A program made the position numbers and the translations under genes. From the NCBI GenBank assembly GCA_964352055.1, contig CAYGQZ010000004.1:1-47629 (forward strand): DNA of 47,629 bases, written 5' to 3'. Below, piece by piece: positions 1 through 47,629 of the stretch (position 1 is its first letter; each line of letters opens with the position of its first letter). The notes under the pieces were generated by a model. It was given only the letters and a program-made list of their open reading frames with translations. It searched no databases and was not told the DNA's origin. Origin of the DNA: an uncultured Rhodobacterales bacterium (lineage in GTDB: Bacteria; Pseudomonadota; Alphaproteobacteria; Rhodobacterales; Rhodobacteraceae).

Positions 1-5
1 ACGTT

Positions 6-50
6 CTCAACCAACTGCAGAAATCGTAAGTTGCGAGCCCCCGCAACCAA
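6..50 (+). repeat. Left att-like site, degenerate direct repeat of 46831-46875, ending in a tRNA-fMet-3'-like CCCCCGCAACCA
   Basis: 36/45 identity with 46831-46875 by hand alignment. Internal palindrome GTTGCG(30-35)/CGCAAC(42-47). Minus strand reads LVAGARNLRFLQLVEN. Confidence 0.65.
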
Positions 51-64
51 CGATACTTACGATG

Positions 65-94
65 CCTCCGCAGGCCCTGCCGCGGAGGTTTTTT
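65..94 (+). terminator. Rho-independent terminator just inside the left att-like site
   Basis: CCTCCGC(65-71)/GCGGAGG(82-88) stem followed by T6. Confidence 0.7.
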
Positions 95-1030
95 GCATTT
101 TGGGACACCACGCGCCGAGATCGTCTGCAGCGCCCTCAGGTTAGGGCTTAGAGACAGTGCTGTCTTCTCTCAGTCCAGCCTGCGGTGCCCACAATTGTGG
201 GGCTCTCGGCTGCGTGGGCAATGATTGCAGAACGAAATAAATTGGTCCGGAGCCCAAGTTACCTCCCAGCGAGGAAAACACAGCAGCCAAGATTCGATAG
301 CTATTAGCCAGAACAGGGTGTCGCTACGCCAGAGTAATTGAAACCGCGAAATTTGGGCACGCCAGGGATGTAATTGGCCTTTAATCGGACAACTTCAAAG
401 CCGGCCTTCACCCCGCAAACAATTGCATCGATTGACGATGACAGATCGTCAGCGTCGATACAGTGATGGATGGTGTCGATTTGGGCAAATTTTCAATAAT
501 TTAAAGGGTAGCGTGTGCAGCACATGTTCAAGTTCTGATCGCGTGATTTCGCGCCGCGTCGTAGGCGTTTCAGTGCGCCGGCAGATATTGTTTTCCTCGG
601 GGGGCATGGTGTTCACCAAGGACGAGAGATCGATGATGGCCGGTTCGCTAGAGCTGCATGTTCTTCGGATGGCAGCCGTTCGAAGCGAGCGCTAGTCAGG
701 TCCGCTCTGCGGACTTTCCCGGCATTGCTGTTTTGGCATGTTGCTGACGCAGCATTTGCTTGCAGTTGCCGCGACGTGCGTATTGCATTGCGGCGGGGGT
801 CGCCAAAGCAGCCGTTGAAGTCTGCTTTCAAGCACTGATCTTTGACTACCCTTTCGAAGCAAATAGTTCATGCAGGCGAGTCGTCGGAGACGTCTATTTT
901 GCTTCGGCTGCGTAGCTGGACACTTTATTGACCTAACCAAACACTCGTTTTCTTTTCTCGAAAACGTTTCCCAAGATCGCCCAGATATGCAGCGGTTGGG
1001 CGAAAAATAGGCCGTTGTCCGTGCAGAGAG

Positions 1031-1097
1031 GTAAAATATCTTCACAGGCCGTGAAAAATACTTTCGTAAAACTCCATCTATGAAACAATCTTTTCAT
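1031..1097. promoter_or_regulatory. AT-rich promoter region with TGAAA-N5/6-TTTC boxes, candidate RpiR operators
   Basis: ATGAAA-caatct-TTTCAT at 1080-1097, GTGAAAaatacTTTCG at 1051-1066; similar box at 8371-8387. Confidence 0.4.
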
Positions 1098-1134
1098 GAA
1101 TAACTGACTCTCTGCTCCAACAAAGGATCAAATC

Positions 1135-2115
1135 ATGAAAGCTGCCAAACACCTGCTTTTCGCTACTTTTTTATACGCCCTCACACCTGTCATGACACAG
1201 GCGCAAGAAGTTCTTCAAATCAACTCCTCCCTGCCGGAGGGATCGTTCGCCCACACATTCCTGCTTGAGTATGAAACCCAACTCGAAGCTGCGGCTCCGG
1301 GCGAGATTGATGTGCAAATCTTCATGTCCAACACGCTAGGATCGGAAGAGGACGTGCTGCAAGGCCTGTCCTTAGGGACCCATCAGGCGTCACTTTCCGC
1401 CTCAGCCATTGCCCAGATCAACAGCCGCGCTGCGATTTTTGATCTCCCATATCTGTTTGAAAACCGTGCAGGTGTGCAAGCTTTCGCCGAAAGCGAAGCA
1501 GGCGACATGCTCAAGGCCGGGTTTGACGGAACGGGTATGGTTCTTGGGGCCATGTGGGATAACGGTTTTCGCCAAATCACTAATGCGGTGCGCCCGATTG
1601 TCGTGCCTGCCGATCTTGAAGGTCTGAAAATTCGCACTCCAACATCGCGCCAGCGTGTCGAGATGTTCAATACACTTGGCGCAAACGCCACGCCGTTGTC
1701 GTTTGGCGAGGTCTACTCCGCGCTTGACCAAGGTGTGATTGACGGGCAGGAGAACCCAGCCCAAGTCGTCGACAGTGCCAAGCTGTTCGAGGTGCAGGGC
1801 TATATGTCACTGTCCAACCACGTGTACCTGCCAACTTTCCTTGTCTTCGGCGAACCCTATCTGGCCAGCCTTGATCCCGCATTAAAAGAAACGGTCCTGC
1901 AAGTGGCAGCAGACGTCGCACCTTGGACGTTTAACTGGGGCGAAGAAACCGATGCGACTGTCATTGCGGCATTGCAGGACAAGCTGGCCGTGAATGAGAT
2001 CGACTTTGCGGCGTTTCAAGCTGCCTCAGCACCCCTTTATGAAAGTGCGACATTTGTGGACGTGATCGGGGCAGACATGATCGCAGCGACAAAAACAGCC
2101 CTCGGGATCGAGTGA
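1135..2115 (+). CDS. dctP: TRAP transporter substrate-binding protein (DctP family)
   Basis: Signal peptide; motifs FDLPYLF, NGFRQITN, GLKIR (carboxylate-binding Arg), EVYSALDQGVIDGQENP. Confidence 0.95.
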   Translation: MKAAKHLLFATFLYALTPVMTQAQEVLQINSSLPEGSFAHTFLLEYETQLEAAAPGEIDVQIFMSNTLGSEEDVLQGLSLGTHQASLSASAIAQINSRAAIFDLPYLFENRAGVQAFAESEAGDMLKAGFDGTGMVLGAMWDNGFRQITNAVRPIVVPADLEGLKIRTPTSRQRVEMFNTLGANATPLSFGEVYSALDQGVIDGQENPAQVVDSAKLFEVQGYMSLSNHVYLPTFLVFGEPYLASLDPALKETVLQVAADVAPWTFNWGEETDATVIAALQDKLAVNEIDFAAFQAASAPLYESATFVDVIGADMIAATKTALGIE

Positions 2116-2651
2116 TGCAAAGCCCGGCCATGGACCGCACATTTGCTGCAATTGAACAGGTCGATCAGCTGATCGGCAAGCTGTTGGATGTGATGGTGAT
2201 TGCCTTGGCCGGGCTTCTTCTTGTGCTGTTGAACTACGCGGTGTTCGCCCGGTTCATCCTGAATGACAGCGTATCCTGGGGTGAAGAACTGCCTGCTAAC
2301 ATCCTCGCAATGCTCACATTCATCGGGGCGGCCTACCTGACCCGTACGAACGAACATTTGGGGTTTGATGCGGTGCTGCGCGAACTGCCGGAGCGCTTAA
2401 AAACTGTTGTAATGTGCGGGAACCTAATCCTGATGGGTGGCTTTGGTGCACTTTTGGCATACTACGGTGGGATCGCTGCTGCGAGTTTTGGCACCCGTCA
2501 GTTGATTTCGATTGATCTACCGATGGCATTGTTTCGCGGGGCGATGCCTTTCGGCGGTGCGTTGATCAGCTTATTTTGTGTCATCCGGCTTGCCCGTATT
2601 GCGACCGGCCGTCTTAGCGCCGATGAGCTTTTGCCAGAAAGTGACGCCTGA
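2112..2651 (+). CDS. dctQ: TRAP transporter small permease
   Basis: About 4 TM segments, RFILNDSVSWGEEL and EHLGFD motifs, lies between dctP and dctM. Confidence 0.9.
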   Translation: MMQSPAMDRTFAAIEQVDQLIGKLLDVMVIALAGLLLVLLNYAVFARFILNDSVSWGEELPANILAMLTFIGAAYLTRTNEHLGFDAVLRELPERLKTVVMCGNLILMGGFGALLAYYGGIAAASFGTRQLISIDLPMALFRGAMPFGGALISLFCVIRLARIATGRLSADELLPESDA

Positions 2652-3937
2652 TGTTTCTTGACCCAGGCTGGATCATCCTGATCCTTTTGGTGATCCTGCT
2701 TATCGCGGGCCTGCCCATCGCCTTCGTTCTCGGCGTGACAGCGGCCACGCTGATCATCCTTGATCCGGCAGTGGTGCCCCAAATCATCGGGTTAATCCCC
2801 TTCGGCGGGGCCAACAATTACCTTCTGGTTGCGGCGTTGCTGTTCATGATCGCGGGCGAGGTCATGAACCAAGGACGCATCGCCGAAAAGCTGATTGCTT
2901 TTGCGTCCTCGCTTGTGGGCCACATCCGTGGCGGGTTGGCCCATGTGAACATTCTGACGTCCCTGTTCTTTTCTGAAATTTCTGGCACCGCCACGTCAGA
3001 TGCCGCAGCCATTGGGTCTGTCATGATCCCTCAAATGAAGAAGCGTGGCTATCCTGCGGCATTTGCGGCGGCTGTTACGTCAACGTCTGCGACCATGGCG
3101 ATTATTGTTCCTCCCAGCCTCAACCTGATCCTGTATGCCTATGTCGCCAACGCCTCAATCGCAGAGCTTTTCGCGGCGGGCATCATCCCCGGTATCATGG
3201 TCTGCGCCTTGCTGATGGGGACTGCTTATTTCATATCTGTCCGTCGGGGCTATCCAACCGAAGGCGCATTTTCGTTCAAGCGGGTGGTAGAGACCGGCAA
3301 AGACGCGGCGATCCCGTTGACCCTGCCGATCCTGATCCTGTGGGGCATTCTGGGCGGCATCTTCACCGCTACCGAAGCAGGCGCAATCGCGGCCTTCTGG
3401 TCGATCATTCTGGCCGCATTCCTCTACCGCACGATCCGGCTTTCCAACTTGATCGACACCCTGCGTATCGCGGGCAAACGCAGCGCAATGCTAATGTTCA
3501 TTGTCGCCACCTCGACCCTGCTGGGCTGGTACATGACCAATCAGCGGATACCGCAAGATATCGCGCAGGCGATCCTTGGAATATCGGATAATTATTGGGT
3601 CGTTTTGATTGCGATCAATGTGTTCTTTTTGCTGGCAGGCACCATCATTCACGGCACCCCCGCTATTCTGATGCTGGTCCCGATCTTTCTGCCGTTGGCC
3701 GACACGCTGGGGATTGATCGGGTGCATTTTGGGCTGATCCTGACGATCAACCTTGGTATTGGGCAGCAAACGCCGCCTGTGGCATCAGTGGTGCTCATCA
3801 CCTGTGCGATTGCGAAAATTTCAATCGCGAAGATCATCCCTTCAATGCTGTGGTTCATCGGGGCTATGCTGATTGCATTGGTGTTGATCAACACCATCCC
3901 CGCGCTGTCGCTGTGGCTGCCTTTGGTGATCTTGTAA
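2651..3937 (+). CDS. dctM: TRAP transporter large permease
   Basis: 428 aa hydrophobic; GHIRGGLAHVNI, SGTATSDAAAIG, IVPPS, TPPV motifs. Confidence 0.95.
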   Translation: MFLDPGWIILILLVILLIAGLPIAFVLGVTAATLIILDPAVVPQIIGLIPFGGANNYLLVAALLFMIAGEVMNQGRIAEKLIAFASSLVGHIRGGLAHVNILTSLFFSEISGTATSDAAAIGSVMIPQMKKRGYPAAFAAAVTSTSATMAIIVPPSLNLILYAYVANASIAELFAAGIIPGIMVCALLMGTAYFISVRRGYPTEGAFSFKRVVETGKDAAIPLTLPILILWGILGGIFTATEAGAIAAFWSIILAAFLYRTIRLSNLIDTLRIAGKRSAMLMFIVATSTLLGWYMTNQRIPQDIAQAILGISDNYWVVLIAINVFFLLAGTIIHGTPAILMLVPIFLPLADTLGIDRVHFGLILTINLGIGQQTPPVASVVLITCAIAKISIAKIIPSMLWFIGAMLIALVLINTIPALSLWLPLVIL

Positions 3938-4587
3938 TGCGGGTCTTGATCGTCAACCCAAACACATCCGAAGGTGCGACCCAGCGGATTGACGCGGCGG
4001 CCCAAGCGGTCGCAAACAAAGGGGACGTCTTCACGACGGTCTCTGCCGCCTTTGGCCCCGAACTTATCGTGACGGAGCGGGATGGCCTTGATGCTGTTGC
4101 TGGCGTTCTTGCTTCCGTGCAGGCCCATGAGGGGGTGTTGGATGGCATCGTTCTTGCCTCCTTTGGCGACACTGGTGCCTCGGCCGTGCGTGCGGCTTAC
4201 CCCGAGCTTCCTGTCATCGGGATCGCGGGGGCTGCTTTTGCCGCTGCCCGCTGTCTTGGGGGAACGTTTTCTATCGTCACGTTTGATGAAAGCCTATCAC
4301 CTGCTTTGCGTGACAGAGCGGCGTTTTATGGCATGCAGGATGATCTGTACCGTGTTGCGGCAGTGCCTCATGTCGGGGCCTTTGATGCGGCCACGGTTCA
4401 AGTCGACCGGTTTGACGCCATTGAACAGCTTTGCGTGGACTGCGCAAAAGATCCGATCACAAGCATTATTCTAGGCGGTGGTCCCATTGCCGGTTTGGCC
4501 CGCCGGATCAATCCCGGACGCAAGATTGCGATGATAGATGGTACACAATCGGCTATTGGCTTGCTGCGAGGTGCTGTGAACGGCTAA
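3937..4587 (+). CDS. Asp/Glu/hydantoin racemase family protein lacking both catalytic Cys
   Basis: ATG at 3937 overlaps the dctM stop (TAATG). MRVLIVNPNTS N-terminus. LASFGDTG and LGGGPIAG occupy the CFxDxG and LGCxG positions. Confidence 0.85.
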   Translation: MRVLIVNPNTSEGATQRIDAAAQAVANKGDVFTTVSAAFGPELIVTERDGLDAVAGVLASVQAHEGVLDGIVLASFGDTGASAVRAAYPELPVIGIAGAAFAAARCLGGTFSIVTFDESLSPALRDRAAFYGMQDDLYRVAAVPHVGAFDAATVQVDRFDAIEQLCVDCAKDPITSIILGGGPIAGLARRINPGRKIAMIDGTQSAIGLLRGAVNG

Positions 4588-5336
4588 GCGCGGGTGATCA
4601 ACGTTCCAGCCAAAAGTTGGGTCAGGTCCTGCGATAGGTTTTCAGAGGGGCCGACAGGCAGGTGGAGGTCTGCTTTCAATTTCGGCGCATCTTCGATCTG
4701 CCGCAACATTTCGCTTAGCGCTTCGAGCCCATCGTAAAGTGGTACCGCAGCATCTGGCTGCAATCTTGTCGCCATGCCAACGATCGAAGTTCCTAAGATC
4801 GCGATGGATTGGGCCCCTGCTGCGACGAGCTCTGTGGCCGCTTTCACGACGGCGGCGTCTTGTGAGCGAGGCGTCAGGTAGTCATCAACGGAATCGATTT
4901 CGATGGCGACGCATCCCACGGGTGTGACCCCGTACGTTTGGATCAGGCTCTCATAAAGGGCGCGGCTTTTCTCTCCAAAGAAAATGACACCCACAGCGCG
5001 TTCGCCTTGCGCTGCGGCATGCAACGCTGTGTTCGATATTCCGACGACAGGCAGGGGCAAGATCGATTGCGCGGCGCTCAGTCCAGTATCAAACGAAATG
5101 GCAAGGATCACGGCATCAAAGCCCACCACATGTTCTGCGATCAACTCAAGCGTTCCGTAGGCGGCGACCGTATTTTCGGCCTCGACCGTCACGATCTTCG
5201 CGCCGAACCTACCCGTAACCCCTTTAAACGTCAGATAAGGTGGCGCGATGGCCGTTATTGCGTCCACATAGGCCTGCGTCACGGCATCGGTTGTGTTGGG
5301 ATTAACGACCAGTATGCGTTTGGGTTCTTTGATCAA
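4584..5336 (-). CDS. Asp/Glu/hydantoin racemase family protein lacking both catalytic Cys
   Basis: RILVVNPNTT, LAISFDTG, ILGTSIVG motifs. Likely TTG start at 5336 overlapping the dctM stop (TTGA). Confidence 0.85.
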   Translation of the reverse strand: MIKEPKRILVVNPNTTDAVTQAYVDAITAIAPPYLTFKGVTGRFGAKIVTVEAENTVAAYGTLELIAEHVVGFDAVILAISFDTGLSAAQSILPLPVVGISNTALHAAAQGERAVGVIFFGEKSRALYESLIQTYGVTPVGCVAIEIDSVDDYLTPRSQDAAVVKAATELVAAGAQSIAILGTSIVGMATRLQPDAAVPLYDGLEALSEMLRQIEDAPKLKADLHLPVGPSENLSQDLTQLLAGTLITRA

Positions 5337-6613
5337 AACAAAACGTCCGGAAAGATCGCGATAAGTGCAACAACCAGTAGGATGCAGATGATGAAGGGCA
5401 TCACGCCCGCGATCACGGTGCCGACGTTGCCACGCCCGCGCACGCTTTGCGTGACATAAAGGTTCATGCCGACAGGTGGTGTGATCAAGGCCAGTTCGCA
5501 CATCAGCACAAGAAAAATACCAAACCAGACGCTGTCATATCCGATGAAGAGGACGATGGGTAAGACGATTGGGATCGTCGCAATCATCATGGCCAACGCA
5601 TCAAGAAAGCAGCCTAAGACCATATAGAGGCAGACCAAGAGCAGGACCATCACCACCGGCTGCACATCGAACGAAGAAACAAAGCTGGAGACCTGCGCCG
5701 GGACGCCCAACACCCCGAGGATAAAGTTCAAATAGAACGCGGCAATCAGGATCAGCAGCGTCATCCCTGTTGTTGTGACACAGGACAGAAATGCCTCGCG
5801 CAGCATCGCCCAGTTCAAGGTGCCGTAGAACGCGACCAACCCTAGGGCTGCGATGACCCCGACCCCTGCGGCCTCGGTCGGAGTGGCAAACCCAAGGTAG
5901 ATCGATCCCATCACTAGGATAAAAATCACGACCGGCGGCACAAGGTCGACAAGACGTTGGCGACGCTCTGGCCACGGGGCCATGGGCTGCGGTTTTCCCG
6001 CGATGGCGGGGTTCCACAGGCACGCAATGATAATGACGCCCATGAAGGACGACGCCAGGACAATGCCGGGTAAGATGCCAGCGGTAAACAAGGCTCCAAT
6101 GGAGGTATTCGTGATCGCCCCGTAGATGATCAGATTGATCGACGGTGGGATCAGGATGCCGAGGGTCGCACCAGACGCAACGCTGCCTGCCACCCAGCTT
6201 TCTTTGTAGTTCTGCTTGCGAAACGTCGGGAATGCGACCGTGCCAATCGTAGCCGCAGTGGCCACGGACGAGCCCGAGATCGAGGCAAAAATCGTTGATG
6301 CCACAATGTTGGTGTGCAGCAATCCGCCTGGCAGAGGGCGGGTCCAATCGGCTAAAGCGCGGTACATGCGCTCGGTCACACCGCCGCGCACAAGGATTTC
6401 GCCCATCAAAACAAACAGCGGAATCGCGACCAGCAGGAAGTTGTTCAGCGTCCCCCACATCATTGTGCCAAACGGGCGAATCATCGCGTCTCCGAAGAAC
6501 AGGTAAGCACCCGTCAACGCGACGACAAAAAGTGCCGACGCGATATGCAGCCCGATGAACAGCAAAAACAACAACATGCCAAACCCGATGGCGGCACCTT
6601 CAATTCCGAGCAT
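5333..6613 (-). CDS. dctM: TRAP transporter large permease
   Basis: LVAIPLFVLMGEIL, SGSSVATAATIG, GATLGILIPPS, ITPPVGMNL; start reset to ATG 6613 after AAGGGG. Confidence 0.95.
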   Translation of the reverse strand: MLGIEGAAIGFGMLLFLLFIGLHIASALFVVALTGAYLFFGDAMIRPFGTMMWGTLNNFLLVAIPLFVLMGEILVRGGVTERMYRALADWTRPLPGGLLHTNIVASTIFASISGSSVATAATIGTVAFPTFRKQNYKESWVAGSVASGATLGILIPPSINLIIYGAITNTSIGALFTAGILPGIVLASSFMGVIIIACLWNPAIAGKPQPMAPWPERRQRLVDLVPPVVIFILVMGSIYLGFATPTEAAGVGVIAALGLVAFYGTLNWAMLREAFLSCVTTTGMTLLILIAAFYLNFILGVLGVPAQVSSFVSSFDVQPVVMVLLLVCLYMVLGCFLDALAMMIATIPIVLPIVLFIGYDSVWFGIFLVLMCELALITPPVGMNLYVTQSVRGRGNVGTVIAGVMPFIICILLVVALIAIFPDVLF

Positions 6614-7211
6614 TGTCAGCCCCTTGTGCGGTGTCAGCAACGTAATTGCTGACTTCTTCGTCGACCGTGACGGGGCCATAGAATTTGGCGACAGACGCGC
6701 GATCCGTGACAAGCAGGTAGACCGCGTGCACGGACGTCAGGCAGGCGGTGATTGCAAAGAATGCCATGCCCAGAACCCAAACAGACTGGGGCACCCAAAG
6801 CGGTGTTTGCAACGGCGTGTTTGTGATGGAGCCAAAGCGCATGGTCGTTTGCAGCTCTGACCAGGCGTGCCACGTCATAAAAATGGCGAGACCTGCGATT
6901 GTGACCTGTGCCAGCACATGCAGCATATCGCCAACAACGCGTGGAAAGAAGCGAAAGAACAGATCAATGCGTGGATGCCCGCGCCGCAGCAGCGTCAACG
7001 CCATCCCAAGGGACCCTACGAACGCAAGAACATATCCACCGATCTCATCCGTGCCTTGCACCGAAACCCCGACGAAATCGCGTCCGATAATATCAACGAA
7101 GATCAGGACGGCCAAAACAGCGACCGCCCCCCCCGCAACAAGCGCAAAAAGGACGGCAAGTTTTTCAGCGACCACAAGGAACTGTGGCCGCGATTGGTTT
7201 GCATTACTCAA
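6600..7211 (-). CDS. dctQ: TRAP transporter small permease
   Basis: DIIGRDF..GTDEIGGY, GHPRID, TPLWVPQ motifs; about 4 TM segments. Confidence 0.9.
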   Translation of the reverse strand: MSNANQSRPQFLVVAEKLAVLFALVAGGAVAVLAVLIFVDIIGRDFVGVSVQGTDEIGGYVLAFVGSLGMALTLLRRGHPRIDLFFRFFPRVVGDMLHVLAQVTIAGLAIFMTWHAWSELQTTMRFGSITNTPLQTPLWVPQSVWVLGMAFFAITACLTSVHAVYLLVTDRASVAKFYGPVTVDEEVSNYVADTAQGADNARN

Positions 7212-8247
7212 GTGTCAGACCACGCGCGGCACCGACAGTCTCGTTCCAGATGCCTTTGCAACCCGGGTAAGATGCTTCGCATTTTTCAGCCCATTCGGGC
7301 AGAACCGCAGAAACCGAAATCTCGGCCACGGCGGCTTTGTCTTCGTCTGTGACAGGGACAAGCGTCATGTCATAGGACGTGTAGATACCGCCCTCGGGGC
7401 ACTCACCACCCGTGGAGCATGATTGCGCTGTGCCGTTGGTGTTGATCGCAAGATCCCAAAGCATGGCTTCCATATCTGCCATGGCGGTTTCAAACGCGGT
7501 ACGCTCGGCCTCAGACAGGCTCTCCAGCCACTCAAGGTTGACCATGTGTGACTGGATCGAACCAGAGACGGACAATGGGTACAGATGCGTCGTCACTTCT
7601 GGCCATTTGCCAGTGTTGGACGATGTGGGCGATGTCACACCACATGACGCGACACCGCGTTGCAGCGCGGGGTACACTTCAGGGAAAGACAGCGTAACGG
7701 GCGTGGCACCAAGGTTTTCCAGGAGTGTGGACATAGACGCTGTAAAAGAGCGGACCTTCAGGCCATCAAGATCGGCTAGTGACGACATCTCGGCGTTGCA
7801 CAAAAAAACCTGTGGGCCGAACGGCCAAATCGCCGCCGCCTGCACACCAAACTTTTCGCCCAAGCGGGCATTAAAAACGTCGCGGTAGGCGTCAACCACT
7901 TCTTTGAGGTCGGTCATATTGGTAGACACACCGATCAGGTCGATGCCTTCGAGGAACGGATCGTCCTTAGCCACGCTGCCAACTTGAATGGTCGCCATGT
8001 CGAAAGCACCTGTGCTGAGCAGGCGCAGACCGTCAGCAAGGTCGATGCCAACCGCCTGAAATTCACTGCGGGCGACATTGAAACCAGATGCGGCCAAGGC
8101 GTCCATGCCAGCCATCTCCGGGACGAATTGTGCGCGGCCCTCCTGGTTCTGCGTCAGGATACGCATGTCTTGCGCCGAAACTGACGTGGCAACCGTCATG
8201 GCCAGCGCGCCACCTAAAACTGCAATTGTGGATCGTAATTTCTGCAT
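7204..8247 (-). CDS. dctP: TRAP transporter substrate-binding protein (second subfamily, Cys-rich C-terminus)
   Basis: Signal peptide from ATG 8247 (GGGAG RBS); DLDGLKVRS and EVYPALQRGV motifs. Confidence 0.92.
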   Translation of the reverse strand: MQKLRSTIAVLGGALAMTVATSVSAQDMRILTQNQEGRAQFVPEMAGMDALAASGFNVARSEFQAVGIDLADGLRLLSTGAFDMATIQVGSVAKDDPFLEGIDLIGVSTNMTDLKEVVDAYRDVFNARLGEKFGVQAAAIWPFGPQVFLCNAEMSSLADLDGLKVRSFTASMSTLLENLGATPVTLSFPEVYPALQRGVASCGVTSPTSSNTGKWPEVTTHLYPLSVSGSIQSHMVNLEWLESLSEAERTAFETAMADMEAMLWDLAINTNGTAQSCSTGGECPEGGIYTSYDMTLVPVTDEDKAAVAEISVSAVLPEWAEKCEASYPGCKGIWNETVGAARGLTLE

Positions 8248-8342
8248 GGATGTAATCTCCCTTCGAGACAAGCAGTGAAACAACTCCGCCTCAAGTGGCG
8301 GACTCTGGTCGTGAGAAGGCCAGCGAGATGACGCAGACACAA

Positions 8343-8387
8343 GAAAATTCTCTTTTTCATAAATTCCTCAAGAAATAATGATTTCAC
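8343..8387. promoter_or_regulatory. Candidate RpiR operator boxes upstream of the second dctP
   Basis: AGAAA-taatga-TTTCAC at 8371-8387 and GAAAATTCTCTTTTTCAT at 8343-8360 resemble the boxes at 1051-1097. Confidence 0.35.
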
Positions 8388-8660
8388 AAAAAGGTAAACC
8401 ATATATTACACATAAAATTCAGTTAGTTATGGTTCTTTGGGCTGTTTGATTTGGCGATAATCGCCACATCAAGACACGAAATCTCTTACGCAAAGCCCAT
8501 TTTTTCAGCGCAATTGGTGAACGTAGCTGTTTAAACATGCGCTGGCGCGACACCGGTTAAGGTTCTGCCCACTTGCTGCCTATGCCGCTTGTCCAGAGGC
8601 ACACTGTACTGAACTGAAGGTACGACGTGGCTAAGACCAATTGGAGTGAAATGACCGAGC

Positions 8661-9392
8661 ATGAGCGATCAAAACAAGCGGGTGGGGATGTTGACGCCCT
8701 CATCCAATACGGTTCTAGAGCCCTATACATCGGCGATGTTCGCGCAGCTGGGCGGTATAGCAAGCGTTCACTTCGGACGATTCCGCGTGGTCGAAATCTC
8801 TATGCGTGAAGCATCCCAATCACAATTTACGCTCGCCCCCATCTTAGAAGCCGCTGAACGCCTCGCAGAGGCGCGTGTCGGCTGCATCGCCTGGAACGGC
8901 ACGTCTGCGTCTTGGTTGGGCCTAGAGAAAGATCGTGATCTTTGTGCCCGGATTGAAGAAGCGACAGGCATCAAGGCGACGTCGACAGTGCTTGCATATG
9001 AGGACCATTATGAGCGCACTGGTATCAAGACACTTGGACTGGTCACGCCATACCTAAGCGAAATTCAAGACTGTATCATCGAAAACTACTCAGCACGTGG
9101 GATTGATGTGGTCGCTGACCGGCGGCTTGAGGACAAAGGCAACTACAGCTTTGCAGACCACAGCACTGATCTGATTGCTGACATGGTACGCGACGTCGCC
9201 CGTGCCCGGCCAGACGCCATTGCGGTGCTCTGCACGAACTTCAGAGGCGCGCCAATTGCTGCGGAACTTGAGGCCGAACTGGGCATACCCGTCATCGACT
9301 CTGTTTCAATCACCGCCGCTCAAACGATGCGTATAGTTGGACTAGATCCTGCACATGTGACGGGCTGGGGTCGTATTTTCTCGGCGCTTTAA
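8661..9392 (+). CDS. Maleate isomerase / arylmalonate decarboxylase-like protein (Asp/Glu racemase superfamily)
   Basis: GMLTPSSNTVLE, WNGTS (Gly at the first Cys position), LVTPY, LCTN, LGIPVIDS. Confidence 0.85.
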   Translation: MSDQNKRVGMLTPSSNTVLEPYTSAMFAQLGGIASVHFGRFRVVEISMREASQSQFTLAPILEAAERLAEARVGCIAWNGTSASWLGLEKDRDLCARIEEATGIKATSTVLAYEDHYERTGIKTLGLVTPYLSEIQDCIIENYSARGIDVVADRRLEDKGNYSFADHSTDLIADMVRDVARARPDAIAVLCTNFRGAPIAAELEAELGIPVIDSVSITAAQTMRIVGLDPAHVTGWGRIFSAL

Positions 9393-9461
9393 ACGAAACA
9401 CGATTGCAGCCGCTCATGATTATCGGTTGATCTGACCGCAGAGGGATATGATACCCACACC

Positions 9462-10301
9462 ATGGAAGAACCCAACAAACAATCCTTACTTGCGCGCGTT
9501 CAGGATGCCGTGGGCGAGATGCACCCGCAAGAACGCAGGCTTGCCGATCTGGTGCTGAACTTCCCCGGCCGTTTGGCGGGCTATACAGCCAGCGAAATCG
9601 CGCAGCTTGCAGATGTGTCCAATGCCACCGTTTCGCGGTTTTTCCGAAAAATCGGGTATCAGTCGTTTGAAGAAGCGCGCCAGGCGGTCAGAACCGAGCA
9701 AGACGCAGGCTCCGCCTTCCTGAGGCTTGAAAACGGATCCGGGCCCGAGCCAGAACCCGTCAGGACCTTTCTGAACCAATCCCAAGAGAATCTGCGGCTA
9801 ACCTTGGGCGAAATTGATCCCACCGATCTGGATGCACTGGCAAAATCTGTCGCAACTGCACCGCGTGTCTGGATTATCGGGTTTCGATCAGGGCAACCCT
9901 TTGCTCGTTACCTCGGTTGGCAGGTTTCGCAGATCGCCCTAAACGTCACAGTTCTACCGCGTGATGGGGAAACACTCGCCGAAAACCTGAGCCTGATTGG
10001 GCCGGATGATTGCGTTATTCTTTTTGCTTTGCGTCGCACCCCGTTGATTACCAATCGTATTCAAGCCGCGCTCAAGAAGCATGGTATTGAAGTCGCGATT
10101 ATCGGAGACACCGCTAACGTATCGGCAGAACATAGGCGCTTTCATTGTGTCACAGCGGCGACCGGCCCGCTGTTCAACCACGTCTCGGTCATGGCTGTCT
10201 GCAACCTGCTTGCCGCGCGCGTTATCGCGCTGTCCGACATTGATGGTCGCACTCATTTGAGAGACATCGAAACATGGCACGCTGATCTGGATCAGATATA
10301 G
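9462..10301 (+). CDS. RpiR/MurR family transcriptional regulator (HTH + SIS)
   Basis: EIAQLADVSNATVSRFFRKIGYQSF HTH; SIS domain with VWIIGFRS. Confidence 0.93.
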   Translation: MEEPNKQSLLARVQDAVGEMHPQERRLADLVLNFPGRLAGYTASEIAQLADVSNATVSRFFRKIGYQSFEEARQAVRTEQDAGSAFLRLENGSGPEPEPVRTFLNQSQENLRLTLGEIDPTDLDALAKSVATAPRVWIIGFRSGQPFARYLGWQVSQIALNVTVLPRDGETLAENLSLIGPDDCVILFALRRTPLITNRIQAALKKHGIEVAIIGDTANVSAEHRRFHCVTAATGPLFNHVSVMAVCNLLAARVIALSDIDGRTHLRDIETWHADLDQI

Positions 10302-10646
10302 AAACCTGAAATCTGAAATCATCGCCTAGGATCTGATTTAAGCTGCAAGGATGCCTTTGATGTCGGCGACGAACAGACCTGCAAATTCGCCTCTTGATGC
10401 ATGCTGCATTAATGGCCGTTTTTCTCGCCGCGCGACAGCATGGCGGCTTTCGCCGTTGCAGCATTTTCCGCGCTGCGAGCGCACGCAGCACAAAATATCA
10501 ATTCACAGGTTGGGCTCGTTGCCGGCATTTGCCGCAAGGTTCATGAGCGTCCGCTCCCTAGAACGTCGGCGACGATGATCACCCAAGTTTGAAACACGAT
10601 TGGTACGGTTGTCATACGTGAAATAGGAGCCGGACCCGCCCAAAAG

Positions 10647-10952
10647 CCGCCGAATGCCTGTCGTTCTACGGGGCAGGGTGGCAGCACGTCTCTCGTGTGC
10701 GTATGGTGTGCACAGCAGGACCGTTCCAAGTGATGGCGGCCCCAAGGAGATCGCTGAATGCCCCTGAACGCAGCCACCGAGGCAGCGCGCTTTTCTACTG
10801 CGCCGATGATGGAATGGACTGGTTCGCGTTTGATTGCAGCAAGTTAAGTCGCCTCGTGTGCACACTGTGTGTAACCTGAAATCGCCTTCTGGCGCACTCT
10901 GTCGGGCGGCTGGCGATTTTGTGGACTTGGTCAAATTGAAGCGCATTGGAAC
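10647..10952 (+). repeat. Direct repeat copy 1 flanking the inositol module (identical core 10806-10896)
   Basis: 91 nt identical to 26734-26824; ungapped flanks about 70-75% identical by hand count; contains palindrome GTGTGCACAC at 10856-10865. Confidence 0.95.
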
Positions 10953-11283
10953 AGGATCTGCTTACGGTTCTTATTTAACCAGCAACGGTACGCAGTCCTT
11001 TGTTTTGCGCTGTGCAGATTGGAACTTTGGTGAGTTGAAGGTCGGCTCGGGCCGGCGGCGCAGCGCCTAATCGTTGGCCTCTGGGGCCATTTTCTGATTG
11101 ATGCCTAATCCGGTTACAGGTGAATACCGACCTTTGCTGCGCTGGAGACCGATGTATTAAACGCGGACAACGTCGCCTGATGTTGATACCGCGATAAGTT
11201 AATCGGCGCTTCGACCAAGCCGGCAAACGGTTCTTGGCAATGCAGCACGGTTTCCCACACGATGATTGAAGCGAAGCGCGAAT

Positions 11284-12246
11284 CTAGCCTGGAACGTAGG
11301 CCCTGTTCGCTTCGGGATCCTGCAAATCGGCCTTGAGGGTCGTGAGGTCGTTCCAGACGGCGGGGTCAATGCTGGCCTCTGCCCAGTCCAGCGCCTGTTT
11401 CACCCGACTGGGGCGTGACACGCCGATGATCGTGGATGTCACGCGCGACTCGTTGGTTGAAAACTGCAAGGCGACGGTTCCAGGTGCGACGCCGTGGCGC
11501 GCGCAGGTGTCTTCGACCTGGCGGACAGGGGCGAGGGCCGCGTCGTCAGCGACCTGATAGGTGATCCGTTTGACCGAGGCGCTGCCTTTGGCAAGGACGC
11601 CGCCCGCGAACGGGGCCGCGTTGCACACGGCGATACCATGGGCGCGGGCATACTCATAGACCGGCCCTGCGGAACGGTTGAGCAGGGTGAACCGGTTGTG
11701 GTTGAGCAGGAGGTCAAACGGCCATTCACGGATCAGATCCATCAACAGATCGGTACGGCCCATGGCAATGCCGATGGCGTCGACCATGCCTTCTTCCTTC
11801 AGTGCGACCAACGCATCAAGCGCGCCGCCGGGGCGGCGGATTTCCTCAAGGTCGCGGGCATGTTCGGGATCGTGCAGGTGCAGGATCTGGAACCGGTCGA
11901 GCCCGAGCGCAGTCAGGCTTTCCTCGGCCGAGCGGCGGACCTGATCGGCGTCAAAGCGGCCCGTGTCCATATCCCGATCCAGTTTGGTGGACACGACAAA
12001 GCCATCGGGCAGGCCGCCACGTTCGCGGATCACAGCGCCGATGCGGTTCTCGCTGCGCCCAAAGCCGTAGTTGCGCGAGGTATCAATCAGATTGACAGGG
12101 CTGTCGAAGATCGCGTTGATCGTCGCGTGGGCTGTCGCGTCATCGACATCGTGGCCGTAGGTGTCGGGCATGCCGCCCAGGGCTGCCGTGCCAAATCCGA
12201 TCGAGGTGATCTCGAGGCCGGTTGTGCCGATGGGGTGTCTTTTCAT
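11284..12246 (-). CDS. Aldo/keto reductase, D-threo-aldose 1-dehydrogenase (AKR15)-like
   Basis: IGFGTAALG, IDTSRNYGFGRSE, VSTK, HLHDP catalytic tetrad pattern. Confidence 0.88.
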   Translation of the reverse strand: MKRHPIGTTGLEITSIGFGTAALGGMPDTYGHDVDDATAHATINAIFDSPVNLIDTSRNYGFGRSENRIGAVIRERGGLPDGFVVSTKLDRDMDTGRFDADQVRRSAEESLTALGLDRFQILHLHDPEHARDLEEIRRPGGALDALVALKEEGMVDAIGIAMGRTDLLMDLIREWPFDLLLNHNRFTLLNRSAGPVYEYARAHGIAVCNAAPFAGGVLAKGSASVKRITYQVADDAALAPVRQVEDTCARHGVAPGTVALQFSTNESRVTSTIIGVSRPSRVKQALDWAEASIDPAVWNDLTTLKADLQDPEANRAYVPG

Positions 12247-12312
12247 TCTTGTGATCCTCCTTTGGAGATGGACGTGACCGACGGAGTTTGGTCGATCACG
12301 CCCTGTGTCTGA

Positions 12313-13359
12313 TCAGGTGCGCGTCTTGACGCCGCTGGAGCGTCGGCTGGCCACAGTTGTAAGTACGGCGGCAATGATGATGACCGCACCGGTCGATGCC
12401 TGAACATAAAAAGACGGGACCTGTGCGAGGGTCAACAGGTTGTTGATGACGCCGATCAGAAGCACACCACTGACGACGCCGATGATCGTGCCTTTGCCGC
12501 CTCCCAGGCTGACACCACCGATCACGGCTGCTGCGAAGGCGGAAAAGATAATGCCCTGCCCTTGGGTCGTCACGGCAGAGTCGAGCCGCCCGGTCATCAG
12601 AACCCCGGCAAGGCCGGACAGCAGGGCGGCAAAGATGAAGGCCGACCAGATCATGCGATCCACGTTGATCCCGGCGGCGCGCGCTGCTTCCTCGTTTCCG
12701 CCGACGGCGTATAGCGCGCGGCCATACCGGTGGAACTGGAAGACCAGTCCGACGATCGTGGCGACAGAGAGAAAGACGATGACCGAAACCGGCAGGCCGA
12801 GAATCTTGGCCGAACCAAGATAGGTCAGGGCATCGCCCGGCGAATAGATCGAGCGGCCGTTCGAGATGATCAACACACCGCCACGCAGAAGGACCAGCAG
12901 GCCAAGCGTCGAGATAAAGGGATTGAGCCCTACCTTGACCACCATGAAACCGTTGAACCAGCCGATGAGGGTGGCAACGCCAAGCGCCACGATCAACCCC
13001 ATCCAACCCGGCAACTCAACGCCAAAGCCACCGGCGGCAGCTGGCACAAGCATCACCGCCGCCAGCATCGGGGCAAAGCCCACGATCCCTTCGAGCGACA
13101 GATCGAGCCGCCCGATCATCACGACAAAGGTCAGCCCGATTGTGGTGAGGCCCAGCACACTGACCTGTTCAAGGATGTTGATCAGGTTGCGGGTGGTCAG
13201 AAAGGCCGGAGCGACGATGGCACCCACGATGACCAGAAGCAAAAGCACCGGATACATGGTAAAGCCGTTGGCAACAAAGGCGCTGCCAAAGGCCGACAAC
13301 CGGGACTGGCCGATATGCTGCGTCGTCGTGTTCGAATTGGTATCGGCTTGAACGCTCAT
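12313..13359 (-). CDS. Sugar/polyol ABC transporter permease (CUT2, RbsC-like)
   Basis: LDLS, PFISTLG, GRALYAVGGNEEAARAAGI, AAAVIGGVSLGGGKG. Confidence 0.95.
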   Translation of the reverse strand: MSVQADTNSNTTTQHIGQSRLSAFGSAFVANGFTMYPVLLLLVIVGAIVAPAFLTTRNLINILEQVSVLGLTTIGLTFVVMIGRLDLSLEGIVGFAPMLAAVMLVPAAAGGFGVELPGWMGLIVALGVATLIGWFNGFMVVKVGLNPFISTLGLLVLLRGGVLIISNGRSIYSPGDALTYLGSAKILGLPVSVIVFLSVATIVGLVFQFHRYGRALYAVGGNEEAARAAGINVDRMIWSAFIFAALLSGLAGVLMTGRLDSAVTTQGQGIIFSAFAAAVIGGVSLGGGKGTIIGVVSGVLLIGVINNLLTLAQVPSFYVQASTGAVIIIAAVLTTVASRRSSGVKTRT

Positions 13360-14840
13360 GCCACGCCCTCCATATGCAAAATCAGGTCTTTCATGCTGTA
13401 GTCACCTACAAGTTCACTCACGATTTCTCCGTCAAAAACGATGGCGACGCGGTTGGCGAGTTGTTCGATTTCATCTTCTTCGTCTGACACGACAACGATG
13501 CCCAGACCTTCGCTCGCCAGATCGCGCAGGAGCGCATAAAGCTGTTCCTTTGCGCCGACATCCACGCCGCGCGTGGGGCTGAGCGCCACGATCACGTTGG
13601 GGTCGCGGCACAGCGATCGGGCAAAGACGACCTTTTGCTGGTTGCCCCCACTCAGTTGGCTGACTGGCTGTTCCAGCGAAGATGCGATGATATTGGTCAG
13701 CCGTGACAGGTTTCCGACGTGCTTGGCCTCTTTCTTGCGATCAATAAAGCCAAGCGGTCCGGTGAGCATATCGAGGCCGCCGATGGAAACGTTTTCGCGC
13801 ACGCCGAGGATTCCGACATAGCCGCTTGCGTGGCGGTCGGTGGGCACAAGCCCGATGACCGGTCTGGTGCCGCGCGGGCTTGAAACTTCGCCGCGCAAGG
13901 GTTTCTTGTGCCCGGCAAGGATCATCGCAAGATCCTCTTTGCCGCTGCCCACGGGGCCAGCCAGTGCGAGGATTTCGCCTGGGCGGACCTCGAGATTGAT
14001 TTCACCGGCGGCCTTGGCGTTGACCCGGATGCCCTTGGCGGTCAGCAGGGCAGGGGTGTCGGTCTCGGTATGGTCTTCTCGGACGCTGCGTTTGGTTTCT
14101 TCGCCCATCATCAAGTTGGCGATGGTTTCGACATCAAGATCGGACACCGCGGCGCGTGCCCGGACGACCTTGCCGTCGCGCAGGATCGTCACGGTATCGG
14201 CAACCTCGAAAATTTCATCGAGGTGGTGCGAGATATAGATGAAGGACACGCCCGCCACTTTCAGTTTTTTGACGTTCTCGAAGAGCACACGCTTTTCCGC
14301 GTTGCTGAGGGCGGCGGTTGGCTCGTCAAGGATCATCACCGGCACACCACGGTTGAGCGCCTTGATGATCTCGAGCAATTGCCGGGTGCCTGCGTCGAGT
14401 TCGCCCGCCAAGGCGCCCGCGCGAATATCCATATTCCATTCGGTCAGCAAAGCTGTGGCGCGCGATTGCATCACGCCATGGCTGATCCGTCCCCAGGATT
14501 TGCGAACGATGGGGTTTTCGATAAAGAGGTTTTCCGCGACGCTCAGTTGATCGAAGAGACGCGGTGTCTGTTGCACATGGGCGATTTCGTCGCGGATCAG
14601 GGCGGCGTAGTTCTGCCCGGTCGCGGTAAAGCTGGTGGATCCGATGCGGATATCGCCGGAATCGGCGGGGGTGAACCCGCTGAGGGCCGAAACAAGCGTG
14701 CTCTTGCCCGCCCCGTTGCGCCCCAGAAGTGCGTGAACCTCGCCGCGGTTTACGGTGAGGTCCGCGCCCTGCAGTGCGCGCGTGGAGCCGAAGGTCTTGG
14801 TAATGTTGCGCATCTCTACGATAGGATGTGACTGGTCCAT
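13356..14840 (-). CDS. Sugar ABC transporter ATP-binding protein (tandem ATPase, RbsA-like)
   Basis: GRNGAGKST, LDEPT, LSGGNQQKV, PTRGVDVG. Confidence 0.95.
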   Translation of the reverse strand: MDQSHPIVEMRNITKTFGSTRALQGADLTVNRGEVHALLGRNGAGKSTLVSALSGFTPADSGDIRIGSTSFTATGQNYAALIRDEIAHVQQTPRLFDQLSVAENLFIENPIVRKSWGRISHGVMQSRATALLTEWNMDIRAGALAGELDAGTRQLLEIIKALNRGVPVMILDEPTAALSNAEKRVLFENVKKLKVAGVSFIYISHHLDEIFEVADTVTILRDGKVVRARAAVSDLDVETIANLMMGEETKRSVREDHTETDTPALLTAKGIRVNAKAAGEINLEVRPGEILALAGPVGSGKEDLAMILAGHKKPLRGEVSSPRGTRPVIGLVPTDRHASGYVGILGVRENVSIGGLDMLTGPLGFIDRKKEAKHVGNLSRLTNIIASSLEQPVSQLSGGNQQKVVFARSLCRDPNVIVALSPTRGVDVGAKEQLYALLRDLASEGLGIVVVSDEEDEIEQLANRVAIVFDGEIVSELVGDYSMKDLILHMEGVA

Positions 14841-14876
14841 GATCTCCGGCTCCTTGCTTGGCTTGGGTCAGGTAGC

Positions 14877-15908
14877 TTACTTGCCGATCTTGTTGGCCCA
14901 AAGATCATCGGATTCCACGTTGGCCGCTGTGACCAGTGTTGCATTCAACTGGTACTGAGGTCCAACTTCGGTCTCGATAACCCGGCCATCATCACGCGGG
15001 CCGATGTCGATGGTGCCACCGTTCGACACCAGTTCGATCAGTTCGGCCGTCTTGGTAGCATAGGCGCTGAGCGGCTGAGAGACGGTCGCGTCAAGTGCGC
15101 CTTCGCGGATCAGTTGCAGACCCTGGGGCGTGCCATCGATGGCGACGCGGATGACAGAGCCTTCTTCGCCCACGGCAGCATCCAGGTCGGCGGACCGCAG
15201 TTGCGCATTGACGGCTGTGGCCATCAGTTCGGACGCCATGAAGATCCCGTCAAGTGTCGGGTTCTGGGTCAGCACGTTCTGGGCGGCGTCGGCGGCCATG
15301 TCAGCCGTCCATTCGGTCGGGCGCTGGATCAGTTCGACGTTGGGTGCCAGAGCACGCAGCGTATCGGCAAAACCGTTCGAGCGGTCCAGACCGTTGGGTG
15401 TCGTCAGCCCGCCCTGCAATTCCAGCACGATGCAGCTGTTGTCAGTCGAGCAGGGATCGTTTGCCAGACGGCGGGCCATTTCTTCGGCACCTTGAACACC
15501 GGCGTTGTAGTTGTCGGCACGAACGGTCGCGGTGACCATTCCGCCGGCAGGGCTGTCGTCGATCGAAAAGACCAGTGCGCCCGCCTCGTTGGCGCGAATG
15601 ACTGCGGGCACGATGCCGGCGGAATCAAGCGGGGCGAAGACAATGACATTGGCACCATTGGCCAGCAGGTTTTGCAGGGCGTCGACCTGAGCGGCGATAT
15701 CGCCGTTGGGATCGGGGGCGCCCACAAGGGTAAAGCCCTTGTCGTCGAACGCCGCCAGCGAAAGATCCAACATCAGTGTCTGGAAGTCGTCTTTCAGGAA
15801 TTTGGGGGTCATGCCGACTTTGACATCCGCATTGTCAGCATGTGCAACCATGGCGCTTGATGCCAAGAGGGTCGCGCCGAGGGCGATGGCCTTGTGTGAG
15901 AGTTTCAT
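14877..15908 (-). CDS. Sugar/polyol ABC transporter substrate-binding protein
   Basis: Signal peptide from ATG 15908 (GGAGG RBS); VRADNYNAG, DRSNGF, AIDG..LDATVSQP motifs. Confidence 0.93.
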   Translation of the reverse strand: MKLSHKAIALGATLLASSAMVAHADNADVKVGMTPKFLKDDFQTLMLDLSLAAFDDKGFTLVGAPDPNGDIAAQVDALQNLLANGANVIVFAPLDSAGIVPAVIRANEAGALVFSIDDSPAGGMVTATVRADNYNAGVQGAEEMARRLANDPCSTDNSCIVLELQGGLTTPNGLDRSNGFADTLRALAPNVELIQRPTEWTADMAADAAQNVLTQNPTLDGIFMASELMATAVNAQLRSADLDAAVGEEGSVIRVAIDGTPQGLQLIREGALDATVSQPLSAYATKTAELIELVSNGGTIDIGPRDDGRVIETEVGPQYQLNATLVTAANVESDDLWANKIGK

Positions 15909-16049
15909 GTCTTTCCTCCGTTTGAGCTTGGCTTTGGCAGGGTGTCTGCTGTGCCGGTTCGGCGCTGTCGCGGCGCCTATGAAATGCGGTGCCAACTGTT
16001 ACTCCTCACTGGCGTCGCGGTCGTTCGGGTGGCCCGGTCGTGATATCGA

Positions 16050-17060
16050 TCAGGCGCTGATTTCAGAAACCTTGACCATTCGGCCCTCGCGCATCGACAG
16101 GTACGCGGCCTCTGCAAGGATGAGCGCCCGGCGCCCGTCTTCAAAGCTGGCCAGCGGGGACGCGCCCTGTTCGACGCAATCCACGAACCCGTCGATTTCG
16201 GCCATGAAGGCCTCGAGATAGCGTTCGAGAAAGAAGAACTGATAAGGCTCGCTCGCTTCGACGGTCTTTGCCGAATAGCGGCGCATTTCGTGCGGCTTGC
16301 GATTGTCGGAAAGGATCATGCCGGTGCTGCCCATCAACTCGACCCGCTGGTCATAGCCGTAAACGGCGGTGCGTGAGTTGTTGATATGGCACTGCTTGCC
16401 TGATGCGGTGCGCAGCACGATCATGGCGCTGTCGATTTCGTTCAGCTCCGCGCCCAAGGCGGAGTCAATAAGCGCGCCGCCAATGGCGAACACCTCGGTC
16501 GGCTCTTCGCCCAGCATGAAACGCGCGAGATCAAAATCATGGATCGTCATGTCGCGGAACAGGCCGCCCGCGGCTTCGAGATAGGCGCGCGGCGGAATTG
16601 CGGGATCGCGCGAGGTGATGATGACCTGATGCAGATCGCCGATATCGCCCGCCACCATCGCGGCCCGTGCGGCGGCGTGGCCGGGATCGTAGCGGCGGTT
16701 GAAGCCCAACTGGATCGGCACTGTACAGCCCGCGATCATGGCGGCGCAGGCTTCGACCCGCGCGAGGTTCAAATCAATTGGCTTTTCGCACAGAACCGCC
16801 TTGCCGGCAGCCACGGCCATTTCGATGTAATCGGCGTGCGTTGGGGTGGCTGTTGCGATCAGTACGGCGTCGATCTGGTCGGAGGCGAACACGTCTTCGG
16901 CGCTGGCGGCAGCGGTGACACCTTGCTCTTGCGCGACGCGATCTGCGGAGGGCTGGTGTACGTCGTAGACTGTTGCGAGGCAGGCTCTGGGATGGCGAGC
17001 GACATTGGCCGCATGCATTTGTCCGATTCTGCCACACCCCAAAACGGCAATTCTCAACAT
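16050..17060 (-). CDS. iolG: myo-inositol 2-dehydrogenase
   Basis: LGCGRIG, CEKPIDL, GFNRRYDP, ITSRDP, GGLFRDMTIHDFD, YGYDQRVE, FFLERY; start ATG 17060. Confidence 0.93.
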   Translation of the reverse strand: MLRIAVLGCGRIGQMHAANVARHPRACLATVYDVHQPSADRVAQEQGVTAAASAEDVFASDQIDAVLIATATPTHADYIEMAVAAGKAVLCEKPIDLNLARVEACAAMIAGCTVPIQLGFNRRYDPGHAAARAAMVAGDIGDLHQVIITSRDPAIPPRAYLEAAGGLFRDMTIHDFDLARFMLGEEPTEVFAIGGALIDSALGAELNEIDSAMIVLRTASGKQCHINNSRTAVYGYDQRVELMGSTGMILSDNRKPHEMRRYSAKTVEASEPYQFFFLERYLEAFMAEIDGFVDCVEQGASPLASFEDGRRALILAEAAYLSMREGRMVKVSEISA

Positions 17061-17089
17061 CAGCTTACCCTCCCAAGGATAGTGGTTTG

Positions 17090-17105
17090 TGCAACATATG
17101 TTGCG
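17090..17105. promoter_or_regulatory. TGCAAY-N4-RTTGCA operator box, iolG-proximal
   Basis: TGCAAC-atat-GTTGCG; perfect 14-bp palindrome at 17091-17104. Confidence 0.65.
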
Positions 17106-17142
17106 TTTGCGCAATTTTGTCAACAAACAATTTGCCGATTAA

Positions 17143-17172
17143 CACTTTCTGCAATTTTCATTGCAGAAAGTG
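17143..17172. promoter_or_regulatory. Extended inverted repeat containing TGCAAT-N4-ATTGCA (operator; may also act as a terminator)
   Basis: CACTTTCTGCAAT-tttc-ATTGCAGAAAGTG, 13-bp perfect arms. Confidence 0.7.
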
Positions 17173-17212
17173 CGGGGCGGGCCCCGTCCCAACAATTGAA
17201 TTGAGTGGCGTT

Positions 17213-18361
17213 TCAGGTGGCTGTGCAGTTGTGACGCGTGAAAATCTGACTTTCTGTCAGATGGTTAGCGGGCTGCTGGCCGCTCAGTGCAATTCGAATA
17301 CTGTCGATGGCTTGAGCAATTTCGCGGTCGAAATCATGTCCTATGGTGAGGTCCATTATCCCGTCTTCGAGCAGTTTGCGGGCGTTGGGGTTCAGCTCGT
17401 GCCCCATGAAAACTGTGCGCCCGACCAGATTTTCCGCCTCGAGCGCGCGCCCGATGCCCAGATTCGCGCCCGAGACGTTGTAGATCGCCGAAGGTGCCCC
17501 GGTTTTGCTGACGTATTGGCGGATAGCGTCATAGGTCACGTCGGGGCTTTCGTCGGAGCTGACCTTTTCATCGATGGTGAGCCATGGGAATTCAGACCGC
17601 AGAACCTGTCGGAATCCCAGTTCGCGATCCAGTTGGCACCGGAAGGGAACGCTGCTGACAAGAAGCACATTCTGGGGCGTTTCGCGCGGCAGGAACCGAC
17701 CGCAGAGCCAGCCGGCTGTGGCGCCCGAGGCAAATTGATCCGATCCGACATATGCGGTCCGTCCCGAAGAGGGCAGGTCGCTGGTCAGGCAGATCACCGG
17801 TGTGCCGTTGCGGGTTTCATCCCGGACCGCGTTGTTTATCGAGGGATGTTCGCGCGCGACCAGAATAATTCCGTCATACTCCGCCGCAAAGACATGAATA
17901 CGTTGCGCAAAATCAGATGGGTCCACCATCGTTGGTAAGACACTTTCGGTCTTGATCCGTACCGTCGGCCTCATCTTCTGATAGGTATCTGCAGCGGATT
18001 CGGCAGCCTTGTTGAACGATTGACCGGACTCGATGAGTAGCGCGAGGTTCAGCATGGTCCCCGCAGCGTCTTTCGGAGTGGGCGCGTTGCGTTCGAGCAG
18101 CGACGCCATGTCCTGCTGGAGGATCGTCTGGAATTCTTTGTATCCCGACAAACCCAAGGATTGCGCTAGCCGCACCACGCTGGAGGCGTGAACGCCGCAT
18201 TGCGCGGCAACCTCGGTGGCAGGAAGCAGGGCGGACGATGTGGGGTTGTCGATGAAGAAGCGCGCAAGTTTGCGCCCGCCTTTTCCAAGCTCGTCTTGCA
18301 TGCCATCAAGGCGTTTCAGCAACGATTCTGCGGTGGCTGATGTCATATGCGGCTTGTTCAT
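17213..18361 (-). CDS. Chimeric transcriptional regulator: RpiR-type HTH plus LacI/periplasmic-binding-type sugar sensor domain
   Basis: N-terminal EVAAQCGVHASSVVRLAQSLGLSGYKEF. C-terminal DGIILV, TSDLPSS, YVGSDQFASGATAG, RELGF, GHEL motifs; no SIS domain. Start ATG 18361. Confidence 0.85.
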   Translation of the reverse strand: MNKPHMTSATAESLLKRLDGMQDELGKGGRKLARFFIDNPTSSALLPATEVAAQCGVHASSVVRLAQSLGLSGYKEFQTILQQDMASLLERNAPTPKDAAGTMLNLALLIESGQSFNKAAESAADTYQKMRPTVRIKTESVLPTMVDPSDFAQRIHVFAAEYDGIILVAREHPSINNAVRDETRNGTPVICLTSDLPSSGRTAYVGSDQFASGATAGWLCGRFLPRETPQNVLLVSSVPFRCQLDRELGFRQVLRSEFPWLTIDEKVSSDESPDVTYDAIRQYVSKTGAPSAIYNVSGANLGIGRALEAENLVGRTVFMGHELNPNARKLLEDGIMDLTIGHDFDREIAQAIDSIRIALSGQQPANHLTESQIFTRHNCTAT

Positions 18362-18404
18362 CGTGGTCTCTCCCTGAAAGGAGAATAGCCAAAACGTGCA
18401 TAAA

Positions 18405-18420
18405 TGCAATAAATATTGCA
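18405..18420. promoter_or_regulatory. TGCAAT-N4-ATTGCA operator box upstream of the chimeric regulator
   Basis: TGCAAT-aaat-ATTGCA. Confidence 0.7.
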
Positions 18421-18444
18421 TAATGCTGCGGCGGTCGCGCTTTG

Positions 18445-19317
18445 TCAGGTTCCGGTGACTGTCGGAATTCGGGGGCTGTCGCCCTCTTTCTGGACGCGGG
18501 CCGCGACCGCAAGCGCCAGAGCTTGCGCCAGACACATCGGCGCGGCGAGCGAGCGCGAGAAAGTGTAATCATGTTCAGGCACGGCGAACAGCACCGACGC
18601 GGATTTGGCCAGTGGGCTGAGCGTGCTGTCGGAAATCGCGACAATCGGCAAACCGGCAAGCGCGGTTTCCTCGACGATGTTGACCACTTCGGTTGCATAA
18701 AACCGGAACGAGACAGCAAACAGCACGTCATCGGGGCCCATGGTACGGGCGACATGCGTGGAAAGACCGCCGCCAGTGTCGAGCAGGATGCAGCGTTTTC
18801 CGAGCATGGTTAAAATATAGCGCATCAGTTCCACAACCGGGGCCGAGCGCAATTGGCCCACCAGATAGACAACCGGTGCCTTTTCGATCAGATCCGCGGC
18901 GCGGGCGAGGTCGTTCTGTTTGATTTCGCTGATCATGTCCTGCAGCGATGCGATGTCGCGCACGACAAGATCGCGCAAGAACGCGGCTTCCGAATGATCA
19001 TCACTGGCGCTGAGTTCCTTATCGAGTGCCTTGACGCGGGCGTCAAAACCGGGTGCTGCGGTTGCAAGGCGTTTTTGAAAGAGGCTTTGCAGTTCCTTGA
19101 AGCCGGAATAGCCAAGAGACTGTGCGAAACGCACAAAGCTGGACGCGTGAATGCCGCAGGAGTCGGCAATCGCGTTAACCGAAAGCACGCCGACTTCGTT
19201 GGGGTTCTGCGTGAGGTAAAGCGCAATCTTCTGGTAGGTCTTGCTCATCTTTCCGTGCCGTTCGTGAACCAGACGGATCAGGTCTTCGTACTCTTTGGGC
19301 GGTGAGCTGTCGTTCAT
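18445..19317 (-). CDS. RpiR family regulator (IolR-like, HTH + SIS)
   Basis: CGIHASSFVRFAQSLGYSGFKELQ HTH; SIS with VSFRFYA and AISDSTLSPL; inside the iol cluster. Confidence 0.9.
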   Translation of the reverse strand: MNDSSPPKEYEDLIRLVHERHGKMSKTYQKIALYLTQNPNEVGVLSVNAIADSCGIHASSFVRFAQSLGYSGFKELQSLFQKRLATAAPGFDARVKALDKELSASDDHSEAAFLRDLVVRDIASLQDMISEIKQNDLARAADLIEKAPVVYLVGQLRSAPVVELMRYILTMLGKRCILLDTGGGLSTHVARTMGPDDVLFAVSFRFYATEVVNIVEETALAGLPIVAISDSTLSPLAKSASVLFAVPEHDYTFSRSLAAPMCLAQALALAVAARVQKEGDSPRIPTVTGT

Positions 19318-19359
19318 GGGTTTGCCTTTTTCCTATGCCAGAAGCGAGTTGCGGCAATC

Positions 19360-19375
19360 GGCAATATTCATTGCA
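19360..19375. promoter_or_regulatory. Operator box upstream of the RpiR regulator
   Basis: GGCAAT-attc-ATTGCA, one mismatch to consensus. Confidence 0.65.
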
Positions 19376-19387
19376 GAGGCGGATTCA

Positions 19388-20380
19388 TCAACCGGTTTGT
19401 CGCACGCATGCTGCAGTGATCGATGCTCGGTTTACGATCAGGTCTGGGTCGATCGTGCCGGCAAAGAAATCGAGCACGTTTCGAACCGACATCACGGCCA
19501 TCCGTTCGGCGGCTTCGAATGTGAGGCCCGCGATATGCGGGCTGAGGATGGCCTGATCAAAGTCGAGCAGGGGGGAGCCTGTGGTGGGCGGCTCTGTTTC
19601 GAACACATCGAAACCGATCGCGCCGACTTTGCCGGAGCGCAGACCGTCAGCCAGCGCCGCTTCATCCACGACACCTCCGCGTGCGGTGTTCACGATGATG
19701 GCCCCCGGTTTCAGCGCGTCGATTTCCGCCGCGCCAATCAGGGGCTGGTCGGCGCGCGGCACATGAACGGAAACGAAATCGGCCCATTTCAGACCATCCA
19801 TCAGATCGGTCACGCATCCCACGTTGCCATCGGGCCAGGCCGTCCGGGCGAGATAGGGGTCATAGGCGCGCACCTGCATCTCGAAACCGGCAGCCATCCG
19901 CGCAAGGTTGCGACCGATGCGCCCATACCCGAGTATCAGCAGACGTTTGCCCGAGATCTCTTGTTGTTCCAGGGTGTTGCGCCACCCCCATTTGCTGGCG
20001 TCATGAACCGCACCGTTGGCGCGCACCACGCGTTTGGCCGCAGCAAGCATCTGCATCATCGCATGTTCGGCCACCGAGACGGAATTGACGTCGCCCACGA
20101 TTGTAAGCGCAATGTCCCGCGCATTGAGCGCGGGCAGATCGACCGCATCGTAACCGACGCCATGGCGCGAGACGACTTTGAGCTGGGTGCCGCGCGCCAC
20201 GGTTTGTGCCGACATCGGCTGGGTGCGGATCACCAGCGCGTCGGCCTTGTCGATCAGCGGCGCATAGGACGGTTCGGAGATTTCTTCGATGTAGTCATGG
20301 GTGAAGCCGAGTGTCCTAGCATGTTCCAGAACGTTCAGGCCAGCCGGGTGCAGTTTTCCTGCGACGAGAATATGGGGCAT
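19388..20380 (-). CDS. D-2-hydroxyacid dehydrogenase (PGDH-like, no ACT domain)
   Basis: RHGVGYD, GYGRIG, NTARG, DVFETEP, SPHIAG. Confidence 0.92.
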   Translation of the reverse strand: MPHILVAGKLHPAGLNVLEHARTLGFTHDYIEEISEPSYAPLIDKADALVIRTQPMSAQTVARGTQLKVVSRHGVGYDAVDLPALNARDIALTIVGDVNSVSVAEHAMMQMLAAAKRVVRANGAVHDASKWGWRNTLEQQEISGKRLLILGYGRIGRNLARMAAGFEMQVRAYDPYLARTAWPDGNVGCVTDLMDGLKWADFVSVHVPRADQPLIGAAEIDALKPGAIIVNTARGGVVDEAALADGLRSGKVGAIGFDVFETEPPTTGSPLLDFDQAILSPHIAGLTFEAAERMAVMSVRNVLDFFAGTIDPDLIVNRASITAACVRQTG

Positions 20381-21186
20381 CAGTAGCCCTCCTTTCTGGT
20401 GACAGCTGCGTCGTCTTTGGTCAGGGAGCGAAACGTGGCAACGGATGCCGCCGCCGCCGCCGCCAGCAGGCGCGAATCGCCCGATACGGTTGTCATGTCA
20501 AAACCCCAGCCGATCGCGCGCGCGGCGTATTGAGGCGTGCCGCAATGCAGAGCAGCGCGGATATTGTTGGCTTTGCAGGTGGCGACAATCTGCTGAATCA
20601 GTGCGATCATTTCGGGTTCTTCACGGTCAAAAGCAGGGGGCAACCGACCGCTCTGAGTGCCCAGCGTCAGATCGGCAGGACCCACGTAAATCCCGTCGAG
20701 TCCCGGTGTGGCTGCAATGGCGTCAAGGTTCGCCATGCCTTCGGCGGTTTCGATCATCGCGAAGGCGAGGACCTGATCGTTTGCTTCAACCCCGTATCCG
20801 CCGTGGGCGATATTGGCGCGCGTCGGGCCAAAGCTGCGCTGACCGTGCGGCGGGTAGCGCATATAGCTGACAAGGGTCGCTGCCTCTGCCGCCGTATTGA
20901 TCATCGGGCAGATGATTCCCATAGCACCGGCATCAAGCGCTTTCATGATGATACCGGGTTCAAGCCACGGTACCCGCGCCATCGGGACCACGCCCGAAGC
21001 CTGCATCGCCTGGAACATGGGCAGGACGGAACTGTAATCCAGCGCGCCGTGCTGGATGTCGATCGTGATGCTGTCATAGCCCTGGGCCGCCATGATTTCA
21101 GCGGTGAAGGGGTTGCCGATGGACAGCCAGCCATTGATCGACGGGCGGCCATCAAACCAGATGTCCTTGAGTGAATTGGCAATCAT
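20380..21186 (-). CDS. HpcH/HpaI class II pyruvate-type aldolase
   Basis: DIQHG, ARVP, LDAGAMGIICPM, RYPPHGQRS, MIET, GPADL; start ATG 21186. Confidence 0.92.
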   Translation of the reverse strand: MIANSLKDIWFDGRPSINGWLSIGNPFTAEIMAAQGYDSITIDIQHGALDYSSVLPMFQAMQASGVVPMARVPWLEPGIIMKALDAGAMGIICPMINTAAEAATLVSYMRYPPHGQRSFGPTRANIAHGGYGVEANDQVLAFAMIETAEGMANLDAIAATPGLDGIYVGPADLTLGTQSGRLPPAFDREEPEMIALIQQIVATCKANNIRAALHCGTPQYAARAIGWGFDMTTVSGDSRLLAAAAAASVATFRSLTKDDAAVTRKEGY

Positions 21187-21196
21187 GGCGAGCCCC

Positions 21197-22633
21197 TTAG
21201 AAGACAATTTGTGCGAGTTTGGTGTCGAGGTAATCAGCCAGACCTTCGGGCCCGCCTTCGCGCCCCATGCCTGAAAAACTGGTTCCGCCGAACGGTGCCT
21301 CGGACGCGGCCAGTGCAAAGCTGTTGATCCCGACCATGCCCGCCTTGAGCGCCGCGACGATGCGCCGCGCGCGATCCGGTGCACGGGTGAAGGCATAGGC
21401 CGACAGCCCCATGTCAGAGGCATTGGCGCGGGCCAGAACCTCGTCTTCTTCGCGGAAAGTTGTGATCGCTGCGACGGGACCAAAGTTTTCATCGGCAAAG
21501 ACACGCATGTCGTCTGTGACGTTGGTCAGCACAGTCGGCTGATAGAAGTGCCCGGAGTTAAACTCAGTTGCGCGGGCACCACCCAGTTCCAGCGTGGCGC
21601 CCGCCCGGACGGCCTCTTGCACGACGCCGTCGATCTCGGTCAGACGTCGCGCGTTGATCAGCGGGCCCATGGAGGTGCCCGGGTCCATGCCATCGCCAAG
21701 CTTTATTTTTCTGGCCCGCGCGACGAATCCGTCGACAAAGGCGTCGTGCAGGCTTTCGTGGACGAAAAAGCGGTCGGCGGTCACACAGACTTGCCCCGCG
21801 TTCGCGTATTTCGTGGCGACCGACATATCCAGGGCCGTTTCAAGATCGGAGTCGTCGCAGATTATCAGAGGCGCGTTGCCGCCCAGTTCCATCGACACCT
21901 TTTTGACCGTCGCGGCGGCGTCGCGGATCATTTGCTGGCCGATGCGCGTGGACCCGGTCAGAGACACTTTGCGCACGCGGGGGTCTGCCATGATGACGTC
22001 ATAGGTCGTGGCGGTGGTGCCGGTCACAAGCGACACCGCGCCTTCGGGAAGGCCGCCGGCGCGGATGCAGTCGATCAGGATCATCGCGACGCCCGGAGTT
22101 TGTGACGAGGGGCGCAAAACGACGGAACAGCCTGCGGCAAGCGCGGGTGCGATCTTGCGCGCGGGCAGGGCGGCGGGAAAATTCCAAGCGGTGAAAGCCC
22201 CGACAATGCCCACAGGTTCGTGAGATACTTCGAAGCGGCCACCGGGCACGCGGGATCCGATGACGCGACCATAGATGCGCCGCGCCTCTTCGGCGTACCA
22301 GCGGAACTGATCTGTGGCCAACACCCATTCGCGTTCGGCCTGTGCCATGGGTTTGCCGGTTTCGAAGGTATTCATCCTTGCGGCTTCGGAGGCGCGCAGC
22401 ACCATTTGATCAGCGATCTTGTGCAACGCGTCCGCGCGTTGAAAACCGTCCATTTTGCGCAGCGCGCGCAGTCCGTGTTCGGCCGAATCAATCGCCGCGG
22501 TGGTGTCTTTGACCGAGGCCGAGGCAACGGCACCGAGTTGTTTTTCGGTCACCGGTGACATCACGGGCGTGGTGGCGCCATGTTCTGCCTTTTCCCAGCG
22601 TCCATTGATAAATAGTCCAAAATTTTCATACAT
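21197..22633 (-). CDS. NAD(P)-dependent aldehyde dehydrogenase (succinate-semialdehyde dehydrogenase-like)
   Basis: AWNFP, SLTGST, MELGGNAP, NAGQVC, PFGG..SGMGREG; start ATG 22633 (GGAGG RBS). Confidence 0.93.
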   Translation of the reverse strand: MYENFGLFINGRWEKAEHGATTPVMSPVTEKQLGAVASASVKDTTAAIDSAEHGLRALRKMDGFQRADALHKIADQMVLRASEAARMNTFETGKPMAQAEREWVLATDQFRWYAEEARRIYGRVIGSRVPGGRFEVSHEPVGIVGAFTAWNFPAALPARKIAPALAAGCSVVLRPSSQTPGVAMILIDCIRAGGLPEGAVSLVTGTTATTYDVIMADPRVRKVSLTGSTRIGQQMIRDAAATVKKVSMELGGNAPLIICDDSDLETALDMSVATKYANAGQVCVTADRFFVHESLHDAFVDGFVARARKIKLGDGMDPGTSMGPLINARRLTEIDGVVQEAVRAGATLELGGARATEFNSGHFYQPTVLTNVTDDMRVFADENFGPVAAITTFREEDEVLARANASDMGLSAYAFTRAPDRARRIVAALKAGMVGINSFALAASEAPFGGTSFSGMGREGGPEGLADYLDTKLAQIVF

Positions 22634-22698
22634 TTCGCGTTCCTCCCCACCGGTGTGTGCGTGCGCCAAAGCGTGCGGCACCGGCGAATTTGCTATTT

Positions 22699-22714
22699 CG
22701 CAATACAGATTGCA
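22699..22714. promoter_or_regulatory. Operator box in the ALDH/iolD divergent promoter
   Basis: CGCAAT-acag-ATTGCA, one mismatch to consensus. Confidence 0.65.
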
Positions 22715-22778
22715 GAACTGTTGCAATGTCAATAAACATTCCATAATGTTTTCGAAACGATACTCGGGAGGAGACGAC

Positions 22779-24638
22779 ATGACCCTAAAGACGGTTCGCC
22801 TGACGATGGCGCAGGCAGTGGTGCGCTATCTGTGCAGCCAGTTCACCGAAATCAATGGCGAACGAGTGCCGCTTTTTGCCGGGGTATTCGGCATCTTTGG
22901 GCATGGCAATGTGACCTGCCTGTCCGAGGCGCTTGAACAGGTACAGGACCAGCTGCCTACATGGCGTGGTCAGAACGAACAGTCGATGGCGCTGGCCGCG
23001 ATCGGATATGGCAAGGCCAAGCTGCGCCGCCAGATCATGATCGCCACCTCATCGGTCGGGCCGGGCGCGACCAATATGATTACCGCCGCAGGTGTGGCTC
23101 ATGCCAACCGTCTGCCTGTGCTTTTGCTGGCGGGCGACACGTATACCAACAGGTTGCCCGACCCGGTCCTGCAGCAGGTCGAGCATTTCGGCGACCCCAC
23201 CGTGACGGTCAATGATGGCTTCAAGGCCGTCAGCCGCTATTGGGACCGGATCACCCATCCCGCGCAGATCCTCGCGTCTTTGCCGCAGGCGATTGCCACG
23301 ATGCTGGACCCGGCGGACTGTGGGCCGGCTTTTATCGGCTTGCCGCAGGACACGCAGGAACTGGCCTATGACTATCCGATCGCCTTCTTTGAAGAGCGAG
23401 ACTGGACCATCCCGCGCCCGCGCCCTTCGCGCGATCAGATTGCCAACGCGGCGGCGCTTTTGAAAACGGCAAAGAACCCGCTGATCATCTCGGGCGGCGG
23501 TGTACGCTATTCAGGCGCGAGCGAGGCGCTGGCGAGTTTCGCACTTGAGCGTGGCATTCCTATGGCCGAGACCATCGCAGGCAAGGGGGCGGTGGTTCAC
23601 GATCACCCGGCCTATGTCGGACCCTTGGGGATTGAAGGCACGGATGCAGCCAAATCAATTGCCGAAACTGCGGATGTAGTGATTGCGGTTGGCACGCGGT
23701 TGCAGGACTTCACCACCGGGTCGTGGACAACCTTTGCGCCCGACGCACAGTTCATCAACATCAATGCCTCGCGCTATGACGCGCGCAAGCACCGCGCGTT
23801 GCCGGTGGTGGGCGATGCACTTGAGTCGCTGACCGAACTGGACGCTGCCTTGGGTGACTGGGCCTGCGACCCCGCGCGGCTGACCAAGGCGCAAGAGCTT
23901 TATGCCGCTTGGAACAGGATGCTTGACGAGGGCCAGGCGGCCACCAATGCAGCCGTGCCGAGCTATGCTCAGGTCATTGCCGTTGTGAACAAAATGGCCA
24001 AACCCGCTGATACGCTGATCACGGCGGCGGGCGGCTTGCCGGGAGAGACCGTCAAGAACTGGCGGGTCAAAAGCCCGCATACGTTTGATTGCGAGTTTGG
24101 CTTTTCCTGCATGGGCTACGAGATCGCCGGTGCCTGGGGCCATGCCATGGCAAAGGATGGTGACGGCACGCCCATCGTTTTGGTAGGCGACGGATCCTAC
24201 ATGATGATGAATTCGGATATCTATTCCTCGGTCCTGTCTGGGCACAAGATGATCGTCGTCGTATGCGACAATGGTGGATTCGGCGTCATCAACCGGCTGC
24301 AGACCGGGATGGGGGTGCCGGGGTTCAACAACCTGCTGCGGGATTCGCGGGTGCAGAACAAAGATAACCCGCTGCGCGTCGATTTCGCCAAACACGCCGA
24401 AGCGATGGGAGCACTTGCGCGGCATTGCGAAAGCCTCGCCGAACTTGAAGCAGCGCTGGACTGGGCGCAAGGCACCGACCGCACAACGGTGTTGACGATC
24501 GCATTGGATGCGCATGTCTGGACGCCGGGTGGCGCGGATTGGTATGTCGGTGTGCCGGAAATTTCGGTACGCGCCAGTGTGCAAGAGGCGCGCGCAGGTC
24601 AGGCGGCGTTCCGCAAGAAACAGCGGCAGGGAGTCTAA
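22779..24638 (+). CDS. iolD: 3D-(3,5/4)-trihydroxycyclohexane-1,2-dione acylhydrolase (TPP-dependent)
   Basis: RLTMAQA, IFGHGNV, GQNEQSMA, PDPVLQQ, EFGFSCMGYE, GDGSYMM; GGAGG RBS before ATG 22779. Confidence 0.96.
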   Translation: MTLKTVRLTMAQAVVRYLCSQFTEINGERVPLFAGVFGIFGHGNVTCLSEALEQVQDQLPTWRGQNEQSMALAAIGYGKAKLRRQIMIATSSVGPGATNMITAAGVAHANRLPVLLLAGDTYTNRLPDPVLQQVEHFGDPTVTVNDGFKAVSRYWDRITHPAQILASLPQAIATMLDPADCGPAFIGLPQDTQELAYDYPIAFFEERDWTIPRPRPSRDQIANAAALLKTAKNPLIISGGGVRYSGASEALASFALERGIPMAETIAGKGAVVHDHPAYVGPLGIEGTDAAKSIAETADVVIAVGTRLQDFTTGSWTTFAPDAQFININASRYDARKHRALPVVGDALESLTELDAALGDWACDPARLTKAQELYAAWNRMLDEGQAATNAAVPSYAQVIAVVNKMAKPADTLITAAGGLPGETVKNWRVKSPHTFDCEFGFSCMGYEIAGAWGHAMAKDGDGTPIVLVGDGSYMMMNSDIYSSVLSGHKMIVVVCDNGGFGVINRLQTGMGVPGFNNLLRDSRVQNKDNPLRVDFAKHAEAMGALARHCESLAELEAALDWAQGTDRTTVLTIALDAHVWTPGGADWYVGVPEISVRASVQEARAGQAAFRKKQRQGV

Positions 24639-24642
24639 CCAA

Positions 24643-25539
24643 ATGCCAAACGCAAAACTGGGTATCGCGCCGATCGCATGGTGGAACGACGACGACGCGT
24701 CGCTGTCGGATGACGTGACACTGGAAGAGGCGCTGCGTCAGGCCTCGGTCGCCGGGTTCACCGGCATGGAAACGGGCCGGCGCTTTCCCATGGACATGGC
24801 GGAGCTTGGGCCGATCCTTGCGAAGTTCGGCATTTCGGTGTGCGGCGGCTGGTTTTCGGGCCTCCTGCTGGATGGCGATCTGGAGGCCGAAAAGGACAGG
24901 ATTGCCGAACAGATGGCGTTCTTCATCGCGGCGGGTGCGCCGGGGATCGCCTATGGCGAAACCGCGCGATCTGTTCAGGGGGTCCGTAGCGCGCCGTTGG
25001 CAACAAAGCCGAAGCTGAGCGAAGCCGAGATCGCCCGCTACGGGCGCAAGATGTCGGATTTTGCCGATTGGTGCGCGGGGCAGGGGATGCCGATCGCCTA
25101 TCACCACCACATGGCCGCTGTGATCGAGACCGAGCAAGAACTTGATCTGTTCATGAAACATTCGTCTGCGCCGCTTCTTTATGATGCGGGCCACATGGCA
25201 TTTGCGGGCGGCGACGTGATGCGGGTGATCGACAACCACGCGGCACGCATCAGCCACGTGCATACCAAAGACGTGCGCATGGATGTGATCAACGCACTGG
25301 ACCGGAAGGCGGAAAGCTTTCTGGATGCGGTGATCAAAGGGGCATTTACAGTACCTGGCGATGGCTCATTGAACTTTGAGGCCATCGTCAAAGCGCTTGC
25401 CGCAAAAGGGTACGAGGGCTGGTTCGTGGTCGAAGCTGAACAGGACCCGGTGAAAAACCCACCATTGGAGATGGCCATGGTTGGCCACAAGGAACTGCTG
25501 CGCGTGATGGCGGCTGCAAAATATGAGGTGACGACATGA
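24643..25539 (+). CDS. iolE: myo-inosose-2 dehydratase
   Basis: LGIAPIAWWNDD, YHHHM, DAGH, HVHTKDVR, FTVPGDG, VVEAEQDP. Confidence 0.96.
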   Translation: MPNAKLGIAPIAWWNDDDASLSDDVTLEEALRQASVAGFTGMETGRRFPMDMAELGPILAKFGISVCGGWFSGLLLDGDLEAEKDRIAEQMAFFIAAGAPGIAYGETARSVQGVRSAPLATKPKLSEAEIARYGRKMSDFADWCAGQGMPIAYHHHMAAVIETEQELDLFMKHSSAPLLYDAGHMAFAGGDVMRVIDNHAARISHVHTKDVRMDVINALDRKAESFLDAVIKGAFTVPGDGSLNFEAIVKALAAKGYEGWFVVEAEQDPVKNPPLEMAMVGHKELLRVMAAAKYEVTT

Positions 25540-26351
25540 ACCGGATTGACGGAAAAATCGCCGTGGTAACGGGCGGGACGCAAGGCTTGGGCGCGGCGAT
25601 TGCGCGGACATTTGCTGCCGCAGGCGCAGGCGGGATTGCCATTGTGGGACGGGATGCGGAAAAAGGGCAAAAGGTCGCCGCCGCAATCGAGGCCGAAATG
25701 GGCGTGCCAACGATCATGATTGCCGCAGATCTTGAGAACATCGCAGACATCCGCCGGATCATGGCCGAAGCCGATGCGCGCTTTGGTCGTGTCGATATCC
25801 TTGTCAACGCAGCGGGCCTGACCGACCGGGGCAACCTGTTGAACACCACGCCGGAATTGTTCGACCGGATGTTCGCGGTCAACACCCGCGCGCCGTTTTT
25901 TCTAATGCAGGATGCGGTCAACATCATGGAACGCGAAGGTGTCGAAGGGCGTATCGTCAACATCGGCTCAACGTCCCAGCACGCAGGCCAGCCCTTTATC
26001 GCGCCCTATTGTGCATCCAAAGCAGCCCTTGCGACGCTGACTCGGAATTCCGGCTATGCGCTGATGCGCAATCGCATCCACGTCAACCAACTAGATATCG
26101 GTTGGATGGCCTCGGACCACGAGCGCGAGTTGCAACTTGAAGAGTCCGGTGACCCCGACTGGGAAGCCAAGGCAACCGCTGGTCTGCCGTTCGGGCGCTT
26201 GCTCGACCCGCAGGAGGTGGCGCGCGCGGTCTTGTGGATGGCATCGGACGACAGCGGCATGATGACCGGAACCGTGATCCAGTTCGACCAGTCCGTATGG
26301 GGTGGATACGACGGCCAGGCACCGGGACCGGCGGAAAAGTTGAAGGCATAA
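25536..26351 (+). CDS. Short-chain dehydrogenase/reductase, coupled to iolE
   Basis: TGGTQGLG, VNAAG, YCASK; ATGA overlap with iolE. Confidence 0.92.
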   Translation: MNRIDGKIAVVTGGTQGLGAAIARTFAAAGAGGIAIVGRDAEKGQKVAAAIEAEMGVPTIMIAADLENIADIRRIMAEADARFGRVDILVNAAGLTDRGNLLNTTPELFDRMFAVNTRAPFFLMQDAVNIMEREGVEGRIVNIGSTSQHAGQPFIAPYCASKAALATLTRNSGYALMRNRIHVNQLDIGWMASDHERELQLEESGDPDWEAKATAGLPFGRLLDPQEVARAVLWMASDDSGMMTGTVIQFDQSVWGGYDGQAPGPAEKLKA

Positions 26352-26577
26352 AGCGCCATTAAAGTGATGGTTCAGAGAATTGAATGAGGCGGACAGATGT
26401 TCACAGCTAAGACTAGGGAGGGGTTGAGCGAAACGGACGGCACACCAAAAAGTCAGCAATTGGTTTGCAGGTGAACAGCGCAAGTGGATCGGGCAACATC
26501 TCGGAAGTTTCTTGACCATTGATTGCCTTCTTTGTCAGGCGATAGAGAATGGGGCAAGATCACAGGCTACTCAATCA

Positions 26578-26880
26578 CCGCCGTTCACCTGTCAGTGCTC
26601 TCAGGGGGCTAGACCGCCGCAATCCGTGTGCAGTATGTGTGCACCATGGCCCCGAAACTGTTTCGCGGGTCATTGGAGACAAAGAATGCCCAGCAACGCA
26701 GCTACCGCAGCAGCGAAAATATCCTGTGCGCCTATGATGGAATGGACTGGTTCGCGTTTGATTGCAGCAAGTTAAGTCGCCTCGTGTGCACACTGTGTGT
26801 AACCTGAAATCGCCTTCTGGCGCAGTCTGTTGGGCGTTTGGCGGTCGCGCGGACCTGGTTGGATTGAAGCGCGTTGGAAC
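26578..26880 (+). repeat. Direct repeat copy 2 flanking the inositol module (identical core 26734-26824)
   Basis: Colinear with 10647-10952; offset 15928 nt over the ungapped part. Confidence 0.95.
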
Positions 26881-27329
26881 TGTTGGTAATTGGAGATTGC
26901 GTTAACCCGGAACGATATCTGTTCATTTGCACCGCAGCGCACTGGCCAAAATTTTTTGATTGGTGCGTGTTTTCTCATCCTGACACGCTCTTCTTTTTGT
27001 CCATTCGCCCAAATACCAAGGGTTTTGACGCAGATTGGTCTTTAGTCGCTTACCCCAACGGCGAGGCTTTCTTGCGCGAAGCGTTGCACAAACCAAGTTC
27101 GAAAAGGGTAGACCGATTAAGGTTAATGGAGCTGCTCAACCCCGCTGCATGTTCAACTCCGCCCTGATCCGAATGGGATGCAAAAGTCCGCTTTGTCGAG
27201 CGATTTGTGACAAACCCCTCCTGAAATCTGCAAGACGGCGTTGGGGCGCTGCCTAAACTGCATGGGAAGTCAGCGCATGGGCAACATGTCCATTCGATAC
27301 GATCAACCATGTTTCAGGGAGCCAGAGCC

Positions 27330-29513
27330 ATGCCACGTGATAAAAAATACGACCCGCTCTTCGAGCCGATCCAACTTGGTCCTAAGACGATGAAAAACCG
27401 GTTCTATCAGACACCGCAATGTAACGGCGCAGGTCAGGACTTGCCCGGATCGCAGGCTGGCCACCGGCATATGAAAGCCGAAGGGGGCTGGGGAGCTGTT
27501 TGCACCGAATTGACGTCGATCAGCCCTGAGACCGATCTGACACCTCACCGGCTTGGAACGATCTGGGACGAAGGCGATGTAATCAACTACCGCCATTTTA
27601 ACGATGGCCTTCATAAACATGGCGCACTCGGCGGGATCGAGCTTTGCCATGCCGGGCCCCATTCGACAAACTGGTTCACGCGCCAGATCGCAAGGGGGCC
27701 GAGCGCCTATCAATCCGACGCAGAGCCACAAATCTATTGTGCGCCGATGTATGAAGAGGACTTTGACGAGATCATCAAAATGCATGTGGAGGCGGCCAAG
27801 CGTTCGGTCGATGCGGGCTTTGACATCATTTATCACTATGTCGCGGACTCGATGTTGATCCTTCAGTTCCTAGCGCCTCTCTATAACAAGCGGAACGACA
27901 AATGGGGCGGGGATTTCGAGAACCGAACCCGCTTCAGCCTGACCCTTCTGGAAGAAACCAAGAAGGCCATCGGCAATGATGCCGCCATCGCCACGCGCTT
28001 TTCCATTGATGCTCTTCAGGGCGCGGCTTCGATCGAAAAGCATGGCGACGGGCTTCGGTATCTGGAGCGCGTCGACAAGGAAGGTCTTGTGGATCTTTGG
28101 GATATCAAGATCGGTGCCTATGCCGAATGGGGTGAGGACGCAGCACCCTCCCGCTTCCAACAGTCGAACCATGAGCGCGGCTTTGTGGAAGGGATCAAGA
28201 GCATCGTCACCAAGCCCGTTCTGATGGTCGGTCATATGACCAGCCCGGACGACATGTTGGAGAACATCGAGAAGGGCATCTGCGATGTTATTGGCGGCAC
28301 GCGCGCTTCGATTGCGGATCCCTTCCTGCCCAACAAGGTGGATGAAGGGCGTGTCGATGACATCCGTGAATGCATCGGCTGCAACATGTGCGTGAGCCGC
28401 TTTGAGGTCGGTTCGATGCTCGTGTGCTCACAGAATGCGACGTCAATGGAGGAATATCGCCGCGGCTGGCACCCCGAGAAATTCGACAAGGCGGAAGACA
28501 CTTGCGCGGTTCTGGTTGTGGGGGCGGGGCCTTCGGGGCTCGAATGCGCGCGCGTTTTGGGCGAGCGGGGCTATGACGTTCACCTGCGCGAAGCGAGCGA
28601 TGAGCTCGGCGGCCATCTGAAGGATGTGCAGCGTTATCCCGGCTTGTCTGAGTGGGGGCGCGTCACCTCTTATCGTGAGCATCAACTCTCAAAGCTGAAA
28701 ACTGTCGAAGTGCATAAAGGCGTCGGCAAGATGACGGCGGATGACATTCTGGAGTATGGTGCCGACAAGATCGTGCTCGCAATTGGCGCGAGATGGAGCC
28801 CAAACGGGGCGACAGGGTCCACAGGCATGCAAGGGCTTCCGGGCGCAGACGCCGCCTTGCCGCAATTTGCGACCCCTGATCAGGTCATGGCTGGCAAGGC
28901 CATCGGCCAGCGTGTTCTTGTCCTTGACGGCGAGGGTTTTGTCCATGGCATCGGCATGGCCGAGATGATGGCTGATCTGGGCAAAGATGTCACGATCCTG
29001 TCGGAAAGCCATCTTGTCGCTTCCTATCTGGAAAGAACGCGTGAAACCGCCAACCTCCAGCGCATGATGAACGAAAAGGCGATAAATGAGCGCCCAATGC
29101 ACTGGGTCGAAGGGTTCAAGGTGCAGGGAGACGAGGTGCTCGCGGACATTTTCTATGTCTACCGCGATGGGTATAAGCGCGCGCTCAAGCCTTCAACCGA
29201 AGGGGGGCTACCCCGCCGCGTCGGAACAGAGGTGGACACCGTTGCTTTCGACAGCGTGATCCTGTGCACATCGCGCATTTCCAACAACGAGCTTTATGAC
29301 GAGCTGTTGCGCCGAAAGGACGAATGGGAAGAAAACGAGATCGAGGCAATCTACCGAGCGGGCGATTGTTATGCACCGCGCCTTTTGCCTGACGCGATGT
29401 TTGATGGCCACCGGATTGCGCGCGAATTCGAAAGCGCAAACCCGCAGCGGCCGTTGCCCATTATCCGTGAGCGGCAGATCTGGGGGCACGAGACCTTTCC
29501 CAAGCTGAACTGA
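27330..29513 (+). CDS. Trimethylamine/dimethylamine/histamine dehydrogenase family iron-sulfur flavoprotein
   Basis: DPLFEPIQLGPKTMKNRFYQTPQC (flavinylation Cys), KAEGGW, EWGEDA, CIGCNMC..C 4Fe-4S motif, EEYRRGWHPE, VGAGPSG. Confidence 0.92.
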   Translation: MPRDKKYDPLFEPIQLGPKTMKNRFYQTPQCNGAGQDLPGSQAGHRHMKAEGGWGAVCTELTSISPETDLTPHRLGTIWDEGDVINYRHFNDGLHKHGALGGIELCHAGPHSTNWFTRQIARGPSAYQSDAEPQIYCAPMYEEDFDEIIKMHVEAAKRSVDAGFDIIYHYVADSMLILQFLAPLYNKRNDKWGGDFENRTRFSLTLLEETKKAIGNDAAIATRFSIDALQGAASIEKHGDGLRYLERVDKEGLVDLWDIKIGAYAEWGEDAAPSRFQQSNHERGFVEGIKSIVTKPVLMVGHMTSPDDMLENIEKGICDVIGGTRASIADPFLPNKVDEGRVDDIRECIGCNMCVSRFEVGSMLVCSQNATSMEEYRRGWHPEKFDKAEDTCAVLVVGAGPSGLECARVLGERGYDVHLREASDELGGHLKDVQRYPGLSEWGRVTSYREHQLSKLKTVEVHKGVGKMTADDILEYGADKIVLAIGARWSPNGATGSTGMQGLPGADAALPQFATPDQVMAGKAIGQRVLVLDGEGFVHGIGMAEMMADLGKDVTILSESHLVASYLERTRETANLQRMMNEKAINERPMHWVEGFKVQGDEVLADIFYVYRDGYKRALKPSTEGGLPRRVGTEVDTVAFDSVILCTSRISNNELYDELLRRKDEWEENEIEAIYRAGDCYAPRLLPDAMFDGHRIAREFESANPQRPLPIIRERQIWGHETFPKLN

Positions 29514-29545
29514 TCTCCCGACAGGCAGATTTCGTTCAGTCACCT

Positions 29546-29581
29546 AAAAGCGCGGGGCACTCCCTCCCCGCGCTTTTTTTG
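29546..29581. terminator. Bidirectional intrinsic terminator between the dehydrogenase and etfA
   Basis: AAAAGCGCGGGG/CCCCGCGCTTTT stem with T-run on + and A4 on the other side. Confidence 0.85.
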
Positions 29582-29599
29582 TGCCTAGATCGGGGGGGC

Positions 29600-30574
29600 T
29601 CAGCTCGAGAGTCCAAGCTGCGCCTCAAGGGCCTCGGCAAGCGCCAGCGCATCCACTGTCGAGCCGAACTTGGAATAGCCGAAAATCGGTGCGCCGGGAT
29701 CGTTGTTGACAGCGATTATTGTATCGACATGCTTCATTCCGTAGAGGTGCTGAACCGCACCCGAAATGCCCACCGCGATATAGAGCTTGCAGCTCGCAGC
29801 GACAGTCCCTGATTGGCCCACCTGATGCGCCTTGGGCAGATGGCCCGCATCGGCAAACGGACGAGAGCAGCCAAGCGTCGCGCCCAATTTGTCCGCGATG
29901 GCGGCAAACCGCGGAATATTGTCGGCGTTCTGAATGCCGCGCCCCACCGAAAGGATAATTTCGGCCTTGCCGATGTCGATATCTGCGGCGGGCGGCGCAA
30001 TGTATTCCAGGTGTTCTGTCGTAGCACCGGTGCTTGATGCGGCCCGTATGGTGACCTGAGCGCTGCCAGTTTCATCTGCGGCTGGGAATGTGGCGCCGCG
30101 ACATGTCAGAACAACGGCCGCTTTCCCTGGAAAAGCGAGATCAAGATTAACTTTGCCTGCATGGGCCGACCGTGTGGCGATAACGCCGCTGTCATCAAAG
30201 CGAAGCGCAATAACGTCGCTTGCAAACCCCGCGCTAACCCGCGCCGCAAGAGAGCCGGCACAGGCAAGACCGTTCGCGGTATGGCCCATCAAGACCAATG
30301 ACGGCTGTTCCTCTTTGCACAGGGCCAGAACCTCGTCTTCGTATACGGCCGCATCGAAATGGGCTGAGCCGACGTCGATGGATATGACCTCATCGACCCC
30401 TTCAAGGTTGAGCGCATTGGCAAGGTCCGCATTACCATCTGAAAGCACCACTGCCTTAAGTGTGCCGCCTGCCTCGGACTTGATCGCACGACCCGCGCCC
30501 AGAATTTCCTGCGATATCTTGGCTATTTTTCCGTTCATATGTTCCGCAATGACAAGAATGCCGGACATGGTCAT
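29600..30574 (-). CDS. etfA: Electron transfer flavoprotein alpha subunit
   Basis: ILVIAEH, SVGRGI, LGCSRP, QVGQSG, LYIAVGISGAVQH, AVNNDPGAPIF. Confidence 0.95.
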   Translation of the reverse strand: MTMSGILVIAEHMNGKIAKISQEILGAGRAIKSEAGGTLKAVVLSDGNADLANALNLEGVDEVISIDVGSAHFDAAVYEDEVLALCKEEQPSLVLMGHTANGLACAGSLAARVSAGFASDVIALRFDDSGVIATRSAHAGKVNLDLAFPGKAAVVLTCRGATFPAADETGSAQVTIRAASSTGATTEHLEYIAPPAADIDIGKAEIILSVGRGIQNADNIPRFAAIADKLGATLGCSRPFADAGHLPKAHQVGQSGTVAASCKLYIAVGISGAVQHLYGMKHVDTIIAVNNDPGAPIFGYSKFGSTVDALALAEALEAQLGLSS

Positions 30575-33500
30575 GCTCCCTTCGTTTCTTTGATCTTTTC
30601 AACAATGAAGCTGGCGACATCGGGGGCCGCGCCATCCAGCATCGTGGCCTGTTCGACCACCGGTTCATACATGCGCTGGACGACATACCCAGCGGACCCG
30701 TCGTCCAATGCGCCGCCGTCCACAACATCAACGGTCTTTTTCTTGGCCTGCTTGATCATACGCATGGTGGCGTAGCGGGGTTGGTTGGAGCCGGTCTGAA
30801 TGGTCACAATCGCCGGGACAGGCGAGGTGAACCGATGCTGTGCGCCGCCCTCGATCTCGCGCGTGACGGTCATTCTGGGGCCGCCATCCCAATCACAGTC
30901 AATGACAGATGCGCTGTGCGGCAGGTCCAGTATCCCGGCGAGCGCGATACCCGTGGATCCGTGCCCCAGATCAGACGACTGAACGCCGCAAATGAAAATG
31001 TCGGGGTTTTCCAGTTTGGCGATACCGGCAAGGCCACGCGCGATGGTGATCGGGTCTGCATCAGCAAGGCTATCGTCCCAAATGCGCACGCTTCGGTCTG
31101 CGCCCATGGCCATCGCCTTTCTCAGCGTCGCCTCAGCGTCTTGCGAACCGAGGGTCACTGCGACCACCTCGCAATCGCCCAAGGCCTCAGACATCAGCAG
31201 CGCAGTCTCCATCGCGGCCTCATCCCATTCGTTGATCTTGTAGTCGAAGGAGTCCGCAGGCAGGCTGCGATCACCGGCGATCTGGAACCCTTCGTTGAGG
31301 ACGCCAACGTGCCTGACCGCCACGAGAATCTTATGCTTTTTCGCCTCTGGCATGTCGTAGGGTGGGAACTCGGCCGCGAGGACAGGCGCGGGATCGGCCC
31401 ATGTCATGGGACGCAGTGCCTTGGCAACAGGCGCCGGTGCTGCATCTGGAGTTGACTGCAGTTCTGGTTCCGGTTCAGGGGTCACTTCAGGCGCGGGGAC
31501 AGGTTGCAAGGGCGCTGTCGGCTCCGGCTCGGTTGTTGGGGGGGAGGCAAGAGCGGGCACTGCAATTTGGGCCATCCTTTCGGCCAGCCCCGCATCGATC
31601 CTTTGCATCACACCAGCCGCGATGATCTGGGTGGATTTCTCGATGATCTGTTTGACAAGAGCGGGGAACCCCTCGCTTTTGATCTTGTTCAGCTCAACAG
31701 CGTCGGCGACCAGCTCTGCCAGATCGTCGATTGTAAAATCGCCGTCATGATTGCTGGTTTTATTTGCATCTTCATACATAGTGAGATCCTTCGGGCAACA
31801 TACGATAAAGCTTTCGACACCCTTAAGCGTGGCAGCTTCGTGCATTCGGTTTTCGGATGGTTTTTCTCCGGGTTGATCAGGCATCCAGATGCGCCCACCA
31901 CCGGCACCACAGCAAAATGAATTGTCACGGTTGCGCGGCATCTCGACGATTTCGCAACCAATCAGTTTGAGCACTTCGCGCGGCGCGTCATAGCCGCCAT
32001 TCAGACGCCCGAGGTGGCAGGGGTCATGAAAGGTCACACGCCTGTTCAGCGGTTTTGTGACCTTCAGTTGTCCGCTGCGCAGAAGTCCTGCGAGAATGCT
32101 CGAATAGTGGTCGATCTCGGCGATATCGCCATATTCGGGATATTCATTGCGCAGCGTGTTATAGCTGTGCGGGTCGGTGGTGATGATCCGCTTGAAGGGA
32201 TGTGCCTGATTGATCTGTTCGACATTGTGTTCGGCCAGCAGGGAAAACAGACCCTCTTCGCCCGCGCGGCGTATGTCGTTGCCAGCGCAATGTTCGCTCT
32301 CATGCAAGAGCGCGAAATCCACGCGAGCCTTTCGCAAAAGCCGTGCAAACGTGCGCGAAACCTTCTGGTTGCGAGGATCGAAAGAGGCATAGTCACCGAC
32401 AAACCAAAGGTATTCGGCGGGTTCCTCGCGGATATCCTTAACCTTGAAATCCAGTTCTTGCGTCCAGGCAGACCGTTTTCGGCTGGGTTCGCCAAAACTG
32501 TTGCCGACATCACCGAGGGCCGTGAAGGTATTTTGCAGCAACGGATCGATTTTGCCCTGATCCACCAGCGCACGGCGCATGCGCACGATCTTGGAGGGCT
32601 GTTCAATGCCCACCGGGCAGATTTCCTGACACGCGCCGCAGCTCATGCAAGACCATAGGGTTTCGTCCGAAATCACCATTTCGATGGGCGTCGATCCGGC
32701 AGCGGCGTTTGTATTGGCGGTGCGCAGGTCGAGGATCAGGTCACGCGGGCTCAGCGGATAGCCCGAGGCGGCGGCAGGGCAGGCTTCATGACAGCGTCCG
32801 CATTTTGTGCAGGCATCGAAATCGAGCATGTCCTTTAGCGTAAAGTCAGACAGAACCGATATGCCGGATGTTTCGCTGTCCTCAGGCTCGGCTGGTAACC
32901 TGCTGAGGGGTTTCTCGTTCCTTAAGAGGAGTGATCCGAGCACCGAAATGATGTGCTTTGCCTTGTACCAAGGCAATGCCGCAATGAAGGCCAGCGACAG
33001 TAAACCATGTGACCACCAGCCCCAAAGCCGAAGCGTTTTTGCGGTTTCAACGGACAGACCCAAGGCTGCATAGACAAGTGATACGGCATAGCCCACCGGC
33101 GACCAGATCGCCCAGTCAGGCTTATCGGTATGAAGGCGTAAACCTTCCTGCAAGAATCCTGAAGCCGTAATGATAATGAGAATGATCAAGAAAGCATGAT
33201 CCTCTCGGGCCCACGTCTTTTGCACCTTGGTGGGCTCTGTCTGGCCGCGATAGCTGCGCAAGTATTGCAGTTTTGCAGGCTGCATCACCCAGCGACGCCA
33301 CCCCATCACGCATAGACCGACCAACAAGGCGAGACCGCCCAGATCGACCACAAGGCTAAACAGAAGATAGAAATCACCCTTCCAAAAACTGAACCCGAAG
33401 AGCGGCTTAAAGATATCGTGGTCGAGTGTGATGATAGAGGTGCCTATAAAGGCAATGGTAAAGCCGAAGAAGATGGCTGTATGGGCAATCCCGGCCCGTT

Positions 33501-33720
33501 TGTCGCGTCGGCGGACCATCCGGTGAGTCAATAGATCCGACACCAGGCGCTTGAGAGCGGCCCCGAGTGTCAACGTCTCGGCGGTTGCATTGGCTGCCCT
33601 GTATTTGGCGATATGGTGCCAGACGCCATAGAGAAATCCTGCGATGACCGTGAAGGCGATAGCGTAGAAGACGCCGACTTCCACGGGCCCTAAGGACCAG
33701 AACAGTTCGCGCGTTTCCAT
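30571..33720 (-). CDS. Fusion: membrane cytochrome b-like + 2x[4Fe-4S] + CCG domains (FadF/DgcB/EMO-like) + Pro-rich linker + ETF beta subunit
   Basis: TM N-terminus with candidate heme His residues; CTKCGRCHEACP, CMSCGACQEICP, FHDPCHLGR, FCCGAGGG. C-terminal INEWDEAAME, AMAMGAD, GVQSSD, VTREIEGG, PRYATM are EtfB motifs. Confidence 0.9.
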   Translation of the reverse strand: METRELFWSLGPVEVGVFYAIAFTVIAGFLYGVWHHIAKYRAANATAETLTLGAALKRLVSDLLTHRMVRRRDKRAGIAHTAIFFGFTIAFIGTSIITLDHDIFKPLFGFSFWKGDFYLLFSLVVDLGGLALLVGLCVMGWRRWVMQPAKLQYLRSYRGQTEPTKVQKTWAREDHAFLIILIIITASGFLQEGLRLHTDKPDWAIWSPVGYAVSLVYAALGLSVETAKTLRLWGWWSHGLLSLAFIAALPWYKAKHIISVLGSLLLRNEKPLSRLPAEPEDSETSGISVLSDFTLKDMLDFDACTKCGRCHEACPAAASGYPLSPRDLILDLRTANTNAAAGSTPIEMVISDETLWSCMSCGACQEICPVGIEQPSKIVRMRRALVDQGKIDPLLQNTFTALGDVGNSFGEPSRKRSAWTQELDFKVKDIREEPAEYLWFVGDYASFDPRNQKVSRTFARLLRKARVDFALLHESEHCAGNDIRRAGEEGLFSLLAEHNVEQINQAHPFKRIITTDPHSYNTLRNEYPEYGDIAEIDHYSSILAGLLRSGQLKVTKPLNRRVTFHDPCHLGRLNGGYDAPREVLKLIGCEIVEMPRNRDNSFCCGAGGGRIWMPDQPGEKPSENRMHEAATLKGVESFIVCCPKDLTMYEDANKTSNHDGDFTIDDLAELVADAVELNKIKSEGFPALVKQIIEKSTQIIAAGVMQRIDAGLAERMAQIAVPALASPPTTEPEPTAPLQPVPAPEVTPEPEPELQSTPDAAPAPVAKALRPMTWADPAPVLAAEFPPYDMPEAKKHKILVAVRHVGVLNEGFQIAGDRSLPADSFDYKINEWDEAAMETALLMSEALGDCEVVAVTLGSQDAEATLRKAMAMGADRSVRIWDDSLADADPITIARGLAGIAKLENPDIFICGVQSSDLGHGSTGIALAGILDLPHSASVIDCDWDGGPRMTVTREIEGGAQHRFTSPVPAIVTIQTGSNQPRYATMRMIKQAKKKTVDVVDGGALDDGSAGYVVQRMYEPVVEQATMLDGAAPDVASFIVEKIKETKGA

Positions 33721-34115
33721 TTTCGCTCCCTAGGCTTGCTGAACGTCGCAGTTTGCCGCCGGCCAGCACCTTTACGAGCGCATGATCAAAGTCTGACAGA
33801 AGCAATCGATGCGTTTTCCGTGACCGGAGGTTGCAAGCATCATATGTGCCGTTCCGCTTCTGCGTATTTCATAAACATGCGCCGCATAGCACATTCGAAG
33901 GTCTGAAATTGGCCTGCCCTCTTGGGATAGCGGTTTAGAAGTTGTGTATCACCTATCCAGCATTGGTTTTGCCGAAGGTCGCAACCCATTGATGAGGGGA
34001 GCAGCGTGAGCACTTCGACCGTGCGCGATTTCCCATCTGAGACTCCCAGTTGACGTTTTTACAAGCGCGTTCGGACGTGGCTCTTGGGGGGAGAAATTTC
34101 CACACGAAGTTTTCC

Positions 34116-34130
34116 TTGATCAATGATCTA
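34116..34130. promoter_or_regulatory. TTGATC-N3-GATCAA box (candidate GntR operator) upstream of the GMC/ABC operon
   Basis: TTGATC-aat-GATCTA; same motif at 39473 and 39624. Confidence 0.6.
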
Positions 34131-34233
34131 AGAATGAATACGCTCAGGAAACTGAGTTCTGATGTCTTTGACGGACGGGCTCGTCGCAGCATTTACGATC
34201 AATGCCCGTGTCGGAAGGGGAGAACGGTTCGAA

Positions 34234-34701
34234 ATGAACGTCTTGAACCATATCATCGTAGGAGCGGGCTCAGCCGGGTGCCTTCTGGCAAATAGGCTGA
34301 GTCAAACTGGCGACCGCAGTGTGCTTGTTCTCGAAGCTGGGCCGATGGATCGCAAACTGGCGATTCATATTCCTGCGGGGGTCTCCAAGGCTTATCTTAA
34401 CCTGGGCATCAACCGGAACTACGAAGCCGCCCTGCACGCGCGCCGCGTTTTTCGAGCCGGGGTTCGTCGCGGACGTGAGTTGCTGGCCCAGCTGGCCTTC
34501 GATGCGTTGCGCGGGATCGAAACGCTTCGCGTTGTCCACGCCTCCATCATGCCCCGCGTTGCAAGCGCCAATCTAAAGGCTCCGACTCTGATGATCGCGG
34601 CACGCGCCGCTGGTTTCATTCTGGGTCGCCAGCAAAAGGAGCCACAAACCGTGCCTCTGCATTTCAGGGAGAAGAGCCCCTGTGCCTACCAAACGATTTA
34701 G
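34234..34701 (+). pseudogene. Internally deleted GMC oxidoreductase (choline dehydrogenase-like) remnant, still in frame
   Basis: N-terminal [24 protein letters not shown] joined to C-terminal [20 protein letters not shown] in only 155 aa; catalytic His segment absent. Confidence 0.85.
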
Positions 34702-34722
34702 TCAACACAAAAGGAGAGACCA

Positions 34723-35673
34723 ATGAAAAAGACCATAATCTCAGCCGCACTGGTCGCGGCAACATTTGCCGGAGCTGCTGCTGCCGACGTTCCGGAGACA
34801 CGCAAACCGATCAAATTCGCCGTCGGCGACTGGACTGGCATCTTCATTTCTACCGGAATCGCGCGGGCAGTTCTTGAAGATATGGGCTATCGCACAGACG
34901 AAGTGGTGTCGGATGCCTCTGCTTGGTGGCCTGCGATGGAAGGCGGCGATATCGATGTATCTCTGGAAGCCTGGACAACCGTTTGGCGGGTTGCGATTGA
35001 TGAGGCCGAAGCCGCAGGACAAATCGAAGTTCTTGGTGAACTCGGTCTCCAAGGGATCGAAACTTGGTGGTATCCTGCGTATGTCGAGGAGCTGTGCCCG
35101 GGGCTTCCAGACTATACTGCATTGCAGAATTGCTCAGAAGTGTTTGCTACGGCTGAAACAGGTGGCAGAGGTCGGTATCTGGCCGGGCCGGTCTCTTGGG
35201 GTGGTAACGAAGAAGAACGGGTCGCAGCACTTGGCCTCGATTTCGAGATTGTCCACGCAGGTACAGATGCGGCGATGTTCGCCGAACTCGATTCCGCCTA
35301 TGCCCGCCAGGAACCGATTATTATGTGGCTTTGGGCCCCGCATTGGGCTCCGGTAAAATATGAAGGCAGCTTTGTTGAATTTCCTCCATACACGCCGGAA
35401 TGCGTCGAAGACCCGTCATGGGGCGTGAACCCGGATCTGGCGTATGACTGCGACAAGCCGACTGGTCCTGTCATGATGATTTCCAGCCCTGCTGCCCGTG
35501 ATACCTGGCCTTGTGCGATCCAAACGATCGAGAACATCAACATGAGCAACGATGAATACGGCGCTCTTTGGGGTAAAGTTGATCTCGAAGGAATGGAAGT
35601 CGAAGAAGTCGTCGACGCCTGGATGGCAGAAAACCAAGACCGTTGGAAATCCTGGCAGGCGTGCCAAGGTTAA
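34723..35673 (+). CDS. Betaine/proline/TMAO-type ABC transporter substrate-binding protein (ProX/TmoX-like)
   Basis: Signal peptide; DWTG, WWYPAYVEELCPGLPD, FATAETGGRGRYL, WAPHW, VEFPPY. Confidence 0.9.
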   Translation: MKKTIISAALVAATFAGAAAADVPETRKPIKFAVGDWTGIFISTGIARAVLEDMGYRTDEVVSDASAWWPAMEGGDIDVSLEAWTTVWRVAIDEAEAAGQIEVLGELGLQGIETWWYPAYVEELCPGLPDYTALQNCSEVFATAETGGRGRYLAGPVSWGGNEEERVAALGLDFEIVHAGTDAAMFAELDSAYARQEPIIMWLWAPHWAPVKYEGSFVEFPPYTPECVEDPSWGVNPDLAYDCDKPTGPVMMISSPAARDTWPCAIQTIENINMSNDEYGALWGKVDLEGMEVEEVVDAWMAENQDRWKSWQACQG

Positions 35674-35703
35674 TTTGATGCCAGAGATGAAGGATATCTT
35701 TTC

Positions 35704-36783
35704 ATGCTGAATAACGAGAGCAACCTGACATCTCTGGCAGATGAAATGGCAACGCGGCCCACAAAACTTGTGGGCCGCGATGTCTGGAAAGTGTTTGGGG
35801 CTCATCCAGAACGCTTTTTCCAGGATGGCCGCGTGCCGACGGCGGAAGAAATTCTGGAGCATGGACATGTTCCGGCAAATATTGACGCGAATGTCGAAGT
35901 CAAAGCGGGCGAAACTTTTGTCCTGATGGGGTTGTCGGGGTCCGGCAAATCCACGTTGCTGCGGTGTCTGGCGCAGCTCGCGCCACCGACCCATGGGGCG
36001 ATCCTGCTTGATGGTGAAAATCTTGCGGAAATGTCCGAAAAGGATCTACGCGAGGTGCGCCGCAAGAAAATGAGCATGGTGTTTCAACATTTTGCGCTGC
36101 TTCCGTTTCGAACCGTGCTGCAAAACATCGGCTTCCCGCTTGAAGTCCAGGGTTTGCCAGCCAGTCAGGTCGAAAACCGGGCGCGCGAGGCGCTGGAACT
36201 CGTGGGTCTCAGCGGTTTTGAAAACAGGTTGCCGCGCGAACTCTCTGGCGGGCAACAGCAAAGGGTCGGCATCGCCCGATCGCTGGTGAATGACCCCGAT
36301 GTCTGGTTTCTGGATGAGCCGTTTTCGGCGCTGGACCCATTGATCCGGCTGGATCTGCAAGAAGAGGTCAAAGCGCTCAAGGCGCGTTTGCAAAAAACCA
36401 CTGTGTTTGTGACCCATGATCTGGACGAAGCCGTGCGGCTGGCGGACCGCATCGCGATTATGCAGGACGGTCGGATTATCCAGACCGGGACGCCAGAGGA
36501 ATGTGTGATGAATCCGGCGACGGATTATGTCCGCCGGTTCACGGCGAGCGTCTCTAAGATCAAAGTTGCGAGGATCGGCTCCGCAATGCGCGCTGAGGAC
36601 GCCAGCCTTTCCGCCGATGCGCCGGTTCTTTCCGCGTCGGATCTGGTATCCGAGCAATTGAGGGCCATCCTGACGAGCGGCTCTGTCTTCCGGGTCGTCA
36701 ACCAATCCGGGAAGTCTGTCGGGCAGATCGGGAGCGCCGAGGTGGTCGACCTGTTGCAGCCGACCGGGGAAGGGAGATCATGA
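35704..36783 (+). CDS. Betaine-type ABC transporter ATP-binding protein (ProV-like)
   Basis: MGLSGSGKST, MVFQHFALLP, LSGGQQQRVG, DEPFSALDPLIR. Confidence 0.95.
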   Translation: MLNNESNLTSLADEMATRPTKLVGRDVWKVFGAHPERFFQDGRVPTAEEILEHGHVPANIDANVEVKAGETFVLMGLSGSGKSTLLRCLAQLAPPTHGAILLDGENLAEMSEKDLREVRRKKMSMVFQHFALLPFRTVLQNIGFPLEVQGLPASQVENRAREALELVGLSGFENRLPRELSGGQQQRVGIARSLVNDPDVWFLDEPFSALDPLIRLDLQEEVKALKARLQKTTVFVTHDLDEAVRLADRIAIMQDGRIIQTGTPEECVMNPATDYVRRFTASVSKIKVARIGSAMRAEDASLSADAPVLSASDLVSEQLRAILTSGSVFRVVNQSGKSVGQIGSAEVVDLLQPTGEGRS

Positions 36784-38744
36784 GCGACGTGACAGTCAGC
36801 ACGCCGGGCATGTCGAGCAATATGCGCAGGGTCTTATGGGCCGCATTTTGGATTGCACTCGGTTTTGTGCTTTACCTTGGGGTTCCCTGGGCAACCGATC
36901 CGGCGCTCGTCCCAACAATCGGATTCGCCAAAGGCATTGGCGACGGGATGAATTACCTGACCCGCGAGTTGGAAATACTCGGGGTCCCTTTCAAGGAAAT
37001 CACCCGCGCCTTGGCACTCGTAATCGATCTGCCCGCCGATTTCCTGCGCGACCTTTTGTCAAAAGGTTTCGAATTCGATTGGGGCGACGAATATGTCGAA
37101 CTCATGCCTCTTTCATGGATCGGACTACTGGCCGCGATGACCATGGCGTCCTACTGGATCGGGGGGCGCAACTTTGGGCTATTTGGCGCTGTCGTTGGAC
37201 TCTACCTATTGGTTTTCGATCTGTGGGGGCCAACTGCCGAAACGTTCTCTACGATCATCCTTGCCGTTCCGTTGTCTGCTGGCGTTGGGCTCCTGCTGGG
37301 CATTCTTGCGCATAGAGTGCCAGTGGTGAAGATCGCGTTGCGACCGGTGTTGGACCTGATGCAAACGATGCCCATTTTCGCGTATATGGTTCCGATCATT
37401 ATGCTTTTCGGTTTCGGACCGGCAGCGGCGATTGCGGCTACGATGATCTATGCCGTTCCGCCGATGGTCCGTGCCACGATCGTCGGGCTGGAACGGGTTC
37501 CCACCGAAGTTGTCGACTTGGGCACAATGGTCGGTGTGACGCGCAGAACCGAGACCTGGCGCATCCTTGTCCCGAGCGCACGTCCATTGATCATGGTCGG
37601 AGTTAACCAAGTCATAATGAACACATTTAACATGGTGATTATCGCCTCGATGATCGGGGCGGGGGGCATCGGGTTTGAAGTTCTCGATGCACTTCGCAAG
37701 CTTCGGATCGGGCAAGGTATCGAAGCCGGTTTGGCGATCACGCTTCTCGCTATTTTGCTGGATCAGTTATCACAACGCATGTCGAAGTCCGGCTATCAAC
37801 TGTCGCCGATCAGGAAAGTGTGGTGGTGGGCATTGTTGTTACTTGTCGCCGCGACGACGGTATTGGGTCAATTCATTCCGGACATGGCGGAATATCCGCG
37901 CGATTGGACCGTATCCACGCAGGCCTTTTGGGGCGGGATCATGACGTGGCTGAATGTGAATGCCTATAGCACCTTGGAAAGCATCAAGGTCTTTCTGCTG
38001 ACGAACTTCATGTTCCCGGTCAGAGATCTATTGCAGGCTCTTCCCTGGGGCCTCGTTATCGCAGTATCGACTTGGGGTGCATGGCGGCTTGGCGGAGTGA
38101 GGCTGGCAATTCTTGTCTTTGTGCTTGAAACGTTGATCTTATTGGCTGGCGTTTGGTCACTCGCGATCATGACTTTGTATCTCTGTGGAATGGGGGTCCT
38201 TTTCGCATATTTGCTCGGCTCGCTTATTGCTGTTCTCTCATTCCGCAATGCCCGGGCCAGAGCCAGCGTCCTTTTTGCTGCCGACCTGCTGCAGACTCTG
38301 CCTAGTTTTGTATACCTTATCCCAATCGTAATGTTGTTCCGGGTCGGAGACTTTGCTGCGGTCATCGCTATTGCTGCATATGCGATTGCTCCGGCAATGC
38401 GATATACGGTTCTGGGGCTGGCAAATGTACCTGTGCCCCTGCAAGAGGCGGCAGCAGTGTCCGGGTGCACTCAGGGCCAGCAACTGACCAAGGTCGAATT
38501 GCCCATGGCCGTGCCAGAGCTTTTACTTGGCTTGAATCAGACGATCATGATGGGACTTGCCATGGTGGTCATCTCGGCCCTGTTGGGGACCAACGATCTG
38601 GGACAAGAGACGTACACGGCGCTCGCTCTGGTCGACCCCGGTCGAGGGCTTGTCGCCGGTTTCGCGGTTTCCTTCATTGCCATTATCTTGGACAGGATGC
38701 TTTCGGCCGCCGCGGCCGACTACCGCAAGAAAGTCATCGCCTAG
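36780..38744 (+). CDS. Betaine-type ABC transporter permease with two fused ProW domains
   Basis: Two repeats: DLMQTMPIFAY..GVNQVIM and DLLQTLPSFVY..GLNQTIM. Confidence 0.92.
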   Translation: MSDVTVSTPGMSSNMRRVLWAAFWIALGFVLYLGVPWATDPALVPTIGFAKGIGDGMNYLTRELEILGVPFKEITRALALVIDLPADFLRDLLSKGFEFDWGDEYVELMPLSWIGLLAAMTMASYWIGGRNFGLFGAVVGLYLLVFDLWGPTAETFSTIILAVPLSAGVGLLLGILAHRVPVVKIALRPVLDLMQTMPIFAYMVPIIMLFGFGPAAAIAATMIYAVPPMVRATIVGLERVPTEVVDLGTMVGVTRRTETWRILVPSARPLIMVGVNQVIMNTFNMVIIASMIGAGGIGFEVLDALRKLRIGQGIEAGLAITLLAILLDQLSQRMSKSGYQLSPIRKVWWWALLLLVAATTVLGQFIPDMAEYPRDWTVSTQAFWGGIMTWLNVNAYSTLESIKVFLLTNFMFPVRDLLQALPWGLVIAVSTWGAWRLGGVRLAILVFVLETLILLAGVWSLAIMTLYLCGMGVLFAYLLGSLIAVLSFRNARARASVLFAADLLQTLPSFVYLIPIVMLFRVGDFAAVIAIAAYAIAPAMRYTVLGLANVPVPLQEAAAVSGCTQGQQLTKVELPMAVPELLLGLNQTIMMGLAMVVISALLGTNDLGQETYTALALVDPGRGLVAGFAVSFIAIILDRMLSAAAADYRKKVIA

Positions 38745-38756
38745 ATGAAAGAACCG

Positions 38757-39443
38757 CTACTCGTCGGGCAGGGATGCGGCAATCTGGACGGCGGCGTCGC
38801 GGAGATCGCTTTCGATGGCGTCGCGTGCGGCTTCCGGTTTGCCGGAACGGATCGCTTCGATCATTTCACGGTGATGATCCCTTTGGGCAAACTTTGTCGG
38901 GCCCTGCCGCAGGCCGTGTAACAGCGGACCATAGCGCATCCACATTTGTTCGATCAGGTTGATTAGCTCCGGGTTTCCACAGCGGTTGTAAATCGCGAAA
39001 TGAAATTCGTGGTTGATCGCGAGGTACGCTTTGAAGTCGGGTTCTTGAGCCTGCAATACTGTTTCGAACCGCTTGTTAATCGCCTCTAGTTCGAGAGCCA
39101 TTTGTGGATCGGGCACGGTCGATACGAGTGTGATCGCCATTCTCTCAAGCTTAATTCGTATCTCAATTAGGTCGCTCAAGCGCTTGCGACTAACAAAGGG
39201 CACATGGACTGACCGCCGGGGTTCCGTTGTGACAACTTGGGCGACGGTCAACCGCGCAAGTGCTTCTCGGATAGGCATGTGGCTGGTGTTGAAGGCTGCC
39301 GAAAGCTCCTTGAGCTTTAGTTTCTGCCCCGGCTCAAACTCTCCCATCATGATGGCGCGGCTAAGCTGGGAATAGACATAGTCAAGGTCTGAAACTCGTT
39401 CGCGCGGTTTGATACCAGGCAGAGGCTGTGTCATCTCGGTCAT
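38757..39443 (-). CDS. GntR family regulator (FCD domain)
   Basis: GEFEPGQKL, FNTSHMPIREAL wHTH; NHEFHFAI, HREMIEAI FCD motifs. Confidence 0.93.
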   Translation of the reverse strand: MTEMTQPLPGIKPRERVSDLDYVYSQLSRAIMMGEFEPGQKLKLKELSAAFNTSHMPIREALARLTVAQVVTTEPRRSVHVPFVSRKRLSDLIEIRIKLERMAITLVSTVPDPQMALELEAINKRFETVLQAQEPDFKAYLAINHEFHFAIYNRCGNPELINLIEQMWMRYGPLLHGLRQGPTKFAQRDHHREMIEAIRSGKPEAARDAIESDLRDAAVQIAASLPDE

Positions 39444-39472
39444 CTCTCAGAACTTGCGGTCTTTATGCGTCA

Positions 39473-39487
39473 TTGATCAATAATCAA
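39473..39487. promoter_or_regulatory. TTGATC-N3-GATCAA box upstream of gntR
   Basis: TTGATC-aat-AATCAA. Confidence 0.6.
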
Positions 39488-39602
39488 AGAGTGGTTGTTG
39501 TGCAACCCAAGCCATTCCGAGGTTGGTCTTCGTCCGCATCAATCACCGATAACCTAAAGACAGAAGCATGTGCAAATTCTTGTTTTCCTTTGAACAAGGC
39601 CA

Positions 39603-39638
39603 TTGACAATCTCAGCGATAGTATTGATCTTTGATCAA
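39603..39638 (+). promoter_or_regulatory. TTGACA -35 element plus perfect TTGATC-ttt-GATCAA palindrome over the expected -10 position
   Basis: TTGACA at 39603-39608; palindrome at 39624-39638. Confidence 0.65.
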
Positions 39639-39767
39639 GGAAAACTCGCGCGGCATTGGTGGCTCTATTTGAGTGCCGCGCCTGGATGATGCCTGACTAT
39701 GAAACGGCTGGCCAAGGCTTGCTGGGGCGACGCTTTGAATGGGAGTAAGGACTTGGCTGCAAGTAAG

Positions 39768-40829
39768 ATGAAAGTTGTTGTCGCGGGTTTCGGAGATGTG
39801 GGAAAGATCCACGCTGCTGCCTCCAAGCGCCTACCGGAAACCGAGCTTGTCGCAATTGCCGATCCTAGGGTAGCGGCGACGCAAGAAGCGCTTGAAGATG
39901 GCACGCCATGTTATGCCACCCTTACCGAGGCACTCGCCAAGGAGCAGCCCGATATTGTGATCGTCGCCACACCTGCGTCCTTTCACCGGGCGCTCGCTGT
40001 GGAAGCCATGAATGCTGGGGTTCATTGCCTTGTGGAGAAACCGATCGCGTTAAGCGTCGCGGAAGCGCAAGACATTATCGAGGCCTCTGCGCGCACGGGA
40101 ATGAAGGTTGCCTACGGGTCCTGTTACCGGTTTCTGCCAGTGATCCGGCAGGCCAAGCACCTGATCGAAACGGGTGCCATTGGTGGCGTTCGCGTGTTGC
40201 GTGAAACGGTTATCGGCGGGCAGGGCAGCGGCAAATGCGGGATCATGCCAGAAAGCCACTATCCGCTTGGTGGGCCCGGCGGTTTCCCGATGGGGATCAT
40301 TGATCACGGGATTCATCTTGTCGACGCGTTTTCCTGGCTTACGGACAGCGAGGTTTCGACAAGTTTCGGCCGCGGCAACATTTCTGGCCAACCAGTCGGC
40401 CCGGAATACCTGAGTGTCGTTTTGAAAAACGGTGCGGTGGGCCATCTGGCCTATGACGAAGACACATTCGCGACGGACCTACCACAAGACGGCATATTTG
40501 GCGCTGGCGAGGGTTGGTATCTAGGCGGCTATCACGCGGCTGGCGATTTCATCAAGCACCCGAATGCCATTCATATTCACGGCACGCACGGGTCTTTGCG
40601 TCTCTTTCACTATGCTAACCGGCTGTTTCTGAATGACTCGGCGGGACTGCGTGAATTGAGCGTGGAGGCCAAGGGTGCTCCGTACCATTTCGACGCGCAA
40701 CTGTCGGCCTTTGTTACTGACATCAAAGAGAACCGCCCGCCTTCAGTTCCCGCATCCGCCGGGCTTGCGGCGCTTGAAACAGTATTGCCGTGCTTCAGTC
40801 ACGGCAGTGCCGCGCAAGCGAACCCGTAG
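39768..40829 (+). CDS. Gfo/Idh/MocA family oxidoreductase
   Basis: VVVAGFGDVG, VATP..H, VEKPIA, DHGIHLVD; start uncertain (39753 or 39768). Confidence 0.9.
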   Translation: MKVVVAGFGDVGKIHAAASKRLPETELVAIADPRVAATQEALEDGTPCYATLTEALAKEQPDIVIVATPASFHRALAVEAMNAGVHCLVEKPIALSVAEAQDIIEASARTGMKVAYGSCYRFLPVIRQAKHLIETGAIGGVRVLRETVIGGQGSGKCGIMPESHYPLGGPGGFPMGIIDHGIHLVDAFSWLTDSEVSTSFGRGNISGQPVGPEYLSVVLKNGAVGHLAYDEDTFATDLPQDGIFGAGEGWYLGGYHAAGDFIKHPNAIHIHGTHGSLRLFHYANRLFLNDSAGLRELSVEAKGAPYHFDAQLSAFVTDIKENRPPSVPASAGLAALETVLPCFSHGSAAQANP

Positions 40830-40929
40830 TTTGGGGGAAACGATTTCACAGCCCGCGCAGCTTCGCGGGGCATTCGGCTGAACTGGTCCTCAAAGGGATC
40901 GACGCAACCAACATTAGGAAGGAATAGTC

Positions 40930-42354
40930 ATGGATCTTCGCAAGCACTACGTGAATGGGGAATGGGTCACGCCGCTCGGCACTCAGGAATTCCCTGTGAT
41001 GAACCCGGCCAAGAACGAACAAATCGACACGGTCATTTTGGGGAACGAAAAAGATGTCGACCGCGCTGTCGCGGCCGCAAAAGCGGCTTTTGAGACCTTC
41101 TCTCAGACGTCCAAGGCAGAGCGGCTGGCACTGTTGAAGGCACTACTGGTGCAGACAAACGCACGGATGGACGACCTTGCGAACGCGATCACAACGGAAA
41201 TGGGTGCGCCGATCTCGATGGCCAAGGATGAACAGGCGGCCACTGGCCTCTGGCATCTGGAAGCGTTCATTGAACTTCTGGAGGCCCAAGAAGACAGCGA
41301 AACCCTGCCGAACGGAGATATCCTGTTGCGTGAACCTGTCGGCGTCTGCGGGTTGATTACGCCGTGGAACTGGCCGGTCAATCAGGTTGCGGCCAAGGTC
41401 ATTCCTGCACTGGCAGCGGGATGCACAGTGGTCTTGAAACCGTCAGAACACACCCCCATGGCCGCCGCGATCTATGCGGAAATGATCCATGATGCGGGCT
41501 ATCCCGCCGGTGTCTTCAATCTTGTCCAAGGGGATGGACCGAGTGTTGGCGCGGCCCTGTCCCGTCACCCCGATGTCGACATGATGTCCTTCACCGGCTC
41601 CACGCGCGCGGGCAAGCTAATCAGCAAGGATGCTGCAGACACGATCAAACGCGTTGCGCTGGAACTTGGCGGCAAGTCGCCGAACGTGGTCTTTGCAGAT
41701 TGTAATCTGGAACAGCAGGTCGCCAATTCTGTCGCGTTGTGCATGTTCAATACCGGACAAAGCTGCGATGCGCCGACCCGAATGATCGTCGAGCGGTCTT
41801 GCTATGATGAAGTGCTAAAAATCGCGAAAGCCGCCGGTGAAGCGACCAAAGTCGGGGACCCAACGGTCGAAGGCGATCATATTGGCCCGCAGTTCGACAA
41901 GATCCAATTCGACCGGGTACAAAGCCTGATACAGGCCGGGATCGACGAAGGCGCGCGCTTGCTCGTCGGTGGGGTAGGAAAACCCGCAGGCTTTGAACAG
42001 GGTTGGTATACCAAACCCACGATTTTTGCGGATGTCACCAATGACATGACGATTGCCCAGCAAGAGGTTTTCGGCCCTGTTCTGGTGATCATTCCCTTCG
42101 ATACCGAAGAGGATGCCATCCGTATTGCCAACGACACCCCATACGGATTGCACGCTTATGTCCAATCCGGCGACCGGCAAAAAGCAGAACGGGTTGCAAA
42201 ACGCATTCGCGCGGGCGGCGTTCAGATCAACGGCGGACCTTTCAAGTTTGGCAGCCCTTTCGGCGGCTACAAACAATCGGGCAATGGCCGCGAGGGCGGG
42301 ATACAGGGCCTTGAGGAGTACCAGGAGGTGAAGATCCTTCACATTCCTGTCTGA
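40930..42354 (+). CDS. Aldehyde dehydrogenase
   Basis: ITPWNWP, KPSE, SFTGST, LELGGKSP, NTGQSC, EVFGPV, PFGGYKQSGNGRE. Confidence 0.95.
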   Translation: MDLRKHYVNGEWVTPLGTQEFPVMNPAKNEQIDTVILGNEKDVDRAVAAAKAAFETFSQTSKAERLALLKALLVQTNARMDDLANAITTEMGAPISMAKDEQAATGLWHLEAFIELLEAQEDSETLPNGDILLREPVGVCGLITPWNWPVNQVAAKVIPALAAGCTVVLKPSEHTPMAAAIYAEMIHDAGYPAGVFNLVQGDGPSVGAALSRHPDVDMMSFTGSTRAGKLISKDAADTIKRVALELGGKSPNVVFADCNLEQQVANSVALCMFNTGQSCDAPTRMIVERSCYDEVLKIAKAAGEATKVGDPTVEGDHIGPQFDKIQFDRVQSLIQAGIDEGARLLVGGVGKPAGFEQGWYTKPTIFADVTNDMTIAQQEVFGPVLVIIPFDTEEDAIRIANDTPYGLHAYVQSGDRQKAERVAKRIRAGGVQINGGPFKFGSPFGGYKQSGNGREGGIQGLEEYQEVKILHIPV

Positions 42355-42547
42355 CCATGGCCCAGCATTAAAGCGAGATCGAGAGTGGCACGGTCAAGCT
42401 TAATCAAAGGCTTCGCCATTTTCGATCTCTTTGTTGGGGACGGCACCAATCGCTCTTGGAACAGGGTAACACAGGCAGGAGTTCGAAGTGAATGACACAT
42501 GACCAAGGGACCGCGTTCCTGATTACATATCTTTCCTGGAAAACAAA

Positions 42548-43003
42548 ATGTTGACGCGGGATGCCACTATTCGGGAATACAATGTCGGCCAAGCCGTCGT
42601 GCACCCCTGGCATCTGGACCAGTTCGGGCACATGAATGTCCGCTGGTATGCCCATTTCTTCGATGATGCGTCTCTCCAGTTTCTGGCGCTGCTGCGGCTA
42701 AGCGGTGGGAACGGGGCACTGTCGCATTGCGTGACGGCCCGCGCCGCCACAAGTTTTTCTGCCGAGGTTTTGGCTGGAACCTGCATTCGCATTCTCGGAT
42801 CGATAGCCAAGATCGGTACGAAAAGCGTGACACTGGAATTTCGTATGATCGATGCGCTGAGTGCCCGTGATTACGCCCATTGTGAAACCGTAGAGGTTTT
42901 CGTCGATGCGCAGACGCACCAATCGATCGAAATCCCTTCAGAAATCCGTTGCTGGCTCGAAGAAAGCCGCTTCCTAGACGAGACCAGAGGAGACACCAAA
43001 TGA
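42548..43003 (+). CDS. Hotdog-fold acyl-CoA thioesterase (4HBT-like)
   Basis: VHPWHLDQFGHMNVRWY..FDDA; ATGA overlap with the BKACE gene. Confidence 0.85.
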   Translation: MLTRDATIREYNVGQAVVHPWHLDQFGHMNVRWYAHFFDDASLQFLALLRLSGGNGALSHCVTARAATSFSAEVLAGTCIRILGSIAKIGTKSVTLEFRMIDALSARDYAHCETVEVFVDAQTHQSIEIPSEIRCWLEESRFLDETRGDTK

Positions 43004-43881
43004 ACCTGAATCCATTTATCACTTGCGCCGTAACCGGGGCTGGGGGCGGACCAAAAAAGAATCCAAATGTGCCTGTGACGCCCGAGCAAATCGCGAATGA
43101 CGTTCTGGCTGTGGCCGAGGCTGGCGCAGCTGTTGCGCACATTCATGTCCGCGATCCCGAAACAACCGAAGGCTCGCGCGACACGGCACTTTATGCCGAG
43201 GTGATCGAACGCGTGCGGGATCGCAACAAAGACATCATTATCAATACGACAGCCGGAATGGGCGGTGATTTGATATTCGGGGCAGAGGCACCCTTACCCC
43301 CCCAACCGGGATCGGATCTTGTCAGCCAAAAAGAGCGCCTTGCGCATGTCGAGGCACTCCGCCCCGACATTTGTACCCTCGACTGCGGCTCTTACAACGT
43401 GGGGGAGGGGAACCTTGTCTACATTTCGACATCCGATCAAATTCGGGAGGGCGCGACTTTGATCCGTGGTTTGGGCGTCAAGCCCGAGCTGGAGATCTTC
43501 GATCTTGGTCATTTGGATTTTGTCTGCAAGCTCATACGTGAAGGTGCATTTGACGGCCCCGTGATGCTTCAGTTCTGCCTCGGTGTCGCATTCGGTGCCC
43601 CTGCAACTCCGGCTGCTATGAAAATTATGGCCGATACGGTTCAAGGGCTGGACGTGGTTTGGTCCGCCTTTGGGGTCGCTCACATGCAGCTTCCCATGGT
43701 CGCACAATCGGTCCTTTTGGGTGGCAACGTGCGTGTCGGTCTCGAAGATAACATCTGGCTTGCTCGCGGGGTTCCGGCCACCAATGTGGACTTGGTGAAC
43801 CGCGCACGGACTATCATTGAGGCAATGGGAGGAACTGTGATGGACGCCGCGGGCACCCGCGAAAAGCTGCGGCTGGCGTGA
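43000..43881 (+). CDS. Beta-keto acid cleavage enzyme (BKACE/DUF849, CdhC-like)
   Basis: ITCAVTGAG, VPVTPEQIA, AHIHVRD, TAGMGGD, PDICTLDCGS, KPELE, NVRVGLEDN. Confidence 0.93.
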   Translation: MNLNPFITCAVTGAGGGPKKNPNVPVTPEQIANDVLAVAEAGAAVAHIHVRDPETTEGSRDTALYAEVIERVRDRNKDIIINTTAGMGGDLIFGAEAPLPPQPGSDLVSQKERLAHVEALRPDICTLDCGSYNVGEGNLVYISTSDQIREGATLIRGLGVKPELEIFDLGHLDFVCKLIREGAFDGPVMLQFCLGVAFGAPATPAAMKIMADTVQGLDVVWSAFGVAHMQLPMVAQSVLLGGNVRVGLEDNIWLARGVPATNVDLVNRARTIIEAMGGTVMDAAGTREKLRLA

Positions 43882-44651
43882 CTGAGCTTACTGGCAAGCG
43901 CGCAATCATCACGGCCGGGGCGGCGGGGATCGGGCGGGTCACGGCCGACCGTTTCATCAAGGCAGGGGCAAATGTCGCCGTTTGTGATATCGACCAGGCT
44001 GCCGTGGATGACTTTAATCACCAGTTTCCTCAGGCAAGAGCGGTAATTTGCGATGTGGCAAACCCCGCCGCAGTCGATGCGGCTTTTGCGGAAATGTCAG
44101 AGGCGCTTGGCGGTGTCGACATTCTTGTAAACAACGCAGGTTCAGCCGGGCCAACTGCTGGAATCGAGGATATCGACCCCGAAAACTGGCAGAGAACGCT
44201 CGATATCAACCTATTCTCGCAGTTCCTGTTCACGCGCGCCGTCGTTCCGGGAATGAAGGCACAGAAGTCTGGCGTGATCGTGAACATGTCCTCGGCCGCA
44301 GGCCGGCTCGGGATGCCAATGCGAACGCCCTACGTGGCCGCAAAATGGGCGACAATCGGGTTGACGCAATCGCTTGCGATGGAGTTGGGGGCGTTCAACA
44401 TCCGCGTGAACGCAATCCTACCGGGATCGGTGCGGGGCGATCGCATGGACCGTGTCATGAGGGCACGCGCTGAGGCAACAGGTCTAAGCTTGGCCGAAGT
44501 CGCATCGGAAGAAACGGCGGCGATTTCGCTGAGTCGTATGATCAACCCTGAAGAGATAGCCGATATGATCACATTCATCAGCTCTGATCTTGGTGTTTCA
44601 ATTTCAGGCCAGTCGATTGGTGTTTGTGGCAATACCGAGGTACTTAGATAG
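43878..44651 (+). CDS. Short-chain dehydrogenase/reductase
   Basis: TAGAAGIG, NNAG, YVAAKW, VNAILPG; GTGA overlap with the BKACE gene. Confidence 0.93.
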   Translation: MTELTGKRAIITAGAAGIGRVTADRFIKAGANVAVCDIDQAAVDDFNHQFPQARAVICDVANPAAVDAAFAEMSEALGGVDILVNNAGSAGPTAGIEDIDPENWQRTLDINLFSQFLFTRAVVPGMKAQKSGVIVNMSSAAGRLGMPMRTPYVAAKWATIGLTQSLAMELGAFNIRVNAILPGSVRGDRMDRVMRARAEATGLSLAEVASEETAAISLSRMINPEEIADMITFISSDLGVSISGQSIGVCGNTEVLR

Positions 44652-44859
44652 CTTCTGACCTTCACAAGAGATCCTTCCGATCGTGCCTGGTTGTGAGCAG
44701 GCACTATCCCGTATCGGACGCTTGCACTTCGTAACGATGGGCCCATCTGTACGCTTTGTATCAGGCATTGCATGGAATGTGACAGACAACCGACTCTCTT
44801 GGAGCCAGATTTCTCAACAGGTCCATGACCGGATAAACAACAAGCTTGGAGGCCACGCC

Positions 44860-45246
44860 ATGAAGGGCGAAACCATTGTTCCGAACGACAGACGTGCAAT
44901 TTACGATGCCAATAAATACTCAGCGGCGATCCGGTCGGGTGATCTGCTATTTTGCTCCGGCCATGTCGGTTGCCACATGGACGGGACACCAGAGCCTGAC
45001 TTGGCAAAACAGATTGATCTGGCGTTTCAGAACCTGATCGGCACGTTAGGCGAAGCCGGTTGCACACTTGACGATATTATCGACGTAACGACATTCCACA
45101 CGGATCCCGAAGCTCAGTTTGACACAATAATGGAAGTTCGGGACAGATACGTCAAAGGCCCCGATTATCCAAACTGGACAGCGGTTGGCGTCACTTGGCT
45201 GAATGGTTTCGACTTTGAAATGAAGGTCATTGCGCGCATCAAATAA
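44860..45246 (+). CDS. Rid (YjgF/YER057c/UK114) family protein, YjgH-like subfamily without the catalytic Arg
   Basis: YSAAIRSGDLLFCSG, PNWTAVGV, FEMKVIA; GGAGG RBS before ATG 44860. Confidence 0.88.
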   Translation: MKGETIVPNDRRAIYDANKYSAAIRSGDLLFCSGHVGCHMDGTPEPDLAKQIDLAFQNLIGTLGEAGCTLDDIIDVTTFHTDPEAQFDTIMEVRDRYVKGPDYPNWTAVGVTWLNGFDFEMKVIARIK

Positions 45247-45276
45247 CCGGTTCAATGCCGTGGGGCAGGGCCTTAC

Positions 45277-46170
45277 CTACAGGTTCTGACGAAACCCTTG
45301 CGGCGTTGTGCCCCGATGTTTCCGAAAAGTTCGTGTGAAATGGCTTTGGCTTGAAAAGCCCGCTGTATAAGCGATTTCAGCAAGGCTAAGATCGGTCGAG
45401 CTCAGCAGATATTCCGCCCATTCGATCCGCTCGCGCAGGACATACTGATAGGGTGTTATCCCGACAGTGGACCGAAACACGCGCGGAAAATCAAACCGCT
45501 TGACGCCCGCAGCCTCGGCCAAATCTGCCACGTTTAGCGAAGTATCGACATTGTCTGCTACGTATTTCTTGATTTTCTCCAATTGAACAGAGGTCAAGAA
45601 GCAGGTTTCCTCGTTGACGCTATCACGCTCAGCAACGTAATTTCGCGCCAAGTGGATCAGCGTGGCATCGACGAGGCAGTCAACATAGAGTTCGCCGTTG
45701 GGATTGGTTGTTTCCAGTTCCGTGGACATAAGTTCCAGCAAAGTCCGAAGTCTGGTGTCGTCAGATGACACGCTTGGGACAAGCGCCGGATGGCGAAACG
45801 TGGTATCCGAACGCTGCATAATCACATTTTTCAGCCGGGAATAGGGAATGAAGAAGACTGAAGTCTTGTGGTGGTTTTTCCAGGACCAGCGGGAGCGGTC
45901 AAAATTTGGATAGATGATTACATCACCCGGATTCCAAGAAATCTCAATTATTTCACTATCGCCGATCCGATATGCTACTTCTGCGGAACGCGACGTATTA
46001 AGCTCGAGAGTGATGAATTCAGGATCGCTCGGCAGGCTCAGCGGTTCATTGGATGTCGCATATTCACAGGCGAAAGCCTGAAGGTTCTTCCAGCCCAGCT
46101 CCTCGCTATCGGCCACCACGAACTCAGAAATTTCTCTCGGCCACGTGTTTGAGTGAGAAGATGTGATCAT
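45277..46170 (-). CDS. AraC family transcriptional regulator
   Basis: C-terminal DLAEAAG..FPRVFR..TPYQY..SLAEIAYTAGFSSQSHFTRTFR. Confidence 0.93.
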   Translation of the reverse strand: MITSSHSNTWPREISEFVVADSEELGWKNLQAFACEYATSNEPLSLPSDPEFITLELNTSRSAEVAYRIGDSEIIEISWNPGDVIIYPNFDRSRWSWKNHHKTSVFFIPYSRLKNVIMQRSDTTFRHPALVPSVSSDDTRLRTLLELMSTELETTNPNGELYVDCLVDATLIHLARNYVAERDSVNEETCFLTSVQLEKIKKYVADNVDTSLNVADLAEAAGVKRFDFPRVFRSTVGITPYQYVLRERIEWAEYLLSSTDLSLAEIAYTAGFSSQSHFTRTFRKHRGTTPQGFRQNL

Positions 46171-46830
46171 TTGCCTAAAGGTCTCTAAATTGTACTCCCA
46201 AAGAGGCGGAGAATTATTGTTGCGCGCAACCCTTCCGCCAGCTTAGACCCTTTGAAGGAATAATCAACATCTCACCCTTGTTTGGCTCCGCAGCGACTGC
46301 GTGTGAGCGAGGTGAGGTCATGCCCCCGGAGAGTGATCTTTCCCAAGAGGGGTCAGTCAAAAACTGGTTGACATGTCGAGGTGTGAAAAGTTGCTATTTC
46401 TTTCTTCTCCCAACTTAGCTCGGCTGGTATTTGAAATTTTTCCACGTTCGACGTTTGATGATTTGGAAATCTTTGGCGCGATGGGTTTCTGAGTAGCATG
46501 ATTCGCCTAGAGTCACGTTTATGGAATTCGTCGCCGATGGCAATCTTTTCAGGATTTATTCAGCCTCTTGGGCAGCCCGGTATCCCCTTTTCGTATCAGT
46601 GGAGCAGTTTCAGCTTGCACGCCCTGTGTAGTGGACTTGGAGGAATGGGCAGAAGGGGCAAGAACATCAAACGTTTGCTTTCAGCGCGTGTGCAACTTGT
46701 GTGCAATAGTATTGATGGCAACGAGGTGTTAGTTGTAGGGTTAAGCAGAGGTTCATAAGAAAAAGTTTCAATGATATTAACGCGTTGCCTGAATGCAGCT
46801 CAGCTAAGCGGCTACCCTCGGAACCTGCTC

Positions 46831-46875
46831 CTCAAGCAACCGCAAGTATCGTTGGTTGCGAACTCCCGCAACCAA
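46831..46875 (+). repeat. Right att-like site, direct repeat of 6-50
   Basis: TTGGTTGCG-aactcc-CGCAACCAA palindrome; minus strand 46875-46804 reads LVAGVRNQRYLRLLEEQVPRVAA*. Confidence 0.65.
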
Positions 46876-46899
46876 ATTACTACGCTAAATCAAACGCTT

Positions 46900-46928
46900 A
46901 AAGCCCGACCTAATCAGTCGGGCTTTTG
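46900..46928 (+). terminator. Intrinsic terminator after the right att-like site
   Basis: AAAGCCCGAC(46900-46909)/GTCGGGCTTT(46917-46926) stem. Confidence 0.8.
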
Positions 46929-47313
46929 CTTGTGCGGTTTACATCAACGCCACATCAACACCGGACCAGAAAAACCGCAGCCACGCGCATAAGCAGGCAA
47001 CGGCAGGGAACCGCCGACAGCTGCGCTGGTCACGCACGGCAGGTTTAGAATTTTCAGACCTTCGCTGCGCCGCGCATGAACTGGCACAATGCGGGACAAG
47101 GCGTGAATTTCCCTGCGCATGCGTGCACGGCTGCTTGAGCGCGATTTGCGGCCTTTCAGGATGGTTTGCTAACCTCCATTGGTAACGGTCTTGATCCGGT
47201 AGGAGAGTCTATTCATCATTCCGACTTCGAGCCTTAATCCAAACCTCTGTCCCATAGCTGATCGCCACGCTATGTTATTTGGCGATCAAAGTAAGTGACT
47301 TTGCTGGTCAGAC

Positions 47314-47629
47314 CTACGAATGGCGCTCAAACACAATGATCTCTCCACCATGCGATACAAGTAGCGTTTCAAAAGCATCGCGTTGGTCGCCCATCTCCAT
47401 GCCGGGCGAGCCGATTGGCATTCCGGGAACGGTCAGGCCGAGTGCGTCTGGACGTTCGGCCAAAAGGCGTTGGATGTCAGCCGCCGGGACATGGCCCTCG
47501 ATGACGTATCCTTCAATAAACCCTGTGTGACAGGAGCTGAACTCGGGTGTTATCCCTGCATTGTCCTTGGCGGACCACAAGGCATCTTGGGTGACGTCTT
47601 GCGCATCAACGTCAATCCCGGCGGATTCA
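47314..47629 (-). CDS. DUF411 / CopG-like metal-binding protein, 5' end outside the window
   Basis: SCHT, GYVIEGHVPA, VPGMPIGSPGME; frame open to the window edge. Confidence 0.88.
   Translation of the reverse strand, partial: ESAGIDVDAQDVTQDALWSAKDNAGITPEFSSCHTGFIEGYVIEGHVPAADIQRLLAERPDALGLTVPGMPIGSPGMEMGDQRDAFETLLVSHGGEIIVFERHS

Follow-up and report, generated by a model that had tools for sequence, protein, structure and literature searches.

In the 47,629-nucleotide stretch of DNA analysed here (the window), genes for IolG, IolE and IolD are joined to those for an aldehyde dehydrogenase (ALDH), an HpcH-family aldolase and a D-2-hydroxyacid dehydrogenase in a module that, judged from its sequence, may be a second, separately regulated inositol-type set ending in oxidation and aldol cleavage and probably serving an inositol other than myo-inositol, a reading to which we give about an even chance. 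In the canonical route the intermediates pass through IolG, IolE, IolD, IolB, IolC, IolJ or a fused aldolase, and IolA, and the lower pathway (IolB, IolC, aldolase and IolA) is regarded as fixed. Somewhat more tentatively, the module may encode an undescribed route by which a rare stereoisomer of inositol, of the neo-, muco- or chiro-type, would be converted via a deoxy-aldarate to hydroxypyruvate and malonate semialdehyde, and which would exist as two cassettes with different C1 oxidants. A search of titles and abstract openings, in which subscription journals were thinly covered, returned no published description of an oxidative inositol branch.

All named module genes are intact open reading frames, each with a plausible ribosome-binding site (Table 1). 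The transporter, the regulators and the iolG, iolE and iolD genes named in the original prediction are borne out, the three iol genes scoring above their NCBIfam equivalog cut-offs, as is the operon of ALDH, HpcH aldolase and D-2-hydroxyacid dehydrogenase genes (spacings of 10 and -1 bases) that diverges from iolD across a gap of 145 bases and shares with it the operator box CGCAATACAGATTGCA (22699-22714), one copy of the palindrome TGCAAT-N4-ATTGCA. The aldo/keto reductase (AKR) gene is indeed the last of the iolG-ABC run, and the nearest solved relatives of its product are L-galactose dehydrogenases (best match PDB 7EZI, E 7e-30). The absence of iolB, iolC, iolJ and iolA, also claimed, held for the window, in which 40 open reading frames were scanned, but not for the genome.

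Table 1. Genes and predicted operator sites of the module, in window coordinates.
Feature	Position	Strand	Remarks
Aldo/keto reductase (AKR)	11284..12246	-	PF00248; nearest relatives L-galactose (aldose-1) dehydrogenases; may contribute to C1 oxidation as an accessory enzyme
Sugar ABC permease	12313..13359	-	
Sugar ABC ATPase	13356..14840	-	
Periplasmic sugar-binding protein	14877..15908	-	transporter type differs among carriers
IolG-type inositol 2-dehydrogenase	16050..17060	-	TIGR04380, 408 bits (cut-off 355)
Operator copy, upstream of iolG	17090..17105	.	score 11.3
Operator copy, upstream of iolG	17150..17165	.	score 14.4
Second regulator (RpiR-type HTH joined to a periplasmic-binding-protein domain)	17213..18361	-	PF01418 + PF13407
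Operator copy, upstream of second regulator	18405..18420	.	score 16.3, the genome's best
RpiR/SIS regulator of the module	18445..19317	-	IolR paralog, ~30% identical to canonical iolR genes
Operator copy, upstream of RpiR regulator	19360..19375	.	score 14.3
SerA-like D-2-hydroxyacid dehydrogenase	19388..20380	-	predicted C2 oxidant, possibly hydroxypyruvate reductase
HpcH-family class II aldolase	20380..21186	-	closest to hydroxyketoacid aldolase SwHKA
SSADH-like aldehyde dehydrogenase (ALDH)	21197..22633	-	below SSADH and MMSDH cut-offs; predicted C1 oxidant
Operator between divergent ALDH and iolD operons	22699..22714	.	score 11.4
IolD, ring-opening ThDP hydrolase, module-specific clade	22779..24638	+	TIGR04377, 807 bits (cut-off 715)
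IolE inosose dehydratase	24643..25539	+	TIGR04379, 373 bits (cut-off 290)
SDR, subfamily PRK06198	25536..26351	+	possibly inosose reduction or epimerisation

We infer all reactions after IolD, as well as the substrate and the fate of the products. The likely product of cyclitol ring opening by IolG, IolE and IolD is a 5-deoxy-hexuronate, which the ALDH would then likely oxidise at C1 to a deoxy-aldarate; oxidation at C2 by the D-2-hydroxyacid dehydrogenase would then likely yield 2-oxo-3,4-dihydroxyadipate, and the HpcH aldolase is predicted to split this 2-keto acid into hydroxypyruvate and malonate semialdehyde. The products would be taken up by an IolA-type methylmalonate semialdehyde dehydrogenase (MMSDH) and a glycerate kinase, both encoded elsewhere. 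MMSDH is present in 8/8 genomes and a glycerate-kinase domain in 6/8; a glycerate kinase was not matched with PF13660 in G357, one of the genomes in which the module stands alone (see below). The saving of ATP originally proposed disappears in the bookkeeping if hydroxypyruvate enters through glycerate kinase, the oxidative route to phosphoglycerate being one ATP dearer than the canonical one.

The ALDH of the module reaches neither the SSADH cut-off (TIGR01780, 470 bits against 646) nor that for MMSDH/IolA (TIGR01722, 204 bits against 448.5), and a second ALDH in the window (40930-42354) scores 258 bits against the same MMSDH cut-off. The module ALDH carries KYAN in place of the KFRN of GabD, whose arginine takes part in substrate binding, and K-F/Y-A/G-N is found in most of the 61 rows. 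The D-2-hydroxyacid dehydrogenase has an NAD-type Asp174 and the triad R234/E263/H282, all invariant in 69/69 module homologs. The nearest structure to the HpcH aldolase is that of SwHKA from Sphingomonas wittichii (PDB 6R62, E 5e-58), with HpaI, GarL and YfaU at 4e-34 to 1e-30. The metal ligands E146 and D172 and the catalytic R71 and H46 are invariant in 75/75 module homologs, as are the equivalents of SwHKA Q43, H44, R69, S116, E145 and D171; unlike SwHKA, the module enzymes have Thr or Ala for R120 and, in the window type, His214 for Phe210. An aromatic residue at the Phe210 site is linked to hydroxypyruvate use in the accessible part of PMC10099721, which gives no natural pathway for SwHKA. 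His214 is found in 75/75 module and 21/21 non-module homologs, some of which adjoin dehydratases, and this residue alone is therefore no proof of hydroxypyruvate release. If the proposed route is correct, it would supply a physiological role and natural pathway for hydroxypyruvate aldolases, which are known mainly as biocatalysts.

The module IolD forms a separate clade, with 45-56% identity to the two canonical clades, and its catalytic motifs are common to them. Nine alignment columns unlike both canonical clades were considered as specificity positions and set aside, as no IolD structure was found for placing them. The window IolE is the only one in the assembly above the cut-off, which counts against our main reading. 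The SDR encoded after iolE, which was absent from the original scheme and has no slot in the proposed chemistry, is present at 74 of 81 loci with module-type iolD, most of which were retrieved with the SDR as query; its homologs in the module share an invariant Gly-Arg motif that we take to be typical of NADP-using SDRs. The AKR, previously put forward as a C1 oxidant, was rejected as a core step: it is a minor partner, found at only 10 of the 81 loci, themselves of limited length.

The module genes are co-regulated through a module-specific predicted operator. The palindrome, derived from a non-redundant set of 68 regions upstream of iolD (13.7 per sequence versus 4.8 in shuffled sequences), occurs at five sites over four promoter regions of the module. 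A scan of the whole genome gave 19 matches scoring at least 10.5, five of them inside the module, and tied none of those outside it to a recognisable gene as a further regulon member; a profile scan placed the operator upstream of 0/25 iolB and 0/26 iolC genes. An RpiR/SIS regulator lies near module-type iolD at 61 of 81 loci. The canonical alphaproteobacterial IolR operator is GGAA-N6-TTCC, according to the available part of PMC2597717. That box, which precedes 4/9 canonical iolR and 4/17 fused iolC genes used as controls, has no match in the window or in the upstream regions of 85 module iolD genes. A sigma-70 scan found 4 sites versus 5.1 expected. The module resembles the canonical myo-inositol system in its IolG, IolE and IolD scores, its RpiR regulator, its sugar ABC transporter and the predicted release of malonate semialdehyde, and differs from it in its operator, its IolD clade, the lack of iolB, iolC, iolJ and iolA, and the addition of the ALDH, hydroxyacid dehydrogenase, HpcH aldolase and SDR.

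The module had been proposed to be independent of IolB and IolC and mutually exclusive with iolBC across genomes; neither holds as a rule. A search of the rest of the host genome found both genes: on contigs other than the 47.6-kb one, iolC and an iolB-type gene belong, with a class II aldolase gene, to a second iol operon; a true MMSDH (644 bits), of the IolA type, is encoded apart from this operon, on contig C182. Contamination as their source was rejected: contigs C595 and C605 are typical in tetranucleotide composition (0.1th and 47th percentiles of distance among 1080 control pieces), the remainder of the operon lies on a contig of 17 kb (C72), and G151, the nearest carrier found, has this operon too. 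Mutual exclusion is rejected by the presence of iolC in 64/68 carriers checked; iolC and an iolB-type gene occur in 50/50 carriers from the SDR scan, 43 of which have at least two full iolD genes. Positive dependence of the module on iolC was not found either in an even sample of the family, where iolC is present in 11/14 carriers versus 91/150 genomes overall and 80/136 of the others (p 0.25). Two near-complete genomes, G130 (100% complete, 5 contigs), whose only full iolD is that of the module, and G357 (99% complete, 140 contigs), contain an intact module and neither iolB nor iolC, so the module can stand alone. It also occurs without these genes in G148, where all that is left of the hydroxyacid dehydrogenase is a remnant, and in G055 (66% complete). 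In five of the 50 genomes (G167, G184, G190, G194 and G200) no iolD other than that of the module was matched and iolC is 4-20 kb distant, so that the module IolD may make the ordinary IolB substrate; at three loci (L064, L076 and L085) iolC/iolB directly follow the module.

Among the 81 loci, HpcH is adjacent to module-type iolD at 72, the hydroxyacid dehydrogenase at 70 and the ALDH at 55; L148, one of the nine counted as lacking HpcH, has one just below the identity threshold, and at four loci SDR-iolE-iolD is accompanied by HpcH alone, neither an ALDH nor a hydroxyacid dehydrogenase being near. The trio accompanies a distinct iolD/iolE set controlled by a single operator, and this partnership is conserved. 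An AKR, a XylB-like SDR or an amidohydrolase lactonase is nearby in 6/13 ALDH-less modules versus 4/53 with ALDH, a contrast whose p of 0.003 overstates its significance, since related carriers are not independent samples and loci are truncated. The module is carried by 14 of 150 genomes in the even family sample and also occurs in rhizobia, Thalassospira, Acidiphilium and Pantoea; its conservation extends through the Alphaproteobacteria and to some plasmids of enterobacteria. Cultured non-pathogenic carriers include Paracoccus versutus, Ruegeria halocynthiae and Thalassospira profundimaris.

A parallel cassette supports the sequence of C1 oxidation, C2 oxidation and cleavage predicted here. 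In it, iolD is directly followed by a gene for a uronate-dehydrogenase-like protein (best solved relative, uronate dehydrogenase 3RFT, E 3e-15) and then by hydroxyacid dehydrogenase and HpcH genes, and an SMP-30 lactonase is also present; the uronate-dehydrogenase-like enzyme and the lactonase occupy the place of the ALDH. At 22 loci, many on short contigs, the hydroxyacid dehydrogenase was found 20 times, an IolE-like protein 14, iolD 12, the lactonase 11 and HpcH 10 times, with ALDH and IlvD-type dehydratases at 0/22 each. In 9/9 sequences of the HpcH aldolase of this cassette, the position equivalent to SwHKA Phe210 is occupied by Phe. Enzymes from one cassette do not group with those from the other but form clades of their own; their equivalence therefore rests on gene content and not on orthology. 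The oxidative chemistry first proposed gains independent support from this cassette, with its uronate-dehydrogenase-like enzyme, lactonase and Phe-bearing aldolase; the AKR is a minor partner.

Since the host genome and most carriers also keep the textbook genes, the substrate is probably an inositol-like compound other than myo-inositol. The likeliest candidate is a stereoisomer, either of the neo-, muco- or chiro-type or released from an O-methyl or amino cyclitol, that would, as its uronate, be unsuited to IolB, IolC and IolJ. We consider it rather unlikely that the same oxidative chemistry takes the place of IolB/IolC/IolJ in acting on the 5-deoxy-D-glucuronate of myo-inositol itself. By established stereochemistry, the D-2-hydroxy centre that a D-specific dehydrogenase requires is present in an aldarate of gluco configuration. 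This fits such a role, as do the scores above myo-inositol equivalog cut-offs, the catalytic motifs shared with canonical IolD, the five genomes whose sole IolD lies beside iolC, and the stand-alone G130 and G357, where the IolD product has no other outlet. However, iolC is kept by 64/68 carriers and a further iolD by 43/50, the module is served by a regulator of its own and by an operator found before none of the iolB and iolC genes scanned, and the route costs one more ATP. The (3S,4S) product preferred by SwHKA, as stated in the part of PMC10099721 available, is not gluco either, a weak objection given Thr or Ala at R120.

Alternatively, IolG, IolE, IolD and the SDR may feed ordinary IolB/IolC while the ALDH, HpcH aldolase and hydroxyacid dehydrogenase clear side products or act in another order, the ALDH perhaps taking the aldehyde released by HpcH. 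The loci without ALDH (26/81) or HpcH (9/81), the three with iolC/iolB directly after the module and the dehydrogenase remnant of G148 point in this direction; the intact modules of G130 and G357 and the gene order of the parallel cassette, in which a uronate-dehydrogenase-like gene and then the hydroxyacid dehydrogenase follow iolD, make it improbable. Still a little less probable is a deoxy-inositol (quercitol) as substrate, in which case IolE and IolD would furnish a 3,5-dideoxy-uronate, the ALDH and hydroxyacid dehydrogenase would turn this into 4-hydroxy-2-oxoadipate, and HpcH would release pyruvate and malonate semialdehyde. Each enzyme would then perform standard family chemistry, and coexistence with iolBC and the absence of a dehydratase would be accounted for; IolJ could not cleave such a compound, and quercitol is plentiful in oak and eucalypt, according to the part of PMC8919412 available. 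Yet the hydroxypyruvate-type Phe in 9/9 parallel-cassette aldolases fits a retained C3 hydroxyl, the loci hold nothing specific to quercitol, and many carriers are marine genera.

The oxidative uronate-aldarate pathway comprises uronate dehydrogenase, lactonase and aldarate dehydratase, followed by a GarL-type aldolase or KDG dehydratase. The route proposed here resembles it in that a uronate is predicted to be oxidised at C1 to give an aldarate and that an HpcH-family cleavage follows later, and the parallel cassette does so also in its uronate-dehydrogenase-like enzyme and lactonase. In contrast, the uronate would come from a cyclitol ring, the 2-keto acid would arise by oxidation, and the product would be hydroxypyruvate; no aldarate or aldonate dehydratase was found in the window, among recurring module neighbours or at the 22 parallel-cassette loci. 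A single IlvD-family gene adjoins the module copy of G148; replacement of the hydroxyacid dehydrogenase by a dehydratase was set aside as a reading, being suggested by this one case, in which a dehydrogenase remnant persists.

Genome surveys score inositol use by the genes of the textbook lower pathway, the IolCatGC criterion being three or more from the set iolB, iolC, iolD, iolE in a 10-kb span (PMC9430895); the module has iolD and iolE, and neither iolB nor iolC accompanies them as the third core gene in that span. If our reading is correct, such surveys would overlook carriers without iolBC and misread duplicate iolD/iolE genes, and a route would be at hand for cyclitols on whose degradation by bacteria little work exists. 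In rhizopine (moc) catabolism, the product of the MocDEF oxygenase enters IolD and IolA of the ordinary iol pathway, as described in the accessible part of PMC5789663. The window is unlike that system in having no moc oxygenase genes, whereas on two plasmids and at L091 the module is bordered by MocD-like desaturases and a MocE-type ferredoxin. Several module copies are flanked by extra GFO dehydrogenases and by MocD/MocE-type or PhyH oxygenases, which adds to the case for a second substrate. Many carriers are marine genera, and cultured carriers exist.

The module is a real, conserved and co-regulated variant of inositol catabolism, apparently undescribed so far; literature searches by titles and abstract openings found no description of this branch, and PMC9430895 may list clusters of this kind in its supplements. 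The minus strand of the window carries an ALDH, an HpcH-family class II aldolase (HpcH), a SerA-like D-2-hydroxyacid dehydrogenase (HADH), two regulator genes (the first of the RpiR family), iolG, the genes of an ABC transporter and an AKR, and the plus strand carries iolD, iolE and an SDR that the original prediction had missed. The predicted gene content is otherwise borne out: iolG, iolD and iolE exceed curated cut-offs, and a scan of 40 window ORFs found no iolB, iolC, iolJ or iolA. The second regulator unusually combines an RpiR-type HTH with a periplasmic-binding-protein domain, and few loci have close homologs of it.

With the SDR as query, 185,579 species genomes yielded 271 relatives, of which the best 80 were taken. 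Neighbours were counted at the 81 loci with a module-type iolD among all loci fetched, which are length-limited and represent a few genomes twice: HpcH is present at 72, HADH at 70, iolE at 68, the RpiR regulator at 61, ALDH at 55 and AKR at 10, and 65 carry an extra GFO dehydrogenase that is absent from the window. Carriers include Roseobacter-group genera, Paracoccus, Rhizobium and Thalassospira, with plasmid-borne copies in Acidiphilium, Pantoea and Klebsiella. A quick IQ-TREE tree of 58 out of 95 IolD sequences (a careful search did not finish) places the module IolDs together (SH-aLRT 94) and separates them from two canonical clades (SH-aLRT 100 each).

From 68 non-redundant regions upstream of iolD, motif discovery yielded TGCAAT-N4-ATTGCA (13.7 per sequence, versus 4.8 for shuffled input). 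The five best window sites all fall within module promoter regions and include the top three of the whole assembly; the training set held only the site at 22699. This box is similar to but different from the canonical, experimentally tested GGAA-N6-TTCC (PMC2597717); the canonical box was found upstream of 0 of 85 module iolD genes. A profile scan placed the module box before 0 of 26 iolC and 0 of 25 iolB genes, many of them internal to operons, and a looser pattern placed it before one of the 26 iolC genes.

The chemistry originally proposed is plausible, and its support is now stronger than when it was put forward. A cyclitol would be converted to an inosose and, through a trihydroxycyclohexanedione, to a 5-deoxy-hexuronate; C1 oxidation would give 2,3,4-trihydroxyadipate, from which HADH would supply the 2-keto acid, 2-oxo-3,4-dihydroxyadipate, for cleavage to hydroxypyruvate and malonate semialdehyde. 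The closest solved relative of the window aldolase is the hydroxyketoacid aldolase SwHKA (E 5e-58), with HpaI, GarL and YfaU far more distant. In PMC10099721, hydroxypyruvate use by SwHKA is ascribed to the aromatic Phe210 in place of a conserved leucine, and its preference is given as (3S,4S). The window aldolase instead has His at this site, conserved without exception in 75 homologs from modules and 21 from elsewhere; His appears permissive, not diagnostic. In HADH the aspartate is of the NAD type and the triad is intact. The ALDH is SSADH-like, scores under the cut-off and lacks the arginine of the GabD KFRN motif. For the SDR, 4NIM (E 2e-103) is the one solved structure that comes close. 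Among eight genomes searched, MMSDH, the IolA-type dehydrogenase, occurs elsewhere in all eight and a glycerate-kinase domain in six, with no match to the latter in G357 or G296.

A parallel cassette bears on the C1 step. In genome G555 the operon reads iolD, an NAD-dependent epimerase-family protein, HADH, HpcH, ABC transporter, GFO, IolE-like gene, SMP-30 lactonase and iolG; the best solved relative of the epimerase-family protein is a uronate dehydrogenase, a distant match (E 3e-15). A metagenome scan gave 28 loci, of which 21 at ≥52% identity were counted with G555 and seven at ≤44% were dropped. Among these 22 loci, five of them on contigs <1.6 kb, HADH occurs at 20, an IolE-like gene at 14, iolD at 12, lactonase at 11 and HpcH at 10; neither ALDH nor an IlvD-type dehydratase occurs at any. 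The cassette is uncommon, with a single weak match among 301 class-level genomes; its HADH and HpcH form clades of their own, and the SwHKA Phe210 site is Phe in 9 of 9 of its HpcH proteins. G555 also retains iolB and iolC. Judged by gene content, a hemiacetal dehydrogenase and lactonase in the place of ALDH offer the best evidence for C1 oxidation of the IolD product, and HADH would be the simplest 2-keto acid source for HpcH because no dehydratase is at hand. A histidinol-dehydrogenase-like gene is present at eight of the 22 loci.

The rest of the genome does contain iolC and an iolB-type gene. In this assembly (90% complete, 2.3% contamination, 653 contigs), contig C595 carries the end of a second iolD, iolC (309 bits against a cut-off of 300) and the beginning of an iolB-type gene, the remainder of which (Pfam KduI/IolB, 227 bits; TIGR04378, 130 bits, below the cut-off of 205) lies with a class II aldolase on C605. 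Both small contigs are typical in composition. The operon's divergent half is on contig C72 and shares 71-89% identity with a Ruegeria copy, and an MMSDH over cut-off lies on C182. Thus iolC and an iolB-type gene exist elsewhere in the genome, the first half of what the original prediction had named beforehand as refuting it. The second operon is of a divergent type: its IolC is short and unfused, its IolB-type gene is sub-cut-off, and it also has a class II aldolase and, on C72, an IolE-like gene (177 bits; the window IolE is the only one over cut-off in the assembly). Many relatives share this type, frequently alongside the common fused-IolC operon, and it may have a different substrate of its own.

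Mutual exclusion fails across genomes as well. In 50 genomes of the 80 SDR loci, chosen for iolD, HpcH and HADH, iolC was found in all (48 over cut-off, the other two scoring 293 and 298 bits), as was an iolB-type gene (38 over cut-off), and 43 have at least two full-length iolD genes. With further carriers (iolD plus HpcH) from even samples of the family (150 genomes), class (300) and phylum (400), iolC is present in 64 of 68; in the family sample it occurs in 91 of 150 genomes overall versus 11 of 14 carriers (p 0.25). Replacement of iolBC stands for a small minority. G130 (100% complete, 5 contigs) has an intact module, neither iolC nor iolB, and the module iolD as its only full iolD; G357 (99%) has no iolC and an intact module plus AKR, XylB-like SDR and lactonase. 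The two others without iolC are G148 (97%), with HADH as a remnant only, and G055 (66%). Because iolC is present in 64 carriers and absent from four, the module is an add-on in most genomes yet able to stand alone. A wholly separate role is disfavoured, since in G167, G184, G190, G194 and G200 the sole iolD match is the module iolD, with iolC 4-20 kb away.

Nor does energy economy explain the add-on: the route had been thought to spend no ATP, and simple bookkeeping makes it one ATP dearer than the canonical route to phosphoglycerate, so ATP saving is no reason to keep the module beside iolBC. A different substrate would account for its retention. We regard the oxidative chemistry as quite likely and, granted that chemistry, a main substrate other than myo-inositol as probable, with somewhat less assurance. 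By geometric enumeration of an IolE-like elimination, galacto- or manno-type uronates are reachable from neo-, muco- and chiro-inositols, and only the gluco-type from scyllo-inositol and 2-keto-myo-inositol. MocD/MocE-type and PhyH oxygenases neighbouring module copies suggest that O-methyl or amino cyclitols also feed the route. To use pinitol, Erwinia needed iolT1, iolG and iolE and none of the demethylases tested (PMC9788770); pinitol alone therefore does not demand the module.

Coordinates of the features described
Feature	Location	Other loci
Best operator sites	window 17090, 17150, 18405, 19360, 22699	
Second regulator	window 17213-18361	close homologs: L013-L015, L161, L165
Second iol operon	C72 (L153:9685-17197)	C595 (L002), C605 (L001)
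Parallel cassette	L164:2-12379 (G555)	L166-L186
LacI-PhyH dioxygenase-SDR unit, no iolD nearby	L117:7297-10804	L051, L065, L066, L068, L070, L071, L087, L090
TIM-barrel isomerase/epimerase and GFO pair		L036, L039, L054, L060, L061, L063, L064, L076, L078, L079, L081, L083, L085, L088
TRAP transporter region	window 1135-10301	
Betaine/carnitine-type catabolic region	window 27309-46170	
179-aa ORF	window 34162-34701	

The SDR also occurs without the module, adjoining a PhyH dioxygenase, at eight of the 80 loci and in S. meliloti; the LacI-PhyH-SDR unit possibly serves a cyclitol demethylation or deamination step. At 14 of the 80 loci the SDR has the TIM-barrel and GFO genes downstream of it, and contig C32 of the window's genome has a homolog of the isomerase/epimerase gene. 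G228, a small complete genome (1.4 Mb, one contig), groups HpcH, iolG, iolE and SDR, with a short iolC, iolB and aldolase ~17 kb away and no iolD seen within the 39 kb read (L139, L159). Within the window, two convergent TRAP transporter sets accompany an RpiR regulator and three genes of the Asp/Glu/hydantoin-racemase or arylmalonate-decarboxylase family. The betaine/carnitine-type region encodes a flavin oxidoreductase, fused ETF/Fe-S protein, OpuAC transporter, ALDH, thioesterase, beta-keto acid cleavage enzyme, SDR and AraC regulator. The 179-aa ORF weakly matches the N-terminal FAD-binding and C-terminal parts of GMC oxidoreductase and has the appearance of an internally deleted gene.
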